Source: Flectonema sp. DT1601
Taxonomy: Eukaryota
Direction: 5' to 3'
NCBI GenBank assembly: GCA_964019425.1
Contig: OZ025790.1
Coordinates: 1,302,001 to 1,366,000 of the forward strand
DNA length: 64,000 bases
Made by a program: the position numbers and the translations under genes. Under the pieces are notes generated by a model. That model did no database searches. It saw only the letters and a program-made list of their open reading frames with translations, and had not been told where the DNA came from. How positions within the stretch are numbered: the first letter of the stretch is position 1; every line of letters begins with the position of its first letter. This document shows positions 1-64,000 of the stretch, piece by piece.

Positions 1-485
1 GATGCAGGCGAGGGTAGTATTTTGAAAATACATCGTTTTGGTGTATTGTTTTTTTTTACTGTTTTAATAGCATTGGTTCATTAATTGTATCGCACAACTT
101 AACTTCAATGTGTGTTTTCTTTTCTTTTCTATTCTTTTTTTTTTTAAAAACTTTTCCTTTTTTATATTTTGATTTGGTACACTATCGCATAACAAACTAA
201 TATTCTCGTTACAACAGCAATACTTAACTATGTTGATTTGTTTGAGAAAGCAAACACGATGAGTCAGGGTTGTTGTCCGAAGAAAGGTTGTCAAAGTTTC
301 CCCACCTTTCTGATTTTACATTGCAACCAGGTTTTGTCCGAACCCTTGTTTGTCTTTACCTTCAATCTTAACATAATATTATACTTCTTTCTCAGGTGTA
401 TATAGTGATGGAAAGCGAATTACTGGATAGCAGTATTTTATGGGAAATCACAACCACAGAATATGTTGCACTATTCAGGAATCGG

Positions 486-720
486 AAGCTGCTTTTCGGG
501 GTTTTCCTTATTACTTTACGATTGTTGCCGCCGTTCGGAACACTTCAGCAATTTTAATAAATATTTTTGTCTTTCAGTAGATTACTAAAGAAGAGAAGTT
601 CTAGTATTGGAAATCATTTTTTGTGTAGGTGTTCAGAAATCGCTTCTCTTGACCTTTCGGGTCTTAGCAGTGTCACCAGTATTGGAAGTCGTTTTTTGTC
701 TGAGTGTTCACAAATCACTT
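486..720 (+). pseudogene. Deleted relic of the Ubl-LRR gene and its upstream region
   Basis: 486-597 matches the 5' flank at about 23827-23943. It is followed by about 1.5 LRR units (cttctcttgacctttcgggtcttagcagtgtcaccagtattggaa) like those at 24450-24990. No start codon or Ubl part. Confidence 0.8.
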
Positions 721-1865
721 GGGTAACGAAACTCGGATAGCGCGCCTCCTCGTGGTGTTGCCTGGATGCACCTTGTGTGTAACTAGAGTGCTGACGTATT
801 GTTGTTGCTGTGTATTCTTTTACCCCCGTTTTATTTTCCGGTAGCCTAACCTTTAAAAAAAAAGGACAACATAGCAGAAGGTCAGGTGATCCGGCCCGGG
901 ATACTCAGGCACCCAGAGCTCACAGGGGCCACCGGGTTTTTATTTTTTCCTTAGTGGCATGATTTCCCTTTACCCCCATTTCCCTCAAACTTCCCCCGTT
1001 TAGTCTTTTCACGCATGGGGGGATTATAAGTTCAGGTCGCCTGAAATGTATTAACAGTATCAGCCCCGCGAGTTACTCGGGGAGCTCCCATGCAATGTGT
1101 GGAGAAAGAGGCCATCCCTCCCCCTACCTCTCTGCTTTACTACGTCGTTTTTTGTGTGTGGCATTTCTTTTCTTATATTCTTTTCTTTTCAATCTTGTTC
1201 CTTCACACGCTTCCCAAAAGCTGCGGATTTTGTAGAGCTTGTCAGTAGGTACGGGGTTGGTGACAGTGTAAAACTTTAGATTGGTTCGAATTTAGAGGAA
1301 CCGATCTCAGGAAGCGAAGTGGGGTGTGTACGCTGGGTCTGATGTACCGTTCCTGTAATCTGAGATATTTGGTTTATCACAGAGACCCACGAGGATATTG
1401 AGTCCTAAAGAGAGTTTGAGTTCAGACTGTTCCCAGTGCAGAAAAAAAAAAGAGAACTTTTTCTCAGAAAAAGCTGGTGATTTTGCAGCACGATCTTTCC
1501 TTTTAACAGTAACTCACAGAATGATCAGAGGCTGCTTCTGTATAGTTACGAGTTCTGGGATTGCTGTAACTCGTTGTTTCCTCGGTAGCGAAAGACATCT
1601 AATGTTCGAGATATTTGCATATCCCTGATGTATGCAGCTAAGTTAGAAGCGTTAATATTGAAATGAACTACTGATGTTACTTTTTTTTGCTAATGTTTTA
1701 AGTTGGTTAACTATTTTGACACAATACAGCATTTTCCCACCCCCCATGAAGCCTTCATCCTGTAGAATGTGGTCTCCGAATCACCATATTCGACAGCACA
1801 TACCAAGAAGCTAAATGCGATGCACATATTTATGTCCTTAGTTATTTACACTCACAGTTCTTTGA

Positions 1866-4488
1866 ATGGACCTACAGAATGAAATCAAACAACGAACAAT
1901 TAATGTTACAGTTCTTGCGGCGGTAGTTGTTTTTTACTTACTATTTGAAACTTTCCGATATGAAAATGGCTATGGGGACATTTTAATTCGTGAAAACATA
2001 GAAACGGATGAAGACGTTAATACAACGTGGTACAGTTCAAAGCAAAATACCTGGTTAGCAGGGGACTGTCCATTGAGTGGTTTGATGGGGACATTATCTC
2101 CAACAGGGAATGAATCTGGATGGATTGAAATATATCATTCAAATTCTTCTCTTCTTTCAGAACGATCTGGAACTCAACATCTCCAATCAGAATTATCCTG
2201 TTGGCATGATGCTCCAGAAGTTTGTAGCAGTTGTTGTGATGGTCTCCATCGAGGATGTGGCGGCGAACGCAAACCAAAATATATGACTAAGCATTTACGA
2301 GGTAAAATGGACAACACTTTTCCCATCGCAATTAAGAATGGTCTCATTGCAGGATTCGGTCAGGAAATACCGTACTCCTATGCCCTTCGAAAACAAGGAA
2401 TCCTGCTTCATAACGACAAAGTAACCCAGAGTGATTGCACAGTAAATATTTCGATACCTGTAATGCTTATTGTCAGTGGCAGATGGACACAAGCAACATC
2501 AGCAGTCAATGCAGCCCATTGGATAGCTGAGGTCTTTGGTCCATTGGTTCAGGCTGCCCACACACATAAAGTTGATGCGTTCATCCCTATTGTTACGGTT
2601 TGCTATTTTTGTTTTTTTCATTGTGTGGTGTGATGAATCAACTCAGCAAGAAAAAAAAAAAAAAATAGTTTTGTGGAGGATCCCCAAAGGCTTCTTGCAG
2701 CGGACACACTGTTTCATATTCAAGTAATCCGCTACCACATTGGAAGTCATCAGGTGGAGTGAATGACACTCACTGGCCATTCATATTGCCCAGGTTTGTA
2801 AATTACTTGCTCATCTTTTTTTTCCCTTTTTTTTTCCCGCAGGCTTCCATTGATGACCTGTAATTTTTGTTACTTTCGACATGGGGTGGGTCAAATCAAG
2901 AGATTAGTAACTTCAATGTTCCACTTTGGCCGGGTCACCAGACAGTATTGGGAGTTGAGGTTGCAGTTTTTTGTAATATTTTTTAAAGAAACCCAAACCT
3001 TAGGACGACTATATTTGTCTCTTTTTTTTGCATGAAGTGGTTCTCACGCTTCAGTTTTTTGGGATTGCATCATCACGTCAACTTCCCAAGCTTTACGCTA
3101 TTTTGATGTAGTAACATATTACAGAATGAAATGTTTAAAGAGTTCGTCTGCATCCCTTTTCTGGGAGCGAGCAGTTAGATCTGCTTATTCTCATCCAACT
3201 AGTAGGAATGTTTTCCATCTCTGATGCCGCTCTTCTGATGTAGCCTGCAAGCAAGTAGCAGTGAGAACTTAAGCACAGTTGATGGTGAGGAAGCAGTGTT
3301 GGAAGCGATTGCCAAAGAGAGCGAATCAGTTCCTACAACTGCTGATGAGGAAATGAATTAATTAATCAACTCTATGAGTCTTCTCAACTAACTAGCACAG
3401 TAAGTGGTGAGGCAAACGTGATTCTTGTGTACTTTCTTACCAAAAAAAAGAAAGTGAGGTGGGAAAAAAAAGGAGGGGGAAAAAAGGGGTCGAACTATTC
3501 TTTATTCTTTTTATATTTGGCGTAGTGAATCTTGTTTCAGAAGCTGAAACTCCGTTTTTTTCATATCTTCTACTGTCCGCAGCTGGTCATTTCATTTATA
3601 TCACCGTCTGAGTGTAAGACTTTAATCCTCTATCTCTGGGGGAAAGTTTCATTTTTTTTTTTTAAACAAGCATTGTAACACACAAACAAACGTATCAGTC
3701 TAAGTCGGTTCACGGTTCCGTGCACATTACTATTTTCGCCTATTATTTTTTTTTTCCCCCTGTTGTAAACACATCATCTGTGTCATCATGCAAAAAAAAA
3801 AAACAGGTTTATGGGCATCCCTTGGCTGTCAAAACTTACTGCAGCGCCTCGGTTTGCATCAAATGACACAGTTTGTATAGAAAGATTCTTCGTGGGTTGT
3901 CCACAACCAATGCATTGCCCTGCTCCAAAATATGTTCAATCAGTGATGCCGTTGATGAGAAGTTGGTTGCAGCAGTATGGGGGACTACAATATGGGAGAT
4001 TACTTCCGGATCAAAAGAATAATTTAGTAATTATAAATAGAAAACCAGGAGGAACTCGATATATTGCTAACACTAACGACTTAGTAGCGATTGCTGCTGC
4101 TGAAGGTTGGAATTCATTTGTCTCAGTTGGTTCTTACAATCTAATGCTTACACACATTCAACAAGCGAGTTTAACTGCCTCTTTTCATGGTGCGGATTTA
4201 GCACTAGCGATGCTTTTCAAAAGAGATTTCTCTGCCATTATAGAAATCCTTCTCAACCAAGGAAGGCGTGAAGATCCTTGGTATTTGTACCAAGCTAATG
4301 GGGCTTCGTTGAAAATAATTAGATGGATTTTACACCATACACAAGTCCCAGAATGGGTGAATGAGCCAGAAGAAGTGCAGCGTCGTGGAAAGTACAAAAA
4401 CAGACTTTCATGGAGGAGGAAATCAATAAATTTCACATTGCCGTTGGAATCTTGGAGGACAGTGCTGCAGACCGCTGGTTCGGTGTAA
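1866..4488 (+). CDS. Glycosyltransferase family 61-like type II membrane protein; exons 1866-2597, 2669-2793, 3807-4488
   Basis: N-terminal TM segment; motifs NAAHWIAE, LVIINRK..RYIAN and SFHGADL resemble GT61 (HGAGL). Two GT-AG introns join three exons in frame (phase 0, then phase 2). Confidence 0.75.
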
Positions 4489-4576
4489 CAACGGGACATT
4501 ATTCTCCAAAATTATAATATAGTAAAAATCGGGTGCTCTAAGATTTTCGTCGAAATCTCTGTTCTATTGTTTTTAG

Positions 4577-4884
4577 AACAGACATAGAACAAGTTGCTGT
4601 TGGGGAGAATGTGTCTTCGTCAAACACGATGGAGATTCTGACAGGTATCAATTCGGTACTCAGAGAAGAAAATGAAAAACTAATTAGAGAATCCCAACAA
4701 TCTTCTTCAGTTATCAAGTCTCTTGAAGTTCCGGTTTTTGTTACAATCACCAGTTACCCGTTAATTATTTTTTCTTAAGACTTAATAAGTATTTTTAGAA
4801 TCTGGTTGATTTCATTTTGTTTCATCCTGATGTTCATTCTTGAAACAGATTTTTGCTCTGAACCCTTTCTAATATGAAGGCCAT
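4577..4884 (+). repeat. Mosaic duplicated fragments of 14270-14421 and 17181-17322
   Basis: Near-identical to both source segments, joined by short linkers. Confidence 0.9.
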
Positions 4885-4910
4885 TTGTTTTTGGAATGAA
4901 CAGGCGTCAA

Positions 4911-4920
4911 GTTCGATTCC
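4911..4920 (+). promoter_or_regulatory. Extragenic Pol III B-box upstream of U1
   Basis: GTTCGATTCC, 87 nt before the inferred U1 start. Confidence 0.7.
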
Positions 4921-4997
4921 GGGTCGAAGCATGATAAACTAGCTGATTGTAAAATTATCGGCCTCCTGGAAAGCTTTCGAAGGATATTTTGAGAAGT

Positions 4998-5158
4998 ACA
5001 TACCTGATTGGTGTCTGGCCTGATCACGTAGGGTGCCGACATAACAACGGTCCTTGCATTGCACTTCGCTTGGAACGTTGTTAGGGGGCTGGTTTCGGCT
5101 GGCTTCCCACAATGAAATTTTTGGTAGCGGTGGTGCTGCGCTTGCGCAAACCCACCTT
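4998..5158 (+). ncRNA. U1: U1 snRNA copy 1
   Basis: ACATACCTG 5' end, U1-70K loop GATCACG, U1A loop CATTGCACT, Sm site AATTTTTGG, terminal stem, T-run. Confidence 0.92.
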
Positions 5159-5254
5159 ATTTTTTTTTACTGTAAATTCCACCGATACTCAATGGAGCAT
5201 TTTTTTAAAGCCAATCTGTGAGAATATTTCACTTTATAGAATTTCGACTGTCAA

Positions 5255-5264
5255 GTTCGAATCC
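5255..5264 (+). promoter_or_regulatory. Extragenic B-box upstream of U3
   Basis: GTTCGAATCC, 87 nt before U3. Confidence 0.7.
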
Positions 5265-5341
5265 CGGTGAAGGCGAGAAGTGACTCTCTTTTGGTGGATA
5301 GGCAATCCCCTGAACGAAGCTGTGAGGGAGTTTTAGAGATT

Positions 5342-5523
5342 AAGACTGTACTCTACACAGGATCTGTTTTTGAGTACATTCGTGTTGGAGTTTACATAAC
5401 CCAGCACAAGGCCAAAGCTGGATGATGACGTAGACCAGCACTGTGCCGCATGAGCATTGCGATGATTGCATACGATGCGTCAAGTTTCACCTTGACAAGC
5501 ACAGTCTGGTCACTTACAGCTTT
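5342..5523 (+). ncRNA. U3: U3 snoRNA copy 1
   Basis: AAGACTGTACTC..GGATC (GAC/box A'/A), box C' GATGATGA, box B GAGC, box C GATGA, stems GACCAGCACTGTGC/GCACAGTCTGGTC and AAAGCTG/CAGCTTT. Confidence 0.88.
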
Positions 5524-5733
5524 TTTAATAAAATCAACATAAGAATGTTGCCTTTCAAAAAAAGGCATCTAACCTGATCCTTTTGGTTTGGCTGGGTAAG
5601 GATAATTATGATAATTACTAACCTGTAATAACTGTGTAACCAGCTTAAGACTGTTTTATTTTAGCAGATAAAACACATTCTGACAAGTCTTTCTTTGGTG
5701 AATTATATTCCGAAGGCATATAATAATTCACCA

Positions 5734-5743
5734 GTTCGATTCC
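5734..5743 (+). promoter_or_regulatory. Extragenic B-box upstream of U5
   Basis: GTTCGATTCC, 87 nt before U5. Confidence 0.7.
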
Positions 5744-5820
5744 CGCTGTTGACTACTTTCGATGCATCGTCCAGGAGAAGAGGCATCTCTGTTCCTTTGC
5801 TCCAATACTTTTTTGAGAGC

Positions 5821-5931
5821 ATCTCACGATTCTTGTTCATATCGAACTCATCTTTCGCCTTTTACTAAAGATGACCGTGGACATGCATCACTAAGTGAAA
5901 ACTTAATTTTTATAGAGACCTCGCTGTCTCC
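5821..5931 (+). ncRNA. U5: U5 snRNA copy 1
   Basis: Invariant loop I TCTTTCGCCTTTTACTAAAGA, CCG internal loop, Sm-like AATTTTTATAG, 3' hairpin GAGAC/GTCTC. Confidence 0.92.
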
Positions 5932-6117
5932 TTTTAATTTTTAGGGAAACGCATGCAAAAATCGGTGACTTTTTTTGTATAGAGTTGCTATATTCTTTAT
6001 TACACCTCACTTTTTCTTAGGAAATCGTCTTAACGATGACAGTCCACTTGCAGTTTTTTTATTAGATGGACAATTACAATTTTTTTCCTTAAGTCACTAG
6101 CAAACTGGATCACAAAA

Positions 6118-9100
6118 ATGATACGACTCGAGCAGATGGAAGAGGAAGGATATGAAAGTGGGGAGGTGAACAACACCAAAAAGCTCTTCTGGCGGATATT
6201 CGCAGCGATTGTAATTATAATTGCGTTGGTTATGCTAGTGACCACAGTGGTTAAGGCGAAGAGTGAGAAAACAACGATTGATTTTACAAGGGTTCCAACC
6301 CCAAGTCCTACAAGTGCAGCACCAACAGTACGACTTGTTGATGGGAACGTTGCGAGTGAGGGAAGGGTTGAGCTCTACCACAACGGATCGTGGGGTACAA
6401 TTTGCGGAGATAATTGGGATGCACGAGACGCCCACGTTGTCTGCCAATCACTTGGCTATGTAGGAGCACGTGATGCTCCACTGCACGCCTATTTTGGAGA
6501 AGGAAAGCTTCCTATTTTATTAGATGATGTGAATTGCGAAGGTGACGAGAACAGCATTTTTGATTGTCGTCATCCACCATACTACACACATGACTGTCTT
6601 CACAGCCAAGATGCAAGTGCTATATGCCTCAACAGTAATGTAGACGACACATGTGATTCATCTTGTAAGGCTTTCCCTATTCATTTTACGACTACAGCCG
6701 CTACGGTTCTGTTATTGTGTGATGTAAGAGGTCATTTTATTTCATCACCCTCCGTCAATAAGGATGTTCGGGTTAGCAGTGGTGTTGGTTCAACGATAGT
6801 AGTCCCAATTGACCTGTCGAACTCTTCAAGCTCTGATGTGATCTTTGAGTTGTTTTTAAACAGACGACCAGCTGCTTCAGTACTTCGGTCTTGGAGTGAT
6901 TTCTGTTCTTTGCGTGTTCCCGAAGGGACGATCAGCGGGAAATATGTAGCCAACAGAGTTGGTGAGGTCTCAGAAATCGGTAGAATTGTAACATACAGCA
7001 GCGGATGGGAATTCTCATCGGTGGAAGAATTTCCGAGTTTTGTTGGTGAATTTATAATATTCCCAAAGCAGATTGCTGCTACTCCATCCCCTCCTCCTCC
7101 TTGTCCTGCATCAGAAGAACTCATCAGTGGTGCGTACATATCAGGGTACGCACTGCATGATTCAAACATATACGACGTGGACACAGCTGTAGCAAAATGC
7201 CGGGACTACAACTGGGCTTGTGGAGGTGTTACGTGTACGACTGTCTCTTCGTGCACACTCAGGAGTGATTCCTCTCCAAAGGCTTCAAGTTCATCTGAGT
7301 ACACATGTTTAAAACAAGAACAGAAACTGATATCCAACCAATCAAAATGCATTGCTTGGAGAGCAACAAACGACTGTTCTGGAAGCGGAGATCTCATCAA
7401 AGAAGCGATAACTCAAAATTGTTCTTATGACATAGGGCAATCTGATTCTGGGATTTGCCAATGTGGGGGAAGAAGAGTGCTACCAATTTCATGTAATGAT
7501 AAACAAACAGTCAATCCGTTTAACTGTTCTTATGCGTGCAGTCTGCCTCCTGTTGATGAATGTGTTGATAATAATCCGTGTGAGGGATTTCCGTGTGCTG
7601 ATCCCTCTTCAGCTCAGCTTAATGATGTATTTTGTTCTTGTACCGATGGCTTACTTGGCGTCTCAATAAACTCACCTCCTGAATGCAGATCACCTTTCGT
7701 TGCTGTGGCTGGGGATTCTTTTGGTTGTCCAAAACAACTATTTCCTATTGACTCTCTAAATTCTTGTAGAAACGCATTCTTAGCCACCAACTCTGACGTT
7801 GAAAATGTTAAGGTTACTCTCAGTGATTACAACGGATGCGTTGTTGTTGATGATGAGGTGTATTGGGGATACCCAACTATACCACAAAATTTAAATTCAA
7901 CAGCGATTAACATAAGCAATATCGATACTTACACTTTGTGTGATACTCGTGAGTTACCTGGGGGACTTATCCCACCCCCAGAAGACAATAAACAGTCGGA
8001 AGAGATACAGCAGTTTGCAGTTGGTGAAGTACTGCAGCAATTATCTGAGGATTTGAGAAGGCATGTCGAGGTTAAAATAAAGTTTGATTCTCGTTGGGAT
8101 GGTTGCAGCCTGTCGTCTAATACGAATCAGAGCAGTCAATCAAAACCTGTTGTGGTTTCTGGGAACTCAGGTATCGCAGTGCTAAAGTGTGTGTACAAAT
8201 ACCTCATGGCTAACAACATGTCAACGTCGTGGGGTAGGTTCGGATCAAAGAACAATCTAAACCGACAAAATGATTGGAAAATTCAAAAAATTTCATTATC
8301 GAGTAAAGTCCCTTACAGATATGCTTTAAACGAAGTTACCTTCAGCTACACTAGCGCTTGGTGGGATTGGGACCAGTGGAGTGATCACATTAACTGGCTT
8401 GCCCTTCGAGGTGTAAACCTACCACTCGCACCAGTCGGACAAGAGTATCTCTGGGCTGAAGTCTACAGAGAGATTGGACTCACTGAAGAAGAGATTATGG
8501 ACCACTTTGGTAGCCCAGCATACCAGGCATGGGTTCGAATGGGGAATTTAGAAGGTTTCGGTGGAGGAGTTTCCGAAGCATTTCTACTGAAAAGACATTT
8601 ATTGCAGAAGAGAATTTTAAAGAAGATGACTAGCTTGGGAATGCACCCGGTGCTGCCAGCATTCGCTGGACATGTCCCTAGAGGGCTTGTGAGAGCGTAT
8701 CCGAACTCTTCGTTTGTTGAGGGTGGGGAGTGGAATGGTTTTCCTGGAGCAGTGTTTTTGCAACCGACTGATGAGTTATTCGCTGAGATAGCAGAAAAAT
8801 TTATAAATATTCAAATTAAATCTTACAATGGAACTGATCACTGGTACAGCGCTGATTCTTTCAACGAAATGATCCCATCTCAAACATCAACAGAATACCT
8901 CCAACAATCATCAACAGCTGTCTTGAGGGGAATAAAGAACGCTGATCCTAACGGTAAATGGATTCTTCAAGGGTGGTTCTTTACGAGACAATGGTGGGTA
9001 CAAAGGGACTATTTAGTAAAAGCATATTTAAGTAGTGTATCGCCGTCAGATGTTCTCATCTTAGATTTGAATAGCGTTATTGATCCAGTGTATGCCCGCA

Positions 9101-10185
9101 CCAATCAGTACTATGGACATTCATATGTTTGGTGTTTGTTACATAATTATGGTGGTAGGAATTTGATTTATGGAAATCTTGATGAAGTTTTTGAATCAGC
9201 GAAGACAGCAATGTCGAATGTGATGGGAGGACTCTCAGGTATCGGGATTACAATGGAAGGTTTAAATCAAAATGATATAATTTACGATATGACTCTAGAG
9301 TTGGCATGGCTTGACAACGACATCCCCGACAGAGGTGATTTCATATCAAAATGGACTCGGTCTTGGATCACAAGCAGGTACTCAAGCAGCCTTCCTATTC
9401 AAAGTTGGGAAATATTACTGAAAACAATGTACCGCACAAGTATGGAACCTCCTCTTAATAAATGGGTTATCTACGGTAGGCCATCTCTAACAGAGAGGTG
9501 TTCTTGCATCTACTGCAAACCAGAGCATAGCATTCACTCAGCATGGTCGTTATTTCTTAACGATAAAAATGCTTTGGGAGGGAGTCAGGTTTGGAGGTCA
9601 GATTTAGCTGTGCTAACGGGATTGGTATTGCAGAGCAGTGCTTGTAGGGTGATTGATGAATTGGTTACCGAGGTTGGTGATTTTCATTCTGGAGAACTAC
9701 TGGTAGAGACGGCTATAACAAACATAACAACGACCATGAAAGATTTAGAACAGATCCTCATCACTCTGGATGAGGTTCTCTCAACAGACGTCAACACTCA
9801 ACTATCCTGTTGGTTGTCTGACGCTGCCAAGTCTGGTGTTTCTCAAGACGAAAAAAACTCTTTTGTGGAGAGTGCTGCTCGTTTGGTCACATCCTGGGGA
9901 TTAACTTCTGCTCTGAATGACTATGCAAAACGTCATTGGGGAGGACTAGTTCGATCGTATTATCTCCCTCGATGGCAAATATTGAGATCTCAAATTCGTC
10001 AAATTCTCATAAACGGAACTGATCCCGATAGTTCTCTAATTCAGTTTGAACAATCATGGCCAGAGAGTCTATACGCTGATAACTTTACTACGGTAGTAGG
10101 TGGTTGCCTTCCTGTTGGTGACATTGTTCAGATTGCCGAAGAAGTGAGGCTGAAATACTATCCCGAACTGGTTGGTGTCAAGTAA
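6118..10185 (+). CDS. NAGLU: Membrane-anchored SRCR + Cys-rich/EGF-like + GH89 alpha-N-acetylglucosaminidase
   Basis: SRCR motif VRLVDG..EGRVELYHNGSWGTICGDNW; GH89 motifs YRYALNEVTFSY, WLALRGVNLP, PAFAGHVP, DSFNEM, CLLHNYGG, TMEG, DYAKRHWGGL. Confidence 0.9.
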   Translation: MIRLEQMEEEGYESGEVNNTKKLFWRIFAAIVIIIALVMLVTTVVKAKSEKTTIDFTRVPTPSPTSAAPTVRLVDGNVASEGRVELYHNGSWGTICGDNWDARDAHVVCQSLGYVGARDAPLHAYFGEGKLPILLDDVNCEGDENSIFDCRHPPYYTHDCLHSQDASAICLNSNVDDTCDSSCKAFPIHFTTTAATVLLLCDVRGHFISSPSVNKDVRVSSGVGSTIVVPIDLSNSSSSDVIFELFLNRRPAASVLRSWSDFCSLRVPEGTISGKYVANRVGEVSEIGRIVTYSSGWEFSSVEEFPSFVGEFIIFPKQIAATPSPPPPCPASEELISGAYISGYALHDSNIYDVDTAVAKCRDYNWACGGVTCTTVSSCTLRSDSSPKASSSSEYTCLKQEQKLISNQSKCIAWRATNDCSGSGDLIKEAITQNCSYDIGQSDSGICQCGGRRVLPISCNDKQTVNPFNCSYACSLPPVDECVDNNPCEGFPCADPSSAQLNDVFCSCTDGLLGVSINSPPECRSPFVAVAGDSFGCPKQLFPIDSLNSCRNAFLATNSDVENVKVTLSDYNGCVVVDDEVYWGYPTIPQNLNSTAINISNIDTYTLCDTRELPGGLIPPPEDNKQSEEIQQFAVGEVLQQLSEDLRRHVEVKIKFDSRWDGCSLSSNTNQSSQSKPVVVSGNSGIAVLKCVYKYLMANNMSTSWGRFGSKNNLNRQNDWKIQKISLSSKVPYRYALNEVTFSYTSAWWDWDQWSDHINWLALRGVNLPLAPVGQEYLWAEVYREIGLTEEEIMDHFGSPAYQAWVRMGNLEGFGGGVSEAFLLKRHLLQKRILKKMTSLGMHPVLPAFAGHVPRGLVRAYPNSSFVEGGEWNGFPGAVFLQPTDELFAEIAEKFINIQIKSYNGTDHWYSADSFNEMIPSQTSTEYLQQSSTAVLRGIKNADPNGKWILQGWFFTRQWWVQRDYLVKAYLSSVSPSDVLILDLNSVIDPVYARTNQYYGHSYVWCLLHNYGGRNLIYGNLDEVFESAKTAMSNVMGGLSGIGITMEGLNQNDIIYDMTLELAWLDNDIPDRGDFISKWTRSWITSRYSSSLPIQSWEILLKTMYRTSMEPPLNKWVIYGRPSLTERCSCIYCKPEHSIHSAWSLFLNDKNALGGSQVWRSDLAVLTGLVLQSSACRVIDELVTEVGDFHSGELLVETAITNITTTMKDLEQILITLDEVLSTDVNTQLSCWLSDAAKSGVSQDEKNSFVESAARLVTSWGLTSALNDYAKRHWGGLVRSYYLPRWQILRSQIRQILINGTDPDSSLIQFEQSWPESLYADNFTTVVGGCLPVGDIVQIAEEVRLKYYPELVGVK

Positions 10186-10451
10186 CACCAAAAAAAAAAA
10201 AAAAGACTTCGTGTGACTTATCCTTTTTGTTCCTTGTACGTTTTCTTGAATATTCTTATTATTATTATTACCAATTGTGGTTTCTTTTTTTTTTTTTTTT
10301 CCTGTTGACGTTATCACACTTATGGATTGCAATCGTCTATTGTTTGTTAAAAGGTAACTCACAACACACAACTCACACACGCAATGTGCTTTATCATTAA
10401 CCATCATGTTGCATTTAAGGACAATAAAACTCCTCAAAAAAGAAAAAAAAA

Positions 10452-13400
10452 ATGAAAAATAAAGTTGATAACCTCGACATAGAAATGGAATCCAGGGGTG
10501 AAGAAGATGAAGAGGAAGAAGAAGAGTCGGAGGGCGATGATGAAGATGCTCACCTTGTGAGCGAATCTGCTGACCTCCAAAACGATCCTATAATTGATTT
10601 CTTTTTGAGAAAATTTAAGGAAATCGAGCGCGCGAAATTAGTCGTTGCGGTTCTTTTATTCATTTCTCTTGGAGCGTTCCTCGCGCTGCTTCCTGCTAGA
10701 ATGTTGAAGGCATCGTACGAATCTGAAGTTCATTTTTCAATTCGAGACGAACACTACACTAATTCTGTCAACGCGCTAAACAACGACTTAGCTGTGTCAA
10801 AACTTACATTCGTTCACATGAGGTGCACGTGGAATCCTACAACCGACACCATCGCTGATTACACTACTCAAAAGAATAACCTTCTGGGTAGCCTATCAAA
10901 ATCGTCAGCAAAATTAAATTTCTCAAACATATTATCACTACAGGAACTTAATAAAGCTTCTCAGTTAATCGACGCTTGGATACCTAAGGCTGATGCGATA
11001 GTACATCGATTGGAATTATTCACCCAAGCCGAGCAGCATAAAAAAAAAGTGTCAGCCGGATTACCTTTATCAGTCACCCTCCAAGAATACCACGAAGACA
11101 TAATTAATATTTGCGAGGTTGAGATTGCGGCTTTGAAAGAAGTTAATTTGATAGTGTTGCAAACACAACAACGGAAAGCGATTGCTACATGGGAAGCGGG
11201 TCTCAACGCATTGCTTCGAGAATCGATCTTATTAACGGAAGCAGAGTACTTAGTACTACTACACGGTACTTCTAAACGCCACATTGAATTAAATAAAGCA
11301 ATCATGAGGTTCAGAGCTGCAATTCAAATGATTCAGAACGTATTAGTGGCGGATCAGGCTGCTGAGTCTTCTGAGACTAACATTTTCCCAACAGTTATCA
11401 ATTCACACATTGCGATATTAACAACTACGTCGTGGGTATCATTATTAAATGAAGAGGAGTCAAGAATAACAGTGATCGCAAGTGATAGAGTCGCTCAGGG
11501 GGTCTCTTCGGATGACTTTCAAACGATCGTAAGCGACTCTCATTCTGTCGGTCACGTCCTTCCAACTCAACCCTTATTGGAGGTTGTTAGGTTGGAAAAA
11601 GAATCTTTTCTAATTGAAAAAAAATTTGGTGTTTCAAACGTCCAGTTCGAATCCCTGTTTTGGATGTCTTTGATAACGTTTTTCTCGTTAGCGGTCATGA
11701 ATGCAGTGCTTCCGGATTGTAAAGGGATAACGAATTTATCATACATGAGTCACGGAATGGTGTACATGGCTATTTTGTTAGGATCCTGTGCTATCATTGC
11801 GAGCCTTATCGTGTCGGCTTCAGAGTTGGAACAAGACCTTCAGAAGGATATGGGTGTGTCTCATAGAACACTTGTTGACACTGCATCCGCAACAAAGAAA
11901 TGGATTCACTGCCTTGTCTTAATTGATGAACACTTGATGTTAGGGACTGAAGACTCACGATTTAAACTAGAGGATTGCTACACAGAGTTGAATGCTATCA
12001 TTGAATTGTTCAACATGAGACTCCCTGATACATTCATTAGAGCAGCTAGAGAGTTATCCAACTTGAGAAGGAGAGCTTTCATACCTGAAGTTAGCATGAC
12101 TGAAGGTGCGATTATGAAAAAGATTCAAAAACTTCAGATTGAAAGCGGGTCTAGAATTGATAAAAAAAGATCTCTACTTACTTCAAGCATAGCTGAAATC
12201 GACGATGATGAAAATAAATTGGGAAATAAACTTTTTGATATTACCATGGCAAGTAATCAGATTACCGGAACAATCTACAAATCGTTAGTCGGAATGACTC
12301 CACATGGAAAAATTGATATCGGAGTTGCTAAGGTGTTTCTCAGTTCTCTAAACCAACAACTCTCTGATAGTCTGAAATCATTACTTTCTGAATCACTAGT
12401 TGGGTCTCACACTACCATTAACAACAGCCTTACTATGCTAAGAGAGGTCGATGACGATATTCACAAGTATTGGGGGGATCTAATTCAAAATGTTGAACGG
12501 TTGTCGGATTTCAAATCACACTCTCCGGTGTTGGAAACTGTTAAAAGCAATCGTTTGGAAATATACAACACGACTTGGCTATTACAAGAACTCGATGCAA
12601 TTATCGGAGATAAGACGGTAGCATCTCAGAATGAAGCGTTGGGTTATTTAGATTCAAAGAGATCTCAAATTCGTCATCTTCGTATTGACGTCAGTTGGGT
12701 AGCAGCTCTCAGCGTCATAATCTGTACCGGATACTGGTATGATTATTTTTTTTTCTTCTTCTGGGAAAATAAAATGGAAACTCTTTTCTTCGTTACTTAG
12801 AAAATTAGTATAATATGCAGTAAATAAAATGGGGCGAAAAGAAGCAGGAGAGTCGTCCGTACTTTTGTCTCTGGGGCGTGCGGACGTCAAGATTTTTCGC
12901 TCGAACGCTTTCATCCTTTTCTTGGGTGGGGGTTTAAGGTTCTTTTTTTTTTTGTAAAAGTGCGGCCTTGGCTCCACTGGTCGGTGTTTCCCGGGAGTGG
13001 AAAGCATGCTTGGGTCAGAGTGTTCCTCGTTGACCGAGGCAGGGTGTGTGCCTCCTGAGGAGAACAAACCCTCGCAACCAGAGCGAAAAAGATGTGTGTG
13101 CATCATAAGTTTTGGCCCGATTTTCCAGGTCCTATCCGTCACCGCAGCGAAGAAGAGAAAATTTTTTAAAGGAAATCAAATAGGGATTTAATATTTCTAT
13201 CGGCACTGAAGGTTACACTTTCTGTTCCTCTTGTTATCTTTGCGTGAGCCTCCTCGGGAATCATTAATTACTTGGTATTTACTACTGGTGGTACTAAATA
13301 CCACGGGAATTTCCACAAGTGGATTACCGCCTTGTTATACTACTATTTTTTCTGTTTTTTTTAAGATAAATCCAATCACTACACACACAGGGCTGTCATA

Positions 13401-13577
13401 TGGATGTCGTTATTTTCCGATTGTGTGTTTTTGCTTCAAGGTTACTTCACTGCGAATACCAACCCGGATGATGAATTACATTCAGACTCTGAAGAAGAAG
13501 AGGAAGGAGAAGAAACGGAAGAAGAAGAAGATTCCGAACTCATCGAAGGAGAACTGTTGGGACGAAAAGGCGACTAA
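10452..13577 (+). CDS. Multi-pass membrane protein with two long helical ectodomains; exons 10452-12736, 13391-13577
   Basis: Four hydrophobic segments and acidic termini. Intron GTATGA...ACACAG restores the frame to TAA at 13577. Confidence 0.7.
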
Positions 13578-13695
13578 ATAATATTATTTTCTGTTCTGTT
13601 ATTTTCTTTTTTTCTCTCTTTTTGCTCTCAATTACACCACCATTTTCCTTCACTCACTATTTACATAGTGGCATATTGTTAAGTTTTTTTTTTTT

Positions 13696-13848
13696 GCATT
13701 TAACAAGTATTGTAAGAACGAAAAAAGAATGTTGGGCAGCACACGTAAACCTACTTTAGCTTTATCAGTTTAAAGTCGGTTCACGGGTTTCGTGACACAA
13801 ACAAAAACATCAACACAGTTACTATTTAATTCTGTAAGATAAAGCCTA
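13696..13848 (+). repeat. Dispersed repeat family A (about 155 bp)
   Basis: Core ctttatcagtttaaagtcggttcacggg; other copies at 55238-55412 (+), 51847-51959 (-), and partial copies at about 44066-44110 and about 3700. Confidence 0.85.
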
Positions 13849-14030
13849 TTCAGTTTTTTGTTTGCCCCCTTTTTTAAAATCTCTTAAGTTTTTTTTTTTT
13901 TTTTCATAAACAAAAAAAGGGTACTATTTTGAACAAACGTGTTATTGCTTATCTTTCATTCAAAAGGGAGGAGAAAAAAAAAAAGAAGGGGAAAAAAAAA
14001 ATAAAAATAAAAATTGATATAAATGTTCCG

Positions 14031-17000
14031 ATGACTACCAACAATCCAATTATAGACAACATCCAAACAAACGACAACAACAACGATGCAGCTTTCGGAG
14101 AAGTGTTTTTAAAGTATTTAATTAACGTCAGAGACGCTGTTATTGGTGCCACCATTGAACGAGATCGAGTGTTAGAATATGCTCCTCCTAGTGTGAAGTT
14201 AGAGTTTGAGGTTTTACTAAAAAGAGATATTCTTCAACTATTACTAGACGTTAGTCGGAAAGCCAGAGTAACAGACGTAGAACAAGTTGCTGTTGGGGAG
14301 AATGTGTCTTCGTCAAACACGATGGAGATTCTGACAGGTATCAATTCGGTACTCAGAGAAGAAAATGAAAAACTAATTAGAGAATCCCAACAATCTTCTT
14401 CAGTTATCAAGTCTCTTGAAGGACAAGTCACTCGTCGGCAACAACAAATATCAGACCAGAGAACACAATTTCTACGTCAACTTCTACAAAAGGAAGACTC
14501 CTCTCTGTCAGCCAGGAGAGGTCATCAAACAGAATCCTACTGGTCAGAGATGTCCATATCTGATGACGAGAGAACTAGAGACAAACATTCAGCAGACCAA
14601 ATAACTCAGCTAAAAGAAAAGTTCAACCAGGAAAAAGATTTATTAGAAGCAAGAAGGAAAGAACAGGTTTGTCGCTCAATCGTTTTTTTTTCTTCTTTCC
14701 ATGATGTGTTGAGTGGGAAAGAAAAAAAGGAGGAAAAAAACAGGTAACGGACCTTCGCTGCCAGCTTCAAGAAGCAGAGGCAAAATATCTGAGTGCCATG
14801 AGCACCATGCGGAAGAGTGACAGCTTCAGGACCCCAGTAGTAAATAATTTATCCGCATTCTCCAATGACATTCCTGGTGAAAATATAAACGGAAGGCATT
14901 GTCCACCACCAGTTCCGATATCCGTGCCGGGATCCGGTGTTGATGCTGTTACCCAGACGGAGGAAGACGTTTTAGAAAAATTATTCGTTCGGGAATCGAA
15001 CTTGGCGGAGACAAGCTTTTCGGATGAAGAAAATTCGATGTCGGAGTTGCCGGCGATAACTCTCTCTAATGAGAAGGATAATCCTATTGTAATAGAAAAC
15101 ACTTTGTCGAGTAGTCTCCTCGAACCTTTTGAGTCAGACGATTCGCAGGGAAGTTGCACCGAATCGTCGACTGACAGCGAACCCGATGAAGAATCGGCCG
15201 AAACAAATTCAACTCTAGATCCACATCGAGCTCCTACCAGCAGTGGCGACAATGCAAGCACCATTTCTGTTAAACCGGTGAGTGCTGAGGCTGACCATTC
15301 TGAGGACTCACCACAGGCACCCGACGTTGATACTGAACCGCTCTCACCTCAAGGAAGCTTCCAACAGAATACTGTTTCTGGGAAAACTACTACACCTGAA
15401 ACCAACCTGTCTGATGATTGTTTACGAAGTGGTGTTCAGCATCCTAATGATAACAAAGATAGCGGGAAGGAATCTCCTCCTGCGAAACCAAAAAAGAAAC
15501 CCGTTCCGAAAAAGAATAAGAAACATAATCCTTCAAGAAGGATTCTAACCCGAGCAGTCAAGGTGGAACGGACAAACGTCTCGGATGAGACCAATTCTGT
15601 TGAGATGAGCGCACAACCGAAGAAATTTACGTCTGGAGGGAAAATCAGCTCGGTTAAGAGTCAAATGCAACTTCAACAAGCGAAGTTGGATGAAGCGAAG
15701 AATAAAAAAGAAATAAATCGTCTAAAGGCAGAGCTTACTTCAAAAGATCGCATTCTAACACAAGTCCTCTCAGACATAACTGATTTAAACAGCAGTACTG
15801 AAGAGGTTAGTGAAGTGACATTAGCACCCGCGCTCCATCAACGACTTGAAAAATATCGAGAGACAAAAAATGAATTGTCTCAGGCGATGGGAGAGTATTC
15901 ATCATTAAGAGATGAGGTTTCAACAATGAAAAATACGATAAAAAAACTACACACCCCAAGTGAACAAGTTTGTCAAGAATCTGACACTACTTACTTAGCA
16001 AACACGATCAGTAATCTTCAATCTGAACTGCAACTAAAGACAGACATGTTGAGAGAATGCAACACTGAATTAAACAAACTACGAGGAGACGTTCAAACCT
16101 TACAAGGGTCATTAGGATACAGACTCAGTCTGATTAATGTTAACGTCGTTGATAAGCTCCGTAACTCTGTTGAATCCGCGGAAATGACTGAAGAACTCTA
16201 CCGTGTTAGTGGTTGGACTCTTCTTGCAATGGGAATGCGATACAGTCGAATACTTGACAGTGCTGTAGAAGTAATTAGAGAAGATAGATCTTTATTTGGG
16301 AGTACTGCTTCTTTAAGAAGGTCTCAGAAAGCTGTAGAGATATTGGAACATCGCTGTACAGTTTTGATGAATTCACAACGATCAGAACGGTGTCGGTTAA
16401 AAAACATTTCAAACAGAAACTGGGACAGAGTCCTCTACTACGCCAGATCTGTTGTAACTCCAAAAGCTCCTCAGCAACTTCCTCAAAGAACTCCTTCAGT
16501 TGCTTCTCATGTTCGACCATCGTCTGCACCTGCGACACGAAATCCCTTTTCAAGAACACCCGACACGCTTCACAGAGCACCACACACACCACAGCCTACT
16601 CATTATCCAATTGTTCCTATTTTACACAAGGATGACACTAAAGGGACTGGGGCTGCTGGATATTCACCAAATCCACCTCCTCTTAATAGTAGACCTTCTA
16701 GGTATGTTTTTTTGTTTTTTTTGAAGGCGAAGAAAATAAAATGGTCAAAGGTCAAGGTCGCTATGGAATTAATTTTGCTCTTGCGATGTGTTGGTGGTGG
16801 ATTCTAAGACCGATAATGCCTTTTGTTCTAATTAATGCCAAACCGTTGGTGTTCAACTCGCTGTGTCGAATTTAAGATCATAATGGGATATAACAATCAA
16901 TCTGAATTTTATTTTTTTTTTGCAACATGTATTGTAAACCAAACAGTGCTCCCATAACGAATCGCAAGGCTTCAAAAGTACAATCAGCACACAGTAAGAG

Positions 17001-17157
17001 AGAACAAGTTCTTAGCCTGATTTACAAAGACAGAAGGATTGCAGAAGAACATTCTATGAACGACAGGAGGAAGAACGCATTGTCATCACTACATCCAGTC
17101 TTCTCAGACTCTGCTAAGATATTTCGATTAGTGGCTTCGAAGAATGAAACGGTGTGA
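14031..17157 (+). CDS. Coiled-coil / low-complexity hypothetical protein; exons 14031-14666, 14744-16701, 16947-17157
   Basis: Three track ORFs join in frame through GTTTGT..ACAG and GTATGT..ACAG introns. The ATG start is inferred. Confidence 0.75.
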
Positions 17158-17311
17158 TGATAAAAAGTTATCTAATATTTGTTTTGTTACAATCACCAGT
17201 TACCCGTTAATTATTTTTTCTTAAGTATTTTTAGAATCTGGTTGATTTCATTTTGTTTCATCCTAATACGTTCATTCTCGAAACAGATTTTTGCTCTGAA
17301 CCCTTTCTAAT

Positions 17312-18091
17312 ATGAAGGCCATCGCTACCCTGATCACAGCGGTTGTCGCAGCTGCCCAAGCCCAAGACTCGCCTGCCCTGCAGGCAGCCCTGGCCCAGTA
17401 CCCGACAGACGTCTGCTGGTGCCTGTTCGGGACGCCTGACACGAGCAGCGCGGCAACAGTGAGCAGCGGAACGTTGATTGCTCTCGGGGGCGGGCAGGTG
17501 GCCAACTACATGCCTGGCTGGATTGACCCGGAAACCGCTGGTTCGAGGTTCTTCCACATTCCCGAATCCCAGATCCTGAACGCTGCGTACATCCCGCCAT
17601 GGAACATCGCGTCGGGTTCGTTCATGAGGTTCTGGTGCGCGGACCACCCGTCGATAAAGATGTGCGACATCTACATCAACATCTACAAGTGTGCGGGATG
17701 CGAGGCCGGGCTAAACGCGGATTTCAGGAACTACCTAGTGACCGAGGGTTGGACTCCTTCGCAGTGCGGGCCGAAGTTCATCAGCGACGCGGGGGAGGAC
17801 AAGCACAAGTTCATGTCGTTCAGGAAGCAGGTTCCGAGGAACCACCTCGAGAGAGTCGACATCGATTCGAACGTGAGGCTGATGTTCGCGTCGATGAGCA
17901 GCGAGGGCGTGGACTGCTCGGGTCTCTCGCTTGCGAAATGCGAGACCTCGGGATACGACCAGTGCAGAATCATCAACGGAGTGTGTGTTGACGACTGGTG
18001 CCCAAGGATGCTACAGGGTCCTTGCATTCCTCCGTTGTGTGGCAGTGGAGGATGCACCAAGTGTGCTCTGGCAGAGGCGGCCTTTCAGTAG
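17312..18091 (+). CDS. Secreted cysteine-rich protein, strongly GC3-biased
   Basis: Signal peptide MKAIATLITAVVAAAQA, many Cys residues, abrupt GC rise at the ATG. Confidence 0.8.
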   Translation: MKAIATLITAVVAAAQAQDSPALQAALAQYPTDVCWCLFGTPDTSSAATVSSGTLIALGGGQVANYMPGWIDPETAGSRFFHIPESQILNAAYIPPWNIASGSFMRFWCADHPSIKMCDIYINIYKCAGCEAGLNADFRNYLVTEGWTPSQCGPKFISDAGEDKHKFMSFRKQVPRNHLERVDIDSNVRLMFASMSSEGVDCSGLSLAKCETSGYDQCRIINGVCVDDWCPRMLQGPCIPPLCGSGGCTKCALAEAAFQ

Positions 18092-18502
18092 GACGATGGA
18101 GACGCGACGGCGTCGCAAACAATTACTGGCACACTAACTTCTTGTCAACGCACCAAACGTTCTTCGTTTGTCGATTTGTTTTCCCGAGTTCAACTTGTTT
18201 CCCACCAGCCCGTTGTTCTTTTCCGAGAAAAAAGTGAACTGAAACCTTTTCCGTCCTTTTTATCGATAATTGGGCCGTGGTGAAGAGACATGTGTTTCCG
18301 TTTATTTTGTGTTCGATGGCACTCTTTTCCCCTTTTTGTGCTCCAAAAGATGGAAAAAAAAGAAGAAGAAAAATTCAATGAGATAGGCAGCGCTCAGTTT
18401 TTGACATCTTCTGATGTCTTCTGAAGGAAGTCTTTCTCATATGAAAAAAATGAAGTCAGAGAGTTGTTTTTCTTGCCAAAAAAGCCTCATTATTGTTCCT
18501 CA

Positions 18503-18578
18503 GTTGTATTCTGCGTCTCTGCAAGGAAAAACATTTTTGAGTTGTATTCTGCGTCTCTGTAAGGAACAACATTTTTGG
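18503..18578. repeat. Two-copy tandem repeat, about 38 bp unit
   Basis: agttgtattctgcgtctctg(c/t)aaggaa(a/c)aacatttttg twice. Confidence 0.85.
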
Positions 18579-18798
18579 TAACCCTTTTTTTTTTTTTTTT
18601 GAATTGCTTCCTCGCCTTTTATTCAGACACACCCTCCCTTCTGCGGACCGTATGCTGCTGGTTACGCATGTTACAGGTTACGCATTGCATCAGGCTATTT
18701 TTCAGTTTCTGGATTAGTCCTGTCTGTCTTGTTAGTTGAGTTCTGCTTTTCCTCACAGCTTCTTTCTCAAAACAGCCCAGGTGAGATATAAATAAAAG

Positions 18799-19827
18799 AT
18801 GCACTCACCAATGACTAGAAAGAGTTGCAAACTTCAACCGTTGGAATTGAAATGTAATTGGCTTCCAAAGGTTGAGCCGTTGACACCGACACCACCACCG
18901 CTACCACCACCACCACCTGTTGAAGATAAAGTAATTAAGAGAAAAAGACGCTTTGTTGGAGTTGCTCCAAGAAAACCATTGTTGTTGAAGTCACTCTCTC
19001 CTAACAAGCTTCCTGTCATTCCGGCTGTCCTAGAAATCAAACAAGGAATGTGGGTAAAAACAATACAAGAAAACCTAACAAGAGAATTAGGAAAGTATTC
19101 ATTGAATTTAACATCGGGTGGGATGAGTTATCAGGACTCTGAAGATAGAATCGAAATTTTTAAAAAAATTTGTTTGGATGCTATCGTTGCTTGTAGTACT
19201 GTTTATTCACCTTTGTTGAAACTGTTATCAGATGAATACGATCGGCATTTTAAAATTACAAAGTCTTTAGTACTAAAAAAAGATAAATTAAATACTGAAC
19301 TTCTTCATAAAAATGGTGAGTTATCATCAACGATTGATAATTTGCAAAGAGAGAGTGAACTTCTTGATTCGAAATCATTGAGAAAACAAAGACATAGCAG
19401 CACCGAATGGAAATTAAATGAGGCAATGCAAGAGTTGAAGAAATTAAAAAATGAACAGACTCTCTCTGAACCACAGCAGTTTGAAGCCAGCACACATTTA
19501 TCAATGTTATACGATAATGATGTTCTAAAAGAAGAAATTGAGTCGTTGAAAAAACTTCATGAAGAAGCTACATTGTCACTGGAGCTAATAAGAATGCGAG
19601 ACAACCAAATTAAAAAACGTCGGAGAGCCCTCGCTCCCCTTGTCGAGAGGGGAGGTAAACAAATTGATATAAAGGGAATCTTAATGCAAAACACAGTACC
19701 GTCAGTTGTTGAAAGTGCAAACGCTGAAACTCAAACTGGATTTTACACCCCTGAGACTTCTCCTCTGAGTGTTAAACCCGAAATGCCAAGACTCACTTTT
19801 ACATTTGGAGATGAGCAAATCACATAA
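18799..19827 (+). CDS. Coiled-coil protein with TSNAXIP1-N-like domain
   Basis: RIEIFKK..STVYSPLLKLLSDEYD followed by a coiled coil. Confidence 0.6.
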   Translation: MHSPMTRKSCKLQPLELKCNWLPKVEPLTPTPPPLPPPPPVEDKVIKRKRRFVGVAPRKPLLLKSLSPNKLPVIPAVLEIKQGMWVKTIQENLTRELGKYSLNLTSGGMSYQDSEDRIEIFKKICLDAIVACSTVYSPLLKLLSDEYDRHFKITKSLVLKKDKLNTELLHKNGELSSTIDNLQRESELLDSKSLRKQRHSSTEWKLNEAMQELKKLKNEQTLSEPQQFEASTHLSMLYDNDVLKEEIESLKKLHEEATLSLELIRMRDNQIKKRRRALAPLVERGGKQIDIKGILMQNTVPSVVESANAETQTGFYTPETSPLSVKPEMPRLTFTFGDEQIT

Positions 19828-19953
19828 AATTGTTATTATTCATTTACACCATTTCTATTCTCTCTCTCCAAATCAAAAAAAAAACCCCCCAAAACAAAGA
19901 CAGTCTTCAAAAAATCAAATATTTCTATCAAAAACAGGTCCCCCCACACAAAA

Positions 19954-21504
19954 ATGTCTCGTCCCCTTGAAGCAGAAGACTTAATGGATGATTTAATGCA
20001 TGGTGAGGGTATCTTGGGATCGTTTTTTTCAATAATTTGGTACAAAGGACTGGGTAAGAGAATGCATAAACTAATTGGAATAAACATCCCTGATACCATA
20101 ATCTACCTTTATTCTAAGCCTTTACATTGGTTTTTTTCATCGAAATCTGGGGAGATAAAGAAGAAATCAAGAGGGAAACTGAACAGCAAGCACATTGAAG
20201 AACAGTTTTTAAAAAATGGGACATCTGTGAGTAATGTAAAAGCTTCGTATTTTATGTCACGACCCAGTGATGCTAAGACAGATGCCCAACACGCTCAAAT
20301 AACATACACTTATGGAAATGATTTGAGAAAATTTTTACAAGAAGATAAACCAAATGGAGTTCTTCAGCTGTTTTTTGATCCAAAACCAGAAGCAGCGAGG
20401 GAAGGAACCGCTGTTAGAAATAGCTTAGTTCAAACAACTTGGTCTCCTGGATGTTTTTTTATCGAAAAACGAGTTAATAAATACAGATTGGACACACACA
20501 AAGTACCAATAGAAATCAGAGCAGCAACATTTGATGATTACCAAAATACAGAAACTATTCCACTCGTCTCTGATAGTGTTGCTGCATCCTTTCAACGGGT
20601 TTGCCAGTTGATAGCAGAACATGTTCGGGTTGTGTTTCGATATAAACTTGCATCTTTGGTTTTAAACTTTAAGATAGATAAAAACGATACTATTTGGTTG
20701 CTGTGGTGTTCCTCTATCAGGATAGTTTCGGAAGAAAATCCCAGCAAAGCTCTCACCGCAACAACAGTACCGCCACTTCAACACTACACCAAGGAACAGA
20801 AGGAACGATTAGTTGCAAATGGAAAACGACGTGAAAATCAACGAAGTAAACGACGACAACTTGAAGACGCTCTACGAACAGCAGAAGAATCTCACCAATG
20901 TCCCCTTTGTCTTCATAAATACCCAGGTAATGAGCTGTGTGTGGTACTCACAAAGTCAATATTGGCAGCTTTAGGAGGTGATCAAAATTCAGTTGAAAGC
21001 ATTCCTGCTCCCATTCGACTTATATCTCCTGGACTTGATCTGACTGAATACCTCGAGGTCAGAGATAAAATGTCATTTTTGAATTCCCCAGTTAAAGTTT
21101 GTTGTATTTGCCTGCAAGGATTGGTGAAGTGTGCGTCTGGTGCAGGTCCACGTCAGCTTTTGGGAAAGAAAATGTTAGCGTCTTCTAGCAGGTTAAAGAT
21201 TTCATATGACCACATGCCTTCAACAAAACATCTCTCTCCATTGATTAAGTCAGGATCAATAAAAAATCCTTCTTCGCTGGAGTACTACAAATATGATTCT
21301 CGAGGTCTTGCAACAAAGCTGGGGTATGCAACACTTCGGGATCAACCTGTTGGTTGCTTGGGGAAGGCAGCCCTTGATTCATACCAACTGCTGTCATCCG
21401 AGATTAAGGAATCCCTCAACAAGCACACCTCATCACTAATCAAGATAAAGGTAAATGGTTTTGAGGATATTATTACTCCAAGCACTACTCCGAGACAACT
21501 TTAG
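19954..21504 (+). CDS. Hypothetical protein with C-terminal CxxC pairs
   Basis: 516-aa open frame with globular composition; CPLC...CCIC. Confidence 0.7.
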   Translation: MSRPLEAEDLMDDLMHGEGILGSFFSIIWYKGLGKRMHKLIGINIPDTIIYLYSKPLHWFFSSKSGEIKKKSRGKLNSKHIEEQFLKNGTSVSNVKASYFMSRPSDAKTDAQHAQITYTYGNDLRKFLQEDKPNGVLQLFFDPKPEAAREGTAVRNSLVQTTWSPGCFFIEKRVNKYRLDTHKVPIEIRAATFDDYQNTETIPLVSDSVAASFQRVCQLIAEHVRVVFRYKLASLVLNFKIDKNDTIWLLWCSSIRIVSEENPSKALTATTVPPLQHYTKEQKERLVANGKRRENQRSKRRQLEDALRTAEESHQCPLCLHKYPGNELCVVLTKSILAALGGDQNSVESIPAPIRLISPGLDLTEYLEVRDKMSFLNSPVKVCCICLQGLVKCASGAGPRQLLGKKMLASSSRLKISYDHMPSTKHLSPLIKSGSIKNPSSLEYYKYDSRGLATKLGYATLRDQPVGCLGKAALDSYQLLSSEIKESLNKHTSSLIKIKVNGFEDIITPSTTPRQL

Positions 21505-21633
21505 CAGTTTTCTACTTTTACACGCTGCTTTTTCAAGCAAGCATTCATTTTCATCATTTCACATTCTGTTTTGAAGTGCCAAACTAACATTTTCTCAATC
21601 CAGGTCCGCACCTAATTATTTAGGAACCGTCAA

Positions 21634-21643
21634 GTTCAATTCC
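21634..21643 (+). promoter_or_regulatory. Extragenic B-box upstream of U4
   Basis: GTTCAATTCC, 87 nt before U4. Confidence 0.7.
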
Positions 21644-21720
21644 CGGTGGGGGCAGTCTCCCGGACCAGAAATCCGCAAGGTTGTCGATGGGGTCAAAAAA
21701 AATGAAGACTATTTGAGGTT

Positions 21721-21862
21721 ATCCTTGCGCTCGGGAAGAATCTACAGACAATGACCTAACAGGGATGTCGTAGAGAAATTGCTGGTTGAAAACTACCCAA
21801 TTGCCCGTTTGGCAGCGCTTCGGTGCTGACCAAACAATTTCTGTAACTGCCACTTGGCAGTC
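21721..21862 (+). ncRNA. U4: U4 snRNA
   Basis: ATCCTTGCGC (U6 stem II), CAATGA..GA kink-turn region, TTGCTGGTTGAAAACT (stem I), Sm-like AATTTCTG, 3' hairpin ACTGCC/GGCAGT. Confidence 0.88.
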
Positions 21863-21934
21863 TTTTAATTTCCTGTTTGTAACAATTCTTCCTTGAGAAT
21901 TTTTTTCAAATTTCTAAGAATGAACAGGCGTCAA

Positions 21935-21944
21935 GTTCGATTCC
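21935..21944 (+). promoter_or_regulatory. Extragenic B-box upstream of U1
   Basis: GTTCGATTCC, 87 nt upstream. Confidence 0.7.
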
Positions 21945-22021
21945 GGGTCGAAGCATGATAAACTAGCTGATTGTAAAATTATCGGCCTCCTGGAAAGCTT
22001 TTGAAGGATATTTTGAGAAGT

Positions 22022-22182
22022 ACATACCTGATTGGTGTCTGGCCTGATCACGTAGGGTGCCGACATAACAACGGTCCTTGCATTGCACTTCGCTTGGAAC
22101 GTTGTTAGGGGGCTGGTTTCGGCTGGCTTCCCACAATGAAATTTTTGGTAGCGGTGGTGCTGCGCTTGCGCAAACCCACCTT
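22022..22182 (+). ncRNA. U1: U1 snRNA copy 2
   Basis: Matches copy 1. Confidence 0.92.
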
Positions 22183-22246
22183 ATTTTTTTTTACTGTAAA
22201 TTCCACCGATCAATGGAGCATTTTTTTATAGAATTTCGACCGTCAA

Positions 22247-22256
22247 GTTCGAATCC
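22247..22256 (+). promoter_or_regulatory. Extragenic B-box upstream of U3
   Basis: GTTCGAATCC, 87 nt upstream. Confidence 0.7.
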
Positions 22257-22333
22257 CTGTGAAGGCGAGAAGTGACTCTCTTTTGGTGGATAGGCAGCCC
22301 CCTGAACGAAGCTGTGAGGGAGTTTTAGAGATT

Positions 22334-22515
22334 AAGACTGTACTCTACACAGGATCTGTTTTTGAGTACATTCGTGTTGGAGTTTACATAACCCAGCACA
22401 AGGCCAAAGCTGGATGATGACGTAGACCAGCACTGTGCCGCATGAGCATTGCGATGATTGCATACGATGCGTCAAGTTTCACCTTGACAAGCACAGTCTG
22501 GTCACTTACAGCTTT
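22334..22515 (+). ncRNA. U3: U3 snoRNA copy 2
   Basis: Matches copy 1. Confidence 0.88.
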
Positions 22516-22969
22516 TTTAATAATCAAGTGGGTCTCTTCCTTTGAAAGTTGACTTTTCAAATTTTATGATTTGAATTAAAACTTACAGCTTTTTTAATAT
22601 AAATCGATATAAGTGCGTGCACATCACCTGATGAATGATGCAGTAGCCATTTTTCTTTTGCTGGCAAGCTGGAAGTCGAGCCAATACTATGAAACTACAA
22701 TCTTCGCGATTGGGTACTGATGCGGGCTAAATTTGGGCTTTTGGTTGCCTAAATTCTGATGCATTTTGGATGGCTGCGCAATTACTGAAATAAAACAAAA
22801 ATGTTCCTCGCAATGATTTTTCATTTCTTCCTGTTCCTGAGACATTGTCCTTTTTTTGATTGACAACTTGTAATAACTATGTAACCAAGCAGCAAGACTA
22901 TATTTTTAGCTTTCTGACAAGTCTTTCTTTGGTGAATTATATATTCCGAAGGCATGTAATAATTCACCA

Positions 22970-22979
22970 GTTCGATTCC
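22970..22979 (+). promoter_or_regulatory. Extragenic B-box upstream of U5
   Basis: GTTCGATTCC, 86 nt upstream. Confidence 0.7.
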
Positions 22980-23055
22980 CGCTGTTGACTACTTTCGATG
23001 CATCGTCCAGGAGAAGAGGCACTCTGTTCCTTTGCTCCAATACTTTTTTGAGAGC

Positions 23056-23166
23056 ATCTCACGATTCTTGTTCATATCGAACTCATCTTTCGCCTTTTAC
23101 TAAAGATGACCGTGGACATGCATCACTAAGTGAAAACTTAATTTTTATAGAGACCTCGCTGTCTCC
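23056..23166 (+). ncRNA. U5: U5 snRNA copy 2
   Basis: Matches copy 1. Confidence 0.92.
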
Positions 23167-23237
23167 TTTTAATTTTCTGGGATGTGTTGAGGCATCAAAA
23201 ATCCAATTTGATTAATTTTGAACTTCAGCCTCGTTCA

Positions 23238-23247
23238 GTTCGATTCC
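23238..23247 (+). promoter_or_regulatory. Extragenic B-box upstream of U2
   Basis: GTTCGATTCC, 86 nt upstream. Confidence 0.7.
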
Positions 23248-23323
23248 CAGTGACACACGGGTTTCTTCCTAAAATAAAGGATCCGACGTCTGCGGGGTAA
23301 GTGAAGTTGTTCTTTTCAAGTTC

Positions 23324-23513
23324 ATACCTTCTCGGCCTTTTGGCTAAGATCAAGTGTAGTATCTGTTCTTATCAGCTTAATATCTGATATGACACCTTGT
23401 GTGTCAACGATATTATAGTAATTTCTTGTTGGGGTGTCGGGTAGCTTGGGGCAACTCAGGTCCGGCACAAGTGTTGCCCTGGAGCTGCACCACATCCAGG
23501 AGTGGCACACCCA
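23324..23513 (+). ncRNA. U2: U2 snRNA copy 1
   Basis: ATACCTTCTCGGCCTTTTGGCTAAGATCAAGTGTAGTATCTGTTCTTATCAG..TAATATCTGATA; canonical GTAGTA branch-pairing sequence; stem IV; T-run. Confidence 0.97.
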
Positions 23514-23958
23514 TTTTTAATTAAGCAGAAGACAAAGTCTCTTTGCTGTGGAACCCTGAGGAGATTTGGTTCCGTTGGAGTCACAATGGATGTGATTCGA
23601 CGCAACTGTTGATCGAGAGTTCTAGTCACACCAGTCTACCATTGGATTTGAAGTTCTACTGTAGTGAGAGCCTGTTGCTTTTATTGAAAGCCTTACTGTC
23701 TTCCTAGCAGTGTGTTCAGACTTTGCTGAATTATACTAACTCGTTGAGCAGATTGTAAAATGAAATCGTTCGTAAGAAGGCTTTCAGTCGTTCTCGAGTT
23801 CTGATCAATCTACTGCACTATTCAAGAAAGCTGCTTTTCAGTATTTCCTTATTACTTTACGATTGTTGCCGCCATTTTGAACACTTCAGCAATTTTAATA
23901 TTTTAATAAATATTTTTGTCTTTCAGATTACTAAAAAAAAGAAGCAAATAAAACAACA

Positions 23959-25059
23959 ATGCAAGTTTTTGTGACGTGTCCGGATTTGGGTTTCCCTGCG
24001 GTGTCAGTCACAGTTGGTGCTGATTCTGTTGTGAGCGACGTGTTGACGACAGCGGCTGACGAGTGGGATGTCGATGCGGATGAAGTTGAACTGTCGTTCG
24101 CTGGTGATGCCCTTTGTGAAAATGAGCGGTTAGTAGATTATGGAGTGGGTGCAAACAGCGAGTTGGAAATACGGGAGAAGCTGGTTCGGATCTTCGGTAA
24201 AAACTGGTTTGTTGATGATAGAAAAAGGGAGAAGCTGCTTCTTTGGATGAAAGACCACATTACGGAGGATTTATGTCTGGACACTCCCACATTCTCAGAA
24301 GATGGTTGCCTCACTATTGACAAAGGGTTGCTTCCTTCAGATGCCAAACGGATTTCCTTCTGCCATTCGAACTCCAACAGCACGGTCATCTCACAAGTTG
24401 CTTTTATTGGAGATAATTTCTTGTCTCGTTGTTCACAAATAAGTTTTGTTGACCTTTCCGGTCTTAATAGTGTTTCTAGTATTGGACATAATTTTTTGGC
24501 TTTCTGTTTACACATCACTTCTGTTGACCTTTCCGGTCTTAGTGGTGTCACCAGTATTGGAAATAGCTTTTTAGCTCACTGTTTAGAAATAAGTTTTATT
24601 GACCTTTCAGGTCTTAGTAGTGTCACCAGTATTGGAAGTGATTTTTTGTCTAATTGTTCACACATCACTTCTCTTGACTTTTCAGGTCTTAGAAGTGTCA
24701 CCAGTATTGGAAATTATTTTTTGTATTCTTCACATATCACTTCTCTTGACCTTTCCGGTCTTAGTGGTGTCACCAGTATTGGAAATACTTTTTTAGCTTA
24801 CTGTACACAAATTAATTTTGTTAGCCTTTCAGGTCTTAGTAGTGTCACCAGTATTGGAAATCATTTCTTGTCTAAGTCTTCAGAAATCACTTCACTTGAC
24901 CTTTCGGGTCTTAGTAGTGTCACCAGTATTGGAGATGATTTTTTGTTTCGTTGTTCAAGAATCACTTCTCTTGACCTTTCCGGTCTTAGTGGTGTTTCCA
25001 GTTCAGTTATTAAAGGAAGTACTCGGGAGTTACAAAGAAAAACCGTTACGGTGACATAG
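23959..25059 (+). CDS. Ubiquitin-like domain + BspA-type leucine-rich repeat protein
   Basis: N-terminal MQVFV..LSFAGDAL..LVDYGV Ubl signature; about 8 repeats of about 25 aa (ITSLDLSGLSSVTSIGxxFL). Confidence 0.85.
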   Translation: MQVFVTCPDLGFPAVSVTVGADSVVSDVLTTAADEWDVDADEVELSFAGDALCENERLVDYGVGANSELEIREKLVRIFGKNWFVDDRKREKLLLWMKDHITEDLCLDTPTFSEDGCLTIDKGLLPSDAKRISFCHSNSNSTVISQVAFIGDNFLSRCSQISFVDLSGLNSVSSIGHNFLAFCLHITSVDLSGLSGVTSIGNSFLAHCLEISFIDLSGLSSVTSIGSDFLSNCSHITSLDFSGLRSVTSIGNYFLYSSHITSLDLSGLSGVTSIGNTFLAYCTQINFVSLSGLSSVTSIGNHFLSKSSEITSLDLSGLSSVTSIGDDFLFRCSRITSLDLSGLSGVSSSVIKGSTRELQRKTVTVT

Positions 25060-25316
25060 TCAAGTGGAGCTCAATCGGGTGTTGTAATTGAGGGGATGTG
25101 AGCAATATTATCTCATGTCATTTATTTATTTCTCTACTCAATAATGTCAAAGTTTGTTACTGTTTTTACATTAAGAAGATCGTCACATCAATGTTTTAGA
25201 AGCAGATGCTCTCGGGGGGGCAGACGCTTAAGAAGATTGAGAGGAGCAGATCATCACTCCACTTGGGTAGATAATACCACAGTCTGTGATGCTTTTAGAT
25301 AAAAGCATCACCGACG

Positions 25317-28300
25317 ATGGAGAGCACAGCCGGGGAGACGCTAGCGGAGTCAGGTGCACCGCCACCTTTGGCGGGGGAGCTGCAACTGCCGCCAGCAGCG
25401 GAAATAAACCGATCGGTGACGGCCATAGACGTGAAAACACATCGAATGGAGACCCTACCGATACACATTGCCCTGCGTGAGGGAACACTGGGGGATGAGG
25501 TGTCCCTGGCCGCGGAGGAGGACGCCGGGTTACAGCTGGACGAGGAAGAGAACAAGCCAGCGGTGTGTCAAATTATGTCGCCTGAGGGGGGAGTGGCTAC
25601 CGGGAGGAGCACAGAGGAGATTGGGAGGAGGACGGATCTCCATTTAAAGGAGAGCAAGATACCAGTGACGTCGCCGGGAAATGGATGCCGACGAACGCCT
25701 GATACAGAAGCCTGCTTCCGGTCCCTGTTAAACCCCCTGCGGATGGAGATGCTGACACAGTTAGCGCCCCCGCCACCATCGGACCGGAACAAACCGACAC
25801 CGCTGAGGATGGCGGATTACAGCACGTTGGCTGAGCGGTTGGACTCTGCTGACCAAGCCGGAGTGGAGAGGGGCACGGCACCGCATGGATGCATGGATGT
25901 CTCCACATGTCCCTTAGACCTGGGCCGGGATGTGGAGATGGAGGACTCGTGCCAAGACGTGCCGAGTGAGAAGTTGGAAGGAGCGGCACTGGACGTGGAG
26001 ATGATGGACCCGTGCCAGGACTGGTCGGATATGGGGGTGCTAGGGCCCGCCCAGAACACTGCGGAAGAGATGGGAAGGAGACAATCGGAAAAGGAGACAT
26101 TAGTAGCACCATCACACTTCGAGAGGACTACCCCAATGGCGAAGTCGTGCCTCGAGGGGCTAGAGAACCGGGGGGACACGTGCTACATGAACGTAGTCTC
26201 GCAGTGTCTGATCAAGGGGGTAGACCTCGGACTCGGTCGGATCAGAGAGCTCCCGCACGTGTGCGACCGGCTGTGCACGATTTGCATCCTAGCAGGGATA
26301 GCGGAAGGAAGTGGACGAGCCGTGAGCCAGATGGTACCTCTGGGCAGGGTGATGGCGGGGTTAACACGGCGAGGTGACGGAAGAGGGCAGCAGGACGCGC
26401 ATGAGTTGCTACTGCACCTAGTGGACGACATCCAGAGAAGAGCAGGAGCCGCGAGTCCGTTCTCGAGGATGTTCGCCTGTGGGATGGTTGTGACGACGTC
26501 GTGTGCCCGCTGCCTGAACGAGAAATCGATGCCGCAGGAAGAGCGTGGGCTGTTCGTGCATCGAGCCGCGGAGATACAGGAGGCGTTGTCGAACCTCTGG
26601 CTCTCCGTAAGGGTGACGGACTATGTATGTGATTCATGCGGGGAGAGAGGGCACTCAACGAGGAGGACGGAACTGGTGGCCGCGCCGGAGATACTGATCC
26701 TGTGTGTAGCGGGACGACCAGGAGCACTCCCGCGAATTCCTCTAAGTGAGAAAGTCTTACTGGAACCGCGAGACGGTGCCACATGGTATGAGCTGGGCGC
26801 AGTGGTGGTCCACCAGGGGATATCTGGGGTAGGCCACTACGTCTCTTTCACATGTGATGAGGAGGGCCGATGGCTACACCAGAACGACCGAGTGGAGAGG
26901 ACGGCTTCGTGGCGGGAGGTACAGGCATCGACACCTCACTTCATGCTGCTGAGGAGGCTGAAGGGACGGAAAGCCCCACGGCGGAGCAACAGTGGAGGCG
27001 ACCTGGAACCGAATGAGACAGCGCTGACGATGCCTGCCCCCGGGAGCAAAGTGCGCGAGTCAGCGGGAAGATTCAAATTCTACGCCATCGCGAATGGGAG
27101 GAATGGGTCCGGTGTAGTCACCAGCTGGGGTGAAGCGGAGCCGCTGGTGACGGGGTTGCGCTGTGCGGTGTTCAAAGGGTTCAACACCATGGTGGAGGCG
27201 GATGCGTTCATACGGGGAACGGACCCGGGACACCGGCAGGCAACCCTATCTGGACTGGCCCAGAGCATGGAGTGGTACGTGGTGTCGCGAGGGAGGCGAC
27301 CGGGATGCTACGCGACGTGGAGCGAGGCCTCGTTACAGGTACACTCGTTTCCTGGAGGGGTAGCAAAACGCGTGGAACACTCGCAGTCCCAGAGGCTGCG
27401 GGGACCGTGCTCCGTGGCGTACCTCTTTTTTGCGGGGATGAATAGAGCATACTTGCTGGAGAGCGGAGGTGGTGCGATGCTGAAACAATGGAGTTTCAAC
27501 CGCTTGGAGGGAGCGGGGGACCCAGCGATGCTCGTCCTCATGAGGGCAGTGCGTGATATCTTGTCGAGCTGTGGAGTCCTCGGCAAGCTGGGCGACGTCC
27601 AGGCGTACGGGCCTTTGGGGGGCTGGGAAGAGGGGGAATGGACACAGGTGGAGGGCATGGTCCAGAAGGCGAGTGGGGCGGGGATCTCCCTGAAGATCGC
27701 CGATCTACCGAGAGAGGTGAGACATAGCGCGTACGAGTGGTGCTACGGAGTCCCCGAAGGAATCCCAGAGAGGAAGCCAATGGTGTCTTTCCCCATGGTA
27801 GAGATGATCCCACGACCCGCGTTAGGCGACCGGCGAGGCCGGGTAGCGGAGGCGGTAAGGACACGCCCACTGGCGATAACACAGGGGCCGACCAAGCGGA
27901 GATTGGGAGGACGCTCGCCATCAGACCTGAAGAAGACAAAGTCGAGTGACCCGCGGAGGGACTCGATGGACGGCCCAGCTGGAGCTCCTTCATCGCACAT
28001 TGCATCAGATGGGCCACCCCTAGCGGAGGCCAAGGAAACCAGGCAACAAGGGTCGGACAATGCCCAACAGCAAAACAGACTGCAGGAGGACCCCAAGCCG
28101 GGTAGCGGACGTGTGACACCGGACTGCGAACATCGCACAGGGCCCGAACAGGCAGAGACACCAACAGGGGCTGACTCGCAACCGGGACGGGACAAACCGC
28201 CGACGGAGTCGAACGCGGAGGAGACAGCGTCGGCCGGTGGGATCGAGCAACAAGAATCAGAGAGCACACAACAGGAAATCAAAGTGCACGAAGATTCGAA

Positions 28301-29219
28301 GCAAGAGACCGTGACCCGACTCGCTGACGGAGAGGCGATACCTGTGCTGCCTGACTATGAGCTCCTGCAGGCAGAATTTGAGAAGGGAACAGCGACGGCG
28401 GAGGCACGTGCTGAGAGGGGGCGGCAGGAGGAGGAGGTTAATGTAGTAAAGAAGCCAGCCGAAGGAACCGAGCCACAAGAGTCAGAAAGCGCCCAACAGG
28501 AAAACAATCTGCTGGAAGACTCGAAGCTTGCAACCAAGACTGGGAGCGATGATGCAACACCGGTGCTGCTGGAGGAAGGGAGTTCCCCTCGAACCGTGTT
28601 GGATGAACAGACGGCGAAGGATCACGCAGGGGACGGCATGCGGCTGCAGCGAGCTGTGTCGTCGGAGACATCAGACTCCGAAATGACATGCATGGACACA
28701 GATGTGACGAATTCGGGCGATGATGACACCTCAACATGCTCGGCACCGTCGGAAGATCCACCTGAGCTGGGAAAGTGTCTGTGTGGAGACAGATGGCTCC
28801 CGAGGAACTTTAGGAGGAGACCCTTGGCTAGTAATGGGTGGTGCAACAGATGCCGCAGGAAGAGACTGAAGGGTACGTTGATGGTAAACTGTAGCAAATG
28901 CGACTTCGACCAATGCTGTGATCTGGCCGCGCTGAAAGCCAAACTCGCCAAGGAGGCGAAAAAGACGAAGACGAAGAGAAGGAGAGCCCATGACAAGGCG
29001 CGGAAGGGACCGGCTGGAGCTGACCGGGACCTTCTGTATCTGAGTAGTACAGACGCGTCGTCGTCGGGTTCGAAGACATTAGGGAACTTTGCGAGAGAGC
29101 TGGTGAGACGGCGGAGTAATAGAGGTAGGCTGCGGAAGCAAGTGTTTGGAAACAAGAGGAGAGTAGGAACAGGGAGCCTAACACGGTCATGCTCAGGTAA
29201 CGAAGAAGACGACGACTAG
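25317..29219 (+). CDS. GC-rich ORF: USP (C19) deubiquitinase + two RNase H1 N-terminal hybrid-binding domains + C-terminal Zn finger; probably mobile-element derived
   Basis: GLENRGDTCYMN Cys box, QQDAHELL, VVHQG..GHY His box, WLHQND; KFYAIANGR..W..FKGF and WYVVSRGRRPGCY.TW; CNRC..CSKCDFDQC; A-runs at about 29252-29277 and 29366-29396. Confidence 0.8.
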   Translation: MESTAGETLAESGAPPPLAGELQLPPAAEINRSVTAIDVKTHRMETLPIHIALREGTLGDEVSLAAEEDAGLQLDEEENKPAVCQIMSPEGGVATGRSTEEIGRRTDLHLKESKIPVTSPGNGCRRTPDTEACFRSLLNPLRMEMLTQLAPPPPSDRNKPTPLRMADYSTLAERLDSADQAGVERGTAPHGCMDVSTCPLDLGRDVEMEDSCQDVPSEKLEGAALDVEMMDPCQDWSDMGVLGPAQNTAEEMGRRQSEKETLVAPSHFERTTPMAKSCLEGLENRGDTCYMNVVSQCLIKGVDLGLGRIRELPHVCDRLCTICILAGIAEGSGRAVSQMVPLGRVMAGLTRRGDGRGQQDAHELLLHLVDDIQRRAGAASPFSRMFACGMVVTTSCARCLNEKSMPQEERGLFVHRAAEIQEALSNLWLSVRVTDYVCDSCGERGHSTRRTELVAAPEILILCVAGRPGALPRIPLSEKVLLEPRDGATWYELGAVVVHQGISGVGHYVSFTCDEEGRWLHQNDRVERTASWREVQASTPHFMLLRRLKGRKAPRRSNSGGDLEPNETALTMPAPGSKVRESAGRFKFYAIANGRNGSGVVTSWGEAEPLVTGLRCAVFKGFNTMVEADAFIRGTDPGHRQATLSGLAQSMEWYVVSRGRRPGCYATWSEASLQVHSFPGGVAKRVEHSQSQRLRGPCSVAYLFFAGMNRAYLLESGGGAMLKQWSFNRLEGAGDPAMLVLMRAVRDILSSCGVLGKLGDVQAYGPLGGWEEGEWTQVEGMVQKASGAGISLKIADLPREVRHSAYEWCYGVPEGIPERKPMVSFPMVEMIPRPALGDRRGRVAEAVRTRPLAITQGPTKRRLGGRSPSDLKKTKSSDPRRDSMDGPAGAPSSHIASDGPPLAEAKETRQQGSDNAQQQNRLQEDPKPGSGRVTPDCEHRTGPEQAETPTGADSQPGRDKPPTESNAEETASAGGIEQQESESTQQEIKVHEDSKQETVTRLADGEAIPVLPDYELLQAEFEKGTATAEARAERGRQEEEVNVVKKPAEGTEPQESESAQQENNLLEDSKLATKTGSDDATPVLLEEGSSPRTVLDEQTAKDHAGDGMRLQRAVSSETSDSEMTCMDTDVTNSGDDDTSTCSAPSEDPPELGKCLCGDRWLPRNFRRRPLASNGWCNRCRRKRLKGTLMVNCSKCDFDQCCDLAALKAKLAKEAKKTKTKRRRAHDKARKGPAGADRDLLYLSSTDASSSGSKTLGNFARELVRRRSNRGRLRKQVFGNKRRVGTGSLTRSCSGNEEDDD

Positions 29220-29365
29220 GAAGAAGGAACATGTGAAAAAAAGTGAAAGGGAAAAAAAAAAAAAAAAAAAAAAAAAAGGGTGAGCAAAAGAAAAGAACCA
29301 ATGCGTGCCCAGGGAACACTGTGAACGAGCTTACTATACTACTCGGGGGTTAAAAAGAAATGGGG

Positions 29366-29397
<32 letters not shown>

Positions 29398-30056
29398 CAA
29401 AACAAAACGTGACCTTGTGAGCCATCATGAGTTATAATTTACTTATCTTTTCTTCGCCATGGCGACGGGTAATCGTGGGACCTGTAAAACCAGCTTAAGA
29501 CTGTTGATGTGGTTTATATTTTTAGCACGCATTCATACATCATAAGGATCGCTGGTTCCGAGGGTTTGCTCTCCCACTTACCTGCCTCTCTATCCCTCAA
29601 AAAAAAAAAATAAAAGATGTGTGTTCGCTCACACATTCTTATCAAGTGTTTACTGGTTGCCATTGACCACCTTTTATTTTTAAAGTGTTCCCATTCCCTG
29701 GCATGGGTAATCACAAAAGCTAAACCCTGCTGATGTCCCTTCCCGAGAGGAAGTCTCCAACAGAAAGAGGCAGACAGTTTAGATACTACGAAGTAGTGAC
29801 CTTGATAGTTTTATAATGCGAGTTAACTTACTTATATTTTCGTTCTTCTTTGCCAGGTGCATACAACGATAGGATGCTAATTATTATTTTTTTTTAATTA
29901 GAGATTTCATGCACCAGTTAATATGAATTTCCTTTTGAAATTTGGGTTTGCATTTAAGAAAGAAGGCTGACAAAGGAAAGAGAGTTTTAATGCGACGAGT
30001 TATCACTTCTGTTCGTCCAGTTAGATTTCTACCTGGTTTTCTTCCTTTTCAAGTTC

Positions 30057-30246
30057 ATACCTTCTCGGCCTTTTGGCTAAGATCAAGTGTAGTATCTGTT
30101 CTTATCAGCTTAATATCTGATATGACACTTTGTGTGTCAACGATATTATAGTAATTTCTTGTTGGGGTGTCGGGTAGCTTGGGGCAACTCAGGTCCGGCA
30201 CAAGTGTTGCCCTGGAGCTGCACCACATCCAGGAGTGGCACACCCA
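30057..30246 (+). ncRNA. U2: U2 snRNA copy 2, lacking the -86/-87 B-box (possibly silent)
   Basis: Matches copy 1 except a C>T change in the stem IIb region; upstream region is degenerate and shortened. Confidence 0.85.
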
Positions 30247-30854
30247 TTTTTAATTAAAGCAGAAGACAAAGTCTCTTTTGAAATTTGAGAAGTTTCAGCA
30301 CCGTGAAGAAGAAAAATCTCTTCTTCACATAGTACTGAATGCTGTGTTTCCCAATTAATTGTGAGGGAAATTTCCCAGATTTGGTTCCGTTGGAGTCACA
30401 ATGGATGGGAAACAGAGCACAGATGTAATGTGGTTGTCGCAGTCAATCTCCATGGAATATTCTACGCTCACAATAACTTCGTGTGTTGTTAAATCTAAGA
30501 AGTACGAAATGTGAGATTTCATACATTGTGACAGGGATTTCTCTACTAGGAGCTTATTGAATCAGCAGTGGCGTTGTCAAAGTCAGTGAAGCCCGTCCTC
30601 TAAATATTAAAGACAGTTGTCATTAGAGAGTGCATCGATTGTGTTTTCGACAGTTGTAGCCATCTTTTTATATTTCGACAACGCTCATGTTTGTTTTGGA
30701 TGTGAGTGATTCAGTACAAACCAACACTATAATGGGATAACAGCAGAAGTCAGCAACAATGAAACGCGGGAAATTGTCGTCTCCGGAAGAATGCATATAA
30801 GATGTGACCGTGTGTCTATCGAGATCAGTTTCAGTAACTAGTTAATTCCTCCTC

Positions 30855-30973
30855 CATATTCTACAACACATATGGGGTTTTATCGATACCATCTTTTCAT
30901 TGGTTTGGCCGAACCCTATATTCGTTTTCAGTTTTAAGTTGCTTTAATTAATCATAATATCAAGTTACCCCCC
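30855..30973 (+). repeat. Dispersed repeat family B, diverged partial copy
   Basis: ccatattc..ggtttggccgaaccctat..tatcaagttacccc shared with the copies at 49630 and 61579. Confidence 0.75.
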
Positions 30974-31395
30974 GTCAGTCCCTTTTGTACCGCCTGTAGA
31001 AAGAGAATATGCCATTTTCGTATGCATTTGGTGACAGGACGGACCGTGATCGCGTCAACGAAGTATGTGCAGTACAGAAATAAACACGTACAGCAACACA
31101 TAACCAATTAACACAGGATGTTCGTAACAGAATGTTTAGAGGTCTTCCGCGTGAGGATGCACACGAAGCCAACTCACCGCTGCTTGCTGGTGGACTGGTT
31201 GCGTTAGTCGCCTTGTTCTTTGTTGTGTTTTGGTATGTTGACAATTGAGCTGTAAAATAACTTCATATTTTGTGCTGCCATACTATAGTGAGTGTTTCTT
31301 CGGAGGTCTTCCGATCGCTTTTCGTAGTGCGTCTCTTTCGGAACCCAGTAACTTCCATTTGTCTCTGGGTCCCTCCCAGAAAATGACGTTTTCGG

Positions 31396-31899
31396 TCACC
31401 GCACCGGGCGGTCTTCTTGTGTCGGCGGGGAGCAGATCGAGCTCGAGTCTGACGTCATCTTGTCTGAGTCATGGTCCATGATAGGCTCCGTGGTGGTTTC
31501 AGGCACAATATTTTTCTCGTGTGTGCTTGTTACCGCCTGTGAGACTTCCTTACCGTTCTCCTCCTTCCACTTTAACAATCTCCTCCCGACTTTTTCCTCA
31601 CCTCTCACCCATCGGTAGGCCTCTTCGCTGGCTTCGGGGGGCAGGCGCTCCAGCCTCAGCGTTGATCCAAGTCGATGCGCCATTCTCTGCGAGACCTCGA
31701 TGTATCGTCGGTGTGACTCTACTGAGTGCTCGAGTGAGCCGTACGCCACTATTTCCTTCACTGCGTCTCCGTAACTTAGTAACTGCGCCATCCCGATCCC
31801 TAACGCCTTACCCTCGCGGTTCGGCGAGCATTCATTCCTTGAGGGGGAATTTTTTCTTCGTAACGTTTTTGCGGTTTTCTGGTGTTTTGAGCTGGACAC
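31396..31899 (-). pseudogene. Relic related to the central domain of the USP/RNH-N ORF
   Basis: VAYGSL..LGSTLRLERLPPEASEEAYRWVRG aligns with VQAYGPL..AGISLKIADLPREVRHSAYEWCYG (27597-27749). Confidence 0.6.
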
Positions 31900-31904
31900 G
31901 CTTT

Positions 31905-32040
31905 GTCTTAAAGTAGTGTTTAAACGAGAACAAAAAAAAGATATGTTCTGTTTGCGCGATGACCAGCGGAAGACCGTGTCTTAAAGTAGTGTTTGACGGA
32001 CAAAAGAAAAGATGTGTCTGTTTGCGCGTTCACCAGCGGT
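31905..32040. repeat. Two-copy tandem repeat, about 73 bp unit
   Basis: gtcttaaagtagtgttt..tctgtttgcgcg..accagcgg twice. Confidence 0.8.
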
Positions 32041-32255
32041 CCAGTCTCCAGATATGATGAGAAGGACGTGAGCCAGTGTATTCGTATTGATACAGAACCT
32101 GTCGTTCTTCTGTTCCTGATTGAGAACATTAAGTCCTCTATGCAATCAACGGCAATCTAGATTACTTGTCTAACACACGTAACTTGAGCTGTTAGATAAT
32201 GGACACACTCAAATTCAATAAGTGTCGCATTTCGTGAGGTGCCTCTGCCTTCTGC

Positions 32256-32305
32256 AACCGTCACCCATCCGTATCCGTTGCCACGGATACGGATGGGTGA
32301 CGGTT
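32256..32305. repeat. Perfect inverted repeat, 23-bp arms, 4-nt loop
   Basis: AACCGTCACCCATCCGTATCCGT-TGCC-ACGGATACGGATGGGTGACGGTT. Confidence 0.95.
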
Positions 32306-33524
32306 TCTGTTAGTGTTATTTATTTACATAAACGTGAATAAAAAGGTATTTTTTTTTTTAAAAACAACCACCAAAACACAGGATTCGCAATCGCCCAGGA
32401 GACTACAAAAAGGTTAAGCAGCTGTAGTTGGCTCCAAGCAGTCGGTTTGTTGTCTAACTCGAGTTGAGAGGCTGCCCATCAGCAGCAATGGTGTCGCATG
32501 TCGTTTCACATTTATCAGTCAATTGCTGAGGTTACTTATTGTTTGGATACTCTCTGCATCTTTTGATGGATCTAGTGAGTCATCTCGCTTCCTATATTAT
32601 GGGAAACGGAAGTCGGGGTCGATTTATATAAAAAAGAAACACAAATAGAACGAAAAAAAGAAAAAAAAAAAAAAAAGAATCTGTTGTCCGAAAAAAAACA
32701 AATATGCAAAAAAAACATAAGAGATCGATAATTACGATTCTCCGCCTTACTTGACTCTCACCTCTAAAAAAAGAAACAAATAAAAATTATCATTAATCGT
32801 GAAGCCTAAAAAATGACACTCGTCAACAGGTTTCCTAAAAAAGACTGACTTGGAATTGGCATCCATACAAACGAAAGAAGAAGGGAAAAAAAAAGATAAA
32901 TAAAAGAACTAACCTGTCCTCCGAAACTCTAAAATGTTTACTTTTTTTTTGCAGCTATTTATGTGACACATTCGAGTCAATATATGAGTTTGCTTTTTTT
33001 TTTTGTTGGATGGATGGGAAAAAAAGAAAAAAAAAAAAAGAATCATCAGCCAAACTTATCATCATTTTTGGATTTTTTTTTCTTTTTTTTTTTTTTCCCC
33101 CTTTTTGAGCTTGAAAATGCAGTATCAAATTACCCCTTTTTAAAAATAACATAACGGAATACATAATATTGTATTCGTAAGTCAAAAGACTGAAATTTTG
33201 TTTTCGTTTAGTAAAAGAGACTATGCTCGCGTATCAACTATGCTAGGGAGGCATCCCAGCACTTTTTTTTTTTTTGAAAGAAAAGAGAGTGAAAGGGGAG
33301 GAGGAGGAGAAAAAAAAAAAGCACTTTTTGCAAAATCCTTAGCTGGAGATTAAATGCATTTCGGGTGTTTTTTTTTTTTTCTTCTTAACAATAAAATCCC
33401 CGTCGTGGAGAGAGCTGTCATCCGGAGTCTCATTGAAAAAGTAAAATTATTTTACCCTTTTTTTTTTTTGAGTAAAATAAATGGAATTTCCGTTTTTATT
33501 TTTTTCTCTGAAAAAAAAAAAATC

Positions 33525-33570
33525 GAATCATCATCTACCCATCTATTTATAGATGGGTAGATGATGATTC
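33525..33570. repeat. Perfect inverted repeat, 22-bp arms, 2-nt loop
   Basis: GAATCATCATCTACCCATCTAT-TT-ATAGATGGGTAGATGATGATTC. Confidence 0.95.
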
Positions 33571-35360
33571 TTTTTCATTACTTGTTTTCCATTAGTGTGA
33601 TTTGCTTAGAAAATGTAGATGAAGGAATAATCTTTTTTTTTTTTTTTTTGGCATCGGCCACTTTCCATTCAGCTCGAACAAGAGAGGGAGCAGTTATTTG
33701 TTGAATCTGAATGATTTTTTTATATAAAAATAAAAGAAAGGTGATCACGCGCGAAGTACAATTCGAGTGTTGCACTTCTTTTTTTGTTGTTAATACATTA
33801 TCGATGAGGGGCAATCAGACAAAATAGTAGTAATTAGTAATTACCGATTATTATTACTATTATTTTATAATTGCGTGTTTTTTTGTATTTTTCCCCCCTT
33901 TTTCTTTTCTTTCATTTTCTCTTTCAGAAAAACAAAAAAAACACAAAAAAATAATAATATTTTTTTTTTCGAAGTAAGAAGAGTTCTTATTTTCTCTTGC
34001 TGGGTTTTTTTTTTAAAAAGATGAAGAAGGATATTCATCCGTTCATTACGACAAAAATACTTTTCTTACAACAAGCATAGCTCCCCGAGGCAATTCGTAA
34101 TTGAATAACTCGATTTCGTACTGCACTGAATGACAACACGGAAACAACGAAACATTTAAAAATCCTCCACGTCATTTGCAGAGTGTGTTTACCTGTAGTC
34201 GCTGTGTTTCATAAGATTTTTTAATTTCATTATTTAGGTTTTGATAGAATGCCCAGTTGAATGGTTTACCTCCCGAGGCAATGCATTGAAAAATTCTTCT
34301 TTTTTTTTTTTTTCCCCCTCCATGACTACTACATAACTAGCTGTGGTTAGAGTTTTTTGTTGCTTGGTCACAATCTACAGAAAAAACAGAGAAAAAAAAA
34401 ACGACGAAAATTCGCCGTGTTGCGTTCTGACTTCCTTGGGGTCATCTTCGGTTCTTTCTTGGAAGCAGATGGCGGCGTGCTTTTGAGCCGCCGTGTCTTC
34501 TTTCTGTGTTAAGATTGAAACAGCTGATTTGTTGAAGCTGTGAGGTTGGTCTCTATCACTGACTTCTTTTCGTGTTTTTGATGTGAACCTTGTGAGTGTT
34601 GGGCTTTGCCCAAGTTTATGTTATTAAAAGAAGCGATCGAAAACATATTTGTTTCCTTTTTTATTTATTTTTTTTTTTTTGCTGTCTTGTGTGTTGTCGC
34701 CAAACGAAAAAAAAAACAAAAAAAATAACAATAACTGTATGACAATGGCAGCAGAACTGGAGGTGACTGGTATCCCCCGTTAATTAACTTTTTGATTCAA
34801 CGCATTTATTTTATATCATTATTAAGTAAGTTCAAGAATGGTTAATTTCCCCAACGTGAGCATTTATTACTTTATTGATTCATCAGCAGTCTCAGTCGGG
34901 AAGCGAAACTTTGTTAACTCATCGTTTTTTGTTTTTGTTTTTGTTTTTTTTTTTATCTAAAAAAAAAAAGGGAAATGTGTTTGTAAGATAAAAGAGCTGT
35001 AATGTCGGATGTGAAGGTGAAAATCGACTCGCTCTCCAATTAGTGAAAAAAAAAATTATAGATTCGAGAATTAAAAAAATAAGAGAAAAGACAGAGAACA
35101 AATATCAAAAAAAAAAAAAAAAAACAACAACCTCATCTTATTACTTGTATTGTTCAGTACTCTGGTTCCACACGAAGAAAACACGTTCGTTTAGTTCTCT
35201 GTACAGTTTCTTTTTTTTTTGTATGTTTATTGGTTATTGTCTTTTTTTTTTAAAACCAGATGATCATGCATGAGTCCTCTCCGGGAGAGGTAATTATTTC
35301 ATCATTCGTATTGTTTTTGACACATCACTTCTCAGACATCTACGTAGAACTAAATGATAA

Positions 35361-37634
35361 ATGCTGAATAAAGCATCCCTCTTAAACGGAACCGAACGTG
35401 CCGTGATAAGAGATGAGTTGAGCAGGAGAAGCACCTCACCATTAGGAGAAGTAAGATGTGTGACATGCACACTACCATTAGTTGAAGGGAGATGTCCTAA
35501 CGGGCATGGAGTAGAAACTCCAAAGTACAAAAGCCAAACAACTAGAAGCATATCTCCAAGAAGGGGAGACTCAGTGTTCTCACCAGGTTCTGGAAAGATG
35601 AAGATCACTACGTTGAGCCCTCACACAGTGAGAGGTACTAATACCTACAAAGACTTATCTAGATATTCGGATCACAAGATGCGTTGTTACATAACGCCTG
35701 AGTTAGTGTTAAAGGCTGTGCGTAAACAACTTCATCGCTCAAACGCACAGCTCCATGAAGTTGAACACCTCGTGTTAAAGTGTAAAGGTATCGGAGAACA
35801 GTACGTCAGAATTGAAAATCTTGGAGGCCTCATAAATCTAAAATCCCTCGCAGCTGCCAATCACACATTCTCAAAAATCGACGGCCTCCAACCACTTATA
35901 AACTTAGTCTCATTAGACCTGTCGGGTAATCGCATTCAAAAGATTGAAGGAATTAGCTCTTTAGTCCATCTCAGGGAATTGAACTTGGCTGATAATTTCA
36001 TTGAACACATTCCGTTGCACACGATGTTTCCGAAGAATATTGAGGCTATGAGCTTAGCTAACAACAGGTTATCAACACTTGATGATCTTCACAACTTCAG
36101 AGAAATGACATCATTGCTGTACATTGATTTGAGAGATAACGCAGTTTGTGAACACGCACACTACAGAAGTGTGGCTGCATATGCCGCATTAAGTATAAGG
36201 TATTTGGATGACGTCGAAGTTACTGAAATGGAGCGAAGTGCAGCAATCTATCATTGGGACAGGAAAGGTCTCAGGCCTCTTGAATCTGAGTTGAAAGATT
36301 CCCGAAAAGAAGCTGCCAAGTTAAAAAGAGAACTCGATTTGATGAAATCTGAGTCGTCACAAAAAGATGGTCAGCTTGAAGCCCTGTCAACACTATTAAA
36401 GATGACAACTTCAGAGTCACAGACCACTCGAAAAGACAAGGAAAGTACTGAGAATTGTCTTGCTCAACGCGAGGAAACCTTGTCTGACATGAGAACCATG
36501 TTACTTCAAACAAAGTCTGATTTTGAGTTTTTAAAAATCGAGCTTGAAACTTTGTATCCTGATGCCGCAAAGGCGATTATTGACAAATGTACAAATACCC
36601 TACCTGGTATTGAAGTCCCAAATGTGGAATCTAGTGCTAAGAAACCGCCAACACAAGCAGCAGTGTCTCCACCTTCGCCACCCACAACACCAGGTTGGCA
36701 AAATACTGCTGACAGGGATGCAGGACAGTCATCTCTTGTTCCACAGTCATTACTGAAGCGGTATGATGATATTTCTGGTAATGCGGAAGAACAATCAGCC
36801 CCTCGAGGATCTCTGTTAAAAAAGTACAGTGAATTATCAAGCAGGCCTAGCCCTGCCACTGTTTCGCAACAGCAATATTTTCAGGGGAATGGTTTACCCA
36901 GTCCAGCCCCATCAGCACCAAAATCGTTGTTGAAAAAATATGACGAGCTTAGTGGTAAGAGTCAGCAGCCAGATACCCTTGTTCCACAATCCTTAGTTCG
37001 AAGGTATGATGACAAACAAGCGGATGGTTTCCCTCCTTCTCACTCCCCTCCACCAAACGCTTCCGTTAAGGGCAAGTCAGTCACAAATTCTTCTGTCCCT
37101 GACGCAAAAGTCACGCAGTCAGGACCTAACATTCCACTAACGTACTCGTCTCTCTTAGAAAAAAGGGATCCAATGCATAGGAGGCAAAGTGGTGCTTCTG
37201 AAGAGTCGCTAAAGAGAACTCTCAGTCCTCACGAAGTTTTGATGGGAGAGGGACCTGTTGAGGTGAGTATGAATAGTTCTTTTGCATCAGCAAGTCCTTC
37301 TGTAGTCACATCAGCGGCAGCTTCAGTTGACGTAAAATTCATGAGTTTGATTAGAAAGGCCCTTCATTGTGAGAAGTGTGCCGAAGCCTATGAGAAAAAA
37401 CGCCTCACTGAGCTTCGTAAATGCAGTCCTGACCATGTTCTTGGTGAGCTCCAAATTTCAGTGCCTGGCTTCACCAAGGAGCTAACTGAAAAAGAAATTG
37501 TTGCCTTTGCACATCGAAAACTTGAATTTCATAAGCAGCGTTCAACCTGGTGTCTTGCTAAGTACGATGAGTGCATGGCATCTTGCAACCGCTACTTGCG
37601 AAGAGCCAGGGACCTGGTCCCTGAAATATCATAA
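35361..37634 (+). CDS. SDS22-type LRR + LRRcap + coiled-coil protein (centriolin-like architecture)
   Basis: LDLSGNRIQKIEGI repeats, YR...YLDDVEVTEMER cap, coiled coil, four SL(L/V)(K/R)(K/R)Y motifs. Confidence 0.8.
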   Translation: MLNKASLLNGTERAVIRDELSRRSTSPLGEVRCVTCTLPLVEGRCPNGHGVETPKYKSQTTRSISPRRGDSVFSPGSGKMKITTLSPHTVRGTNTYKDLSRYSDHKMRCYITPELVLKAVRKQLHRSNAQLHEVEHLVLKCKGIGEQYVRIENLGGLINLKSLAAANHTFSKIDGLQPLINLVSLDLSGNRIQKIEGISSLVHLRELNLADNFIEHIPLHTMFPKNIEAMSLANNRLSTLDDLHNFREMTSLLYIDLRDNAVCEHAHYRSVAAYAALSIRYLDDVEVTEMERSAAIYHWDRKGLRPLESELKDSRKEAAKLKRELDLMKSESSQKDGQLEALSTLLKMTTSESQTTRKDKESTENCLAQREETLSDMRTMLLQTKSDFEFLKIELETLYPDAAKAIIDKCTNTLPGIEVPNVESSAKKPPTQAAVSPPSPPTTPGWQNTADRDAGQSSLVPQSLLKRYDDISGNAEEQSAPRGSLLKKYSELSSRPSPATVSQQQYFQGNGLPSPAPSAPKSLLKKYDELSGKSQQPDTLVPQSLVRRYDDKQADGFPPSHSPPPNASVKGKSVTNSSVPDAKVTQSGPNIPLTYSSLLEKRDPMHRRQSGASEESLKRTLSPHEVLMGEGPVEVSMNSSFASASPSVVTSAAASVDVKFMSLIRKALHCEKCAEAYEKKRLTELRKCSPDHVLGELQISVPGFTKELTEKEIVAFAHRKLEFHKQRSTWCLAKYDECMASCNRYLRRARDLVPEIS

Positions 37635-37898
37635 GACTCAACAACTGAATCATAACTTTAGATCCGATTTGTATTATGTTTTTTTGTAACTCAAGAAAAA
37701 GAAAGGTAATTATTCTGACTTCCGCGTGCCAACCCTGCTTACCAGGAACATCGGCTTGTCTACTGAAATGTGTTTTTTAGTTGTCTTCCTTTTTTTGTTT
37801 CTCCCTCTTTTCTTGTATCGCAGTTACTGAGTGTCCAGAGAATGTGTTGCAGCAAACTGCATGCAGAATAATTTCTTTCTTTTCGGCAGTACAATCAA

Positions 37899-37908
37899 GT
37901 TCGAATCC
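37899..37908 (+). promoter_or_regulatory. Extragenic B-box upstream of U3
   Basis: GTTCGAATCC, 86 nt upstream. Confidence 0.7.
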
Positions 37909-37984
37909 CGGTGAAGGCTATAAGTGACTCTCTTTTGGTGATAGGCAGCCCCCTGAACGAAGCTGTGAGGGAGTTTTAGAGATT

Positions 37985-38166
37985 AAGACTGTACTCTACA
38001 CAGGATCTGTTTTTGAGTACATTCGTGTTGGAGTTTACATAACCCAGCACAAGGCCAAAGCTGGATGATGACGTAGACCAGCACTGTGCCGCATGAGCAT
38101 TGCGATGATTGCATACGATGCGTCAAGTTTTACCTTGACAAGCACAGTCTGGTCACTTACAGCTTT
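37985..38166 (+). ncRNA. U3: U3 snoRNA copy 3
   Basis: Matches copy 1 with one substitution seen. Confidence 0.88.
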
Positions 38167-38289
38167 TTTAATAAAATCAACATAAGAAATGTTCCTCGCG
38201 ATGATTCATAAGACATTCGAGAATCCATTGAATTAAGTTCCAAGCTTTCCTGTCCAAAGTCTAGCCAAGATGTCACTTTTATTCATTCA

Positions 38290-38299
38290 GTTCGAATCC
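38290..38299 (+). promoter_or_regulatory. Extragenic B-box upstream of U2
   Basis: GTTCGAATCC, 86 nt upstream. Confidence 0.7.
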
Positions 38300-38375
38300 C
38301 CGTGAAGTATGGTTTTCTTCCTAGAATAAAGGATCCGGCGTCTGCGGGGTAAGTGAAGTTGTTCTTTTCAAGTTC

Positions 38376-38565
38376 ATACCTTCTCGGCCTTTTGGCTAAG
38401 ATCAAGTGTAGTATCTGTTCTTATCAGCTTAATATCTGATATGACACCTTGTGTGTCAACGATATTATAGTAATTTCTTGTTGGGGTGTCGGGTAGCTTG
38501 GGGCAACTCAGGTCCGGCACAAGTGTTGCCCTGGAGCTGCACCACATCCAGGAGTGGCACACCCA
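38376..38565 (+). ncRNA. U2: U2 snRNA copy 3
   Basis: Matches copy 1. Confidence 0.97.
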
Positions 38566-38636
38566 TTTTTAATTAAAGCAGAGATAGTTTATGTCTTGAA
38601 TATACAAGCCATTTTAATCAGAGCAAGCCAGCCCAA

Positions 38637-39998
38637 ATGGATTTGGTAGTAACCCTGCCTGACAGCAGAAGCATCACGATATCCATTTCTCGCAACACTC
38701 TCGTCTGTGATGCAAAGATTTTCATTGCTGAGAATGAAGGTCTGCAGGAGAGTATGTTTGACCTTACCGTGGAAGGCGACGTGCTGGATGAAACGAGAAA
38801 TATTAATTCTTACGGGATTCACGACGCCACTGACGTCGTTGTTGAGGTTTCAAGAAAAGCGATTGCAATAAAGAGGATCGGGTGTGAAGTCACTGCTGCT
38901 CATCTCAAAAATGCAATCAAATCTGGTAATGATATCAGCTTGATAGGAGAATACTTTTACGCAGGTATATCAATCAACGAAAACCTAGGATCGCGAAAGA
39001 CGCCCTTGTTTCATGCTGCAAAATGTGGAAACCGTGACTTGTGCGCTTTACTACTAGATATACCCGGTATTGATCCAAAGGTAACAAGCGAAGGTGGTTT
39101 AACTGCGTTTTCTGCTGCTGTTGAAAATAATCATTTGGAAGTTGTGAAATTGTTTTTGAATAAAGATAATCTGGATTTTGGCAACGATGGTGACAATGGT
39201 CAGAATTCATTTCTTACTGCTTGTGAAAATGGAAATCTTGAAATGGTCAAGCTACTGTGGGAATACTGCTTCAGTAAAACTGGTTGGAAACAACAAGATG
39301 GAATGTGTAATCCATACCTTTCTTGTTGCAAAAGCCTTCGTCCTTTCGAAACATTAAAATACCTGGTCTCTATAGAGTCTCTTCATCATTGTATAAACGC
39401 ACTTCACAGAGGGGGTACGGCTCTGCATCTGGCCTGTACAAGTTTCAATGATGACGAAGGACAGTTAATCGATTTATTGTTGCAAATACCCGACATAAAT
39501 CCAGATATTGTAAACGAGTCGTTTGGATTCACTGCTCTGATTTTTCTGTGCGGCAGTGGATCATCTCTTGAGAAAGTTAAGAAATTAGTAGAGTTCGGAG
39601 CAGATGTAAACATACAAACCAATCAAGGTAAACAGACTGCTTTACTAGAAGCAGTTCGAGTTGGTGAGTTGGATATTGTCAAATATCTTTGTGATCATCG
39701 TGACATAGACAGGTCCGCAGTATCCAACACAGGATTGTCTGCAATCTGCATTGCTGCTCTGAGAAATGACATTCCTGTTATGTCTTGTCTCACTTCGTAT
39801 GGCGACTTAAATATAAATGCTTCCGATGAATATGGGAGAACTCCGTTGCAAATATCATGTGGTTATAGCCAATTAGAAGCAGTGCAGAAATTAGTTGAAC
39901 ATCCAAATGTTGATATCAACACTCGAGACATTTTCGGAACCACTCCTCTTTTGAGTCTGTTGCTTGGAAGTGAATCTGTGAGGAAGATCCAGCATTAG
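38637..39998 (+). CDS. Ubiquitin-like domain + ankyrin repeat protein
   Basis: MDLVVTLPDSRSITI..LTVEGDVLDE..INSYGI Ubl; ankyrin repeats TPLFHAAKCG, TALHLAC, GRTPLQISC. Confidence 0.88.
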   Translation: MDLVVTLPDSRSITISISRNTLVCDAKIFIAENEGLQESMFDLTVEGDVLDETRNINSYGIHDATDVVVEVSRKAIAIKRIGCEVTAAHLKNAIKSGNDISLIGEYFYAGISINENLGSRKTPLFHAAKCGNRDLCALLLDIPGIDPKVTSEGGLTAFSAAVENNHLEVVKLFLNKDNLDFGNDGDNGQNSFLTACENGNLEMVKLLWEYCFSKTGWKQQDGMCNPYLSCCKSLRPFETLKYLVSIESLHHCINALHRGGTALHLACTSFNDDEGQLIDLLLQIPDINPDIVNESFGFTALIFLCGSGSSLEKVKKLVEFGADVNIQTNQGKQTALLEAVRVGELDIVKYLCDHRDIDRSAVSNTGLSAICIAALRNDIPVMSCLTSYGDLNINASDEYGRTPLQISCGYSQLEAVQKLVEHPNVDINTRDIFGTTPLLSLLLGSESVRKIQH

Positions 39999-40012
39999 AC
40001 GCCGATCGTCAG

Positions 40013-40022
40013 GTTCGATTCC
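40013..40022 (+). promoter_or_regulatory. Extragenic B-box upstream of U1
   Basis: GTTCGATTCC, 87 nt upstream. Confidence 0.7.
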
Positions 40023-40099
40023 GGGTCGAAGCATGATAAACTAGCTGGTTCTGAAATTGTCGGCCTCCTGGAAAGCTTCTGAAGGATATTTTGAGAAGT

Positions 40100-40260
40100 A
40101 CATACCTGATTGGTGTCTGGCCTGATCACGTAGGGTGCCGACATAACAACGGTCCTTGCATTGCACTTCGCTTGGAACGTTGTTAGGGGGCTGGTTTCGG
40201 CTGGCTTCCCACAATGAAATTTTTGGTAGCGGTGGTGCTGCGCTTGCGCAAACCCACCTT
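40100..40260 (+). ncRNA. U1: U1 snRNA copy 3
   Basis: Matches copy 1. Confidence 0.92.
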
Positions 40261-41195
40261 ATTTTTTTAAAATTAGAATACTTCTGTGTGTGTATTGTGT
40301 GAATGACGGACCTCATCTTATGCGAAGCCCTCATCTTATGCGAAGCCCTTATTTATCTCATTGTTGATATCTGCCTACGACCTTAATCTTAGAATCTTTA
40401 TTTTCAGCACAAGAAATATGGGTAACACACATGCAATCAAGGCTGCTGCAGTGTGCAATCAATTCATAGAGATCCGCACTCAGGCAGGAGAAGTATATCT
40501 GATTAACGCAACCCATATTACTCAGGTTTGTTCTTTACCTTCTTCTCAGACTCGTACGTTTCATTCGCATTAAAAAAAATCATATCAGGTGACAAGAACA
40601 CCGGAATGCGTTAAAATAGTAGTAACAGGTGGGAGAGATCATGAGATAATGTACCAAGTATGGATTTATTTGTATCAGAATATCAGACGAAAAACTCTGT
40701 TCCTCTTTTTTTAAATAAACAAAAATTCTCAGATTCATAAAGAGTGTTATCCTCAAGTGGTGGAGGCGATAGCAGCAGCTATGGGCCCGCTTAAAGAATA
40801 AGTAGAATGTTGATATGGCAACGATTCTCTCTGTTTGAAGTACACCCATATATACAGCAACTTGATGCTGGCTCTTTTTCGCTCAAAAAAGTTCTTCTCA
40901 TGAAGTCAGTAGTTGGATATTTCTGGGATGTGTTCGGCTTGTGACATATTCAGCCTTAGCAAACAAAGGTATTCTATCTTCGATCTTGCTCCAAAATCTT
41001 GTTCATTTTCTTTTTTTTTTTGATGGACTCCCTTGACTGAGTTGCGTATTTGGAAAAAAAAATGGAAACTTAAATATTAGTTTTTTAACAGTTTTTCAGA
41101 GAGACGGTAGGAGATGTTTGTAATTTAACGACATTAGTTTAAATCATCTCTCACAGGAGAAAAAACAAAAAAACAAAAACAACCGAAACTATAAA

Positions 41196-41712
41196 ATGCC
41201 TTCTGTTATTGGTTTAACTCAGATTAAAGAAGCCTTTGAGCTTTTCGACTGGGATGGCAGCGGTGCTATCGATGTTGAAGAATTGAAATTAGCGATGCAG
41301 GCTTTGGGGATCATGATGACCCCACAAGAGATCGTTGACACTATGCAAAAAGTTGATAAAGATGCCAACAACACTATTGAATATCCAGAGTTTGAAATGA
41401 TGATGATGGATTGCTTTGAGTCGAGGGACACTAAGGAAGAGATGAAGAAAGCGTTCTCATACTTCGATTTGGATAAGACCGGAAACATCACAGTTGACAA
41501 CCTTGGTATGAATTGAACACAAAACAAACAAACTAACATAACCTTCAAATAAACAAAACAATCAAACAGTGGCTGTAGCAACTCAGCTGGGAGAGAATCC
41601 AGATGACGTTCGTGAAAACCTCGCTGAGTACGTTGCTGCTGCCAGCGGTGGTAACGATTGCATGACTAGCTCACAATGGATTGCAGTCATGGAGACAATG
41701 AAAGGTAAATAA
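41196..41712 (+). CDS. Centrin/calmodulin-like EF-hand protein; exons 41196-41505, 41570-41712
   Basis: EF loops [36 protein letters not shown]; intron with ACTAAC branch motif; degenerate fourth EF hand. Confidence 0.88.
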
Positions 41713-42022
41713 TCTCTTTTTCGTGTTCCCATCCCACCCAGATTTTGTGCGACCGACCGAAAGACAGAAGTTTGTTTGCTGTTCTGTATAACCTTTCCCG
41801 CATCCGACTCCTTCCCCAATATCCGGTACGCTGTCCGATCGATCTCCGTCTTTTAGCTTCCGGCAGTAGTGTTGCTTTGTAGTCCAGAAATAGTTTGTTC
41901 TCTGTAATATTTAATATAAATTTCAGACAGCGAGATACAACAAAAATGTCCACAAAACAATAAATGAGAGACGAAAGTGTTTTCCAACATCAACATCAAC
42001 AGCTCAGGTAATTTGTGTTCCG

Positions 42023-43858
42023 ATGTTTCAAAAAAGAGCATCCGTCGTTGATGTTGAGATGACTAAATTAGATCAAAGCGAAATGTTGTTATGGAACACA
42101 GAATCACTTTCTTCAAGAAGAGTAGAGCATGATATTCAGAATAGATTAACTGTAACTAATCGTGGTAGTGGATTAGGTGATTCTGAAGATATGGAACCAG
42201 AGATTGAAAGAATAAAAAATGGATACAGAAGGCTTACCAAAACCAGCAGTCTAGACGCGGCAGCTGAAAAATGGATGATGAAAAGACGATCGACACTGGC
42301 TTCACTACGCAATGGAGAATCACTGTCATCATCACAGACAACATCAGAGTTTGATACTAACGAAATCTCAAGACGTGATTTAATTATTGAACTTCACACC
42401 CTCCGAGAGCAGTACAAACTCAGATGTGAAGAACTAATTTCCGCCAAGAGTGGTATCGTAGTGACCACTATTTCATCTGATGTGTCAAAACTGAAATCCC
42501 GACATGCCTTACACCTGCTAAGAACTACCCGCCAGCTCTCCGACATTTTAATTAAAGTAAGAAACGACATCGATACCTACACTACTATTTTTAGTGACTT
42601 AGTAAATTCTGGTTTTAACAAACTTCATCACCTCGTTGTTGAGATGGCATCGGCTGCAGAACACCAAAAGGAAGAATCTCCTCAAAAAACACCACCTCGA
42701 ACCAGCGTTGTTAAGATAAAAAAATCCCTTGATGTAGAAGCAATATCTCGTCAAAAGACGGAATCGAACTTGAGAGCGGTAGTTGGAGATCTGCAGTCGC
42801 AGCTTACACTCAGTACTAAGAAATGTAGTTTCTTAGATAAGAGAGTTAGGGAACAAGGGTTGCTGTTGAAGGCGGAATCGGAAAAGAAATATAAAAACAG
42901 TTCAAGCAATACTGTCGCTAAGAAAACAATTTCGGTTGGAGTGCAGTTTACCAAACCGGTAGAAGTGGAGGAGTTATGTAAGCCAGTGACTGAATGCAAA
43001 CAGCAACACTGGTCAGACTCTCTTGTGTCTATCTCCTCACCTTTAATATCGTTTCATAAACCTGAAGATGAGAATGTGTTTAAAAACAACAAACCTAATA
43101 AATCTACTCAACCAATAACAAAACCAAAACCAAAACCGAAACCGGTAGTAAAAATCTCGTCATCTGTGAATGCCGTCTCTGTGTATTTAGACAAAGGTTG
43201 CGATCCAATCCCCAAATTAGAAGCTGTTGCTGATCAAGATTTGAAGACTTCCCTAATGAAATTGTTACAAAGAGAAGGAAAGCTTTTGATAAATAAATTA
43301 TTAAAAGACGATAATGGAATCGGAAGAAGTGTACAGCGACAGGTGGTGACGGACCTGTCAAAAGTAGCAGCACACTTGATGGGCTTACCGGCAGTCTTTA
43401 CAAGATTACTGATGTGGGATTCTGCTAAACGTGATAAGATGCAAAGACTGACAACAGCAGTGCGTTCAGATATCGAAACAGCAATTAGTCGATCGCATGA
43501 GTTGTCTCGTGCTGCGGCAATGTACTGGAATAGTTCTTATCCGAATGTCTGTTTTGACAATGCTGCTTCTGAGGAAGTCATTTCAGGTCACAATACAGTT
43601 TATCCGTTCCCACACTCGAATGGAATATTTCCTGGTGGTAGTGTGCGCCGTCCACGAAGTGCTTCAAAAAAAAAAGATTTGTTGAAAATTAAAAAACCGT
43701 CACCGCCACCTGACAATCCGTATCAACTTTCTGGTCGAATCGTGTTTGCTACCAATCCTGAGGCGTTGAAACCGAGACCACCGACAACAACTTCACCTGT
43801 TGCCATTCGAGTAACCTCACCTGTTGGATTTATTAATAATATAGGTCGTATCAATTGA
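42023..43858 (+). CDS. Hypothetical coiled-coil protein
   Basis: 611-aa open frame. Confidence 0.7.
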   Translation: MFQKRASVVDVEMTKLDQSEMLLWNTESLSSRRVEHDIQNRLTVTNRGSGLGDSEDMEPEIERIKNGYRRLTKTSSLDAAAEKWMMKRRSTLASLRNGESLSSSQTTSEFDTNEISRRDLIIELHTLREQYKLRCEELISAKSGIVVTTISSDVSKLKSRHALHLLRTTRQLSDILIKVRNDIDTYTTIFSDLVNSGFNKLHHLVVEMASAAEHQKEESPQKTPPRTSVVKIKKSLDVEAISRQKTESNLRAVVGDLQSQLTLSTKKCSFLDKRVREQGLLLKAESEKKYKNSSSNTVAKKTISVGVQFTKPVEVEELCKPVTECKQQHWSDSLVSISSPLISFHKPEDENVFKNNKPNKSTQPITKPKPKPKPVVKISSSVNAVSVYLDKGCDPIPKLEAVADQDLKTSLMKLLQREGKLLINKLLKDDNGIGRSVQRQVVTDLSKVAAHLMGLPAVFTRLLMWDSAKRDKMQRLTTAVRSDIETAISRSHELSRAAAMYWNSSYPNVCFDNAASEEVISGHNTVYPFPHSNGIFPGGSVRRPRSASKKKDLLKIKKPSPPPDNPYQLSGRIVFATNPEALKPRPPTTTSPVAIRVTSPVGFINNIGRIN

Positions 43859-44178
43859 GAATTTTGAATTTTTTTTTATTAGGATGTACCTGTATTAGGT
43901 TTTTTTTATTTTTTTTTTTTTATTTGACGGACCGGCTTTACAGCACTGGTTTAAAACAATTTTTTTTTTTTCTGTTTTCACTTTTCTGAGCAATTTATTT
44001 TACCACAGGTTTATCAAAAAGAATGTTTTTAGTGAAAGATGTGATTTTTGTTAAAAACAGCACTACTTTATCAGTTTATAAAGTCGGTTCACGGGTTTTT
44101 CGTGAAACAAACAAACAAAAAAAAAAATCAACAAAGTTTTTTTTTTTTTCACCTCTTCTCTACTTTACAATATCCAGG

Positions 44179-45142
44179 TGTGTGTGTGGACTGTATTGGT
44201 CAGCTGGAGATGATTGCGATTCACAGAAAACCAGTTGATTTGAGAGTCGTTAATTTAGAACAAATAGACGATCACTATATTAAAAAAAAAATTAAAATTT
44301 TTGAAGAAAATGTTGGTTCAAACCACACTGTTGGTCACGTTAAGAATAGTGATGGCGGATATGGTTTATCCTCCTATGACAGTAGTAGTCATGAATTCAT
44401 ATTAATGGAAACTCTTGACGGGATGAAGCTTTGTAAAAAACCAGACAACAACACTGTTCTTGACTTGGACTCATGTGTGATTGCGTGTGGGGAAAATGAG
44501 ATAATTTTTCCTGAAGCGATTCCTCAGATATCCTTAAATAAAAAATTAAAATTCGACATTGCGTTTATTAGTTCTCTGTGGGATGCTACTCCTCGTACTC
44601 TTCGTAAACTCAAAGACTTATTTTTCGGTTCATTCGGAGAGAGTGACACCGTGATTAACATCGCCAGAATAGTAATATTCTTCGACCCTCCTGGAGAACT
44701 CAGCATCGAAGGTATTGAATTTCAATGTAGGTTAATAAATACGTTTTTATCCGAACTAAGCAAAACAATACCCATCGACATCATTACAAGTGGTGTTGGT
44801 AAGGAATTATTTCCTTGCATGGAAAACAGTGAAACTATTTCTGTATATAAGTCACCTCTGTTCGTCGAATTATCTGGTGGGTTGACCCTAGCGATTGTAT
44901 TAAATTGGAGTCCTTCACCTAACCAATTGAGATGTGGAATCCTTCAGTCTGCTTTGTTTACAAAATGGATATTGACGACTTCTCCTCATGTTGTAATTTA
45001 TTCAGATGAAGTTCAATCGTTTTCTTCAGAGAGTAATTCTCAAACAAAATTTGTGAGGGTTCCATCACTCTCCGATCCGTTAATTGTGTTGGTTGGATAC
45101 GATGCTTCAGTTAAAACAATACCTCTCGACTTCGGTAGTTAA
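44179..45142 (+). CDS. Divergent DNA polymerase delta small subunit (POLD2/B-subunit)-like protein; 5' end uncertain
   Basis: Ordered similarity to POLD2: CIGQL, AFISSL, INIARIVIF, TFLSELSKTIPIDII, PHVVIY, FVRVPSL. A CAG acceptor precedes 44179. Confidence 0.5.
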
Positions 45143-45233
45143 CAAAATGTTGACACATGAAGGTTGATCGTGTTCTTCATCAGAAGTATATTTTTTTCTC
45201 AAAACAGTTAACCCCCCCTTCCTCCTCTCTATA

Positions 45234-46879
45234 ATGGGAAACTGCTCCGCTGGAGGGGGAGCAACCCCGCGACCTATTCGACAGAAAGGTTTTAAAAGAA
45301 CTGATTTACCAAAGTTTTTAGTCTTGATTGACAGCTGTACCATCAGAGAACGTCCCAACAGAGTCAGTCGGAGAGTGATGAAAGTATTCAAAGATGAAAT
45401 GGTAAAGTCAACTGGAAAGAAACTTCAAACTGGTGAAGACATCTGGTTGGAGGTCAGCCTCGGAAGTGGAAATGGCTGGGCGATTGCTACATCAGGAGAA
45501 TCAGTATTACTCGCACATGAGAATAGCGCAGAAGCAAAAGAAGCAATCCGACAACAGTCTTTAGTCAAATTTCAAGTCTTATCGGACAGGAGTTGTATAA
45601 GAGAACAACATGACAGACAAAGTGATTGCCTGGCAAGAGTCAGAAGAGATGACACCGTCAAAGCAACTGGAGAAGTCTTCGAAACTTCAGACCAACTCTG
45701 GATTGAAGTCTTATATTCTAACAACAATCACAGCACAGGTTGGGTACTTGTAAAAGATGGTGAGACACTTTTCCTTACGGAAGAAGACAGCCCTGCAGCT
45801 CAAAGTACAATGGACGACTCACTGCGAGTTAATGAAGTTTTGTTTGATGAACCTGAGTCACCACTAACTCCAAACATCCCTGAGATTTCATTGAGTTCCG
45901 CTACTTCTTCTCCATCTTCTGCACTTGGTCAAACAGCACCACAAGAGCATCCACCACCATCAGTACCACATGTGTCTACTTACAGTGAGTATGCATTCCC
46001 TGTTGAGGACGTGGAAGATCAACAAAATCTTCTCAATCGAAACATGTTTGGAAATGAGACTCTGCTTAGGTTATCAGCTCAAGGTAGAGAACCAGCGGCA
46101 CCTCCTTTGACATCTCCTGGAGCATCTCCACGACTATTAGTTAATTCTAACATGTTTGGAAATGCGACACTAAGTCGATTACGGGATCAAGGAGCATTGC
46201 CTTTAGCTCCACCGCTATCTCCGGATTCCAGTTCTCTTCAAATTCCGAGACCTCCAGAGACGGGATCTGCGAGGGTAATAAGAAATCAACTAGGTGAAGG
46301 TTTGATTCAATCTGAGCCAGCTTCTATGTTGCAGACAGAGTACACGGGGTCAACTCAACCATCACCAATTCACAGTAGTGGATTTGGGAATGCGACACTC
46401 ATTAGGCTACTTGAACAGGGTGTTGCTCCAGATGCACCTCTAGCACCTCATCAGGATGAACTTCCTACGCCAAGGCATCTACTTAGTGCTAACACTTTCG
46501 GAGCTGCGACTTTTGAACGTCTTCGCGAGCATGGTGTCGCTCCAGCTGCTCCCCCTGCTTTAGCCGCCTCTCGTTTTGGTCGGAGACATGCGCAGAATAG
46601 TCAACGATTTAGTGCTGTTTCTGCTGATGCGCCTGCTTCTGCACGGTCAAGTATCGTCAGGGGTGGGTCGGGATACATGGACTTACACCTCGACTTGGAT
46701 ATAGACAGTGATATCTTATCGCCGACTGGTTCTTTTATCATGGTATGTGTTGGTTTATTGTGTCGTGTGAATTTTTTAATTTTGGTTTTAAAAAATAAAA
46801 TAAAAAAAAACAGTCTGGGACTTTTGATCGAACCGTCTCTGTATTGCGCAATCAGAATGTTGCCATGGCAGCAGAGTAA
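45234..46879 (+). CDS. Putatively N-acylated protein with two SH3b-like repeats and four FGxxT repeats; exons 45234-46742, 46814-46879
   Basis: MGNCS start; duplicated F.VL.D.SC.IRE..VK.TG..W.EV..GW unit; intron GTATGT..AAACAG. Confidence 0.75.
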
Positions 46880-47475
46880 TTGTTCTCAATCACAGAGAGG
46901 TTCTTTCTCACCTGAGCGACGAGTTATCTACGCCCAATAAAATTCGCAACACGCATTTCTAAATATTTTTTGTCTCCGGTTGGCATGATTCACACCAACC
47001 GATGATGAAAAAAACGTTCAGATATCTTCTTCTTCTTTTCTTTGTGGATTATTTTTTATTATTTTTGTCTCCGGTATGACGATTTACTGTTAGGAGGCCA
47101 TTGTGCCCAATTTTCCGTTTCTTTATTTTTTTTTTCCCCCCCACGGCTTCTTACACAACAGTAAGACGTAGACTGCAGGGAGTACGTTCTCGTACCCTTA
47201 ACAAGCAGGGTCTGTTTTTTTTTTTTTTTTGCACCTTCTTACCTTTTTATTGAACAGTTTTTTGAAAAGTTGTTCTGACCGATTCGTAAAAATAAAGGTT
47301 TTAAAAAAAAAAAAAAAAAATTCAATTCATCTCTTCCCTTTTTAAAACCTGTGTAATTTGCTTTCCTTTTGTTGGGATGTAAAAAAAACGATTTTTTCTT
47401 TTCATTTTTCTTTTTTTAAATAGTTCTCACCAGGTTTGGGTTTTCGTGCGCAAGCATATAAATACCCTACATATT

Positions 47476-47506
<31 letters not shown>

Positions 47507-47637
47507 TTTTATTTTTCTTTTTTGCACCGGCGAAAAATCAGATTAAAAGCCGTTTTATTTTATTGTAGTTTTTCAGGTTATTACTGTCTGCGATTAATAA
47601 AAAATAATATTCTAACAAAATATTAAGGCTTATCTGA

Positions 47638-47668
<31 letters not shown>

Positions 47669-47755
47669 CAAAAAATGTTAAGTTTTTCTTCACGAATTGC
47701 GAGTGAGAAACGTTCTCTCTTAAGTTTGTTTGGGAAGGTGTTTGTCAAAGTCGGG

Positions 47756-47790
<35 letters not shown>

Positions 47791-49629
47791 GTTCTTTTCG
47801 AGGCTACAGATTTCTTGATCTGTGAAGAAAGTAACAAAAAAAAATAATCCTTACGAGGGTGTCAGTACTATCACTATTGTATTAGGGAACCCAAAGAGCT
47901 TTACTCACATTTGGTGACCTGTTGGACACTTTTTTTTTTTTTTTTTTTTTAAAAAAAATTGGCCGATCTAACAACGTATTAGGCTATTGTCTGAATGGGT
48001 TGCTGTTTTTGATCGGTTGGTTTTTTTTTTTTTTTTTTTTTTTTTTCTCTACGTGTTTTTTATTAAAACAGATTAATTAGCCATCGCAAGTGTTGGTAGA
48101 TTCCGGTGGTCTTCGGAAGTTTTTAAACTCCCCTGACTTCGATAAATAGGAAAAAAAAATTCTTAATAACCGTGTTAATGTTTCTTTCTCCTCCTGCAGA
48201 GTTTTCGTTTTTTTTTTTCATTTTTTTTTTTTTGGAGTTTTTTTAATGTACAGTGCTACTACACCAAAAAAAAAAACAGAAAAGTTATTTTTTTCGTGCA
48301 GAGTTTTTTACTTTTCTTGTGTTCAACAACTGAAAAAAACAGAAAAGTCTGTTTTTCTCGCATAAACTTTTTCAATGACGACAAACATGTGATTTGGTTC
48401 CTCTCTTAAAGGTTTTTTTTATTTGTTTTTTAATTATTTTTTATAAAACAATTTTAAAACCAAATAATCACTTTTTCTCTGGGCCTTTATTTAAATGCGA
48501 CAAGTTAATATTTTCCGTAATTTCTTTTTTTTTTTTTGGAAGTAATTAATTTGGTTAATATGCATTGAGGCGTTGAGGGAGAGTGATGGCTGACCTCCTT
48601 TTTTTTTTTTTTTTGTTTTTTTTTTGTTTTTTTTTTGTTTTCATAATTTACACGTTAAAGGGAACCCTCTCCCTCTTTCTGCAGATTTGTATTCTAACGC
48701 CAAACTTGTTTCCAAATGAGGAAAAACTTCTTCATTAGTAGACGAGTACTGTCTTGCGCACATTGCTTTTTTTTTTTTTCTCTTCTTTTTTTCCCCACCA
48801 TAAATTTATCCAAGCATTCTACACTGTTACAGGTAGCAATTTGCCCCAGGTCCCTCCTCCTTCCCGAACCTTTATTCAACGACATGTGTGGGATTTTATC
48901 GATACTAATTGTTGGTTTTTTTTTTACATGGCAAGCAGGCCGGTTTCAAGTTGCTTAACTGCGGCTACCCTCTGCCCTGGTCTGCTACGGAATCCCCGCA
49001 TTCGACTGAAATCTCATAGTTACTTCAAAAGACTGAGTAAAGCATCACACCTAGTCAATCTATCTGAAACTAATGTTAAGTTAATGTTGTTTTACGATAT
49101 AATACATTTGTATTTTACGTACGAAATCGAACAGTTAACCCCGCTGACAGTCAAGATTGTCGAAGAAATTGTTGTTCCTTTTGAGCTTAAGAATGCAGTA
49201 TCAAATTACCCTCTGAATCCCCGTATTCGGTTGAATAATCTTGTTGTCTCATTACTCAAATCCTTTCTGAGCAAAAAAAAAAATTATAAAAAGAATGTTA
49301 TTATTGCTGTTCCTCTTCGACAACGATTTCTTAGATACGAACACTTGTTTACTTTAGTTACGTACCATACATATCGTAGCCACTTGTGGGTTTTATCATA
49401 ACAAGCAGGTTTGGCTTTATATCTAATCACAGTATCAAAGTATCCCACCTGACAGTACGGTTTCTGGTCGATAAGAGAATACATTTTTTCCCCCTCCTTT
49501 TTTTTATGTTTTTTCGAACCTTTTCTCTGATTAACAACAACAAAAACATTTTTTCAGTCGAGTACTTTGATATTAATTTTTGTTTTAATACCTAAAGTTG
49601 TTACTGTTTTTACATTGTAAAAGTTTCAC

Positions 49630-49803
49630 GGCATGGGGCGTTCAACCTGTAGTACGTGGCCCCCGAATCCCCATATTCGACAGCACGTATGGGATTTTCA
49701 GCTGTTGGTGTCTTTTCATTGCAACCAGGTTTGGCCGAACCCTATTCTCGTTTTAGGCAGTTTCAAGTTACTTTCCATTTAATAATAGTATCAAGTTACC
49801 CCC
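49630..49803 (+). repeat. Dispersed repeat family B (about 180 bp)
   Basis: Close match to 61579-61762. Confidence 0.88.
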
Positions 49804-50315
49804 TCATGATGTTGATGTACATATTTTTCTTGTTTGGTGGGTTTCGAATCTGAAATTCCACCAATACCTGAAGTAGTGTTTTCACCAGAGAGAGAGAGAG
49901 AGATGAATTTTATTATTATTTGTTTTACAAAGTCAGACTAAAGAGCCGTTTTATTTATTTATGTCTGTATTATGGTTTTTTTTTTTTTTTTTCCTCCTCC
50001 TCTCCCTTTTTTTTCTTTTTGAAAGCAAGCTGTCCCGGTAGCGTCGTTTTCTTTTTCCTTCTTTTTCTGGATTCTGTTTTCCGTTGATTTCCTTTCCAAG
50101 GAAGTGCCTCCAATTAGGTAATTCTATCAAACGAATACAATACGTTTATAGGAATGGGATGATTGTTTTATTGTGTTGATTTCCTTTTTTTTTGACAGGT
50201 CTCCGATGTAACAATTACCCCTATTAGTGTATATTTTTAATTGACTGACAGGTCATTAGTACTATTTGAACAGGTCCTGAGTAGGTGTCCTTTCCCCTAC
50301 TTCACACTACTACAT

Positions 50316-51767
50316 ATGACACTACTGGGAAGTCTGTTCTTAGCTGTGGTTGGAATCCCTAAATCGTGTGTTGATAGTGATTTGTTTAATGGAGATACGA
50401 TTCGTCACACAAACCCGAGAGATGTGATTGTTTCTGGAGATGAGTTCAGAGCTTTCTTAGTCGGGGATTTCGGTGTTGATACCAAAGAAGTTTTAGGAAA
50501 GCAATTCTTAGATCATTTTGATGTTGAAAAAAGAAATGATCTCGCGAACCGAATGAAAGAACGAACCTCAGATCCGACTATTCGAAAACCTGATTTTGTT
50601 CTTAACGTCGGAGATAGTTTTTATCCTCAGGGAGTAAGAGACATTTCAAGTAGTCGTTTTAATACAACTTTTGAGTCTGTTTTTACACAACCAGATACCT
50701 ACTGGTACACGACACTTGGAAATCATGAATGGTACGGTAATAAGGGTGATAACAAAGGCACTCGCACGATGCTTCACTACACTGAACAAAATTCCCACAA
50801 CAGGTGGTGTCTACCAGACTACAACTATACTTTATCGGTTAAGGTGAATTCAGATTTTCAAGGAGAATCATTCAACGCTAAAATTGTATTCTTAGATACG
50901 TACAGTATTATACATCAAAACCCGACCGATTCCACTGACCCAACAGCGTACGGAGATGTTACGGCGTCAGAGCAGCTTAAGTGGGCAGAAGAACAGCTGT
51001 GTAACTCTATCAACCATGATTGGTTGATAGTAGTGACGCATTATCCAATGATCACGTCGGGTCCACGGATCCGAAAATCAAAAAAAAAATGGAATTCGAA
51101 ATTCATAAACAGCCTGAACGTCACTGATGATGTTAGAAAACTTCTACTAAATGAGTTCTCGTACGACCAGAATCAAGATTTTCGAAATGATGTGACTGAA
51201 AAATACCTGTTAAGCATATTAACAAAGTGTGGAGTTGATGCTTACATCAGTGGACACGAACACATGACTCAAATTATGACCCATGATGATAAATTATTAA
51301 TGATGTCGTATGGAGATATGGGAAATGGAAACATGAAGAAACTACTGACTGAAGACCCTTCGAAAACAGCATGTCAACTGACTGGTCTTTGTATTGCTTC
51401 TGAGAAAACTATTCAGGAGGTTTGGGGTGGGTCTTGGAAATCAGTTTTTCAGCATTACGATGGAGCGTTCGGAGATGTTAGAATTTCAAAATCGAAAATG
51501 ATTTTGAAAACGATTGACACTCGTGGAGTGATTGTGAATGCTTACACCCACACGAAGTCAATTACTAATTATGGTCTCTCAACTCTGAGTGATGATGGGA
51601 TGTCTTCATTAACGATATTCGTTATCGGGTTAGTCCTCTTGTTATTCCAACAAATTATATTTTGTGTTATTTATAAAAAACACATCTCACCAGTTCACAA
51701 TAAGACATCTACCGCACCCTATGTTATGGAGAGGTCGGTTAATGGTGAGACTGAGGCCGAAGTTTGA
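50316..51767 (+). CDS. Purple / tartrate-resistant acid phosphatase-like metallophosphoesterase, membrane anchored
   Basis: GDFG, GDSFY, GNHE, THYP and GHEH motifs; signal peptide and C-terminal TM segment. Confidence 0.88.
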   Translation: MTLLGSLFLAVVGIPKSCVDSDLFNGDTIRHTNPRDVIVSGDEFRAFLVGDFGVDTKEVLGKQFLDHFDVEKRNDLANRMKERTSDPTIRKPDFVLNVGDSFYPQGVRDISSSRFNTTFESVFTQPDTYWYTTLGNHEWYGNKGDNKGTRTMLHYTEQNSHNRWCLPDYNYTLSVKVNSDFQGESFNAKIVFLDTYSIIHQNPTDSTDPTAYGDVTASEQLKWAEEQLCNSINHDWLIVVTHYPMITSGPRIRKSKKKWNSKFINSLNVTDDVRKLLLNEFSYDQNQDFRNDVTEKYLLSILTKCGVDAYISGHEHMTQIMTHDDKLLMMSYGDMGNGNMKKLLTEDPSKTACQLTGLCIASEKTIQEVWGGSWKSVFQHYDGAFGDVRISKSKMILKTIDTRGVIVNAYTHTKSITNYGLSTLSDDGMSSLTIFVIGLVLLLFQQIIFCVIYKKHISPVHNKTSTAPYVMERSVNGETEAEV

Positions 51768-51846
51768 TAAAAAATTGTGAATACGACACGCGCAACCAGA
51801 AAACAAACATATGAAGGTAGAGTTAGCTCACGGTGCTGATCGAAAC

Positions 51847-51959
51847 TTTTGTTTTGTGTCACGAAAACCCGTGAACCGACTTTAAACTGATAAAGCTAAA
51901 GGAGGTTTACGTGCTGCCAACATTCTTTTTTTCGTTCTTAAGCAATACTTGTTTAAGTG
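51847..51959 (-). repeat. Dispersed repeat family A, reverse copy
   Basis: Reverse complement of about 13696-13806. Confidence 0.85.
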
Positions 51960-52454
51960 TGAAAACATTTTTTCTCTTTTTTTTACACCGACAAAAATAT
52001 TTATTAATGTCAAATGTTATCTATTTCTCTGGGAAGTATTGCAGTCTGCGATCAACAAAATATTTTAGTTTATCTGTATTTTTATCAATTGACCCTATCG
52101 CAGGGTTGCTGAATGAATTTTTTTTTTTTTTTAAATTGATTCGAAGAAAGAACAACATTCTGTTATGGTTTTTATTTTATTGAGTTGCTATTAAAAAAAA
52201 AAAAACTCTCATTGTATTGTTGCTAAAAGCACTGATTCTTTTCTTACAACAGGAAATCAAAAAAGATGAGTAAATCTAATTAATTACTTACAAACGTTTA
52301 ATTTTTATTTTAATTCTCAGCTCGTTAAAAAGTATTAATTTATTTTTTTATCGTCAACAAACAGTGAGAAACGGGGGAGAAGAGAAAAAAAAAAAAAAAA
52401 AAAAAAAAAACGGAAAAAAACTGAAAAAAAAAAAAATATAACAACAAAAGAGGA

Positions 52455-55194
52455 ATGAAAAGACGAAAATGGAGCACCACGAGGATAGTTGCTGTGCTGC
52501 TCCTTCAGACTGTTGGTTCCCTAGCCGTAGATCTGTTAGTGTCATCTCCTGGAACTAAGGGAAGGGTATCTCGATATCGTAACGGAGGAGTATTAGTTGA
52601 ATACTGGAGTGAATCTGAAAAAGTCTGCACCAGTTATATTCTTGTACCCGCAGAGAGTATGTGGCATCCTATATTGAGAACAATCCTGTACTTTATGGGA
52701 TTAGTTTATTTATTTATGGGGATAGCAATACTCGCTGATGTGTTTATGATGAGCATCGAGAGAATAACTGCAGACAAGATAAAAACTATCATCGATGATG
52801 GGGGAGTTCCTTGCAAAGTTCGTGTGACAGTCTGGAATGCGACGGTTGCGAATCTAACTCTGATGGCTTTAGGTTCGAGTGCTCCTGAAGTCTTACTCTC
52901 AGTAATTGAAGCTGTCGGTACTCTTGATTCCCGACCAGGTGAACTCGGACCGTCAACAATTGTTGGATCCGCTGCTTTCAATCTTTTAGTAATTTCAGCT
53001 ATTTGCGTCATCGCTGTTAAAGAACCAAAGAGAATATCTGAACTCGGGGTATTCTTATTGACTGCTACAGCATCACTACTCGCATACGTATGGCTCATTG
53101 TTACTCTTTCGATATGGACACCCTGTGAGATAACAATCACAGAGGGTGTATTGACTTTATTAATGTTTCCGTTATTAGTAGGGGTTGCGTATCTTCAAGA
53201 CCGTGGATGGTGTAAAAAGAAATCAACTGTGAGAAGAGCGAGTAGGGTTGTGAGTGCTGAGATAATTAGACAGGAGAGTACTAGAAGGTCAAGCAAAGCA
53301 AAGCAAATATGGAATTTATTAAAAAGTCCGGGGAAGTCAGAAAACAGCGAACTCCAGTCGGAGGGATCATTCGGAATGAGGGCGACGAATCCTTTAGCGA
53401 GTGAGGGGTTTACAGAGTTGAGTAAAATCGCAACAGGAAGTCCTCCTCCGTCACCGAATCGGACGACTTCTATTCATAAAATCAAAAGAAGTAAACCATC
53501 TGATGTTTCTGGTATCAAGTTCTCAGATAGTACTAACCAACCTCAACATCAACAAGTAGTTCTCGAATGGGAAATGCAACACTACACTCTCGAACCTGAC
53601 AACATGACTGTTGTCCTTGGTCTGATCAGACACGGTCCTGACGATACTACCGTCACTGCAAAATATGAAACCCAACCCGCAACAGCTAAAAAAGACATCG
53701 ACTACGCTGTTTCAACTGGACACATAATAGTAGAAAAAGGTAGGAATAGAGGACACTTGAAAATAAATATACTGAGGAGTGTGGCAGAGGTTTGTTCGTT
53801 TCTTCAAAAAAAAAAAAACAACACAACACAACACAACACACACACACAAAAACACATCACTAAACACAGACTCTTACATTCATAGTAACGCTGCAATCTG
53901 CAGGTGGAGGAGCTATACTGGGTCACATTATTCAAACAACTGTTTGCATTGCTGCTGTTCAGGCTGAACTTTGCTTCGTTCCTGTTTGGTTTCCGTTTTA
54001 TAATTATCCATCAATCGTGAGAGGAATTATCTGTCTTGAGGTGGGTGAGAATGCGAAAGTGGTATGTTAACCTTTTAATATTTTGGATGCAAACTTCCAG
54101 ACGAGAGGGATCGTTTATCCTTTCTAAAAAACACCACACGGCTAAGCTAATTATCACTATTCAAAACTACTAATCAACAGGTCCCGATTGTAGTCGGCCG
54201 CAGTGGATCTCTGAATGAAAGATCTGTGTGTTTGGTGAAGACTGTCGCAGTTACCGCTGAGAGGGACACCGATTTCATTGTTTTTGAGAGGGAATTAGTT
54301 TTTACAAAAGGAGTCAGAACTATCACTACGATGCTTCAGTTAATTGACACGAAATCATTTGAGAAAAGAAAGCTACTTGAGGTCCGTCTTGGTAGCATTG
54401 AGGGTTCTAGAATTGCTCAGGCAAGTAGCTTAAATGTTATCATCACGGAGGATTCACAAGCAAAAACAATCGTAGATAGAGTTATTGAGAATTTACCTTC
54501 CATTTCAGCTCAAGACTTAACACGGTCGTCGTGGTCAGGTCGATTTCGTAGTGCGATTGCTATTCAAAGTGGTTTGTCATCGTTGGAGTATGCGACTTAC
54601 TTATCGACGTTGTTTTGGAGGGTTATTTCAGCTTTTATTCCTCCGGTTCATTATGCTGGTGGATGGTTTACTTTTATTGTTGCGTTGATTTTCATTGGAA
54701 TGGTCACTGCCGTTGTTGCTGAGCTTGCTGGGCTTTTTGGATGCGTCATTGGACTTCGTGATCCTGTCACGGCAATCACATTTGTTGCTTTGGGAACATC
54801 TCTACCAGACACACACGCTTCAAAAACCGTCGCTGAAGAAGAAGATACTGCAGACTCAGCGATTGGAAACATTACAGGTTCAAACTGTGTTAATGTTTTC
54901 CTTGGTCTAGGAATACCTTGGTTCATAGCATCCATATATAAAAGTACAAAGGGAGAGAGATACACCTATCCTGCTGGTGATCTTGTTTATACAGTAGCGT
55001 TGTATCTCTGTTGTTCTATAATTGGTATTGGTCTTCTACTAACTAATCGATATGTTTATGGAGGTGAGTTGGGAGGTCCTAAGAGATATGTCGTCGCATT
55101 GTTCTTAATTTTGTTGTGGATATTCTACGTCGTTATGTCATCGCTTAAGGTCTATGGTCATATCGGAACTATTAAAAAACCTGGTGATTGTTGA
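52455..55194 (+). CDS. NCX: Na+/Ca2+ exchanger with Calx-beta domains; exons 52455-53789, 53870-54061, 54181-55194
   Basis: Alpha-1 NLTLMALGSSAPE..IVGSAAFN; alpha-2 FVALGTSLPD..GNITGSN; both introns keep the frame. Confidence 0.92.
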
Positions 55195-55199
55195 GATTT

Positions 55200-55230
<31 letters not shown>

Positions 55231-55237
55231 CCAATAT

Positions 55238-55412
55238 GCATTTAACAAGTACTGTTTAAGAACGAAAAAAAGAATGTTGGGCAGCACATGTAAACCTCCT
55301 TTAGCTTTATCAGTTTAAAAGTCGGTTTACGGGGTTTTTTCGTGACGCGAACAAAATACATCAACGAAGTTGTTATATTACTGTATTTTTGTATAGTTTA
55401 AGATAAAGCCAA
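55238..55412 (+). repeat. Dispersed repeat family A
   Basis: Close match to 13696-13848. Confidence 0.85.
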
Positions 55413-56289
55413 TTCTTTTTTTACCCGCTCCCCTTAGTTATGTTATTTGAAAAAAACTTTTTGTATTCACTTGGAAAACTCCTTTACAGGAGTTTTTTTT
55501 TCTTTTTTTCTTTCTTTTTTCTGTTCATTATACACATATTACCCTTTGGCCAAAAAAATTGGCCAAGCTTCGCTTTTCTTTTTTTTACTTTTTTTTTTCC
55601 TCAACACTTTTTGTTTTGTTTTGTGCGTTACCAGGGGTTCAAAATCCTAATGAAGACGTGTTAGTTCGCTGAACGTTCTCTTTCTACCGAAAACAATTGT
55701 GTTTTTGTAGGCATAAAGAAAAGGAAAACAAAAAAAAATTTTTTTTTAAGCTAAGGAGGAATTCTTTATTTCTCGTTACCCAATATTTATGCTCTTGTTT
55801 GCGAGCATTATTCTCTTCTTTGAGCTTAATTTTTTTTTTAATTTTCTTTTGTGGTTTGCTGACTCTACTAGAGAGGCAACGGTTGTCAGGAGTTCAATTA
55901 GGTTCACCTTCACAGGTTAACTTTTTATTTATTTATTTTTCTGACCTTTGGTTGTACTTATTTACCCCTCCTACTCTTCCTTTTTCTCTTCTCCCCCTTT
56001 TCCGTGTTTTTACGGTTTTCTTGTTTTAGGAAGCTACTGCCTTGAAGTGAGAAGAAGGGGGGAAGGTGAGTAGTTTTTTTTTAAATTTTTATTTTTATTA
56101 TTCCTTTGTAAGCTAATCGGAGATCAACTGAAAGCTAATTCGGTGTTTTGAAACAGCTCATCGACAGGGGGGGTACTTTGTGTAGTCATTCCTGACTACA
56201 TTTAATGGAAATAAAAGAAGTATTCTAACTCGGCTGTTGTTGTTGTTATCGTAACTCATCTTCAGAAAAAAAACAAAAATAAAAAAAAA

Positions 56290-57387
56290 ATGAAGAGGGC
56301 AATGTCAGCATGTATTCAGAGAGCAGGAAAGGGGCTCGATTACCAATTCGCTAGTGACAACACCACTGGGTGTCATAGTCAAGTCATGGAGGCAATGCAA
56401 ATGGCGAATTCTGTTTCCGCTCCACCATACGGTGATTGTGAATTCTCAAAAACAGCATCGACCATGTTGAAAACAGAATTAGGATTGAAAGAGGACGATG
56501 CCCATGTCAGATTTGTTGCTTCCGGAACAGGTGGTAATGTCCTGTGCTTGTCAATGGCATGTTCGAGACCCTATCACAGCATTATTGTATCAGAATGTGC
56601 GCATGTTGCAAACTATACCGTCGGAGTTTGTGAAAACATAATAGGATGCAAAGTTAACATCATAAATGAGAATAAGATAACTGCTCCGCTCTTAAACAAA
56701 CTACTAGAGAGTAGTGCTGTATACCCGGAGTACTCAAGCATTCCAAAGGTTGTGTCTCTCACTCAACCAACTGAATACGGTGATGTTTATACCATACAAG
56801 AAATGAATGAAATAAAAGAAATTGCGAAGAAATTTAATATTTTTATTCATGTTGATGGAGCAAGGATTGCCAGTGCTTGTGTTGCATTGTCAGAGCAAAT
56901 GAACAAACCGTCTGAGGATATATTAAAAGAGATTTGTGAGATTGCTGACCTGGTCACCTTTGGAGGTGCTAAGAATGGTCTTGGAACAGTAGAGGCTGTC
57001 GTTATTAAAAAGAATGTTTGCGAATCAATCATTGAAGTCAAGGCTGCTATGAAGCAAATCGGATTAGTTGTTTCCAAAACAAGATTATTATCAAGTCAGT
57101 TTATCGCATATTTATCTGATAAGCTGTGGCTAAGTAGTGCTGAAGCTTCTCACAAAGCTGCTTTAAACCTCTTCAGGCTGATTGAATCGAAAACCATTAA
57201 ATCCTCACCACCCGTAACTAATCAACTGTTTGTGACGATATCGAAATCTCAACTTACGTCTTTGCAGACAAAGTTTGCAGTTTATCCTTGGGGAGATGAA
57301 ACAGAGGATGGAAATATTCCTATTAGAATAGTTACGTCGTGGAATACTAGTGAGGAAGCGTGTAGTCAGTTCTGTGATTTACTGTAA
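56290..57387 (+). CDS. ltaE: Low-specificity L-threonine aldolase
   Basis: FASDN, SGTGGN, TQPTEYG, HVDGARI, and PLP lysine in GGAKNG. Confidence 0.88.
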   Translation: MKRAMSACIQRAGKGLDYQFASDNTTGCHSQVMEAMQMANSVSAPPYGDCEFSKTASTMLKTELGLKEDDAHVRFVASGTGGNVLCLSMACSRPYHSIIVSECAHVANYTVGVCENIIGCKVNIINENKITAPLLNKLLESSAVYPEYSSIPKVVSLTQPTEYGDVYTIQEMNEIKEIAKKFNIFIHVDGARIASACVALSEQMNKPSEDILKEICEIADLVTFGGAKNGLGTVEAVVIKKNVCESIIEVKAAMKQIGLVVSKTRLLSSQFIAYLSDKLWLSSAEASHKAALNLFRLIESKTIKSSPPVTNQLFVTISKSQLTSLQTKFAVYPWGDETEDGNIPIRIVTSWNTSEEACSQFCDLL

Positions 57388-57539
57388 GTGGTTCTTATCA
57401 AAATATTGAAAAACAAATAAAATAACAGAAGAAACCCCCCGCGTGCTGTGGTTTCCTTATTAACACAATTCGTGTACTTAGATCTCTGTTTGTATATCTG
57501 TCTGTCTGCTTTCGTATTATTTTTATCTTCAATGCAGAT

Positions 57540-58214
57540 ATGCTGTTCTTGAATACAATAAAATGGTTTTGTGTTTCTCAAGTACCAGTTGAGGATGCGG
57601 GTTCGTCATCGTCGGGTTCATTTACTGGAGTTCAGGGATGGAAGGATCATCATACCGTGTGGGTTGGAATTTTAGTAGCATCGCTGTGTGGATGTATCAT
57701 TTGTGGAAATCTTTATAAATGGAGAAAGGAAAAGAAATTACGAATAAGTCATTTGCACACCGATGCTGCGAAGTTGTTGGGTGATGAGATTCAATCTGGT
57801 GCCGCTTTAGCGAAAGATGTCGCAAAACTTGCGAAACTAGACGAAGTTGCGAGAGTGACAGGAATCACTCAAGGAGCTCATCTATTAGCTGGAGCTGCTC
57901 GTAAAGTAATCCGAAAAGATAGCATTAGTGGACTTGCTGTTGAAGATATCCAACTTCCAATCATACCTGACTTCGCAGATGACGAAGAGAAGGCCGCCAT
58001 CATCGAAGAACTGATCACAAAAAGACGTTATCCTGTAATTAAAGAAGACAGTGATGAAGACGATTCCACGACTGTCGTTTCAGTACTTCCTACTTCTAGA
58101 GTCTCAGCTGGTCGAGGTAATATTATGTTTCCACCTGTTCCTCCAACAGTTTCATCTTCTGTTAAGGCGAAGCCTCTTGTAACTGCCATGAAGACAGTCC
58201 GTGTTGTGACTTAG
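57540..58214 (+). CDS. Single-pass membrane hypothetical protein
   Basis: 224-aa ORF with TM segment VWVGILVASLCGCIICG. Confidence 0.6.
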   Translation: MLFLNTIKWFCVSQVPVEDAGSSSSGSFTGVQGWKDHHTVWVGILVASLCGCIICGNLYKWRKEKKLRISHLHTDAAKLLGDEIQSGAALAKDVAKLAKLDEVARVTGITQGAHLLAGAARKVIRKDSISGLAVEDIQLPIIPDFADDEEKAAIIEELITKRRYPVIKEDSDEDDSTTVVSVLPTSRVSAGRGNIMFPPVPPTVSSSVKAKPLVTAMKTVRVVT

Positions 58215-58522
58215 TAGTATTTATCAAATTGGGAGAGTAGTGTCCCTGTCCAAGTTTTCGTGGTGCTATCGCGGTGCTGTTATTAGATTTAATTAAATAA
58301 TAATACTGCGTTCATACCCGAAGACTGTGGACCCTACTACTCTAGTCTCGGCTAGTCGAGGTAACATTATGTTTCCACCTGTTCCTCCAACAGTTTCATC
58401 TTCTGTTAAGCGAAGCCTCTTGTAACTGCCATGAAGACAGTCCGTGTTGTGACTTAGTAGTATTTATCAAATTGGGAGAGTAGTGTCCCTGTCCAAGTTT
58501 TCGTGGAGAGAAGACTGTGGAC
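58090..58522 (+). repeat. Tandem duplication of the 3' end of the preceding gene
   Basis: About 58090-58332 is repeated at about 58334-58522 with an internal deletion and a 1-nt indel. Confidence 0.9.
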
Positions 58523-58698
58523 ACGGTAGTAAGAAAAGAAATATAAACCCCACACTCACTCCATTCACTCTTCTCGTCTAAAAGAATGATTTTTTTAGAC
58601 CCAGATGGTTTTCTGTGAGGGGGGTTTTTTATCACGTTTACCTTGACTAGTGTCAAAAAGCTCTCTTTTCGTTCATCGTTTTTTCCCCCCCCGCAGTA

Positions 58699-61380
58699 AT
58701 GTGCAAAGCTTATTATTGTGAGCTATTGAAAAATGAAATGGAAAGTTACGAACAAGTAGAAAATGTATTAACAGACGGGTTAATGAAAACAAATAAGGAA
58801 CTCAAATTTCCAAAAATCACTGGCGCAGTGCCGTACTTATATGGGATTTTTAAACTGCATAAGATCCCAGACATCCGCCTTAGATGGATTGCAGGTACTT
58901 CTGTCAACTGTGAAACTTTGATTGAGGAAACGAATGAACCTGACAAAGAGACTGACGAATCAAAGAAGGTGACCAATACAAGAGAGAGAGTTTTTCGATC
59001 CAATGTAATGACACACGCTCAACAAGAACTTACTGGAATTATTAAGTTAATACTGCTCACACTAAAATCAAAGGACCATATGGAATATGTAAAGACTGGT
59101 GTTAGAAAATATTTTATTGTTGACTCAGTAGATGAGGTAATACAACGGATTAAATCCAACTACCCTGAATTTTTAAAATACGCTGAACCCAAAACTTATG
59201 ACTTCACCACCATGTACAGCAACCTGAAGCATAAGGTACTTAAACGAAATTGCAAAGAAGCAGTAGATGAAGCTTTTAGATTTTCCGGTAAGAAACATAT
59301 TGCACGAAATAGCAGAGCACGTGGAAAGTCCAAGACTTTCTTTTTCACAGACGGAGTTGATGCAAACACAAAGGAATACACTTCCGAAATGATTGGTAAA
59401 CTAATTGACATGTGTATCGACTATTCTTTAATCCAACCGATTGGTAGTCATCAATGCTACCGTCAAACGAAAGGGATACCCATGGGTGGTAATGCCTCCC
59501 CGCTTCTAGCTAACTTGTATTGTTATGCAGTTGAGAAGAAATTTATAGAACAGTCAACTCTGGAAATTGCGAAGTCACATACTTTAACAGTAAGATATAT
59601 TGATGATTTTTTATGCTGGGGGACAAAACCACCGCCGCAAAAGATGTACGGCATGGACTACAAAGATACCTCCCTAGATAGTAATGATGTGGTGTTTCTT
59701 GGTGCACGGATACGGGTCGAGGAAGACATTGCAAGGGAAGAAGTGAAAGTGAAAAAGAAATTTATTCGTCTCTCCGTTCATCGGAAAGAGTGGAACTTCA
59801 AACCTTTACAGTACGTGCATGCAGACTCCACGATGCCTGATTCCATACCCAAAGGTATAGTTAAAGGAGCGATGTATAGAGCCAGCATGATTTGTAACAA
59901 CCTCTCTGACCTACTAATAGAGTTTGAATGGATAATTTATCGGATGATTACTAGAAAATTTAAAAAGCATCACATATCAACCGGCTACAAGGAATTTTGT
60001 GACGAATTCTATGAAGAATATCCTTTTGTCAATAAAAGATGCATCAATCTTTTCTACCGGATCCTTGAAGGCTTGAAGAAAGATTATTACTACCCGACTG
60101 GTGAAAGAAACTATATAACGTACCCGCCCATCGAAAAAGATGAAATTGAAACCGACAGAACAGCTGTCCTAGTTCAAAAATTGTCATCCCCTACCAATTC
60201 GGATGCCAAGGTGAATCTGGGACATTTGGACGAGTTGGTTTCTTATTTTACGTTTCGGGATATGAAAACTCTACTAGAAACTATGGACTGGGACTTAACA
60301 ATACCCTCGGTAAACACAGCAGGTAATTGTTTCTTTGAATCTATGGCACTAATAATTTGTCAAAATGGAGTCATAAACGCTGAATGGGTACGTAGAGTTA
60401 TACATCGTAGACTGACTTTAAAGAAGGCGCAATACCAAAGTTTTGTAGACACAGATTATGAAAAATTCACAGAAGATGTACTTGACAGTAATACATATAC
60501 AGATCATGTGTATATTCAAGCTTTCTTAGATGAAATGGGTTGTTCTTTAATACTAATCACTATTAATAGCGTGCAGGAAAAAAGTTTACGATGGATTTCC
60601 CCAGCCAGTACACAAGATACATATTTTTGGGGTACGATCGGTGTAATGGCGTACCATACTACTTCTGAGCACTATATGCCAATTTTACCGAGAAGTCACG
60701 GAAAACAATGCACCATATTTACTATGTCGCAATGGAATTATGAGGCTTTCATGAATTTAATAGTACCTGAATTAGCGAAAATGTGTCCTAATTTTGTCGA
60801 CGCTGATACTCTTCTATCGAAAGCGGGTGCCACTATGAACCTTTTAACCTTCGACAACGTTAATTATGATGTTTACGAACTGTTGCATTACTGGTACTTC
60901 GATGAGATCAAAATGAAAGCAGCCACAACAATGTCAAGTTGCTCAGATTTAACCTCAGAAACCGTATCTGTGACCTCTTCCGATTCATCTTCCTCAACTA
61001 CTTCCTCAAGTTCTAATACGATTGATGAAGAGCTAGTTGTGGATGTACTTATTAATTTATTAGAAGATTCAGACATTCTAATCTTTAAAGAAGAGCTCCA
61101 CTTATGTCCAGCAAGACACAACCTGAAATTTGCGAAGGTAAGTAGTAATATGTACTGTAATATCTGTGATCGCAACATGCCACAAACCACTTATAATCTT
61201 GCATTCCAATGTAGACAAAAAGACTGTGATTATGATGTTTGTTTGAGTTGTTTGGGATTATTCATCTGTACTGCGTGTGGTGCCACGGAATCTCAGGCCG
61301 GAAGACAATTTAATTTACGAGGCTTAAGATCACACCAAACTCATTGTACAGTCTTTCGAGAGCAAAGCGAACGTAGTTAA
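58699..61380 (+). mobile_element. Penelope-like (Naiad/Chlamys-type motifs) reverse transcriptase fused to an OTU deubiquitinase and Zn fingers
   Basis: PYLYGIFKLHK..RWIA, TYDFTTMY, QTKGIPMGGNASPLLANLY, RYIDD, FLG, PLE thumb; OTU AGNCFFES..EHY; CPARH..CNIC..C..CDYDVCLSC and CTAC..H..HC. Confidence 0.88.
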
Positions 61381-61578
61381 TTATCACTCGCAGCAAAGTA
61401 TTGCGAGATGTGCTCCACTGGTAGTGTGCTACGAACCAGAAATAATTTATATTTTATTTTTATTCTTTATTTCTTTTATTATTTTTGCAAAAATAGTTTT
61501 CTTTTTTTAATTTTCCTTTAATATTTATTTACCTTTGAAGTGTGAAGGAATACTATTTTAAGCTGTAACGGGCTACAG

Positions 61579-61762
61579 GGCATGGGGTGCTCAACCTGTA
61601 GTACGTGGCCCCCGAATCCCCATATTCGACAGCACATATGGGATTTTCTATCGATACCAACTGTTGATTTCTTATATTGCAACCAGGTTTGGCCGAACCC
61701 TATTCTCGTTTTTGCCAGTTTCAAGTTGCTTTCCATTTAATATTAGTATCAAGTTACCCCCC
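61579..61762 (+). repeat. Dispersed repeat family B
   Basis: Close match to 49630-49803. Confidence 0.88.
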
Positions 61763-64000
61763 TTTTTTTTTTTTTTTTTTTCATTCTGAATTTTATCTGG
61801 AAAAAAAAAAAAAAAGAATTTATAATGACCATATTATTAGTATCTGTTCCTTTGCTTTTTTAATTGTTTATTCTCATTAGTTTTTTTTTTTTCCTGTTTT
61901 TTTTTGTTTCATAGACGAGGTGGATAACTGGGAAATTCCTTCCAGCCAAAGCTATGAGTAATTTCTGGGTGTGGGTTACCCTTGATATAGGACCCTGATC
62001 ATCCGCAGTTGCCAACAAGTGATTAATTTCAGCTTGGAAGTGAAAATGGTTATAATTGTTTTTCTCTCTCTATTTCTTTTTTGAAAATCATAAAACAAAT
62101 AACAATAGCCGTGGGGGGGGGGGGTGTAGTGACGAGAGATCTCACTATTTTTTTGTACAAATAAATTCCTTCTTTTCTTTTTTGTATTTAACAACGAGTA
62201 GTTGCAATAATCTAAAAAAAAGAACGTTTGGGAACATCACGTAGACCTCCTTCAGCTTCTATCTATCCGTCGTGGGTTTCTGTTTCGTGAAACAAGCGAA
62301 AAGAAGAAAACACAACCGACTCTCTGCTTACAGATAATACTATATTGTTTTTTTGTCTCTCTCTCTATTTCTGTTTAGAATCATACAGCGAGTATTAGCT
62401 GCGGTTCTTGTACAGCAATCCTCTTGAGAAGTGGATACTAATGTGCTGCTGACTACCCCATAGAAGTGAACAAATTCAAAGCACTTCCAAAGGGACAAAA
62501 TTAGCTAAAATACGGAAGGCTAGTCCTCCCCGATGTGTGGCTTGTGAGGAGGGTCTGCTCATCCTTTTTTTACTTTTGGAGCAGGTATGAGAATCTTTCT
62601 TTTCCTCCTTTTATTTCCAATCCCGTCACCCTCGGGTGATGAGAGAATAGAGGTAAGAGGAAAATAGGTTACTCTTGAAACCTAAATAGTTACTTCAAAA
62701 GACTCCTCGACAGATGTTAAATTATCGGGCAGTTGTTTTAATGTGATCCAAGACAGTTGGGGCATTTCTTGATTTACATTTGTGACGGCTAGATGGAGTG
62801 GAGTGTAGCGAGGGAATAGCACTTTGCCACATACCAGCTGTTGGCTGTAAATGCAGGTTATCACGTTTCCTTTTTGTTTTAAAATTTTTATATCAATTTG
62901 ACTTCACGGCAGTTTGTTTAGAACATGCGATTTTGTGTGGACGGAATCCAGTTATAATGATTCATGTCTAATTTGTTGAGTGTTAACCCTTGATTTATTT
63001 ATCCAAGTTCCCCCCCGCCGCTTCCTGGAGTTCGTTATAGTTTAGTTTTTTAGTTATTAATTTAAGTACTCATGAGTTTCATAAGAAAAAAACTGTTACT
63101 GGTAACATTGGCAGGTAGTGTTCAACTACTGTTCACGGCCTCCAGTGACATTATTTATTAAAAAGCATCTTCAATGATGCAATCGAGAGATTACCTTGTT
63201 CTTAATTACCCATTACAAGATGGGCTTTTCCGTTTTGGTTTTTTTTTTTTTTTTTTTTTCTCTCCATCTCGAAGACATGTTGCGTAACGTTACTTTTTAT
63301 AGTTCTGTTTTTTGATTGTCGCACAAAATGTGAGAATTTTTTTTTTTTTTTTTTTTTTGAATTTAATAAGTGTTGTAAGATCTAACAAGAACGTAAACGT
63401 CCTTGTTATCGGTTTGTTGTAAATCGGTTTCATGAACAAAACAAAACCCATGAACGAGTGTTATATGTTTTCTGTACGGTTTTGTAATTAGAGTTCAGTT
63501 CTTAAAAACTGTATTTATAAATACCATTGAGATATCAAAAATCTCCAAAAAAAAAAAAAAAAAAAAAATTGTGTTGTTTGTTTTGTATTATTTATTATTT
63601 ATTAGTTTTTTTTTTTTTTTTTGATTGATGTGACCTGGTTCTTTTTTTGTTTTCCAAGTCAACATTATCAAAAGGTTGTTGTTTTTAAACAAAATATATA
63701 TGAGGCGGTGCAGAAACCCCCCCCCCAATTTTTACCAGGCTATTCTGTGGGCACCTAATACCCAATCCGAGCTCACCACCCCACGAAAATACTATCCAAA
63801 AAACTCAAATCCGGTACTGGGGCATCCTCTAACTGCTCACCAGTTTCAAAATTCTATATTTTTTGACTGTTTCTGGTACTTTTGCCTTGTGTCTCTGTTG
63901 GTTGCCCTCAAAATACTCAAAAACCAGCTTAGCAGCTACATTGCAGAAATTTGTTTACACCTGGGTTCCTATGAAGACTGGAATGATAGGAACAGGAGAA

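Follow-up and report, generated by a model that had tools for sequence, protein, structure and literature searches.

A lone B box at a fixed distance upstream of U1-U5 RNA genes: a candidate Pol III promoter layout in a likely diplonemid

Results

Small-RNA genes and their shared upstream box

We analyzed a 64,000-nucleotide stretch of contig OZ025790.1 from Flectonema sp. DT1601 (the window; contig positions 1,302,001 to 1,366,000), in which Rfam searches place 12 small-RNA genes: three each for U1, U2, and U3, one for U4, and two for U5. The U1, U2, U4, and U5 genes exceed the Rfam gathering score; the U3 genes fall below it (46-47 bits vs 55, E 4-8e-6). The same searches of the window yielded neither U6 nor 7SL, and no new RNAs. 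The protein-coding cluster and all 12 genes share one strand. Ahead of 11 of them the 10-mer GTTCRAWTCC begins 86-87 nt 5' of the inferred first A, always on the same strand as the RNA; this is the pattern reported in a preliminary description of the locus, and all 11 of its coordinate pairs could be verified. The units are as follows.

4911-5157, + strand: U1a unit; B box 4911-4920, spacer, U1 from 4998 (offset 87), then T9
5255-5522, + strand: U3a unit; B box 5255-5264, U3 snoRNA from 5342 (offset 87), 3' T6-AAT
5734-5931, + strand: U5a unit; B box 5734-5743, U5 from 5821 (offset 87), T4-AAT
21634-21859, + strand: U4 unit; B box 21634-21643, U4 from 21721 (offset 87), T4-AAT
21935-22181, + strand: U1b unit; B box 21935-21944, U1 from 22022 (offset 87)
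22247-22514, + strand: U3b unit; B box 22247-22256, U3 from 22334 (offset 87)
22970-23166, + strand: U5b unit; B box 22970-22979, U5 from 23056 (offset 86)
23238-23515, + strand: U2a unit; B box 23238-23247, U2 from 23324 (offset 86), T5-AAT
30020-30248, + strand: U2b; intact U2 at 30057-30248, no intact box
37899-38165, + strand: U3c unit; B box 37899-37908, U3 from 37985 (offset 86)
38290-38567, + strand: U2c unit; B box 38290-38299, U2 from 38376 (offset 86)
40013-40259, + strand: U1c unit; B box 40013-40022, U1 from 40100 (offset 87)

The offset is thus 87 in seven genes and 86 in four, U5b differing from U5a by a 1-nt indel in the spacer. The first A coincides with Rfam position 1 in U2, U3, and U4; Rfam position 1 lies 2 nt upstream of it in U1 and 1 nt downstream of it in U5. 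Because the starts are inferred and shift in this way for U1 and U5, the safe range for the offset is 85-88. Homology to a related organism starts at 21721 in the U4 unit and at 23056 in the U5b unit, on contigs that come from two runs of one sample and reach neither boxes nor spacers.

The 10-mer occurs 15 times in the window compared with 1.03 expected, a count reached by none of 100 shuffles. The five invariant B-box bases (G53, T55, C56, A58, and C61) are retained in 11/11 gene-linked copies, and variation within the 10-mer is confined to positions 57 and 59, which are also variable in tRNAs. As the preliminary description had it, the spacers differ from one RNA type to the next: in nine of ten pairs the alignment does not beat that of shuffles (p>0.1), the remaining pair being U1/U3 (p=0.03). 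Common descent of the spacers as the source of the equal spacing was rejected, since the spacers of the RNA types are unrelated. Given a box within 200 nt, the chance that five independent offsets fall within 2 nt is ~2e-8, and within 4 nt ~5e-7. A start profile tested by leaving out each of the five RNA types in turn ranked the true offset top of 110 for four of them, and failed to pick it for U1.

The dispersed copies (U1c, U3c, and U2c) delimit the unit. They share box and spacer with their relatives, and the identity ends 4-6 nt upstream of the box; it stops 4 nt 5' of the box both for U3c against the remaining U3 copies and for U2c against U2a. This places the unit between the box and the T-run. 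The U1c box lies just 14 nt past the stop codon of an ankyrin-repeat ORF.

Sequence around the box

The boxes had been called tRNA-less, which is true of them as they stand today: a tRNA gene search found 0 genes, and Rfam searches of the window found no tRNA. At the boxes the T-stem retains 2-4 of 5 pairs, compared with 5/5 in 46/46 tRNA segments. With no tRNA found and the T-stem broken, we rejected the possibility that real tRNA genes overlie the boxes. The best A-box score in five zones per gene is at most 4.7, compared with a 5th percentile of 10.7 for 58 real tRNAs; it is at most 4.0 on the same strand 30-90 nt 5' of the B box, and for a trypanosomatid-like box A on the opposite strand at -130 to -90 it is at most 1.2 in 11/11 (again against 10.7). 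A hidden A box was rejected because these scores lie below the 5th percentile of real tRNAs. A TATA-like word at -45 to -16 is absent from all five RNA types.

Eight spacers were folded, and shuffled versions fold just as well (z -0.5 to +1.7); on this basis a structured spacer RNA was rejected. Together, the broken T-stem and the unfolded spacers argue for an element acting at the DNA level. The 11 bases that follow the box resemble, in register, those at tRNA positions 63-73 (Fisher p 2-4e-5), in a test that was devised after the sequences had been seen and that falls short of significance for U1 (p 0.13) and U2 (p 0.12-0.50). The box may be the vestige of a tRNA 3' part; alternatively, TFIIIC contacts on the downstream side of the box could account for the tRNA-like tail.

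T-runs at both ends of the genes

T-runs flank the genes as previously described, with some qualifications. A run is present ahead of the start, though U4 has T3 only, and in a related organism no run at -8 is seen in the upstream letters available for two U4 contigs. The 3' runs are present as well and range from T4 to T9, with only T4 after U4 and U5; runs of T5 occur inside U1, U3, and U5. Because these internal runs exceed the T4 ends of U4 and U5, the terminator argument for Pol III is weakened. The 3' run is followed by AAT in 9/12 genes (4/5 RNA types), compared with 28/489 runs outside ORFs.

A U2 gene whose box is broken

Upstream of U2b, a 13-nt piece of the U2c spacer (at 30034) abuts the last 12 nt before the start, an arrangement that looks as it would after a deletion of ~43 nt. 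A box-like 10-mer at 30020 has two mismatches and an offset of 37. The U2b RNA itself carries one change in 192 nt despite the broken box. These features point both ways: the joint collapse of the spacer and decay of the box would speak for the box as a promoter, and the near-unchanged RNA behind a broken box would speak against it.

Orphan boxes inside ORFs

The four boxes that are not linked to a small-RNA gene all lie within ORFs.

11645-11654, + strand: orphan box within ORF 10452-12800; extended flanks like those of gene-linked boxes, with neither an RNA gene nor a start profile at +86/87
14992-15001, - strand: orphan box, antisense within ORF 14798-16807
35975-35984, - strand: orphan box, antisense within LRR ORF 35361-37634
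42760-42769, - strand: orphan box, antisense within ORF 42023-43858; offset 92 gives the most start-like profile

None of the four has an Rfam hit or a start profile at offset 86/87. In synonymous-codon shuffles 0.35 ORF boxes with extended flanks are expected, and four were reached in 0/500; codon bias as their origin was rejected by these shuffles. Their flanks alone resemble the gene-linked flanks (Fisher p 5e-6). Since these four boxes score equally and have no start profile at 86/87, the box alone is insufficient.

Searches of other sequences

We scanned other sequences for a B box, a gap of 81-111 nt, and a conserved U2 anchor, in a single orientation and with offsets of 72-102 allowed. 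Viral contigs and prokaryote genomes each gave 0 matches, and metagenomes gave 12, of which two (L006 and L007) are without U2 and were dropped. The remaining ten U2 loci have offsets of 76-102, none of them 86/87, and neither replicate nor refute the design. Papers on diplonemid snRNA promoters were absent from the literature matches listed.

Discussion

The B box as a candidate ruler for Pol III

With a probability of roughly 0.5, we read the U1-U5 unit (lone B box, fixed spacer, T-rich stretch at -11 to -8, and 3' T-run) as a Pol III promoter: TFIIIC at the box would position TFIIIB and the polymerase 86-87 bases farther downstream. The tauB part of TFIIIC would bind the box; with no A box to hold it, tauA would swing downstream on a flexible linker and load TFIIIB onto the spacer, so that the length of the spacer rather than its sequence would be under selection. 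The T-rich stretch and the pyrimidine/A junction would then choose the exact first base, and the 3' T-run would stop Pol III. As for origin, the boxes would be what is left of the 3' parts of tRNA genes that formerly lay upstream in the same orientation.

The fixed offset over five unrelated spacers counts for the box as a ruler, and Pol III is made more plausible by the host, likely a diplonemid and so a member of the sister group of kinetoplastids. TauB is described as binding with nanomolar affinity, a disordered linker joining it to tauA, and TFIIIC usually sets TFIIIB on the 5' side of the B box (PMC12409998). This polarity is the reverse of the one required here, and a flexible linker makes a poor ruler; both points count against our preferred reading.

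Comparison with known systems

The nearest parallel is found in trypanosomatids, where all snRNAs are described as Pol III products that rely on extragenic boxes (PMC4950102). As in their snRNA, U3, and 7SL genes (U2 of L. major and T. brucei, U4 of L. collosoma), an extragenic B box lies upstream, here of U1-U5 (PMC4950102, PMC2784804, PMC10781861). The accounts share further traits with our units: a promoter box at a fixed distance from the start, a 3' T-run, and a host that is euglenozoan, as ours appears to be. Trypanosomatid Tau95 occupies the U2 gene as well as its promoter. Box A is reported as dispensable for L. collosoma U4 (PMC4950102), a B-only dependence that resembles the units here, which have no A box. 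The differences lie in the layout. The trypanosomatid element is described as a divergent tRNA or tRNA-like gene that is itself transcribed, whereas our B box is co-oriented and has no tRNA fold; and box A is fixed there at about -104 with box B a variable 30-44 nt beyond (PMC4950102), whereas here the B box itself is fixed at -87/-86. If the layout of these 11 of 12 genes proves to drive Pol III, it would be a new layout among the extragenic A/B-box promoters known in trypanosomatids.

The U6 gene of S. cerevisiae, SNR6, likewise has an extragenic B box in the orientation of the gene, and a T-stretch immediately 5' of the start that aids start selection; its B box, however, is described as sitting past the terminator and acting together with an A box inside the gene and a TATA box 5' of it, neither of which we found (PMC9136082).

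Alternative readings

A first alternative is an indirect role like that of ETC sites: box-bound TFIIIC would open chromatin or shield the gene from the Pol II cluster, TFIIIB and Pol III would locate the start by the T-rich element and the RNA's first bases, and the spacing would be steric room, not a ruler. Lone B boxes that carry TFIIIC but no Pol III are known as ETC sites (PMC12409998), and an indirect chromatin role has been proposed for trypanosome snRNA genes (PMC4950102). ETC sites resemble our units in having a lone extended B box without an A box; as described, however, they are without TFIIIB, Pol III, or a fixed distance to a gene (PMC12409998), and here 11/15 boxes lie at one offset before small-RNA genes. 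The orphan boxes, three of them antisense, fit the description well, being extended lone B boxes beyond chance (4 vs 0.35) with no Pol III gene attached, and the wrong-way polarity of the box poses no problem for such a role. A tolerance of 1 nt over five unrelated spacers, together with the constant orientation, is tighter than a chromatin effect requires, and we consider this alternative unlikely, if a serious contender.

The box might instead be a PSE-like site for a SNAPc-type factor, of Pol II or Pol III, that resembles a B box or was co-opted from one, with the 3' T-run and AAT acting as a signal for 3'-end formation. A fixed-position motif upstream on the same strand is the ordinary design of snRNA promoters, and a shared same-strand motif at offset 86/87 over unrelated spacers is what we see. 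Locus L011 has a motif other than a B box at -41 to -46 ahead of U2, U4, U5, U6, and SRP RNA, and the T5 runs within the genes do not sit well with Pol III. In type III promoters, too, one fixed upstream motif, the SNAPc-bound PSE/USE, is common to snRNA genes (layout in PMC12409998). However, the motif matches the tRNA B box exactly and varies where tRNAs vary, the tail after it is tRNA-like in register, the genes terminate at T-runs, and the snRNAs of the sister group are described as box-dependent Pol III products throughout (PMC4950102). Compared with type III promoters, our motif is the B-box consensus, stands farther upstream, and comes without a TATA-like box at -45 to -16. We judge a PSE-like site distinctly improbable.

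In yeast RPR1 and SNR52 a same-strand B box lies upstream of the mature RNA, together with an A box; transcription starts upstream of the B box, and the leader is removed. Our units differ in lacking both an A box and a conserved upstream start region. Processing of the RNAs from longer precursors, be it a transcript with a box-containing Pol III leader of this type or a Pol II polycistron in which a tRNA-like 3' remnant is the processing signal, would suit the placement of all 12 genes on the strand of the protein-coding cluster, the polarity of the box, and the complete co-oriented tRNA-Gly genes ahead of U2 in six metagenomic loci, but is very unlikely given that no A box or conserved sequence lies upstream of the box, the U1c box is so close to a stop codon, the T-stem is broken and the spacers are without structure, three orphan boxes are antisense, and capping requires a primary 5' end.

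Implications

The preliminary description had inferred a distinct Pol III architecture with a stand-alone, co-oriented B box that positions the start. Co-orientation, the retained invariant B-box bases, and the lack of a tRNA and an A box, unlike the trypanosomatid layout, support this in part; the box by itself does not suffice, and U2b, an intact U2 copy, has lost its box. More broadly, and at somewhat less than even odds, diplonemids may have a further Pol III architecture: one co-oriented upstream B box with no A box, TATA, or PSE, and TFIIIB loaded downstream at a fixed 86-87 bp. In this tentative proposal the boxes would be 3' stumps of co-oriented tRNA genes, and the unpaired extended box would be a TFIIIC insulator within protein genes.

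PMC4950102 calls it open whether extragenic tRNA boxes drive the snRNA genes of trypanosomes by direct sharing of factors or through chromatin. A sister lineage with a lone B box, the opposite polarity, and a 1-nt tolerance makes this question directly testable. If true, the reading of the box as a Pol III promoter would place box-dependent snRNA synthesis earlier in Euglenozoa. The box with a start profile at +86/87 would serve as a predictor of unknown small RNAs in diplonemid genomes, and the unit would offer a compact candidate promoter of ~90 bp for guide RNAs in diplonemids, which are abundant marine protists.

Results

Rfam searches returned the following small-RNA genes, of which the U3 genes scored below the cut-off (E 4-8e-6) and all others above the gathering score:

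4996, 22020, and 40098 (Rfam position 1), + strand: U1
23324, 30057, and 38376, + strand: U2
5342, 22334, and 37985, + strand: U3
21721, + strand: U4
5822 and 23057 (Rfam position 1), + strand: U5

The tRNA-type B-box consensus GTTCRAWTCC occurs 15 times in the window compared to 1.03 expected; 15 copies were reached in 0 of 100 shuffles. The preliminary description had placed a box 86-87 nt before the inferred first A of 11 genes, and the spacing is indeed 87 nt in seven and 86 nt in four, with a pyrimidine directly before the first A in all 11. These starts are inferred positions: the Rfam models place the first base identically in U2, U3, and U4, 2 nt away in U1, and 1 nt away in U5. Similarity to a related organism, represented by contigs from two runs of one sample, begins at exactly 21721 (U4) and 23056 (U5), at -4 (U1), and at -10 (U3), so the U4 and U5 starts are supported as conservation borders and the U1 offset is left at 85-87. 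With a -12 to +1 profile that excludes the RNA type under test, the true offset scores best of 110 in U2, U3, U4, and U5; in U1 it does not. In two U4 contigs of the related organism, the T-run is absent from the letters displayed upstream, assuming that those abut the junction.

Spacers do differ between RNA types, as had been proposed: in nine of ten pairwise comparisons, the alignment of the middle spacers does not exceed that of shuffled sequence, so the 11 box-linked genes represent five independent lineages. If a box is assumed to lie within 200 nt, five offsets would agree to within 2 nt with a probability of ~2e-8. Judged from sequence, the fixed-offset box is a real and tightly constrained feature, known from one genome window.

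The boxes had also been called tRNA-less, and ARAGORN finds no tRNAs in the window. Across five zones at each gene and on both strands, A-box scores reach 4.7 at most, with no common position; in the 58 tRNAs used to build the profile, from 10 of the 12 metagenomic loci that we fetched, the 5th percentile of real A boxes is 10.7. The invariant B-box bases are present in 11 of 11 gene-linked boxes, and the extended consensus approximates Y-C-M-A-box-S. The T-stem forms only 2-4 of 5 pairs at these boxes, compared to 5 of 5 in all 46 tRNA segments. Eight spacers fold no better than shuffles, and there is no TATA-like word at -45 to -16. Copies from different clusters have box and spacer in common, with identity stopping 4-6 nt upstream of the box (U1c at 40100, U3c at 37985, U2c at 38376); between closer duplicates it reaches further upstream than between dispersed copies. 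Because of this border, and because the U1c box lies 14 nt downstream of a stop codon, we place the start of the unit at the box.

Scored in exact register, the 11 bases that follow the box resemble tRNA positions 63-73 (Fisher p 2-4e-5, in a test devised after the sequences were seen and using reference tRNAs from other organisms). By own-letter shuffling, p is 0.001 for U4, 0.003-0.009 for U3, 0.021 for U5, 0.13 for U1, and 0.12-0.50 for U2. Yeast TFIIIC is described as touching bases downstream of the B box (PMC12409998), and by analogy such contacts could produce a similar tRNA-like bias.

The U2 gene at 30057 (U2b) has no intact box. Over 192 nt it has a single difference from the other U2 copies. 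Upstream, 13 nt recognizable from the U2c spacer run straight into the 12 nt that precede the start, which looks like the result of a ~43-nt deletion, and a two-mismatch version of the box is present at offset 37. Either the box decayed after the spacing broke, the coding part being recent or homogenised, or the gene is expressed without a box. The surrounding region (29480-30410) is a rearranged relic of an snRNA cluster, in which fragments of the flanks of clusters 1 and 2 recur. Long ORFs are absent from the 6 kb at 29220-35360, which also hold a perfect 23-bp hairpin (32256-32305) and a 27-bp palindrome (93%; 33520-33575), with only weak miRNA-model matches in Rfam.

The extended profile finds 15 sites at >=18.7 bits, the next scoring 12.8. 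Four are orphan boxes without a small-RNA gene, all inside ORFs and three antisense:

11645, + strand: orphan box
14992, - strand: orphan box
35975, - strand: orphan box
42760, - strand: orphan box

Synonymous-codon shuffles predict 0.35 such boxes in ORFs (four in 0 of 500). Their flanks match those of gene-linked boxes (p 5e-6), but none has the start profile at 86/87, which argues that the box is a general DNA-level site and that a start needs a second element. The orphan boxes are candidate ETC-like TFIIIC sites.

A 3' T-run, as previously described, is present at all gene ends, but U1, U3, and U5 carry internal T5 runs that exceed the T4 after U4 and U5, so 3' T-runs alone are no proof of Pol III. 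In 9 of the 12 genes (the U2, U3, U4, and U5 genes), AAT directly follows the run (T4-6), compared to 28 of 489 non-ORF T-runs; other bases follow the internal runs, and the related organism's U1 has the same 3' signal. This suggests context-dependent termination.

Metagenomes scanned for U2 genes preceded by a B box yielded 12 loci, of which 10 contain a genuine U2. In six of these, the box (-76 to -102) belongs to a complete co-oriented tRNA-Gly; in the other four it stands alone, at -78, -78, -84, and -94. Offset 86/87 occurs in none of the 10. A co-oriented tRNA ahead of U2 exists in nature, but these loci do not replicate the window's design. The tRNA-Gly(CCC)-U2 pair is conserved on eukaryote contigs (L003, L004, L005, L009, L010, and L012), in five of six inside tRNA clusters. 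Elsewhere, lone B-box hairpins are repeated around U2 and U5 (L008, 228-750), and two lone B boxes in opposite orientations lie upstream of U2 without a tRNA call (L001, 1818-1875, and L002). Another eukaryote contig, L011, carries 30 tRNA genes together with genes for U2, U4, U5, U6, SRP RNA, and 5S, all on one strand; its U2, U4, U5, U6, and SRP RNA genes have in common a PSE-like, non-B-box motif (core GC[AC]TCCGG) at -41 to -46 (3608-4700, minus strand).

Of the window's 28 long ORFs, 24 lie on one strand; unidirectional gene arrays are reported for Diplonema papillatum (PMC10161547). That species is the best relative of one window protein among named matches (43% identity), nearer matches carrying no name; a second protein search gave no named relative. 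The U1 5' end (4998, 22022, 40100) reads ACAUAC versus ACUUAC in the Rfam consensus, without difference in the related organism. This sequence would be complementary to a GUAUG 5' splice site, and GTATG is reported for three diplonemids (PMC12621601). The D. papillatum U1 is described as a full cloverleaf, unlike that of kinetoplastids (PMC11613528). We infer that the host is a diplonemid. The window's ORFs include an SRCR-NAGLU fusion (6118-10185), a ubiquitin hydrolase with RNase H1 N-terminal domains (25317-29219), and one with a weak reverse-transcriptase match (58699-61380).

Discussion

The layout, its spacing and borders, and the missing elements are read directly from the sequence. In the model that we favor, at roughly even odds (about 0.5), tauB of TFIIIC would bind the box, tauA and TFIIIB would be positioned on the spacer downstream, and Pol III would initiate at the pyrimidine/A junction that follows the T-rich stretch, then stop at the 3' T-run. 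Polarity is the main difficulty, because TFIIIC is described as normally loading TFIIIB 5' of the B box (PMC12409998); direct downstream loading is a tentative proposal, somewhat less probable than not. TFIIIC might act indirectly via chromatin, which we consider rather unlikely, and we are more doubtful still that the box is a SNAPc-type element. Processing of the RNAs from a precursor is very improbable.

Yeast SNR6 combines a downstream B box with an A box inside the gene, a TATA box, and a T7 stretch (PMC9136082). In Euglena, U3 genes are reported in linkage with tRNA or U5 genes of convergent orientation, Pol III being assumed (PMC2784804). The text available of PMC2695483 and PMC10679874 holds no further co-oriented case. 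We found no description of a lone, co-oriented upstream B-box in the open-access literature searched, and the layout is apparently undescribed so far.

In trypanosomatids, all snRNAs are reported to be made by Pol III, from an upstream tRNA or tRNA-like element that, unlike ours, is divergent, with box A fixed near -104 and box B variable; L. collosoma U4 can do without box A (PMC4950102). In T. brucei, Tau95 is reported to bind both the U2 gene and the U2 promoter (PMC10781861). We do not file the window locus as a member of this system, because two defining features, orientation and box A, are different here. It does, however, likely work as the trypanosomatid system does.

Follow-up and report, generated by a model that had tools for sequence, protein, structure and literature searches.

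Chlamys elements are Penelope-like elements (PLEs) that Craig et al. 2021 (PMC8557442) describe as having a single open reading frame (ORF) with an N-terminal GIY-YIG endonuclease without CCHH, a CxC linker, a DK motif, and a reverse transcriptase (RT), and as showing frequent 5' truncation, reported (C)n targets, and no hammerhead. The element analyzed here is like Chlamys in these features. The Chlamys-1/-4/-6_cBra elements of Chara braunii also have a C-terminal Josephin-like domain and a Cys/His-rich motif (PMC8557442), whereas our family has an OTU domain rather than Josephin, KKT2-CL-like and C2HC fingers, and another host, probably a diplonemid. Naiad elements share the permuted endonuclease-RT order, the CxC, and the DKA motif, but their endonuclease has a CCHH and a CxxC finger (PMC8557442), and the full-length protein of our family, P0027, has neither. 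The main text of PMC8557442 has no mention of OTU, ubiquitin, peptidase, euglenids, or diplonemids, and its supplement has none of OTU, UCH, peptidase, ubiquitin, or Diplonema.

Proteases of this kind are found on other mobile elements. In Dualen/RandI elements, the RT polyprotein includes a cysteine protease of the deubiquitinase class, Josephin (PMC8557442), as that of the element here does with its own protease, but they are a non-LTR clade and their protease has a different fold. Ginger1, Helitron/Helentron, and Mutator show a likeness in their swappable OTU, Ulp1, or VTD protease at the C terminus (PMC2836005, PMC9741609), but these are DNA transposons. The Helitron VTDs, which belong to another deubiquitinase class, show activity in vitro, and the OTU domains of those DNA transposons had yet to be assayed as of PMC9741609. 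A Trichomonas transposase with a C19 peptidase has been described along with the OTU and Ulp1 domains of Ginger1, Helitron, and Mutator (PMC2836005). Ubiquitin-type proteases on mobile elements, and Josephin on Chlamys, are already known, and what draws interest here is the exchange of proteases across the clade, along with the CL-like finger. Our searches of openly available papers found no OTU, USP, or Ulp1 on a PLE and no PLEs in diplonemids; "Penelope" is absent from the consulted main text of the D. papillatum genome paper (PMC10161547), and no Penelope is reported in the consulted part of a trypanosomatid survey (PMC12278014).

The window copy and its full-length family

The window, a 64,000-nucleotide stretch of DNA, carries an intact 893-amino-acid (aa) ORF (P0001) at 58699..61380 on the plus strand, and this frame is free of stops in the raw DNA. 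The RT core and thumb occupy 58699..60110 (+), with CKAYY, KLHK, YDF, GIPMG, and YIDD (59596-59607) motifs at the places given in a first-pass annotation of the sequence, and the Pfam RVT_1 match is weak (E 1.2e-5, below the curated cut-off). The spacing between motifs A and B, relevant to an insertion in the fingers domain (IFD), is 88, versus 83-85 in the Naiad-type rows compared. The RT profile gave weak matches to PDB sequences, with TERT absent among them.

All 893 residues of the ORF are identical to residues 536-1428 of P0027, a 1428-aa protein found on three contigs, and by tblastn the identity covers residues 534-1428 (58693-61377). The 90% cluster of the window protein has 29 members, and at least two of the 15 listed (P0027 and P0034) are 1428 aa long. 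Pfam matches a GIY-YIG domain at the N terminus of P0027, P0034, and P0037 (E 0.002-0.005); in P0027, it lies at residues 101-196 (E 0.002, under the Pfam cut-off), and the R, H, E, and N positions of the endonuclease are present by eye. P0027 has no CxxC between GIY and YIG, and CCHH is absent; the Naiad-type rows show the CxxC. A CxC (CPC) follows at 403 and VDKA at 526, with DKA at 527, and the window copy breaks off seven residues past the D of DKA. The GIY-YIG, CxC, and DKA parts of P0027 are thus absent from the window copy, which bears out an earlier suspicion of 5' truncation, and because the break has removed the nuclease, the window copy is not autonomous. Nested 5' truncations also occur among the cluster members.

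The first-pass annotation had described an RT without an endonuclease; this holds for the window copy alone and fails for the family, in which the full-length proteins P0027 and P0034 have the N-terminal GIY-YIG. The longer copies whose search it proposed therefore exist, as 1428-aa proteins with this domain. Its placement of the RT in the Naiad/Chlamys type agrees with the N-terminal GIY-YIG, CxC, and DKA of the family and with the permuted architecture of all database relatives in our trees where complete. An endonuclease-less lineage of the Athena/Coprina (EN-deficient PLE) type is ruled out by the endonuclease of full-length members together with the lack of a hammerhead, and Naiad membership is contradicted by the lack of CCHH in the endonuclease. 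The identity of 100% to a full-length element points to an insertion that is very recent and speaks against domestication. By its sequence, the window copy is a young, 5'-truncated copy of a multicopy Chlamys-type PLE.

We also looked for the ends of this copy. The 5'-truncated copy spans 58693..61762 (+), with a putative 3' limit. Identity to P0027 by tblastn begins at 58693, directly 3' of a C8 run (58685..58692, +) that is preceded by a T tract and is likely both the target site and the left half of a duplicated C-run. A likely 3' untranslated region (UTR) at 61381..61756 (+) is followed by a C6 run (61757..61762, +), the likely 3' junction, where the homology of three window copies stops. 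The stretch 61576-61762 is repeated in the window at 49627-49803, at 30854-30973, and in part at 1755-1802, all on the plus strand, and 61576-61756 has an end point, at the C-run, that is common to the three long window copies. The first two repeats are short older copies of the element 3' end: 49627..49803 (+, 88%) ends in a C5 run and 30854..30973 (+, 75%) in a C6 run. We infer that 61756 is likely the 3' end of the window copy and that the C-run is the target, which is in line with the (C)n preference of Chlamys, whose microsatellite targets are (C)n or (CA)n; this repeat could instead be a separate short element. The chance of a C6 run within 400 nucleotides (nt) is about 6%, and the evidence for the 3' end and the target comes from a single window. 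Among truncated cluster members with at least four foreign residues, leaving out D. papillatum rows, poly-Pro ends the foreign N terminus in 4 of 9 (3/3 in two OTU families and 0/5 in two Josephin-like families). A preference for C-runs rests on few junctions, and both inferred ends of the window copy have them.

A suggested check for hammerheads came out negative for the window copy, with the core pattern absent from both strands of 58301-62000 and no Rfam match in 55000-64000. Hairpins in the 3' UTR were no better than shuffles (z 0.35, -0.79, -0.36, and -1.80), and there was no pseudo-LTR or partial tandem at the window copy. A 175-nt direct repeat (58089-58263/58333-58506) was rejected as a pseudo-LTR since it lacks a match to the element 3' end. 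The 177-bp insert at 58333-58509 is a 96% copy of the nearby 58089-58263, has its source in the 3' end of a 262-aa ORF without a Pfam match (57426-58214, +), and lies between perfect 13-bp direct repeats (58320-58332 and 58510-58522). It may be a retroposed or templated insertion with target duplication.

The OTU domain recurs outside this cluster. Two families that are 55% alike in the RT both have it, showing that it belongs to the element lineage, and the RT-OTU fusion, which the first-pass annotation had wanted confirmed in other copies, is present as the same RT-OTU-finger protein on separate contigs and in the second family. Contigs of equal length recur across the clusters of P0001, P0002, P0013, P0014, and P0016, so a single assembly appears to contain both OTU families along with three families whose tail is Josephin-like; the tail of the latter three matches Josephin with a profile-profile probability of 87% (E 5e-6), compared with 0.1-0.3% for OTU, USP, and Ulp1. 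Among named relatives, the closest come from Diplonema papillatum, a "Rhum" transcriptome, and Lacrimia lanifica. With the mostly one-sided orientation of the window ORFs given below, this makes a diplonemid or another euglenozoan a likely host. Searches of metagenome contigs with P0027 and of viral contigs with A6 found no locus.

Database labels of these relatives read hypothetical or host ubiquitin hydrolases, and further D. papillatum records are named "Ubiquitin carboxyl-terminal hydrolase 26." Several D. papillatum models (P0003-P0005, P0008, P0010, P0136, P0286, and P0298) join an RT-USP element to host genes for kinesin, dynein, TPR, UNC93, calpain, and V-ATPase, with MFS also seen; these fusions are probably intronic insertions read into the gene model.

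The remainder of the window holds other genes and repeats. A 1306-aa ORF at 25299-29219 (+), with a GC content of 0.595 (about 0.40 in its neighbors) and a GC3 of 0.66, encodes an intact-looking USP, two RNase H1 N-terminal (Cauli_VI) domains, and a C-terminal CxxC...CxxCDFDxC that is ZZ/CL finger-like by eye. From these features, it looks like a second mobile-element-borne deubiquitinase. Ubiquitin-like domains are fused to BspA-type leucine-rich repeats at 23935-25059 and to ankyrin repeats at 38577-39998, an alpha-N-acetylglucosaminidase is fused to an SRCR domain at 6040-10185, and a Na/Ca exchanger with Calx-beta at 52425-55194 is in two ORFs parted by a gap of about 265 nt. Three interspersed repeat families, 78-99% alike, lie at 4894-5549, 21918-22523, 37895-38193, and 40007-40268; at 23231-23544, 30045-30278, and 38283-38582; and at 13684-13858, 51847-51956, and 55220-55422.

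The OTU domain and the zinc fingers

The OTU domain lies at 60286..60696 (+), and its GNCFF (60322-60336) and EHY (60667-60675) motifs are where they had been placed, with Cys544 at 60328-60330 and His658 at 60670-60672. Pfam gave no OTU match when the whole 893-aa protein was scanned. The isolated domain matched positions 2-128 of the 128-position profile (E 7e-4, 20.5 bits versus a cut-off of 23.3), and the OTU domain of the sister family is above the cut-off (28.9 bits). A profile of the two families matched OTUD5 among PDB sequences at 2e-5, and the ESM Atlas assigned OTU at 0.93 (189/256 features). A structure model with a pLDDT of 83 matched OTUD3 (Foldseek E 5e-8, Z 17.6, root mean square deviation of 2.8 Å over 137 residues); its alignment took in four canonical OTUs of related elements, which pulls it towards the OTU fold, and modeling from just the two families (392 aa, 4 rows) gave a pLDDT of 33. 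The isolated-domain, Atlas, profile, and model results all support the fold.

An OTU domain usually has a DGxC loop and an Asp or Asn two residues after the His, as seen also in the other element OTUs. The G-x-C and the His (C544 and H658) are invariant across six element OTUs. The window OTU lacks the Asp of the loop, with Ala or Phe before GNC, and the His+2 residue in the two families is Met or Phe, not Asp/Asn. In an A20-type arrangement, the third triad residue could lie elsewhere. Identity between the sister families is 25% in the OTU domain versus 55% in the RT, and both keep the Cys and His. The Cys is intact in every member spanning it except P0040. A region search with residues 505-893 found the query alone among 3914 candidates, and a profile built from the remaining four element OTUs did not find the window OTU, which is consistent with a separate capture. 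The window OTU is quite probably an active isopeptidase.

A Ser/Thr-rich linker, read from sequence, lies at 60930..61020 (+), ahead of the two fingers. The earlier reading of a ZZ/C1-like finger and a C2HC finger is upheld by a C1_2 match (E 2e-4), a match to the KKT2 central domain (6TLY), and the C2HC pattern. The first is a two-zinc finger like the KKT2 CL or a circularly permuted ZZ (61105..61251, +), with candidate ligands C803, H807, C820, C823, C838, C843, C848, and C851 and with Asp846 (61234-61236, +) aligned with the invariant Asp of KKT2. The C2HC finger follows at 61267..61347 (+); its pattern occurs in 10 of 166 proteins. It is also found in USP-bearing relatives, so it may predate the exchange of USP for OTU discussed below.

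The sole PDB sequence match of residues 800-893 is the central domain of Bodo KKT2 (6TLY, E 3.7e-5, 63-residue alignment). The ligands of TbKKT2 are C576, H580, C597, C600, C616, and C619, with an invariant D622 (PMC8178753), and C803, H807, C820, C823, C838, C843, and D846 of the window protein have the TbKKT2 ligand/D622 spacing. The region is thus like the KKT2/KKT3 central domain in having a CL-type two-zinc finger and then a classical finger, in ligand spacing, and in Asp position (6TLY; PMC8178753). It differs in that KKT2 is a host kinetochore kinase, whereas the likeness here is that 63-residue alignment and the Asp is not retained in the sister family, which has Asn at the D846 position in 8/8 members showing the motif. 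According to bioRxiv 10.64898/2026.08.13.744621, CL is a permuted ZZ domain that uses D622 to bind the free H3 N terminus, and even a D-to-E change abolishes H3 binding by KKT2. The Asn of the sister family weakens a conserved H3-reading role. All ESM Atlas matches on the first finger are below 0.9; one cluster (0.78) has zf-KKT2_KKT3 in 35% and RING in 39% of its members.

The protease slot across relatives

The RT search returned 1327 representatives at E<=0.001, and the following figures rest on the 150 listed. More than 270 residues follow YxDD in 49 of these; the remaining 101 have short tails, are fragments, or escaped the pattern. Among the matches listed, 22 of the 49 long-tailed relatives have a protease at Pfam E<=0.05, of which 16 pass the curated cut-offs, divided into USP (9), Josephin (8), OTU (4), and Ulp1 (1), and the other 27 tails have no Pfam protease match. 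The Naiad-type relatives P0118 and P0124 carry USP. Other tail domains that stood out among the matches listed were DnaJ, PHD, and C2H2 only, with PHD fingers in the tail of P0277, and no further enzyme family did. By eye, the tails of P0159 and P0275 are Ulp1-like and that of P0220 is OTU-like; all three were missed by Pfam, so the protease count may be an underestimate. In raw metagenome DNA, 5 of 27 loci have the RT and a whole USP in a single frame, a sixth has a split USP, another has the RT and a Ulp1-like domain in different frames, and none (0/27) has OTU or Josephin with the RT.

Of 164 candidates, 133 entered an RT tree, with 31 dropped for short coverage, and we built an IQ-TREE subset of 44 rows that leaves out seven short or near-duplicate labeled rows. 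These trees hold database relatives, without published PLE, Naiad, Chlamys, or TERT sequences, and the root on Naiad-type rows is assumed; a last homolog search gave eight long proteins, none of them a named anchor from green algae or animals. In the subset, the window OTU family and its sister form a pair with 100% support inside a 98%-supported clade of 16 rows, 10 of them USP and 3 weak Josephin. The five protease labels need 10 changes on the tree, with a minimum of 4. AU tests, run after the tree was seen, rejected a single clade for the six OTU rows (p-AU 5e-44), for the twelve USP rows (9e-5), and for ten Chlamys-type USP rows (3e-4), a group defined from the tree. P0206, which pairs OTU with a J-domain, belongs to an OTU clade other than that of the window family. 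One side of the 133-row tree has 55 rows, of which 53 are without a protease label; together with the 27 unmatched long tails, this indicates that many relatives thrive without a protease.

Given the assumed root, the simplest reading of the tree is that OTU replaced USP in the window lineage. Such a replacement in the same slot would point to selection on isopeptidase activity and not on one fold. PLEs with four protease classes in one slot likely arm themselves repeatedly against the host ubiquitin system.

Possible roles of the OTU and finger module

From what is known of the family, the GIY-YIG nuclease would nick the target at a (C)n/(G)n run, and the RT would copy the RNA from its 3' end by target-primed reverse transcription. 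RNA ending in C's could pair with the nicked G-run as a primer; in an anole PLE, however, priming proceeds without homology of this kind (PMC11167929). Reverse transcription of the window copy would have stopped early, just after the DKA motif. On the rooting assumed for the tree, an ancestor of the window lineage would have had USP in the slot, and OTU would have taken its place. We think it probable that this young truncated Chlamys-type PLE belongs to a family whose protein combines GIY-YIG, RT, OTU, and two fingers and in which the OTU domain is the element's own deubiquitinase, protecting its protein or insertion complex. The OTU would mainly shield the element protein or ribonucleoprotein from ubiquitin-dependent removal, the most likely substrate on our estimate even if short of an even chance, and the fingers would serve as chromatin or substrate tethers.

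The main rival is that the OTU edits chromatin or repair factors at the target. It draws on the fingers: the KKT2 central domain is the only PDB match of that region and has the CL and classical fingers in the same order, the first ligand pair is C-x3-H as in C576/H580 of TbKKT2, and Asp846 is at the place of D622. PHD fingers occur in other relatives (P0277; PMC8557442), and Bao et al. (PMC2836005) proposed a DNA-repair role for transposon OTU and Ulp1 domains. However, the sister family has Asn where KKT2 loses binding even with Glu, the finger-containing model has a pLDDT of 33 with Atlas matches under 0.9, ZZ domains bind other N termini too, and the window copy is in a gene array and not in an obvious centromere. 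The fullest form of this rival would have a PLE C-terminal anti-ubiquitin slot refilled often (USP, Josephin, OTU, or Ulp1) and here filled by OTU coupled to a CL finger of the KKT2 type able to read the free H3 N terminus, so that the element would have a chromatin-reading module in common with the kinetoplastid kinetochore and would deubiquitinate its own landing site. We regard this as unlikely.

The OTU domain might instead be a captured module that is catalytically weak or dead and has a ubiquitin-binding or spacer role only. Its divergent loop (Ala/Phe before GNC), the missing Asp/Asn after the His, the low OTU identity between sisters relative to the RT, and its isolation from the profile of the other four OTUs and in the region search fit this idea. 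We find it doubtful, and more so than the landing-site reading, since both families have kept the Cys and His despite change in three quarters of the domain, P0040 is the sole member spanning the Cys in which it is not intact, and four protease classes recur in the slot.

The annotation had also raised a domesticated RT-DUB gene, and a co-opted host gene could use the AG at 58695-58696 for trans-splicing to make a nuclease-free RT-OTU protein. The copy is sense to the gene array, in which 23 of the 26 window ORFs of at least 200 aa are on the plus strand (the other three lie inside one plus-strand ORF), its frame is intact, and this AG is the first after a pyrimidine tract and two bases before the in-frame ATG; the tract and CAG may serve as a splice acceptor. 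But both the ATG and the CAG preceding it belong to the coding sequence of the element (A534-V535-M536 of P0027), and the 100% identity to a full-length element leaves no time for host-gene selection. With 29 cluster members in addition, domestication is contradicted, and we consider a host gene very improbable. An assembly or gene-calling chimera of the RT and a host OTU gene would recall the D. papillatum models joining this RT family to unrelated host genes, but it can be practically dismissed because separate contigs and a second family carry the RT-OTU-finger protein too, and here it lies in one stop-free frame.

The preferred reading, an element that carries its own protective deubiquitinase, extends Chlamys-type PLEs to diplonemids and shows that four classes of ubiquitin/Ubl protease were captured convergently within a single clade of retroelements. 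Such capture points to ubiquitin- or SUMO-based restriction of retrotransposition, an idea that lends itself to direct testing, since the domains are small and soluble and the element is young and apparently active. If H3 binding by the finger is like that of KKT2, retroelement targeting would be tied to the unexplained origin of the kinetoplastid CL domain.
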